From positions 1 to 24,364 of IMG/VR virus record IMGVR_UViG_3300048611_000027: a stretch of DNA of 24,364 nt; one strand, given 5' to 3'. This stretch comes from a virus (lineage: Duplodnaviria; Caudoviricetes). The notes below the pieces were generated by a model. That model worked only from the letters and a program-made list of their open reading frames with translations. It searched no databases and had not been told where the DNA came from. Positions 1 through 24,364 of this stretch are shown piece by piece (the stretch's first letter is position 1; each line of letters begins with the position of its first letter). A program made the position numbers and the translations under genes.

Positions 1-12
1 CATGTCGTATGC

Positions 13-44
13 GTGAGTGTGAGTGTGAGCGTGAGCGTGAGCGT
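13..44. repeat. Tandem hexamer repeat (GTGAGY)x5
   Basis: GTGAGT x2 then GTGAGC x3 read directly. CGTATGC occurs at 6, 42 and 64; CGTATGCATTCA at 42-53 and 64-75. Confidence 0.9.
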
Positions 45-90
45 ATGCATTCACACACAAGTACGTATGCATTCATGTTTAGTGTATCGC

Positions 91-122
91 GGCGTGGCGT
101 GGCGTGGCGTGGCGTGGCGTGG
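91..122. repeat. Tandem pentamer repeat (GGCGT)x6
   Basis: Six perfect GGCGT units at 91-120, then GG. Confidence 0.95.
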
Positions 123-167
123 AGGAACTATCTCAACCCAGGCCCTTTTTTGGAGACAATTAATGGG

Positions 168-196
168 TTGACAAGTAGTTCGTTTGCTGTTATGGT
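168..196 (+). promoter_or_regulatory. Sigma70-type promoter (TTGACA-N17-TATGGT, extended -10 TG)
   Basis: Perfect TTGACA at 168-173, 17-nt spacer, TG at 188-189, TATGGT at 191-196. A further TATAAT at 202-207. Directly upstream of the first gene. Confidence 0.65.
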
Positions 197-225
197 GTAG
201 TTATAATAAACTCATGGAGGATGCC

Positions 226-789
226 GTGGATTCGAATACTACCTTCAACTCAGCTGAACCGCCGGTTTACAAGTTTCAATACGCGAATCCGTTTAGGCCG
301 CCTGATAGGCGCATGAAAGCGCCTGAGGATAAAAACTCCTTCGTCGTTTCGAAAGTCTGGGAAAGGCACAAGGAGATTGCTCGGCGGATTGCGCTTGGAC
401 AGAAAAACGTTCATATCGCACAGGCGCTTGGGATTAGCGAAATGTCTGTGTCTCAGACTCGGAATTCGCCGATCATTAAAGAACGTGTTGAATCGTTAGC
501 TGACCGGATGGACGACAGTGCTGTTGACGTCGGTAAGCGGATTAAAGCTATGGCGCCGCAAGCACTTAAAGTGCTCGAGGCTGTGTTGGAAGACGAGGAA
601 AACACTGTCCCGCTTTCGTTGAAGATTAAAACTGCTCATGATATTCTCGACCGGGCTGGTCATGCTGCGATTAAGCAGATCAACGCGAATGTTCTGCATG
701 GGCATTTTACGGCTACTGACTTAGCCGAGATTAAGCAGATCGCCCGGGATAGTGGTGTAATCGTTGACGTTGTAGCTGAGGATGTTTAA
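226..789 (+). CDS. terS: Probable terminase small subunit (HTH protein)
   Basis: GGAGG at 216-220 then in-frame GTG at 226 (ATG at 214 is an alternative). HTH-like segment KNVHIAQALGISEMSVSQTRNSP; C-terminal KTAHDILDRAG motif typical of TerS-like proteins; first gene of the packaging region. Confidence 0.65.
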   Translation: MDSNTTFNSAEPPVYKFQYANPFRPPDRRMKAPEDKNSFVVSKVWERHKEIARRIALGQKNVHIAQALGISEMSVSQTRNSPIIKERVESLADRMDDSAVDVGKRIKAMAPQALKVLEAVLEDEENTVPLSLKIKTAHDILDRAGHAAIKQINANVLHGHFTATDLAEIKQIARDSGVIVDVVAEDV

Positions 790-819
790 CGTTCATTCAT
801 CACGCATTGCGAGGTTACT

Positions 820-1347
820 ATGCTGGCGCCTAAACTGCCTGTACTTCTCCAGCCCGGTGATGTGTTTGCTGTTACTTCGGACAAGTGGCTAGCTAATCGT
901 ATTAATGATGTTTCTAAGTTTTGGAGTGATGATAATCAGTCTCGTTATTCGCATTCAGGAATTATTATCACTCATCACGGCCGCACGATGGAAGCACTTA
1001 AACGGCTGGATTTCTACTATCTGTCTCAATACGTTGGCCAGCCTATCATCATCGCGCGGCCGAGTGCGCCTGTTCATCGATGCCAATTAGCCATCGACTT
1101 GCTCGTCAAAGAACATATTAACCAAGCCTATCCTTGGTGGCGAATTCTTCTCCACACCGTACAGCCCTTGGCTAAGTTGATTACTTACAAAGGCAAGTAC
1201 GTTGTTTGCTCCGAGCTCGTGGCTAAGTATCTTCACTACCTCAAAGTTCGTCATCCGATTTATACTGGCGTTACTCCTGACATGCTGGCAGATGAATGGC
1301 GCCGTTGGAAAGATTTCGAAATCATTTACGAAGGAGTTTGGAAATGA
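820..1347 (+). CDS. Permuted papain-like (NlpC/P60, YiiX/YebB-like) amidase/peptidase
   Basis: LQPGD, YSHSGII (His), CSELVAK (Cys) and TPDML motifs in the permuted His-before-Cys order; RBS GAGG. Confidence 0.8.
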   Translation: MLAPKLPVLLQPGDVFAVTSDKWLANRINDVSKFWSDDNQSRYSHSGIIITHHGRTMEALKRLDFYYLSQYVGQPIIIARPSAPVHRCQLAIDLLVKEHINQAYPWWRILLHTVQPLAKLITYKGKYVVCSELVAKYLHYLKVRHPIYTGVTPDMLADEWRRWKDFEIIYEGVWK

Positions 1348-1520
1348 TGCAGAAGAATTGGCGTACTACCTTGATGGGTGTAGTTACGGCTGCTGCTTAT
1401 GCTGCGATAGAACTTCTTGAAACTGGCGAGGTTCAGCCTAAGGTTATTTGTATCGCAGCCGGGATTGCTGCGCTTGGTTATCTTTCCAAAGATGCAGGTA
1501 TTTCAGGTACTGTGAAGTAA
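1344..1520 (+). CDS. Small two-TM holin-like membrane protein
   Basis: AAGGAG RBS and ATGA overlap with the upstream stop. 58 aa, NWRTTLMG...GYLSKD with two hydrophobic segments; adjacent to the amidase. Confidence 0.6.
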   Translation: MMQKNWRTTLMGVVTAAAYAAIELLETGEVQPKVICIAAGIAALGYLSKDAGISGTVK

Positions 1521-1537
1521 TTCGTTTCCTTTCTTCT

Positions 1538-1560
1538 CTACGTAACAATTTGTTACAAAG
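1538..1560. repeat. Palindromic element copy 1 (CTACGTAACAATTTGTTACAAAG)
   Basis: GTAACAA-T-TTGTTAC core; overlaps the RBS of the next gene. Confidence 0.85.
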
Positions 1561-1568
1561 GTGAATTG

Positions 1569-3860
1569 ATGTCTCTATTCGGTGCAGAATTAATCACAAC
1601 GTTAGCTGACCGTGACTTTTCCTCAGACACAGGATTCTGGGTGAAGTATGGTGCTGGTACGACTATCGCTGATGGAACGTTGAATTGTTTCACTGACGGT
1701 ACTCAGGCTGGTGTTTATCGTGATGCAATTCTTACTTGGGGCGCCAAGTATCGCCTTAGGTTTACGATTGGGAATTATACTGGTGGTGGTCAAGTCGGTG
1801 TCGCACCTGGGCCTGTTGCGAACGGTTATTGGTTGCCTGAAGCGGGCACGTATGACGTTGAGTTCGTTCATGATGGTAGTGTTGCAGGCCGGCTCGGAAT
1901 CTGGTGCGATGTTCCTGATGTTACGTTTGATGACTTTTCGCTGAAAGAGATTACTGGCGATGATGAGGGTGTAACTTATCCTAGACATTTCCGGTTAGGT
2001 GTTGAGCTAATTGCTGCGCAGGCTGACCGAGAGTTCTCCAGTGACACTGGCTGGTGGACGAAAGTTGGGACTGCCGTCATTACCGGTGGCGTGGCGACGC
2101 AAACGACTAACGATGCTAGTGGTATCTACCGCAACGCGATTTTAACCTTCGGCGAGACCTATCGTTGTGAGATGGATCTCGGCAATCATCCCGGAGGTGA
2201 TGGAGTTGGTCTCGCTTCTTGAACGGTTTCAGGGTATTACTATCTCCAGGCTGGAGGTAGTCATGGTTTTAACTTTGTTCATAACGGCGTCGAACCGCAG
2301 CGTTTTCGTACGCGGAGCTTGTTCGATGGCGTCACGTTTGACAACTTGTCAGTTCGGCAGGTCATCCCTGACATAAGTAATCCTCCGGCGGATTACTACA
2401 TGAATCTCGGCGATGAACTTATTGCAGTTCAGGCTGATAGGGAATTCTCAAGTGACACAGGGTTCTGGACGAAGAACGGCACGGCTACTATAGGCGATAA
2501 TATTGCGCTGTGTGGAACGGGTACTAGCGGTATCTCCCGTGCAGCTCTTCTTGAATTAGGCTCAGTTTACGCTTGCTCTGTTACCGTTGGAAACTATACA
2601 GCCTCTGAAGGAACTGAGGTTGGGCTGGCTACAGAAACCATTACCGATGGCTATTTCTTTCCTTTTGCTGGAACGTTTCATTTTGAGTTCATTCATAACG
2701 GGACTACTTCAGGCTACTTCGGTCTCACCAGCAACGTCTCTGGTGTAACGTTTGATAACGTTTCGGTGAAGAAAGTTCTAAGCACACGATTCTCAACGGA
2801 CTTTGCGGATGAGACTGTAGGCCAAGAACCTAGCACCTGCACACGTCGCTGGCATACGCTTTCTGCTTTCACTGTCGAAGAACTCGAAGGTACGATTAGC
2901 GGTAAAGTATTACAGCTTGGTGATCCGACAGGTAACAATCTGCAGTTCCTTTCTTGGGACGTGCCTGGCCAGTTTGCTAATGCTGATTTCTTATATCATC
3001 ACCGGGCCAACACAGCTCCTACTGATGCGTTTCGCCACGGGGCTGTTGTGCGCGGGGCAGGAGATGAGACCAGCGAAACAGGTTACATAATTAACTGGAC
3101 TACGAGTGCTCAGCGTTGTTCTTTGATGCGATATTTGAACGCGTCAGGTACTACACTTACTAACGTGTACCCTTTCCTTTTCACTGACGCCGATTGGATC
3201 TGGTCTCGTTTGAACATTTTCAATCAAACTATCCGGGTCAAAAGCTGGCTCGGTGCGTTTGAAGATCAGCCTGCTGAATGGGACGATGAACGTGTTAATA
3301 CTTCCGTAATCACTCGTGGTTATGTGGGTGCGTTTCATTACTATAGCGGCACTGATCAGTATGATTATTTCTCTGTCGCTATTGGTGGATTAACAGCACT
3401 AGGCCCGGCTGAAGCATTCACGACTACGTTAAACAACAGTTCAGCTTTGCTGGCATCGTTATCCATAGCTCGTGCTGTTGTTGCTTCGTTGGCTAATACA
3501 ACTTCAATCGTTGCACAGCTCAGCTTAGCTCGCGCGTTGATTAGTGCCATTGCGAACTCGTCAACGCTTAGTGGAATCTTAACTGTTACAGGTTTACCTT
3601 CTTCTGATTTCATTGCCACGCTGACTAACACTAGTACCTTACTTGCTGACGTTTCAGTCGCTCGTGCGTTTCAGGCTTCGGTAAGTAATCAGGAACAACT
3701 GCAAGGCTTGCTGAGTCTTCTAATCTCTTTGCAAGCTACGCTGGCGAACACGTCAGATTTCACCATTACGCCTGACTCGGTAGCCTTTCATGAGATCGTA
3801 CGTTTAGTTTCACGGATTAGTTTCACCGTCAACCTAATCAATCGCGTGCGTTTTAATTAA
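1569..3860 (+). CDS. Putative receptor-binding/virion protein: three CBM-like beta-sandwich repeats, lectin-like domain, 20-aa repeats; one in-frame TGA at 2220-2222
   Basis: ORFs 1566-2222 and 2319-3860 share a frame. The 32 codons between them are open and continue repeat 2 in register with repeats 1 and 3 (G.ELI...ADR.FSSDTG.W ... VTFD..S...). Confidence 0.7.
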
Positions 3861-3874
3861 CCACGGAGTTTCGT

Positions 3875-4162
3875 ATGAATAAAATCTACGTCGGTGATAT
3901 TAACACTGAGATTCAGGTTGACTGTGTTAGTGACATCTCACAAGCTACCGCCTATGCAATCAGCGTCGTGAAACCTGACGGGACGAAGGTTGATTGGCCT
4001 GCTGAGTTGATTGAGGATTCAGTTTCGATTATTTCTTACTCTACTGTTTCCGGCGATCTAAACGTTGCAGGCGTCTACCGACTTCAGGCTGTGGTCACGA
4101 TGCCTAACTGGCAAGGTCGTGGAGAAACAGATCTTTTACCTGTCTACAAACATTACGCTTAA
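3875..4162 (+). CDS. BppU-N-like (Ig-fold) virion protein
   Basis: YVGD...DISQAT...KPDGT..W.A...Y.T..GDL..AG.Y.LQA pattern typical of BppU-like domains; RBS GGAG. Confidence 0.6.
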   Translation: MNKIYVGDINTEIQVDCVSDISQATAYAISVVKPDGTKVDWPAELIEDSVSIISYSTVSGDLNVAGVYRLQAVVTMPNWQGRGETDLLPVYKHYA

Positions 4163-4173
4163 AGGAGTTTTTC

Positions 4174-4596
4174 ATGGGACTTTCAAACGCAATTCGGGCT
4201 AGTTTGCTTGACCATCTTTTTGGTAATGGAGCGTTGACTCCGCCTGATGTTTATGTAGGCTTTTCAACGACTACGCCTACGGTAACAGGCACGAACGTTA
4301 CTGAACCTTCCGGCGGTGGGTATGCAAGGGTAGACACCACTACCGTCAACAAATGGGGCGCTGCGACTACGGCAGATTCTACCGCAACGATTACCAACGA
4401 TGCGACTATCACCTTTCCCACAGCTACTGCTGATTGGGCAACAGGTGCTTACATGACGCATTTGGTTCTTTACGATGCCGCTACCGCTGGAAACTTTCTG
4501 GGTTTTGGGGAACTACCCGAAGCCAAGCCTGTATTGAACAACGACACTGCTTCTTTCGGCGTTGGGACTCTTACTGCCACGATTACTTCCGCTTAA
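4174..4596 (+). CDS. Conserved phage virion structural protein (fibre/decoration-associated type)
   Basis: LLDHLFG...E.SGGGYARV...ITFPTATADW...THLVLYDAATAGNFL pattern common in phage structural modules; RBS AAAGGAG. Confidence 0.65.
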   Translation: MGLSNAIRASLLDHLFGNGALTPPDVYVGFSTTTPTVTGTNVTEPSGGGYARVDTTTVNKWGAATTADSTATITNDATITFPTATADWATGAYMTHLVLYDAATAGNFLGFGELPEAKPVLNNDTASFGVGTLTATITSA

Positions 4597-4607
4597 GCGA
4601 GGTTTTA

Positions 4608-4919
4608 ATGGAGCACTTCATCACGACGAACCCGGGCTTTATGTTGTGGATGTTAGGTGGTATTTTTACCTTGATAGGTATTTTACTTTCATTACTCTTT
4701 AATTCTTATGCTACCAAAGATAAGAAACGTGATGAAGTGCTTGAGGCTTTGAGAGATACAATTAATAACGTAAACAACAGTCTACTCCATGTGGCAGATC
4801 AAATGCGGGAGTTCTTGCATGGGATAGATACGAGGCTCAGCGTACTCGAACGAGAGCATCGAATTTATACTAACAATTCCGAAGTTCCTTGCAGCTATTC
4901 GATAAGTAAAAAATCATAG
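4608..4919 (+). CDS. Single-TM protein with coiled coil (possible lysis accessory)
   Basis: GAGG RBS then ATG at 4608. Hydrophobic FMLWMLGGIFTLIGILLSLLF followed by a heptad region ending IDTRLSVLE. Confidence 0.55.
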   Translation: MEHFITTNPGFMLWMLGGIFTLIGILLSLLFNSYATKDKKRDEVLEALRDTINNVNNSLLHVADQMREFLHGIDTRLSVLEREHRIYTNNSEVPCSYSISKKS

Positions 4920-4930
4920 GTGCTTACTTA

Positions 4931-5824
4931 ATGTCTGAATTGATTAAAACACCTGAACTTAAACGTATTATGGCTGCGTGTTCTTTGAGCACTAAAGTCT
5001 GCGGCAAGGTATTATTTCCTGAGCGGTTTTATAATCCGTTCTCTACTTTGCACGATGAGATTTTTAAACTTCTCGATGATGATTCCAAACAACGCGTGGC
5101 TATCGCAGCGCCACGCGGGTTTGGGAAGACTACGATTAACACGATCACGCACCCCGCTAAACGGATTTTGTTTCAGGAGAAGAAATTCATTGTACCTGTT
5201 TCTGCTACTGCAACAAACGCCGTTGCACAAGGAGAGAACTTAAAGCGCGAACTGCTTACTAATCCTCAAATCGTAAAACTTTTCGGACCGATGAAGTCAG
5301 ATACGTTTTCGAAGGATTGTTGGATTACTGCCACAGGCACGATGGTACTGCCGAGAGGGGCAGGTCAGCAGGTTCGCGGGATGCTCTTCGGCAACAACCG
5401 GCCTGACTTAATCATCGTCGATGACTTGGAAGATGCCGAATCAGTAATGAATCCTGAATCGCGTCAGAAGCTCAAGGATTGGTTCTTTGCTGATCTTTGT
5501 AACTGCGTGGATCGTAGTTCGAAGAACTGGCGGATTATCGTAATCGGCACTGTCCTGCACGAGGATTCACTTCTCGCCAACTTGCTCGAAGATCCTGATT
5601 GGGCTTCAGTACGGCTTGAGATCTGTGATGATGACTTGAAATCAAAGTGGCCAGATTTCATGACTGATGAAGAAGTTCGAAAGCTTTATGAGTCTTTCAA
5701 GCGTCGTGGTCAGTTAGACGTGTTTTATCGTGAGTATCGTAACATTCCGATCTCGACAGAAACAGCCACGTTTAACCAAGCGATGTTTAAATACTATGAT
5801 GAATTCGAGCTTGTTGGCTGCTAA
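4931..5824 (+). CDS. terL: Terminase large subunit, N-terminal ATPase part
   Basis: Walker A APRGFGKTT, Walker B PDLIIVDDLED, motif III IGTVLHEDSLL. Confidence 0.9.
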   Translation: MSELIKTPELKRIMAACSLSTKVCGKVLFPERFYNPFSTLHDEIFKLLDDDSKQRVAIAAPRGFGKTTINTITHPAKRILFQEKKFIVPVSATATNAVAQGENLKRELLTNPQIVKLFGPMKSDTFSKDCWITATGTMVLPRGAGQQVRGMLFGNNRPDLIIVDDLEDAESVMNPESRQKLKDWFFADLCNCVDRSSKNWRIIVIGTVLHEDSLLANLLEDPDWASVRLEICDDDLKSKWPDFMTDEEVRKLYESFKRRGQLDVFYREYRNIPISTETATFNQAMFKYYDEFELVGC

Positions 5825-6416
5825 TACAAAGCAAAAGCCAATATTAACCAACGTGGTAATCGTCGATCCGGCTAAGACAGTTGAGTTACATTCAGCTGAC
5901 TCCGCCATCGTCGGTTGGGGAATTGATCGAACTTCAAAGCGAATGTATTTTCGTGATTGTGTAGCAGATCGATTCTACCCTGATCAGCTTTATGATGAAA
6001 TGTTCGCAATGGTTACGCGGCTTAAGGCTACGATCTTAGCCATTGAAGTAACTTCGCTTCACGAATTCATTGTTCAGCCGATTAAAAACGAAATGCGTAA
6101 ACGTGGAATCTTTCCGCTTTTGCTTGAGTTAAATGCGACAGGAAAGAAAGAAGAACGGATTGCTTGGCTAGCCCCGTTTTATCGTCAGGGTTACATCTAC
6201 CACAACCCTGCTATTTGTCAAAAGCTTGAACAACAGCTCTTAACTTTTCCACGCGCGCGTAAGTTTGACGTAATGGATGCGGCAGCTTACATCGTGAAGG
6301 TAATGGAAAAGGAAGCTATTTATTTTGATCCTGTTGATTTACCTGACGGTGCTGATGAATACGCTGAGCTTGAGAATGAGCCGGCGTTTGATCAAACCAG
6401 TTGTCATCGAATATAG
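5796..6416 (+). CDS. terL: Terminase large subunit, C-terminal RNase H-like nuclease part (+1 frame)
   Basis: VIVDPA, DSAI, IEV, KEERI and FP...DVMDA acidic nuclease motifs. Overlaps the ATPase ORF in the +1 frame; true start or fusion point uncertain. Confidence 0.85.
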   Translation: MMNSSLLAANTKQKPILTNVVIVDPAKTVELHSADSAIVGWGIDRTSKRMYFRDCVADRFYPDQLYDEMFAMVTRLKATILAIEVTSLHEFIVQPIKNEMRKRGIFPLLLELNATGKKEERIAWLAPFYRQGYIYHNPAICQKLEQQLLTFPRARKFDVMDAAAYIVKVMEKEAIYFDPVDLPDGADEYAELENEPAFDQTSCHRI

Positions 6417-6427
6417 TTTTTAATTTA

Positions 6428-6452
6428 CCTATGGAACAAATTGTTACATAGG
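6428..6452. repeat. Palindromic element copy 2 (CCTATGGAACAAATTGTTACATAGG)
   Basis: Intergenic between terL and portal. Confidence 0.95.
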
Positions 6453-6467
6453 TTAGGGAGTTACACT

Positions 6468-8402
6468 ATGCCTGTTGTCATCAACACTAATACACGTACA
6501 CAGGTAAACTTCAAAGATGTGAATTATGATTATTCGTATCCGAATGAGCTGAATTTAAAACCAGGTACGAAGCAGCACGATGAACTTGTTAAGATTGTTA
6601 TGGATCGTGCACGGGCAAGTGCTAATGTGATGACAGGACGGCATGCGTCGTGGCGTGAGATAGATCACGTTCTTACGGGGTATATTGTACTTAGTGATAA
6701 AGAAAAAGAACTTAAGCTTCGGGACAAGCGTAAGCCTGTTTCGATCGTGTTTCCGTACTCTTACGCGATTATGGAAACCTTGCTTAGTTATCTTTGTGCC
6801 GTGTTTTTTCAGGATCCTATTTTTCGGTACGAAGGAGTTGGGCCTGAGGATGTGATAGGCGCACAGCTTCTCCAGCACGTTAATCAAGTCCATGCGCAGA
6901 AGACGAAAGTTCCACTTGCCCTTCATACGTTCTTTCGTGATGCGTTGGCTTATGGAGTAGGCTCAGCGGCACCTATCTGGGTGCGTAAGACAAATAAGAA
7001 GCCTAAGCAAGCAACAGCACTGGATGGTATGCTGAATGGGCTGGCTGGAGATTCGACTACTAACCTAACCTTTGAAGGTAATGGGTTAGTTAACATTGAT
7101 CCGTACAAACTACTTCTTGATCCTTCTGTCCCTATCCAACGGGTACAGGATGGCGAGTTTGTAGGTTGGATTGAATCTACTAACGTCATGAACATCTTAT
7201 CTGATGAGAAGGATTCTGAGAACGGAATTTTTAACGCTAAGTATCTTGAGCATTTAGGGATTCGTAGAACTTGCATAATGTCTGATGATCCGTCAGGGCG
7301 GAATACTAAAACAAATCTCGGCACTATTGAGAACGATGCAGTAGTCAATCCTGTTGACAAGATCATCATGTATGTGAAACTAATCCCCAGCAAGCACGGT
7401 CTTGGGACTAGTGATTATCCCGAGAAGTGGATGCTTACTGTAGCTGGAGATTCTATCCTTATCGAAGCTAAACCTCTTGGGCTCTGGCATGATCAGTTTC
7501 CTATTGCCACTGTAGCGCCTGAGTTTGACGGATATTCAACTACTCCGATATCTCGGCTTGAGACGTTGTTTGGATTGCAAGGTACGCTTGATTGGCTCTT
7601 CAATGCACACATTACCAACGTACGTAAAGCGATTAACGACGTACTAATCTACGATCCTTTTCTGCTCAACAGCGAGGATTTGAAGAATCCTGAAGAAGGT
7701 AAACTTGTCCGTACACGCAGACCTGCGTGGGGTAAGGGCGTGAAAGATTCTATCATGCAGCTCCCTGTATCCGATGTTACACGTGGCCATGTAGCAGACT
7801 CTGCTTTCATCGTACAGTGGATGCAGAGAATTGGTGGCGCTGACGATGGCTCGATGGGTTCTTTGCGACAAGGCGGGCCTGAGCGGCTCACTGGTGAAGA
7901 GTTTCAGGGTACTCGGCAGGGAGCTTTTTCTCGCTTAAACAGGATAGCGCAGATTCTGGCCTATCAGGGCTTAAACGACATTGGAGAGTTTTTTGCTTCT
8001 CATACACAGCAGTTTATGTCGCAAGAGACTTTTATTAAAGTTTCTGGTGATTGGTTGGAGCGATTGCAGTCTGAGTATGGGATAGCGGCACCGACACGTT
8101 TCGCTGTTAAGCCGTCTGATCTGTCTATCGCTTATGACGTGATCATCAGTAGCGGTGAGCTTCCTGGAAGTAACTATTCTCAAGTTTGGGAACGTATGTT
8201 TGAAATCATCACCAAGCAGCCCGAGCTTGGGCAGAAGTTTGACGTGGCTAGAATTTTTAAACACATTGCGAGGAATAACGGGGCTAAGAACGTTGACGAG
8301 TTTATTCGAACTTCGACAGCTTCGAATGAGAAAGTAATGAGCGAAGCGCAAAAAGGGAACATGATTCCAGTAGCGCAAGCAGCGCAAGAAGGGATGATAT
8401 AA
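6468..8402 (+). CDS. Portal protein (podovirus-type)
   Basis: 644 aa directly after terL; AGGGAG RBS before ATG 6468. Size, position and a mostly helical pattern fit P22-like portals. Confidence 0.8.
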   Translation: MPVVINTNTRTQVNFKDVNYDYSYPNELNLKPGTKQHDELVKIVMDRARASANVMTGRHASWREIDHVLTGYIVLSDKEKELKLRDKRKPVSIVFPYSYAIMETLLSYLCAVFFQDPIFRYEGVGPEDVIGAQLLQHVNQVHAQKTKVPLALHTFFRDALAYGVGSAAPIWVRKTNKKPKQATALDGMLNGLAGDSTTNLTFEGNGLVNIDPYKLLLDPSVPIQRVQDGEFVGWIESTNVMNILSDEKDSENGIFNAKYLEHLGIRRTCIMSDDPSGRNTKTNLGTIENDAVVNPVDKIIMYVKLIPSKHGLGTSDYPEKWMLTVAGDSILIEAKPLGLWHDQFPIATVAPEFDGYSTTPISRLETLFGLQGTLDWLFNAHITNVRKAINDVLIYDPFLLNSEDLKNPEEGKLVRTRRPAWGKGVKDSIMQLPVSDVTRGHVADSAFIVQWMQRIGGADDGSMGSLRQGGPERLTGEEFQGTRQGAFSRLNRIAQILAYQGLNDIGEFFASHTQQFMSQETFIKVSGDWLERLQSEYGIAAPTRFAVKPSDLSIAYDVIISSGELPGSNYSQVWERMFEIITKQPELGQKFDVARIFKHIARNNGAKNVDEFIRTSTASNEKVMSEAQKGNMIPVAQAAQEGMI

Positions 8403-8425
8403 CTATGGAACAAAATGTTCCAAAG
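8403..8425. repeat. Palindromic element copy 3 (CTATGGAACAAAATGTTCCAAAG)
   Basis: Immediately after the portal stop; contains the ATG of the next gene. Confidence 0.9.
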
Positions 8426-8698
8426 AAGCCGGGGTATCGCTGCACTCGTGGGCAGTTTGAGGACTTTAAGTCTTCGCTGCTCTGGCAGGATATGCTGCAA
8501 GAAGTGGAACTTTGGATCAGTAACGCGCATCATAATTTAGAAGATCCGAGTTTGAGTGATATTGAGACCGCTGTTATTCGAGGCTGTATTCGCTCCGCGC
8601 GCGATTTAATGCAGCTTCCGGATACGATTATAAATATTCTAACTATGGAGGCTGAGTATGATTCGGACGGGGATGTGGAGAAAACTGAAGAAAGTTAA
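8405..8698 (+). CDS. Small helical hypothetical protein between portal and scaffold
   Basis: 97 aa, starts 2 nt after the portal stop; a small gene at this position is usual in podovirus head modules. Confidence 0.65.
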   Translation: MEQNVPKKPGYRCTRGQFEDFKSSLLWQDMLQEVELWISNAHHNLEDPSLSDIETAVIRGCIRSARDLMQLPDTIINILTMEAEYDSDGDVEKTEES

Positions 8699-9581
8699 CT
8701 GGAATAATCAGTTGGATATTTTTGACGAGGATTTTGAGGAGTTGTTCGCCCCTGGAGGTGGTGAGGAAGAAGAACAGCCTGCTGATCCACCTGCTGATCC
8801 TCCGGCTGATTCCACTACGCCCCCTGAGCCACCTAAGCCTGCTGCAGGGGAGGCTGGGGCTACTGTTCCTGCAGATTCAACAGCCCCTGCAACTGTTCCA
8901 GTTGAGCCTGTAGTAGATCCGGCCACTCCTCCTGCTGCTACTCCTGAGGATTCACTAACAACTCTTCGTAACCAACTCGAAGAGCTTTCGACTAAACTAG
9001 CTCAAGCTCAAGCAGTATCTTCCGTTAAGCCTACTGGAGCGGTGACTCCACCTACGCCTCAGGCTGGGAAAGGTACTCGGGAAGTACAGGATTTTCTTGG
9101 TGATCTTGATATTGACGAAGTTGTTTCAAAACCTGAACTGTTTAACCAGGTTTTGAACAGTGCCGTATCCGCTGCAATTGGACCGATGATGGAGCAGCTT
9201 CATGCGTTAGTGACTGCCCTCCCTACATTGGTCCAACCTGCAATTCGGCAGACTATCTCAATGGAGAAATCCATAGATCAGTTTTACCAGGCACATCCTG
9301 TGCTGGCTAATTTTAAACAGGTCGTTGGGCTGGTAGCTAACGAACTGCAAACGGCCAATCCCCAAGCAGCGCTTGATTCTATCCTTCCGCAAATCGCGGA
9401 TATGGCGTATACGAAGTTGAACTTGCCTGGGCCCGGTCCGGTAGGCTCAGTGAATACGCCAGTAACGCCTGCAGTAACGGCTCAAGCTACTGCATTGCCT
9501 CGTACTGCCTCTTCACGTAACGCTCCTGCTACGGGGAAGACGTCAAAAATTGAACAGGAAATTAACGATCTATTTTCTTAA
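8658..9581 (+). CDS. Capsid scaffolding protein
   Basis: GGAGG RBS. Acidic Pro/Ala-rich N-terminus (PADPPADPPAD), coiled coil, helical domain, C-terminal IEQEINDLFS; upstream of the capsid gene. Confidence 0.7.
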   Translation: MIRTGMWRKLKKVNWNNQLDIFDEDFEELFAPGGGEEEEQPADPPADPPADSTTPPEPPKPAAGEAGATVPADSTAPATVPVEPVVDPATPPAATPEDSLTTLRNQLEELSTKLAQAQAVSSVKPTGAVTPPTPQAGKGTREVQDFLGDLDIDEVVSKPELFNQVLNSAVSAAIGPMMEQLHALVTALPTLVQPAIRQTISMEKSIDQFYQAHPVLANFKQVVGLVANELQTANPQAALDSILPQIADMAYTKLNLPGPGPVGSVNTPVTPAVTAQATALPRTASSRNAPATGKTSKIEQEINDLFS

Positions 9582-9593
9582 AGGAGTTCCATC

Positions 9594-9977
9594 ATGGGTG
9601 ATACTTTTGCTAAACAGCTTAACGAGGATGTACTGGGGCATCCACTCTACGACCGCGCTACTGAGCGTCAGAAAGTTCAGCTGATCACTGCCACGGCTAA
9701 CGGCGCGATTAACGACTACGCTGAGCTCGTGCAGCTCAGCAGCACTACTCCGTTGATTGCTGCGACTATCGCCAAACCCCGTCCTGGCCGGTTTCTGGTA
9801 ATTACGCAGGTTGATGGTGGTACTGCCGGCCATACTGTTACGTTGGCTGCCGGGACTTTCGACGGCACCAATGACGTGGCCACGTTTAACGCAGCTGGTG
9901 AATCTTTGATTCTCTACGGTGTTTCCGACACTCGTTTTCTGATCGTTGAAAACCTTGGTGCTGTCGCGTTCAGCTAA
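9594..9977 (+). CDS. Probable head decoration/capsid-associated protein
   Basis: Strong AAAGGAG RBS; 127 aa beta-rich Thr/Gly/Ala protein next to the capsid gene. Confidence 0.5.
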   Translation: MGDTFAKQLNEDVLGHPLYDRATERQKVQLITATANGAINDYAELVQLSSTTPLIAATIAKPRPGRFLVITQVDGGTAGHTVTLAAGTFDGTNDVATFNAAGESLILYGVSDTRFLIVENLGAVAFS

Positions 9978-10011
9978 TCGCTAACCGACTCTTTTTGAAA
10001 GGATAATCAAA

Positions 10012-11316
10012 ATGGCTCTTCTTGGTGTTCGTGGTTCCAATGATTTCGCAGCTGACCAGCGTCCGAAGAACTGGCGTAATCAGCTTCTGCGTGTTTACCC
10101 TGATGGCGAAATGCCGTTGACTGGTTTGACTTCGCTGATGAAGTCTGAAGCTGTCGATGATCCGGAGTTTTACTGGTGGACTAAAGCACTCCCGGTTCAG
10201 GGTGGCGCGCTTACGGCTACTTACACGGATTCGCTGCTTTCTTCGGCCTATACTTCCGGCGGCGTTGCAGGCGCCGTGCTGTATTGTAAAGTTCCGCTGG
10301 CTACTGCCGAACATTTTCGTTCCGGCCATCAGGTCCTGCTGCGTGACGAATCCGACCTTACCGTCGACTGCGTCGGTAAATGTATCGATGTTTTGAAAAA
10401 CGGTGCTACTTCCGTTATCACTGTTCGGCTGCTTGAAGCTGATGATAATTCCTCTGCGGGTGACATTTCCGACGCTGATCGGATTCTTGTCATCGGCAGT
10501 ATCAACGCTGAAATGGGCGCCATGCCGTCGGCCATTGCGTACGATCCGACGAAGTTCTACAACCTGACCCAGATCTTCCGGACTTCGCTGGAAATTTCTC
10601 GTACTGCCCGGAGAACGAATCTGCGCACCGGCGATGCCTACAAAGAAGCCAAGCGGGAAGCGCTGGAACTCCACGGCATTGAGATGGAAAAAAGCTTTCT
10701 GTGGGGGATCAAGACCGAAAACGTCGGCGACAATGGGAAGCCTGAACGTACTACCCTGGGACTGATCAACTTTATCCGTCAGAACACTGCGGCAGGCGCG
10801 ATTGTCACTGATTTCGCGGCTGAGACTAATGCGTTGTTCACTGACAAGTACTTCGTCGACGCTGGTGAGGAATGGCTTGATTACTACCTCGAGCAGATCT
10901 TCCGTCACGGTGGGGGTGATCGTGACGCTTTCTGCGGTTCGGGTGTTATTCTGGCGTTGAATAAGATCGCCAAAGCCAAGGGCAACTATCAGATCGACGA
11001 CACCACCACTACCTTCGGCATGGCCGTGACCAAGTTCAAAACTCCGTTCGGCCATATCAACTTCAAACGTCACCCGTTGTTCTCGTTTGAAGCGACTGAC
11101 CGCAATACCTTGGTTATCTTCGACGGATCGGATCTCCGGTATCGCTACATTACTGACACCACGTTCTACGGTGAAGGTGAGAAACAAAACACCGGCAAGA
11201 CTCGCTACGACGGCACCTCCGAAGAATGGCTGACTGAAGCCGGCCTCGAGCTTCATCATCCGCAGAAATGTGCGTTGATGACTGGTTTCGGCGCTACCAA
11301 CGGATCGCCTGCGTAA
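10012..11316 (+). CDS. Major capsid protein (HK97 fold; resembles SU10-MCP/DUF5309 type)
   Basis: 434 aa. DPEFYWW, YNLTQIFRTSLEISRTA, EMEKSFLWG, FKTPFG and WLTEAGLE motifs; strongly biased codons; follows the scaffold. Confidence 0.85.
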   Translation: MALLGVRGSNDFAADQRPKNWRNQLLRVYPDGEMPLTGLTSLMKSEAVDDPEFYWWTKALPVQGGALTATYTDSLLSSAYTSGGVAGAVLYCKVPLATAEHFRSGHQVLLRDESDLTVDCVGKCIDVLKNGATSVITVRLLEADDNSSAGDISDADRILVIGSINAEMGAMPSAIAYDPTKFYNLTQIFRTSLEISRTARRTNLRTGDAYKEAKREALELHGIEMEKSFLWGIKTENVGDNGKPERTTLGLINFIRQNTAAGAIVTDFAAETNALFTDKYFVDAGEEWLDYYLEQIFRHGGGDRDAFCGSGVILALNKIAKAKGNYQIDDTTTTFGMAVTKFKTPFGHINFKRHPLFSFEATDRNTLVIFDGSDLRYRYITDTTFYGEGEKQNTGKTRYDGTSEEWLTEAGLELHHPQKCALMTGFGATNGSPA

Positions 11317-11347
11317 TAAGTAACGTAATCGGAACTGCTTTATTCTC

Positions 11348-11378
11348 AGGGGAGTTGGGAGTTATTCTCAACTCCCCT
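11348..11378 (+). terminator. GC-rich hairpin after the capsid gene (weak terminator or mRNA-stability stem)
   Basis: AGGGGAGTTG(11348-57)/CAACTCCCCT(11369-78) perfect 10-bp stem, extendable by 4 pairs including G-U; no U-tract. Confidence 0.55.
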
Positions 11379-11400
11379 ATGTAACAAATTGTTCCATAGG
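11376..11400. repeat. Palindromic element copy 4 (CCTATGTAACAAATTGTTCCATAGG)
   Basis: Fused to the post-capsid hairpin; its final AGG begins the AGGAG RBS of the gene at 11408. Confidence 0.95.
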
Positions 11401-11407
11401 AGCTTTT

Positions 11408-12106
11408 ATGAACCTGTTTGAAATCCGTAACTTATTTGTCGAACGTTCTGGTAGATATGATTTGCAGAACGAAGACATGACTGACAACGGCGCAGATTTC
11501 TTCATTCAAGCAGGCGTAAGGTTCCTGGATAAAGGGGTGCAGCACTTGAAGTCTAGTGCTACTTGTTTCGGAACAGTCTCAGCACAGGCGTTTAAGTTTC
11601 TCTTTACACGCTGTCGAGCTGTTAAAGAAGTTTGGGTGTCGGATGCGGTTGCGAGAACTAAGTTACAGTTTCTCACTGCCCCTGAGTTTTACTCAGCTTT
11701 CGCTGGTTTAGCAAACTCAGTTGACGTAACGCGTCCTGCTTATTATACGTTGATAAATCTTCGTGCTACAGAGCTTACGGCTTTCAACTCTCTTGGCCAG
11801 TTTATTCAACATGTGCAAGTGGATGATGCAACTTACAACGGTATCGTTTTCAATCCTTCTGACGCTAATTACGTAATCGAAATTGTAGGTCTGTTTGAAT
11901 CTACGTTTCTTACGCTTTCAACGGATACTAATTTTTGGACGATTAACTATCCTGATCTACTTTTAATGGCAGCTCTTTATAAGCTCGAAATTTTCAACCG
12001 CAATACAACCGGAGCTAACGATTGGCTTAGCGGAATTAATCAAGAACTTTCTGCTTTGGAAATGGATATGATCGAGCAGGAAGTATTAGGGGAGGACCTC
12101 AGATGA
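11408..12106 (+). CDS. Probable head-to-tail adaptor (P22 gp4/T7 gp11 position)
   Basis: 232 aa after the capsid gene; N-terminal helices and TNFWTINYPDLLLMAALY motif typical of adaptors. Confidence 0.6.
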   Translation: MNLFEIRNLFVERSGRYDLQNEDMTDNGADFFIQAGVRFLDKGVQHLKSSATCFGTVSAQAFKFLFTRCRAVKEVWVSDAVARTKLQFLTAPEFYSAFAGLANSVDVTRPAYYTLINLRATELTAFNSLGQFIQHVQVDDATYNGIVFNPSDANYVIEIVGLFESTFLTLSTDTNFWTINYPDLLLMAALYKLEIFNRNTTGANDWLSGINQELSALEMDMIEQEVLGEDLR

Positions 12107-12495
12107 CACTGAATATAGCTAGCTTAATTCAACGTGCCGCTAACGGCGATGTTACGGTTCTGAAAGACTTGGAAGATCACTTTACGCAGAAAGCTGTGGA
12201 AGCTGTTCTTCGTGTTCTTCCAAATGTCCTTAAGCAGCTGATGGAACACGGCGCCCATGCGCAGCAACAGCTTGATAGTTTCTACGAGAAAAACGCTGAC
12301 ATGCGAGGACAGAAGCAGCAACTTGCGCGTATCACGCAATTGGTTGAGACCGAGCATCCTGAGTATTCAATGGAGCAGGTGCTTACGGAAGCTTCACGTA
12401 GGCTACGTAACGGTCATACTATCTCGCGCCAAACCAACGCAGGGCCGAAGCCAGGGCGTAAGGAACTTGATGGTAGGTTTAACGGAGTATTCTAA
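12103..12495 (+). CDS. Hypothetical protein resembling the scaffold helical domain
   Basis: GGAGG RBS, ATGA overlap; gapless manual alignment to the scaffold (see findings). Confidence 0.65.
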   Translation: MTLNIASLIQRAANGDVTVLKDLEDHFTQKAVEAVLRVLPNVLKQLMEHGAHAQQQLDSFYEKNADMRGQKQQLARITQLVETEHPEYSMEQVLTEASRRLRNGHTISRQTNAGPKPGRKELDGRFNGVF

Positions 12496-12497
12496 TA

Positions 12498-14453
12498 ATG
12501 CAAGAATACACTTTTAAGATAAAAAATTTCAACGGCTTACGGAAGTCGTTATACACTTCTAGTGGGGCTGAAACACTAGCAGTAGCTTCTAATCTTTTAG
12601 GCGAAGCCGGGAAGTTGGTAACGCCTTCTAAGTTAACTGCTATAGATGTTTCTGCGTTGAATTGTGCCTGGCCCTTTCCACAGTTTTTCCTTTGGCGTAA
12701 CTGGATTTTAGTTTTAACTATTAACGCTATTTATCGCTATGATGATGGCGTGTTTGACTTGCTTCTGGCTGACCTTCCGGAAGGTGGGAGGTGGTCAGGG
12801 ATTACTAACGGAGAGTATGCTTACTTTACTAATGAGAGTTGTAAGGTAGTATATGATCCTGAAGAACATATTTTTAAACTTTCTGAAAATGCTTACATCG
12901 TGACAGGAATTTCGGCCGAGCTTTTTAACGGTCAGTTTATTCTTGCTGGTGTTTCTCTGGATCATCTAGCGCAAACAGAAGCTAGGATTCGTCATGCTTC
13001 TGCGCATTATCATAACTTCACCGGTGATGGGACTATTGTTATTGAGCCTACGCCGGTGCAAGATGACGAAGAAGGACTTACAATCGGCGACGTGCAGAAC
13101 ATGGCTACGTCGATTTATAACGGATTTGAATCAACTGATTTTGATCTCTGGATTCAGCAAACAGGGTGTGATGTAACAGCTTCTGCAGATTCTTACACAG
13201 GTGCAGTTGCCGGATTGTTTACTTCAGTGGTAACTGATTTACTTTCCACTGGTATTACTGGAACTGTTTATCTTCCTATTCCCGCTTCAGCATTTTCAAT
13301 TTTTCGTGGGAATCGTGTTCGCATTCAGTTCATGGCTAAACAGCCTACAGTTGCTCCTGCCACTGAAGTCGCTGTTTCGCTTGGGTGGATTACAGCTCAA
13401 GATGATGGCAGTAGCGGCTGGCATAATTTTAATCCGACGACGTCGTACGCGCTTTATGGCTTTACTGTCGACGTTCCTGCCAACGTTACAGGAATGTTTA
13501 TAGGTATTCACGGAGACACTTCCGGTAGCGGCCTAGGCACTCTCATCGACAGCGTTTCAGGTTTTCTTATTCCTGAACGTATTGACGTTGACAACGTCGA
13601 CTTGTGGGTTGGGACAGGTGTTTTTGGGGATGCTCATATTGCGAATCTGTCAGCTAACAAACTACTTGCAGATTCAGCAATTTTGAATCGTTTGTTTCTT
13701 GGTAACGAAGGGAACATAGAACTCGACGGAACGCAGGATTGTATCTCGATTTACGACAAGCAAACTCCTCGACAGTTGCGTGTGCGATTAGGTAGGTTAA
13801 ATGCAGGGGACACTGCAATAGGCATTGAAATTTATGATCCTGCCGGGAATGTTATTTTAGGTAGTGGGGGGATAGATTTAGATGCACTAGGTCTTGGGGC
13901 GTTGGCGGGTTTAGATTCGATTAATAATGCTACTTATATTGAAAACGCTATTATCGGCACGTTACACATAGCAGGAAATTCGGTCGGGATAGTTGCAGGC
14001 GCTTCTAATGCAGCTGATTATACGTTATCGAATAACTTTAACTGGATCACTTATAACTGTCAAGTGTCTATTACGGTTAATGCAATTGACCTAGTTCATG
14101 GGCCTCTAACTTTTATGGTACTATGCGGTGCGCACTGTTACGCTAATGGACAGATGGCTCAATATGCGCACTATGTTGATCTACGCGTATTACGAAATGG
14201 GGTTTATGCTGTAAATGATACACGTATATTTGCAACACAATCAATGGCGACATCCGGTGCGTTAGGTCAAACCGTATATGCGCAAATAGGTCAACCTAAG
14301 ATGACGTCTACAGGTCAAGCTGTTACTATAACTACGCCCGGCACGCATACTTTTCAGCTTCAGTTAAGGCATTCAATGAGTCAAGTTCAGGGAAGTCCTA
14401 ATCGCCTGTTTACCTACCATCAATACATAATGGTGCAAGGAGTGAAGCGATGA
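12498..14453 (+). CDS. Tail protein: nozzle-like beta-propeller N-terminus, CBM-like domain, fibre-like C-terminus
   Basis: N-terminal beta-rich region (WPFPQFF, FNGQFILAG); CBM-like sandwich ending IDSVS; fibre-type AHIANLSANKL and IENAIIGTLHIAGNSV; C-terminal PGTHTFQLQ domain. Confidence 0.6.
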   Translation: MQEYTFKIKNFNGLRKSLYTSSGAETLAVASNLLGEAGKLVTPSKLTAIDVSALNCAWPFPQFFLWRNWILVLTINAIYRYDDGVFDLLLADLPEGGRWSGITNGEYAYFTNESCKVVYDPEEHIFKLSENAYIVTGISAELFNGQFILAGVSLDHLAQTEARIRHASAHYHNFTGDGTIVIEPTPVQDDEEGLTIGDVQNMATSIYNGFESTDFDLWIQQTGCDVTASADSYTGAVAGLFTSVVTDLLSTGITGTVYLPIPASAFSIFRGNRVRIQFMAKQPTVAPATEVAVSLGWITAQDDGSSGWHNFNPTTSYALYGFTVDVPANVTGMFIGIHGDTSGSGLGTLIDSVSGFLIPERIDVDNVDLWVGTGVFGDAHIANLSANKLLADSAILNRLFLGNEGNIELDGTQDCISIYDKQTPRQLRVRLGRLNAGDTAIGIEIYDPAGNVILGSGGIDLDALGLGALAGLDSINNATYIENAIIGTLHIAGNSVGIVAGASNAADYTLSNNFNWITYNCQVSITVNAIDLVHGPLTFMVLCGAHCYANGQMAQYAHYVDLRVLRNGVYAVNDTRIFATQSMATSGALGQTVYAQIGQPKMTSTGQAVTITTPGTHTFQLQLRHSMSQVQGSPNRLFTYHQYIMVQGVKR

Positions 14454-14860
14454 ATATTCTAGGTACTGTTTACTCTGTGGAAGGCCGTATTATTCGCCAA
14501 ATAACTGTCCCTGAGGATTCTATAAATATTCAGTGTGATGTGGATGAGTTTCTTTATCTGCACGAACATCTTGACCCTAACACGACTTATCTCCTTAACC
14601 ACGTCAGACAAGCTAGGCCTTGGCAAGAAACTGAAATAAACAAAACTGTTTTTGAAGCTGATGACGAAGATAAAATTATTATTAGCAAGCTGCCGATTCC
14701 GTGTGAAGTCTGGATAAATCACGAAGGTTATTCAGTTGCGGCTGACGATGAAGATGCGGCCCTTGAGTTCACTACTGATGTTCCTGGTACTTATATCATT
14801 TGCGTCAAAGCCTGGCCGTATCTTGATATAACGTTCGAGGTGATAGGAATTGATGTATGA
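14450..14860 (+). CDS. Tail-fibre-associated hypothetical protein
   Basis: ATGA-coupled with AAGGAG RBS; C-terminal FTTDVPGTY..VKAWPY Ig-like strands. Confidence 0.6.
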   Translation: MNILGTVYSVEGRIIRQITVPEDSINIQCDVDEFLYLHEHLDPNTTYLLNHVRQARPWQETEINKTVFEADDEDKIIISKLPIPCEVWINHEGYSVAADDEDAALEFTTDVPGTYIICVKAWPYLDITFEVIGIDV

Positions 14861-15144
14861 AGATTAAAATAAAAGCTACTCCTGCGGAGCGTAAACAACG
14901 CCGGACTAATCGTATTGCAGCTGCTGTGGTCTCAGTTAACCGTGAAGGTACTGCGCTGCTATTTAATGCAGACGAACAAAGCCAAGTTCGCTTAGACCGA
15001 ATTTCTCGCCATATGCGCGGACAAGGTAAAACCGAAGTACGTTGGCGCATGGCTGACGGGACAGATCAGATTGTAACGGTGCTTGAATTAGAAAAAGCTC
15101 TTGCTAAAGCTATTGATCTGCAGGAAGATCTTTGGTTTATTTAG
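14857..15144 (+). CDS. DUF4376-like tail fibre assembly protein
   Basis: FNADEQSQVRL...WRMADGT...VTVLELEKAL pattern; ATGA-coupled. Confidence 0.6.
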   Translation: MKIKIKATPAERKQRRTNRIAAAVVSVNREGTALLFNADEQSQVRLDRISRHMRGQGKTEVRWRMADGTDQIVTVLELEKALAKAIDLQEDLWFI

Positions 15145-15157
15145 TATTCTTTCTTCT

Positions 15158-15182
15158 CCTATGGAACAAATTGTTCCATAGG
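15158..15182. repeat. Palindromic element copy 5, perfect (CCTATGGAACAA-A-TTGTTCCATAGG)
   Basis: Perfect 12-bp inverted arms around one base; intergenic. Confidence 0.97.
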
Positions 15183-15213
15183 TAATTAGTTTCTACTTTT
15201 AAGGAGTCTACTC

Positions 15214-15648
15214 ATGGCCCAGTTATCCAACAAGTTTAAACTTGAAGTACTGAAAAAACAAGTAGATCTTTTAAACGACACGCTTAAAGTATCGCTTGTT
15301 GTTTCAGGTTTTCAGTTCAGCCAAGCTACTCACGGGTTGCTTGCGAACGTTACGGCTAGTTTGCTGGCCGCTCAATACGGCTACTCACCTGCTACGCTTG
15401 TCAACGCGCAAGGTGTACAGGACAACGTGGCTAACGAAGGTTATGTTACTTATAACAACGTAGCCTGGACGGCTACTGGTGGTGATATCGGTCCTTCTCC
15501 AGGTGCAATCATTTGGGATGATACTCACCCTGATGATATTGTAGTAGGCTACATCGCCTTCGGCTCTAACAAGACTGTCTTCGAAGCAGGTATTTTTACT
15601 ATTGCTGATATCAACATAGGTATTGGTCCTGATCCTACTGCCCAATAA
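15214..15648 (+). CDS. Conserved phage virion structural protein
   Basis: AAGGAG RBS; DLLNDTLKV...GY...NVAWTATGGDIGP...GAIIWDDT...VGYIAFG pattern common in phage structural modules. Confidence 0.65.
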   Translation: MAQLSNKFKLEVLKKQVDLLNDTLKVSLVVSGFQFSQATHGLLANVTASLLAAQYGYSPATLVNAQGVQDNVANEGYVTYNNVAWTATGGDIGPSPGAIIWDDTHPDDIVVGYIAFGSNKTVFEAGIFTIADINIGIGPDPTAQ

Positions 15649-15660
15649 GGATTCGTCAAA

Positions 15661-16791
15661 ATGGCTACTGATCATTTAGACATTACAATACCTAAGCAGC
15701 CTATTCGTGGGCGAGGCTTAGCTCGTGGTCTTCAGCCTTGTGAGACTATCTACGCGGCTAAAATACGCGGACAAGTTAGTCTCGCTGGGCATGCTGTTAT
15801 CAGCAATCCTATTCATACTGAGCCTGTTCGCGGAAGTGCCAAACTTACTGGTACATTTGTTCGTCAATACTTGGAACTCAACACCGTCATCTGGGCTGGC
15901 ATCGGCTCGATGAACTGTATTCCGAGTAAGAGCAATATCACAGCTGGGCATGCTGTACTACCTTGGCGCGGCCCTGCTTGGGATGTTCGTAAACTCGGGC
16001 AGAATCTCATTGTCTATGGACAACGTGGGATTTCAAAACTCCATCCCGTAAGCGATCCGTTTCCTGGCTACGGTCAGAACGTTCTCGTGACTCAGGGAAT
16101 TGATAGTCGCTATGCTGTTTGTGGCGATGAGTTAATTCATTATTATGTCGCAGAGGATGGGAATCTGTATTCATTACGTCCTAATGCCTTACCCGAAAAA
16201 CTAGGGTATAGTGAGTTCTTTGCACCTTTCATGGGAAACTTCGTCAGCCTTTATGAACCTTCGTCAGGGCGAGCGTTCTTCTCAAGTGAGGACGTTGGAA
16301 AGACTTTAGTCTATAATCCAGAACTCGGCCTTACGGTACTGGATATTGTCATCACTGATCTTTACGTTGCCAATGACGGAACGTTACAAATCGTTTCGCC
16401 TTCGATTAACAATAACGAACTTCCAATTATCCTACATGAATGCGTAAGTCATGCTACGGATTTTGGTCAGCGTTGTATTAAAACTTTAACGGGACTGGCG
16501 TTTGGAATAGATTTCGAAGCTACCACGCAAGCCTGGGCGATTGTTTATTATCGCTTTGATAAAACACAAGCCTTTACCAAGTTCAAAGAAGTTCGATTAA
16601 ACAAAGAATGTTATGCTCATATAGGCGCGTCTGGTTTAGAGTTCATGATAGGGCTTAAATTCCAACGCTCCTTAACCTTGGAACCCGTCTACCTGGATTA
16701 CATTCACGCACAAGTACAGTTTTCCGACAAACGCTATCGTCGAGGACTGATTGCTTCATCAGGACGAGGAGGCCCAGATGTTGATAGTTAA
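15661..16791 (+). CDS. Probable tail nozzle/DNA-stabilisation protein (P22 gp10/T7 gp12-like), lacking the N-terminal part
   Basis: Propeller-like VIWAGIG, LGQNLIVYG and GIDSRYAV segments plus C-terminal TDFG..IK sandwich; directly before the GNAT-like and ejection genes. Confidence 0.55.
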   Translation: MATDHLDITIPKQPIRGRGLARGLQPCETIYAAKIRGQVSLAGHAVISNPIHTEPVRGSAKLTGTFVRQYLELNTVIWAGIGSMNCIPSKSNITAGHAVLPWRGPAWDVRKLGQNLIVYGQRGISKLHPVSDPFPGYGQNVLVTQGIDSRYAVCGDELIHYYVAEDGNLYSLRPNALPEKLGYSEFFAPFMGNFVSLYEPSSGRAFFSSEDVGKTLVYNPELGLTVLDIVITDLYVANDGTLQIVSPSINNNELPIILHECVSHATDFGQRCIKTLTGLAFGIDFEATTQAWAIVYYRFDKTQAFTKFKEVRLNKECYAHIGASGLEFMIGLKFQRSLTLEPVYLDYIHAQVQFSDKRYRRGLIASSGRGGPDVDS

Positions 16792-17215
16792 ATTACTTCC
16801 TGATCAAATCCCCCCTTACTGGGATATCATTAAACATGGTAGTCAGCAAGTGCTTCCGCCTACTACCGCAGACAACCCTGCCGCAATGAACGGAATATTG
16901 CAGAATCTGTTGACAGGGATTCTCCAGTGTTGGGTCTTGTTTGATACTGACGGACAGCATTTCAAGGCTTTCTTGATCACTGCCATCTCAACAGATCATT
17001 TTTCAAATCAACGCTTTTTGCATCTTTACGTGCTGTATGGTATACGTCCTCTAGACGAAGCCGAATGGCAACAAAGCATTGAAGTTCTCGTGGCCTTTGC
17101 ACAATCGAACAATTGCCAAGTAATCACTGGTTATACTAATAACGATGCTTTATGTGACAAGCTAGCACAGTACGGATTTTCGAAAGAGTTTTCAATGGTT
17201 ACTAAACGTCTGTAA
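16778..17215 (+). CDS. GNAT-fold-like protein (P22 gp14/T7 gp13 position)
   Basis: GAGGAGG RBS; FAQSNNCQVITGYT...LAQYGF resembles the GNAT C-terminus; typical position before ejection genes. Confidence 0.55.
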   Translation: MLIVKLLPDQIPPYWDIIKHGSQQVLPPTTADNPAAMNGILQNLLTGILQCWVLFDTDGQHFKAFLITAISTDHFSNQRFLHLYVLYGIRPLDEAEWQQSIEVLVAFAQSNNCQVITGYTNNDALCDKLAQYGFSKEFSMVTKRL

Positions 17216-17238
17216 CTATGGAACAATTTGTTCCAAAG
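17216..17238. repeat. Palindromic element copy 6 (CTATGGAACAATTTGTTCCAAAG)
   Basis: Directly after the upstream stop; its end forms part of the AAGGAG RBS. Confidence 0.93.
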
Positions 17239-17246
17239 GAGTGGCT

Positions 17247-18179
17247 ATGAAAGTATACACAGAAGTAGTAATTGATATGGCTACTATGGAAGTTTTATCT
17301 GAAACTTCTTATGAGTATGCTGGAGTAGTCGCGGAAGCAAAAGGTGGTGGAGGTTCTAGCGGCGAAGTTGATTATCCTGATTATATGAAAGAAGCTCATG
17401 GGCAAGCATTAAATCGGCGAGGTAATGATACGTTAACACGTAGCTTAACCTATTACATGAATGCTGCGTTTGATGAATCACCTTTTCTTGAGCATCTTCC
17501 GGGCTGTATGGATACGTTGTTTGGGACAAGTGCTAATCCAGTTTTTGGTTTGTTAAGCTCAAATATCGGAACTGATACTGTTGCAGTTTTTAACGATGTC
17601 TATCTTAGCGTCTCAACTAACCCTGCACACGTTGCCTTGTTGAATGCTGAGATTGATATAATGAACGATGATGTAGATTTAAAAGTTCTGCCACGTTTTC
17701 AGGCTGGAATGCGCGACATGCAATGTGTGATGACTTCGGCTTTTAGCATCGGTCATGCGATTATTGAATCACAGAAAAATCGTGACGTAACTAAGCTAAT
17801 AGCTGAAACTAATTACAATATGCTTAAACTTGCTGATGAAGTTTTTAAACAGTATCTTGATTGGCAAAAAACACTTGTTGTGCATAGTGCTGAATTAGCA
17901 CGTGTTTATGCGGCAGGTAAATTTGACGAGATTAAATTCATCAGCGAGGCAACTGCCAAGGATCGTACTTGGGAGCTGGAATTGTTTAACTACTTCTCAA
18001 CCTTAATGGCTTCGATCGGGGGCGGGACGCCTACACAGTCAGGTAAAGAAGCATCAACAGCTCAAAACGCTCTCGGAGGCGCTATGAGTGGCGCGGCTGT
18101 AGGTACCTCAATTAATCCTGGTTGGGGCACGGCTATCGGAGCAGTTGTCGGCGGCGTTGCAGGTGCTTTATCATCTTAA
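17247..18179 (+). CDS. Ejection/internal virion protein (P22 gp7-like position)
   Basis: AAGGAG RBS; leader ending in KGGGGSS; helical core; C-terminal glycine zipper GAMSGAAVG..PGWGTAIGAVVGGVAG. Confidence 0.65.
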   Translation: MKVYTEVVIDMATMEVLSETSYEYAGVVAEAKGGGGSSGEVDYPDYMKEAHGQALNRRGNDTLTRSLTYYMNAAFDESPFLEHLPGCMDTLFGTSANPVFGLLSSNIGTDTVAVFNDVYLSVSTNPAHVALLNAEIDIMNDDVDLKVLPRFQAGMRDMQCVMTSAFSIGHAIIESQKNRDVTKLIAETNYNMLKLADEVFKQYLDWQKTLVVHSAELARVYAAGKFDEIKFISEATAKDRTWELELFNYFSTLMASIGGGTPTQSGKEASTAQNALGGAMSGAAVGTSINPGWGTAIGAVVGGVAGALSS

Positions 18180-18196
18180 CTTTTAAGGAGCATAAA

Positions 18197-18808
18197 ATGG
18201 CTATAACTCCAGGACAAGAATTTGCACTTCCTCCTAATGCTAGTCCTACGCCAACTCAACCGGCTGCAGGGTTTAGTTTCGGGAACATGTTTAGCCGGGC
18301 GAATAACTGGTTACAGCAGAACCCTGAAAAATTCTCTATCATCGCAGATTCGATCGGCCGTGGATTAGCTCCGGATAATCCTATGGCCGGGATCGGAACT
18401 TTCATGGCGCAGAGTAGCTTAGCAAATAAAGCCACTAAAGCGCAGCAAGTTGAACGGCAGAGCATGCTGGATGCTTTGCGTGGGACGCTTAATAATCCTA
18501 ACGTTTACAACGATCAGCAAGCGCCGAATTTAGGTGTACCTGGCATGGGTGATTTTACCGCTGCGGGCGTAGCTGGTCCTACGAGTATGACGCTTACTGG
18601 TGACGGTTATAGTATCAAAGGCAACACACGAGATGTTAACAAAGCTGCGGGGACTGGGGCTAGCGGCGGCACCGGGCCTCCTCCTCCTGGTGTTCCTCAG
18701 TTCCCGCAGTCTGTTGAAGGTGTTCCGGAAGGGTATCAAGGAGGCGTTAATCCTCCCGTAGCTCCGCAATCTATGGGCAACTATTTCAATCCACCCCGCC
18801 CCTGGTAG
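18197..18808 (+). CDS. Ejection/internal virion protein, Gly/Pro-rich
   Basis: AAGGAG RBS before ATG 18197; low-complexity G/P/A/Q composition; position in the ejection cluster. Confidence 0.6.
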   Translation: MAITPGQEFALPPNASPTPTQPAAGFSFGNMFSRANNWLQQNPEKFSIIADSIGRGLAPDNPMAGIGTFMAQSSLANKATKAQQVERQSMLDALRGTLNNPNVYNDQQAPNLGVPGMGDFTAAGVAGPTSMTLTGDGYSIKGNTRDVNKAAGTGASGGTGPPPPGVPQFPQSVEGVPEGYQGGVNPPVAPQSMGNYFNPPRPW

Positions 18809-18870
18809 CCCCGTCGGATTCAGGCTCTGGAAATGCAGCGTTTCCAGACCTGACGGGGCTGCCGCCTGAG

Positions 18871-19659
18871 ATGATTTTGCAACTCGGCAATGCCGGGCAC
18901 GCTAATGCTGCGCTAATGGCTGATAGTCTTCGTGGAGGGTTTAAGGATAAGTTAAACGAAGGCGGGCTAATGAACGATATTCAAGGACGGCAAGATCTTA
19001 AAGAATATCGTGACATGTCGTTGGCGTTAACTAATCAAGCGCAGTATTTGGATGCTGTAAAGACTCAACTTAATGCTCAGCTCGCGACGGCTAAGAATGC
19101 CGCTGAAGTTGAACGACTTACTCAAGCTGCACGAAAACTTGAGCAAGATACGGTCAGAATTAATCTCATGTCTAATGAGCTTAATTCAAAACTCGGCGCG
19201 ATTGAACGAATGAGTTTAGCTGGCAATGATCCGTCGAAAGTTAACTTCGGCGACATGGCTGCGGTAGGTTTTAGGCCACCGATTCCTACTGCTAAAGATT
19301 CGATGGATGCTGATAACTATGCACGGTCACTGCTATATGAACAAGATTCTGATGGACGTTCTACCGGCCGTGTACGTCAGAATATGACGCAAAGCGAACT
19401 CACTTCCATCAGCCGTGCTCTTGAGCATTCTGGCCAAGCGTTAGGTCAAATTGATCTACAGCCTGTGGAGTATCAAAACTGGAGAGGCAAAACGGTTACT
19501 GCACCTGCTCGTTCCCTTTACTTTATCTCGCCGAAAGACGGTTTGGGTAAGATGGGACCGGAACAGTTAAAACAGTTCCTTAACCAACTCCGCGAAGCTC
19601 ATGACATCGATGAAGATGATCCTGTATGGGCTAAAAACGTTGAGAAGTTTTTAGAATAA
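18871..19659 (+). CDS. Ejection/internal virion protein (possibly the -1 frameshift extension of the upstream gene)
   Basis: Helical/coiled-coil protein; frame open from 18751; no clear RBS before ATG 18871. Confidence 0.6.
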   Translation: MILQLGNAGHANAALMADSLRGGFKDKLNEGGLMNDIQGRQDLKEYRDMSLALTNQAQYLDAVKTQLNAQLATAKNAAEVERLTQAARKLEQDTVRINLMSNELNSKLGAIERMSLAGNDPSKVNFGDMAAVGFRPPIPTAKDSMDADNYARSLLYEQDSDGRSTGRVRQNMTQSELTSISRALEHSGQALGQIDLQPVEYQNWRGKTVTAPARSLYFISPKDGLGKMGPEQLKQFLNQLREAHDIDEDDPVWAKNVEKFLE

Positions 19660-19682
19660 TTCTTCCAGTAAAGGATTTTATT

Positions 19683-22600
19683 ATGGCTATTATTAACTAT
19701 AACCTTACTGATCTATCCTCAGGTGAAGCCGCCTCAAAACCTCTAGTTGATGAAACGCCTAATAAAATCTACTCCACCGGACAGAAGATTAAAAAAGGCG
19801 TCGGTGCCTATGCTGACTTTCTCGGCGCAGGCATCGACGCTTATACTGCACCTACACGAGACTTTGCTGCGGCGATGCCAACGATGGCTGCGTCAGGGTT
19901 AGTTGGACTTGGTAGCTTGTTTAGCGGGACTACGCCTGAAGGCTGGAAGCCTGGCGATCCACCTCCGCAGAAAGCTAATACTGAATTAGCTGAACGAAAT
20001 ATTCAGACTATTCAACAATTCGTTGCAGAACGGACTGGGCCGCAAACGAAGGCTGGAGCGTTTACGTCTGAGATGACAGCTAAACCTTTTGAGTGGCTGG
20101 ATAAATACGCAGCAAAACCGTTAGGGAATTTAGTTCAAGATCTTACAGGCAGTGCTGGACTGGCTGCAGGCACAGTTGCGGCTGTGGACGTCGGAGTTCC
20201 GATGCTTGTTGGTGGCGGCGTTAAACGCGTTTGGAATTCTACCCCTGTGCGGATGGCTCGGATTCCTGAGCGTGGGATGACGTTACCTTCCTGGGAACAA
20301 GTACAAAAAGCAAATCCTGGCATAAGCCAAGGTGAGTTGCTTAGAAAATATCCTGCGTATAAAACAGAAGCTGCAGCGATGCGGAATGCTGTAGAAGTTT
20401 CGAAACCGGGGAGTGTTCCAGCTGCCCCTGTTGAACCTGTCAAAGCAGCTAGCCCTGCGGCTCCAGTTGAGCCAGTTGCGCCTGCGGCTAAACCTATCAC
20501 TACTAGCCTGACGAAAAAGCAACAGGCTAATGTGTTAAACCGTGTGGCTGAATTAGGCTCTGTCGAAGCAGTTAAAGCAGCGTATCCTAAATCAGACTCA
20601 CTAGCTCTTGACGCGTATGCTGTTGAGTTAGCTGAGGCTGCTGAAGCACAAGGACTGTTTGCGCCGCCGGAAGTTCTTGCAACGGAAACTACCGCAGCTC
20701 CTCCTGTACCTGGCCAACCGTTAGGCCTTCCTGCGCCTAAGCCGCCACGACAGGTTCCGGCCATGAACGAACTTCCTGCTGGCGCCCCGATTCAGCTTGG
20801 GATGGCTGAGAAACCTGCTGCACCTATGGAACAAATTGTTCCACAGGAGTCTGTTGCGGCTCAACCCATTGAACCTGTTGAACTTTCAGAGCCTCCCATG
20901 CAAGGTGTCGAGGCAGAACTTGAAGCTCTCGGCGCTGATTTGATGACTAAAGGAGGAGAGCAGTTTTGGAAAGCTAAACTTTCAAACGGCAAAACTGTTC
21001 GTATTCCACAAGAAAAGAAAAACGGAGCTGAAAATGCTTTAACTAAAATCAAAGAATTCGAACAACAGATTGCTGACATTAAAGCCGTTCCAACGTTCAC
21101 GGACGAAGCTTTAGCGAAGGCTGAGAACTACCAATTGAATCCTCGAAAGTTCAGTGACGTAACTTCTGCGCAGAACTTTCTTAAATCGGCAGGCTCTCGT
21201 GCTGATTTAGCCGGCGGCCAGCTTGAGCTGATTAAAGTCGGGGATCGTTATCGTGCGGCTCAGAAAGTTACTCCTGAACCTGAGTTAGTTGAGGATGATT
21301 TTCTCGATGATGATTTCGATGTGGACACAAGCAGTCTGAAAAAAGCTATGTCGGAGTATGAAGAAGGTGCGAGAACGTATGATACAAAAGCGTTGGCAAG
21401 TAAGCCAACGGTTCAAGCTACGCCTAAAGCCACTGAACCTGTTATGGCTGAGTTAACGACGAAACAAAGCCAAGCTACTCGCCGAGAGGCTATCAGAGTA
21501 GCAGCGGAAAAAACTAAGACAAAGAAACAGTTAACTCCTGAGGAAGAGATTCAACAGATTCTTGACAGCGATCCTGATGCTTATGATCCTGAAATGCAAT
21601 CCTGGGAAGAGCTTAAGCAGCTTGATCAGGAGAAGGATTATTACGATCAGGTTGAAGAGATTGAAGGTAGATTAGGAAGAACTGTTCGTGATCTTACTGA
21701 TCTGTTTAGCGACGAACGTGGCGCAGCAGGTAAAGACATTAGCAAACTTAAGCGTTCGTTGAAAGATGTTGCTGCAGAGCTTAACGCAGCTAAGCGTAAG
21801 GTTATTCATCTGGGCTATGACGAAACTGCTGCGGCAGCGGAAGCTATCGGAGAGGGGCAGCAAAAAGTGAAAGCTGCCGCAGCTTCAGGAGATGTTACGG
21901 AAATTCCTCAAGTAGTCGAAGAGCTGAACACCGTGAAAGAAATGTTAAAGGACGTTGCAGGAAAAGCGAAAGTTAAAAAGGACATGAAGAAAGCTGAAGA
22001 GAAGACAGTTAAAAAGGTTAAGCTGTCTGAGGCAGAAGCTGCGTATTATGCTAACCTGATTAAGCAGCAAATGGAAATCGATCTTGATAGAGCTTTTAAC
22101 TCCAACGTAAGTCCGATTAAAGATCTGGTCGATTACATGAAGTCAATTGATCGGATAGTGCCTAAGTATAAACAAGGCTCGTTTGAAGTGCCTAAGCGTC
22201 AAAAGCCTGCTATTCCAAAAGATTCTCCTGAAATGTTAGATCCTTCAAAGGATCTTATGCGGATTGGTAGTGGTCGTGCGAGTACTACCTCAGGCCACCT
22301 ACTCACCCCAAGCTTTGCCCTGCGTAAGTTTTTCAAGCCAGGGACTAGTTTGATTATAGATGCCATGGAAAGTACGATGGCGTTAGGTACTAATATTCGC
22401 AACACACATCGCTGGGCTAAGGATACGTTTGGTAAGTTGCCTAGCGCAACTCAAGCCATTGAGCAGACGTTAGGTAAGTTGTACGAAGAGACTCGGAAAG
22501 GATTAGATAAAAGTGATCAGCTTAAAGCTGAGGTAGGCCAGCATTCTGTGCGGAGAAAAGATGCAGAGAAGATGGTTAAGCTGAATGAACGTCGCTTAGC

Positions 22601-24260
22601 TAACACTCATGCAGCGCATCCGAAGGTTCCGATCTACAAGGCGGAGTTAGTCAAAGCTCAGATGGCTGTTGCTAAGTATAAGGCACAGGCAACAGCCGCA
22701 GGTAAACGTTACAAGAATCTCCGTAAAGCTACAATGGAGAATTTAGTAAACAAGTACGATGCAATGATTATACCTTTGGCTGAGAAGAATCCACGTGTAC
22801 GTGTAGCTTTAGCTGCCGCAGGAAAGTTGCCTAAGGGAATTTCTCTTTCTCCTGCTGAAGCAATGTTAGCTGAAAAAGCAACTGAGTATTTTGAATCTAC
22901 CGCTACTCGTATGCGTGAACTCGGCTTGCCAACGAAAGAAGATGGTGCTTACATCACGCATTCGTTTGGCGAAATAGCCACCGACAAATGGGCTAAGGCT
23001 TTTAAGTACGAGCCGAGTGTGCCGATTAAATTAAAGTTCGCTTCTCAGGTTCCGTATTCTCGCGTATGGCTTCCTGATATTAATCAGTTGCTGGATCACT
23101 ACATTCCAACAGTCGAACGCAAGTTAGCTTTCCAACCTTTGCTGGATCGTTGGAGTGATTTTATTGAGTATCAAGCTCCTCCTAACATGCGCGAGATGAT
23201 GCAGGATTGGCTTAAGTCGAATCTGTACAAAGAACACGGTGGCTTGGTTAACAAAGTTGTTAACGGAGTTGTGAATGCTGAGTACGTAAGGCTCGTAGGC
23301 CTGTCCGTGTCAACTGCCGCTAAGCATGCGTCGAAACTACTTGATACTTTCGGTGTCAACACTATGTCGGCCACAATGCAAGGAATGTATCAGACCTCAA
23401 AACTTCCGTTACAGGCTACGGCTAAAATGCTTGGCATGAAAGGCGAAACTCCTGAGCTTGATCTGTTTAAAGCGTACGTTTCAATGGATCAGATTGTTAG
23501 AGTTCTAGACGAAACACCAGGGCTTAAATCTTCGTGGTCGTTAGTTAAAGTTTTATCAGGCAGCCTAACAACTACAACGGAGATGTTAGATAACGGTGTT
23601 ACGATTATGGCTACAACGATAGCTTCAGCGAATGCTAAGCTGACAGTAGATCAAGCACGTGCCTTAGTGTTAGATTCTATTCTCAAAGCTAACTTTCGTG
23701 GCGGTGTTGACCAGCCGTTGTATATGAAGAACCCAGCTGGCAGGTTGCTTGGAATGTTTCAAACTACCGTGCAAAAAACATTCGAACTTCGAGCATCGCT
23801 TTTAAAGGATCAGTGGACGGGCGGGAAGGATGCATTCGGTAAGAGCAAACGGAATCGGCTGCTGCGGTATACGTTAATGGTCGGTGCAGTAACCGCTCTT
23901 TTCCGGAGCGAAGGGAAGGACATTCTTCACTGGTTTACTGAAGCTCCTTATATGCGCGACTGGCTGCATGGGACGAAAGAGTTTCCGTATTACGAAACAG
24001 CTATGCCTAAGACAGCTGCATCGCCCCCAGTTCAGTTGTTAACCGAAATGAATCAGAAAGGTGTGTGGGAAGGTGCGAAGGAGCACTTTGATTACACGCC
24101 GATAGTTAAGTACTTGACTATGCAAGATAATGATTATCCGAATAAGTATTACGACACCCCGACAGATCAAATATTCGGCTTGCGGAAGTTAGACGCTGGA
24201 CATACGAAGAGACAATCAGGACGGCCTAGGATTAAGTCACGAAAAAGACCTAAACGTTAA
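19683..24260 (+). CDS. Large ejection/internal virion protein (1525 aa)
   Basis: AAAGGA RBS; last and largest gene of the operon; Ala/Pro/Lys-rich linker, helical C-terminal half, basic tail; no catalytic motif recognised. Confidence 0.65.
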   Translation: MAIINYNLTDLSSGEAASKPLVDETPNKIYSTGQKIKKGVGAYADFLGAGIDAYTAPTRDFAAAMPTMAASGLVGLGSLFSGTTPEGWKPGDPPPQKANTELAERNIQTIQQFVAERTGPQTKAGAFTSEMTAKPFEWLDKYAAKPLGNLVQDLTGSAGLAAGTVAAVDVGVPMLVGGGVKRVWNSTPVRMARIPERGMTLPSWEQVQKANPGISQGELLRKYPAYKTEAAAMRNAVEVSKPGSVPAAPVEPVKAASPAAPVEPVAPAAKPITTSLTKKQQANVLNRVAELGSVEAVKAAYPKSDSLALDAYAVELAEAAEAQGLFAPPEVLATETTAAPPVPGQPLGLPAPKPPRQVPAMNELPAGAPIQLGMAEKPAAPMEQIVPQESVAAQPIEPVELSEPPMQGVEAELEALGADLMTKGGEQFWKAKLSNGKTVRIPQEKKNGAENALTKIKEFEQQIADIKAVPTFTDEALAKAENYQLNPRKFSDVTSAQNFLKSAGSRADLAGGQLELIKVGDRYRAAQKVTPEPELVEDDFLDDDFDVDTSSLKKAMSEYEEGARTYDTKALASKPTVQATPKATEPVMAELTTKQSQATRREAIRVAAEKTKTKKQLTPEEEIQQILDSDPDAYDPEMQSWEELKQLDQEKDYYDQVEEIEGRLGRTVRDLTDLFSDERGAAGKDISKLKRSLKDVAAELNAAKRKVIHLGYDETAAAAEAIGEGQQKVKAAAASGDVTEIPQVVEELNTVKEMLKDVAGKAKVKKDMKKAEEKTVKKVKLSEAEAAYYANLIKQQMEIDLDRAFNSNVSPIKDLVDYMKSIDRIVPKYKQGSFEVPKRQKPAIPKDSPEMLDPSKDLMRIGSGRASTTSGHLLTPSFALRKFFKPGTSLIIDAMESTMALGTNIRNTHRWAKDTFGKLPSATQAIEQTLGKLYEETRKGLDKSDQLKAEVGQHSVRRKDAEKMVKLNERRLANTHAAHPKVPIYKAELVKAQMAVAKYKAQATAAGKRYKNLRKATMENLVNKYDAMIIPLAEKNPRVRVALAAAGKLPKGISLSPAEAMLAEKATEYFESTATRMRELGLPTKEDGAYITHSFGEIATDKWAKAFKYEPSVPIKLKFASQVPYSRVWLPDINQLLDHYIPTVERKLAFQPLLDRWSDFIEYQAPPNMREMMQDWLKSNLYKEHGGLVNKVVNGVVNAEYVRLVGLSVSTAAKHASKLLDTFGVNTMSATMQGMYQTSKLPLQATAKMLGMKGETPELDLFKAYVSMDQIVRVLDETPGLKSSWSLVKVLSGSLTTTTEMLDNGVTIMATTIASANAKLTVDQARALVLDSILKANFRGGVDQPLYMKNPAGRLLGMFQTTVQKTFELRASLLKDQWTGGKDAFGKSKRNRLLRYTLMVGAVTALFRSEGKDILHWFTEAPYMRDWLHGTKEFPYYETAMPKTAASPPVQLLTEMNQKGVWEGAKEHFDYTPIVKYLTMQDNDYPNKYYDTPTDQIFGLRKLDAGHTKRQSGRPRIKSRKRPKR
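20823..20847. repeat. Palindromic element copy 7, intragenic (CCTATGGAACAAATTGTTCCACAGG)
   Basis: 24/25 match to copy 5; read in frame as PMEQIVPQ. Confidence 0.95.
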
Positions 24261-24263
24261 ACG

Positions 24264-24303
24264 AAAAAAAGGGCTAGTTAGATTAATTTCTAACTAGCCC
24301 TTT
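24264..24303. terminator. Rho-independent terminator, probably bidirectional
   Basis: AAAGGGCTAGTTAGA(24268-82)/TCTAACTAGCCCTTT(24289-303) perfect 15-bp stem. A7 on the left gives a U-tract on the - strand; TTTCT on the right. Confidence 0.85.
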
Positions 24304-24326
24304 CTATGTAACAATTTTTTCCATAG
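24304..24326. repeat. Palindromic element copy 8 (CTATGTAACAATTTTTTCCATAG)
   Basis: Abuts the terminator; one G>T change in the right arm. Confidence 0.85.
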
Positions 24327-24364
24327 GTTAAAACATATGTCCTAAAAAAAGAATAGTTGAAGTT

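Follow-up and report, generated by a model that had tools for sequence, protein, structure and literature searches.

A phage-encoded ParB-HTH-methyltransferase as the predicted binder of evenly spaced palindromes in a phage genome

The eight palindromes dispersed along a phage genome fragment are very probably docking sites of the phage's own ParB-HTH-methyltransferase fusion, which is predicted to bind them through its HTH. That the fusion is loaded as a clamp at these putative parS-like sites, slides from them and methylates the DNA appeared slightly more probable than the contrary. The sites and their even spacing, the fusion in close kin, its intact ParB and catalytic motifs, and the covariation of the sites with the recognition helix are evident from the sequences themselves.

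The window, the whole stretch analysed (24364 nt), is a 24-kb fragment of a phage genome and ends 38 bp past the last palindrome. All eight copies that the sequence-only reading had placed in it were recovered as 23-mers with 0–2 mismatches to CTATGKAACAAWTTGTTMCATAG (no strand is assigned to any feature below).

1538..1560, copy 1: intergenic; T/A form; 2 mismatches
6429..6451, copy 2: between the terminase nuclease part and portal; kept in the 92% relative
8403..8425, copy 3: 3' of the portal stop; includes the ATG of ORF 8405-8698 (MEQNVPK); identical in the 92% relative
Arms 11331-11360/11366-11395, hairpin near copy 4: after the major capsid gene
11377..11399, copy 4: after the major capsid gene and hairpin; overlaps the adaptor gene RBS; identical in the 92% relative
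15159..15181, copy 5: intergenic; perfect 11-bp arms; in the 92% relative both arms are changed symmetrically (G>T/C>A)
17216..17238, copy 6: between a stop codon and an RBS; identical in the 92% relative
20824..20846, copy 7: within the gene for the 1525-aa internal virion protein; read as MEQIVP; kept in the 92% relative
24304..24326, copy 8: adjoins a terminator-like hairpin at the convergence point of the late and early arms
24327..24364, contig end: the ParB-HTH-methyltransferase gene falls outside the window

No match was found in 100 dinucleotide shuffles of the window. With a symmetric PWM, the eight copies scored 32.5–42.0 bits and the next-best window position 6.3 bits. This indicated that a ninth copy is absent from the window. 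The distances between copies agreed with those reported before, and they were more even than random placement (CV 0.31; p=0.0025 versus uniform placement). The same value (p=0.0025) was obtained with random gene junctions as the null.

Seven copies had been assigned to gene junctions or the operon end and one to a coding sequence. The coding position of copy 7 held. However, copy 3 contains a start codon, so that two copies (3 and 7) are translated as protein. The description of the array as a late-region feature had to be abandoned, since complete relatives carry copies in both the early and the late arms.

The G/T variation in one arm and C/A variation in the other were again uncompensated in copies 2, 4 and 8, and the DNA hairpin energies of the eight copies ranged from -1.0 to -10.6 kcal/mol. 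This suggested that pairing is not conserved, in agreement with the earlier preference for double-stranded sites of a dimeric protein over RNA pairing. A search of Rfam gave no match, and an RNA family or conserved hairpin was rejected.

A co-occurring ParB gene, among the gene types that the sequence-only reading had advised looking for, was found in the 92%-identical relative, which extends past copy 8 into an early module of primase, PolA and ParB-methyltransferase genes. The fusion gene (L047:412-1830) is separated from copy 8 by about 4.5 kb and adjoins PolA and primase. Its product is a ParB-CTPase/HTH/beta-class methyltransferase fusion (ParB_N, E 4e-9; N6_N4_Mtase, E 6e-20), with PF02195 above the cut-off. 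Profile matches to ParB/Noc extend into the HTH region, whose helices span residues 148-155 and 159-174 in the structure model. Fold matches were to beta-class methyltransferases and to ParB/Noc/KorB, and Noc ranked near the top by both sequence and fold.

The motifs of both parts were largely preserved in the 80 fusion proteins compared. GxRR and ENxxR were intact in all 80 and DPP(Y/F/W) in 75, and the order of the beta class was satisfied, with motif IV (DPPY, 251-254) before motif I (FAGSG, 409-413). In 54 of the 80, among them the protein of the 92% relative, the usual Asp of motif I is replaced by Val (VPF instead of DPF). Run X1 contains 99% of the window's words, and its contigs match most of the fusion gene and its module at about 90–96% identity. 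No contig joined the window to the fusion gene, and no RNA dataset was listed as containing the window's words.

All records were then compared through one pipeline with a threshold of six or more copies of the record's own dispersed palindrome. At least six copies were present in 23 of 33 fusion-bearing phages versus 2 of 26 related phages without the fusion; the comparison runs between clades, and its p value is therefore inflated. Three phages with an intact-looking fusion (G007, G013 and G027) gave no detectable site family, and a dyad search for hidden sites in them was unconvincing. Another (G006) had a weak site family despite the fusion. In three MAGs the sites occurred only on phage-sized contigs, and a contig retrieved by the motif alone turned out to encode the fusion. 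The phage palindromes were mostly odd-centred, 15–23 bp long and phage-specific, and showed no sequence likeness to parS or NBS. The median site gap was 4.6 kb, and the spacing was even in 30 genomes.

The base at position +3 of the sites followed residue 164 in the recognition helix of the HTH. Of 18 phages with Arg164, 16 have G at +3 and the two exceptions (G017 and G022) have T. With other residues at 164, G was found in none of 13. Among further loci, 24 of the 25 that could be scored followed this rule and one disagreed. The Arg164/+3 pair ranked first among about 6,500 column tests over seven protein families (p 5e-7; next 6e-4). On the primase tree, six independent pairs gave an average of 5.5 in the same direction and none opposite (median p 0.03), and the same test on the ParB-minus-HTH tree gave p 0.06. 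Only +3 stood out clearly from the noise, and a column of another protein did equally well or better for +4T and +5A. In our mapping by the GKS register, residues 159, 164 and 165 of the fusion correspond to Caulobacter ParB R173, N178 and T179. According to the available part of PMC7383237, R173 and N178 touch parS and T179 is a specificity position.

We interpreted the array as follows. A dimer of the fusion would load at the parS-like palindromes as a nucleotide-gated clamp, whose closure would depend on NTP. Beta-class methyltransferases act as dimers (PMC7544214), from which we infer that a methyltransferase dimer would replace the C-terminal dimerisation domain of ParB. From each site the clamp may slide in both directions for a few kilobases, roughly half the distance between sites (1–4 kb), and would methylate adenines at N6 in cis with relaxed specificity, limiting the modification to site-bearing DNA. 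The benefit would be protection against host restriction, with the host chromosome left unmethylated. For the complete proposal of a self-addressed modification, in which private even sites, a CTP-gated clamp carrying a relaxed-specificity methyltransferase and a helix and address co-evolving by a readable code act together, we put the chances as evenly balanced.

Parts of this scheme have precedents. M.EcoGIX, M.BceJIII and M.EcoGII (PMC7736820, PMC7544214) are beta-class DPPY enzymes encoded by mobile elements, and are cis-restricted or non-specific. The plasmid enzyme M.EcoGIX modifies plasmid DNA and not chromosomal DNA (PMC7736820); unlike the scheme proposed here, it achieves this restriction via single-strand specificity and PolI, and has no ParB domain or site array. 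Fusions of ParB-CTPase and N6_N4_Mtase are reported in PMC12704722 to be over-represented in phages, where they are suggested to counter defence, and the available text does not give the HTH target, the sites or the mechanism. They were picked there for an NTP-binding screen, and the same text does not name them among the binders. PMC13229309, in its available part, describes a T-dioxygenase activated by a phage ParB whose NTP residues are dispensable. The fusion is thus present in the published literature, and its sites were not found there.

The avoidance of restriction sites was rejected as support for methylation, as the effect was marginal and no target motif emerged. Phages with the fusion avoided 6-bp palindromes only marginally less than those without it (median log2 O/E -0.80 versus -0.99, p 0.053). 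For 4-mer palindromes the p value was 0.46, and some fusion carriers still nearly lacked one 4-mer. No methylome data were found, and the available text of the pink-berry papers held no methylation data for phage MD01.

The same protein might act on the sites mainly as a long-range regulator of the KorB or BisD kind, or as an elongation roadblock that times early and late expression, with the methyltransferase secondary. We consider this rather unlikely. KorB-OB of plasmid RK2 (PMC11790492) and BisD-bisS of ICEclc (PMC12409273), as far as the available parts of these reports describe them, are ParB-family clamps of mobile elements with their own loading sites, and control genes from a distance. 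Their output is transcription control with KorA or BisC, whereas the phage fusion carries an enzyme and has no evident partner. The placement of the sites favoured a regulator. By crude gene calls, 201 of 256 fell in non-coding DNA. Several of the window's copies overlap a start codon or RBS, and many phages have a site at the point of convergence of the early and late arms. On the other hand, intergenic sites were not enriched in sigma70-like promoters (6/197 versus 18/433 other gaps) or terminators (19/197 versus 28/433), and placement at either was rejected. These tests are weak, because a regulator that slides could act without occupying promoters. Upstream of the ParB gene, the distance to the nearest site varied from 25 to 4642 bp, and the retention of the catalytic motif also argued against a secondary methyltransferase.

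That the array consists of protein binding sites had been proposed before, with two options. The parS-like one gained support and the stoperator one became weak. Mycobacteriophage stoperators are likewise numerous repressor sites distributed along a phage genome, with most of them at gene junctions, but are asymmetric sites of a monomeric immunity repressor in temperate phages, according to the available part of PMC9283540. The window sites are palindromic rather than asymmetric and oriented. Lysogeny through a tyrosine integrase was rejected, as a search of 26 records turned up no such enzyme.

A distinctly unlikely alternative is that the protein coats or condenses replicating phage DNA, by occlusion as with Noc or by physical shielding from nucleases, and that methylation is incidental or does not depend on the sites. 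Noc sites are dispersed as well. The genome-wide even spacing, the Noc matches, the adjacent PolA and primase genes, and the weak evidence of relaxed restriction pressure would all fit coating. It leaves unexplained the retention, across the group, of the fusion to a catalytically intact methyltransferase, and a ParA partner was found in none of the 26 records. The fusion resembles the ParB-parS and Noc-NBS systems in its ParB N-terminal fold with GxRR and ENxxR, its HTH with a GKS-type turn, and palindromes that track the recognition helix (PMC7383237, available part). It differs in the lack of ParA and in the beta-class methyltransferase that takes the place of the C-terminal domain.

It is improbable that the sites serve a different protein, whether TerS, some other regulator of the phage or a host factor, or that they are a host REP-like element or an RNA hairpin. 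The HTH helix of the window's TerS (EMSVSQ) resembles that of ParB (HMSVSR), and the missing half of this genome, or the host, could encode another binder. TerS, named earlier as a candidate, was rejected: it also occurs in the site-less PaP2 and Tiera, and its best column reached only p 0.006–0.009 among about 350 tests, which does not track the motif. BLAST matches of the G010 proteins in the window or its relative were limited to ParB-methyltransferase, primase, UDG/PolA and TerL. The motifs were not found in 14 Mb of co-binned bacterial DNA (which may not be from hosts), contrary to a host REP element. TnrA/GlnR (TGTNA-N7-TNACA), NrpR and LexA boxes, which we take to be look-alikes, would fit only part of the variants, and would be inadequate because the motif changes with the phage helix.

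Classical parABS partition of a plasmid-like prophage is largely excluded: ParB_N and HTH are intact and the palindromes are parS-like, but ParA (PF13614) was found in 0 of 26 viral records (controls positive, 14/14), the sites are dispersed evenly in 30 genomes with no clustered centromere region, and the nearest named relative is predicted to be lytic (PMC10370329, available part).

Returning to the phage's own fusion as the binder, ParB-methyltransferase fusions are among the commonest phage ParB fusions and have no known function according to the available text of PMC12704722. The predicted cognate sites and the residue-to-base rule make their role directly testable. If loading and sliding are true, self and non-self would be told apart by position on the molecule and not by target sequence, and the ParB CTP switch would have been put to a new use. 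Methylation might then be directed to chosen DNA molecules with any of dozens of orthogonal clamp-site pairs that occur naturally.

The same genome layout, with related capsid and primase, was seen in Desulfofustis phage LS06-2018-MD01 (OP947158), Vibrio phage VS-ABTNL-3 (MF497422) and PaP2-like phages. MD01 has the fusion (43%) and nine sites, and VS-ABTNL-3 the fusion and four sites, each with its own site sequence. PaP2, Tiera, P5, Kuura, EBPR3 and vir526, which are without the fusion, had only 1–4 weak copies. VS-ABTNL-3 is a cultured carrier of the fusion.

The palindrome array is a real feature of the window. The pattern CTATGKAACAAWTTGTTMCATAG matched eight times (0–2 mismatches each), and 100 shuffles gave no match. 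A symmetric PWM scanned over the window scored the eight copies at 32.5–42.0 bits and the next position at 6.3. The copies were spaced more evenly than expected from uniform placement (p = 0.0025). Coordinates, gaps and unmatched arms in the sequence-only reading, which had also proposed the PWM and the spacing comparison, were all confirmed. A search of the window matched no Rfam family.

The exact 23-mer was found in a single IMG/VR contig, 92% identical to the window (L047, the relative), which retained 7/7 copies of the shared part. Its copies carried six substitutions, each at a position already variable among the window copies. Beyond copy 8, the relative continues with an early module in convergent orientation, which encodes a small ORF, a 472-aa ParB_N + N6_N4_Mtase protein (the fusion), a dCMP deaminase, UDG-PolA and primase. 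The ParB gene there is of a type that the sequence-only reading had suggested looking for (a co-occurring HTH/RHH/ParB gene). A looser pattern led to further phages with several TGTAACAAWTTGTTACA copies each. Four of these shared the early module at 35–42% identity, and two more fragments were tied in through structural genes.

Of the words sampled from the window, 99% occurred in sequencing run X1, from which the window may come. Contigs of this run covered 1–743, 808–966 and 969–6322 of the relative at about 90–96% identity, with a depth of 5–13 versus 15.5 on the late part; no contig in the run bridged these segments and the window. Because early-module contigs occur in this run, the window's phage very likely encodes the fusion, the evidence coming from separate contigs. 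At 6320–6322 of the relative, the X1 strain has several hundred additional bases between the primase gene and copy 8, absent from the IMG/VR relative.

The predicted structure of the fusion (pLDDT 69, pTM 0.44, 5 sequences) consisted of a ParB fold, an HTH, a long helix and a methyltransferase. Sequence and fold matches were to ParB, Noc, KorB and beta-class methyltransferases. The NTP-binding motifs were intact in 80/80 proteins and DPP(Y/F/W) in 75/80, three of the other five being truncated; Val often replaced Asp in motif I. In a clade of five loci (L132, L135, L136, L138 and L140), the methyltransferase had an internal deletion of ~30 aa after DPPF (DAPF in L138), and the sites were retained. 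This clade could show whether catalysis is required.

The recognition helix (residues 159–165; HMSVSRD in the relative) tracked the site sequence. The third base from the palindrome centre (+3) was G in 16/18 records with Arg164 versus 0/13 with other residues, among the 31 scorable of 32 records with clear odd-centred families, one G/C position being scored as G. Met160 accompanied a TTGTT-type half-site in 6/6 phages, one of them degenerate (G039). These pairings were first spotted by eye. An unbiased column scan made afterwards (about 6,500 tests, 7 protein families) ranked Arg164 first (p = 5e-7 versus 6e-4 for the next); with four further base traits, the helix ranked at or near the top but had no clear lead over other proteins. 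Over the primase tree, seven changes of Arg164 and eight of the +3 base were counted; of six independent pairs, an average of 5.5 went in the same direction and none in opposite directions (median p 0.03). A ParB tree without the HTH gave five independent pairs (p = 0.06).

The Arg164/+3 rule was recorded before new loci were inspected. Among 96 loci of at least 10 kb, a profile match was obtained for 77, and 26 remained after filters that were chosen once the output had been seen (36–90% identity to earlier proteins, at least two copies, odd centre). The rule agreed with 24 of the 26, disagreed with one and was unscorable in one, these loci being kin of the training set.

Two phages are especially informative. 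The nearest relative after L047, L504 (69%), carries the helix HTAVSKD, and its site retained the outer CTwTG...CAwAG with altered inner bases. Desulfofustis phage MD01 (OP947158), which branches in the same part of the tree as the window, carries the helix KSSISRD and the core GTCCCAAwTTGGGAC, which also occurred in the distant G020/G021 (KSQVARD/KSAVARE). By the GKS turn, residues 159, 164 and 165 would correspond to Caulobacter ParB R173, N178 and T179 (PMC7383237). A subgroup with QxxVSE/D helices (G028, G037, L425) had even-centred palindromes, a 1-bp shift in half-site spacing.

Co-occurrence was examined in 37 records from 80 fusion loci and capsid relatives (G031 by its first 20 kb) plus 11 GenBank phages. 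De novo searches gave a private dispersed palindrome in most of them, in early and late arms alike. Controls were phages retrieved via the primase of fusion-less relatives (20 taken, and six GenBank phages); the primase-derived candidates gave 0/24 fusion matches. With one pipeline and records of at least 37 kb, at least six copies were found in 23/33 with the fusion versus 2/26 without (Fisher 1e-6), the groups being different clades and the positives including G010 and G012, first found by motif. The two control positives were a degenerate GCTGC repeat and a local cluster of 1.2 kb. De novo search detected no sites in three fusion carriers (G007, G013, G027). A follow-up dyad search, run on the fusion-bearing exceptions only, gave copies with longer spacers: four in Vibrio phage VS-ABTNL-3 and six in MW202489.

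In MAG sets, motifs were confined to phage-sized contigs: six on one G044 contig, and nine plus nine on two G043 contigs, the second of which, retrieved by motif, carries the fusion gene. G042 had no match to the pattern. Individual arrays were as follows.

VS-ABTNL-3 (MF497422), 171, 6566, 23357 and 38798: four CAATCG-N6-CGATTG sites, in a cultured phage with the fusion
G041:C23 (L387), the single G041 contig with the motif: 22 near-perfect 23-bp palindromes in 48 kb, two pairs 37–38 bp apart
G058, 34496–35672: six GGAATAC-N3-GTATTCC palindromes at intervals of about 220 bp; this phage lacks the fusion

As a cultured carrier of fusion and sites, VS-ABTNL-3 provides an experimental handle. The G041 array was the densest seen, and that of G058 is a different, local type. 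In an unrelated AT-rich phage group (L040 at 9999 and 11132, L020, L057, L061), one or two TAATGTAACAAWTTGTTACA sites lay after duplicated genes.

From these comparisons, the palindromes are highly likely to be the cognate sites of the phage ParB-HTH-methyltransferase. Across 30 genomes, a set that includes both the window and the relative, the sites were evenly spread with a median gap of 4.6 kb, and 55/256 lay within coding sequence by crude gene calls. There was no enrichment at promoters or terminators, and no fixed position upstream of the ParB gene. Even coverage and the lack of operator-like placement fit a clamp that needs access to the whole genome. We interpreted the most likely mode, with modest confidence, as a system acting in cis, in which the fusion would load at the sites, slide and then methylate phage DNA. 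Beta methyltransferases require dimerisation (PMC7544214), and this dimerisation could close the clamp, replacing the C-terminal domain of ParB.

The sites are proposed to work like parS or OB sites. The sequence-only reading had listed parS/matS-like sites as an option. The system is not a parABS system. Neither ParA nor a tyrosine integrase was found in 26 records (controls positive 14/14). Two points speak against a simple anti-restriction role: palindrome avoidance was just marginally relaxed in fusion carriers, and the published data consulted do not settle NTP use by such fusions. Literature searches, with most subscription journals outside reach, found no published description of sites for ParB-methyltransferase fusions.

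The window is a complete contig of 24,364 bp holding a single late operon of a podovirus-type phage, with TerS, a split TerL, an SU10-type portal, capsid, adaptor and a final gene of 1525 aa. The closest named relatives by capsid were MD01 (48%) and PaP2-like phages.

1–120 and 168–196: simple repeats at the contig start, GTGA/GTGAGC and GGCGT runs
184–789: TerS, with HTH helix EMSVSQ, similar to HMSVSR of the fusion
4931–5824 and 5730–6416: TerL, split into an ATPase ORF and a nuclease ORF that differ in frame

The TerL split is not an assembly error, because it recurs identically in the 92% relative; it appears to be a natural split or a programmed frameshift. The likeness of the TerS and fusion helices was absent in the other phages compared, and is probably chance. 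After the contig-start repeats, upstream of TerS, lies a sigma70 promoter close to consensus (TTGACA-17-TATGGT, extended TG).
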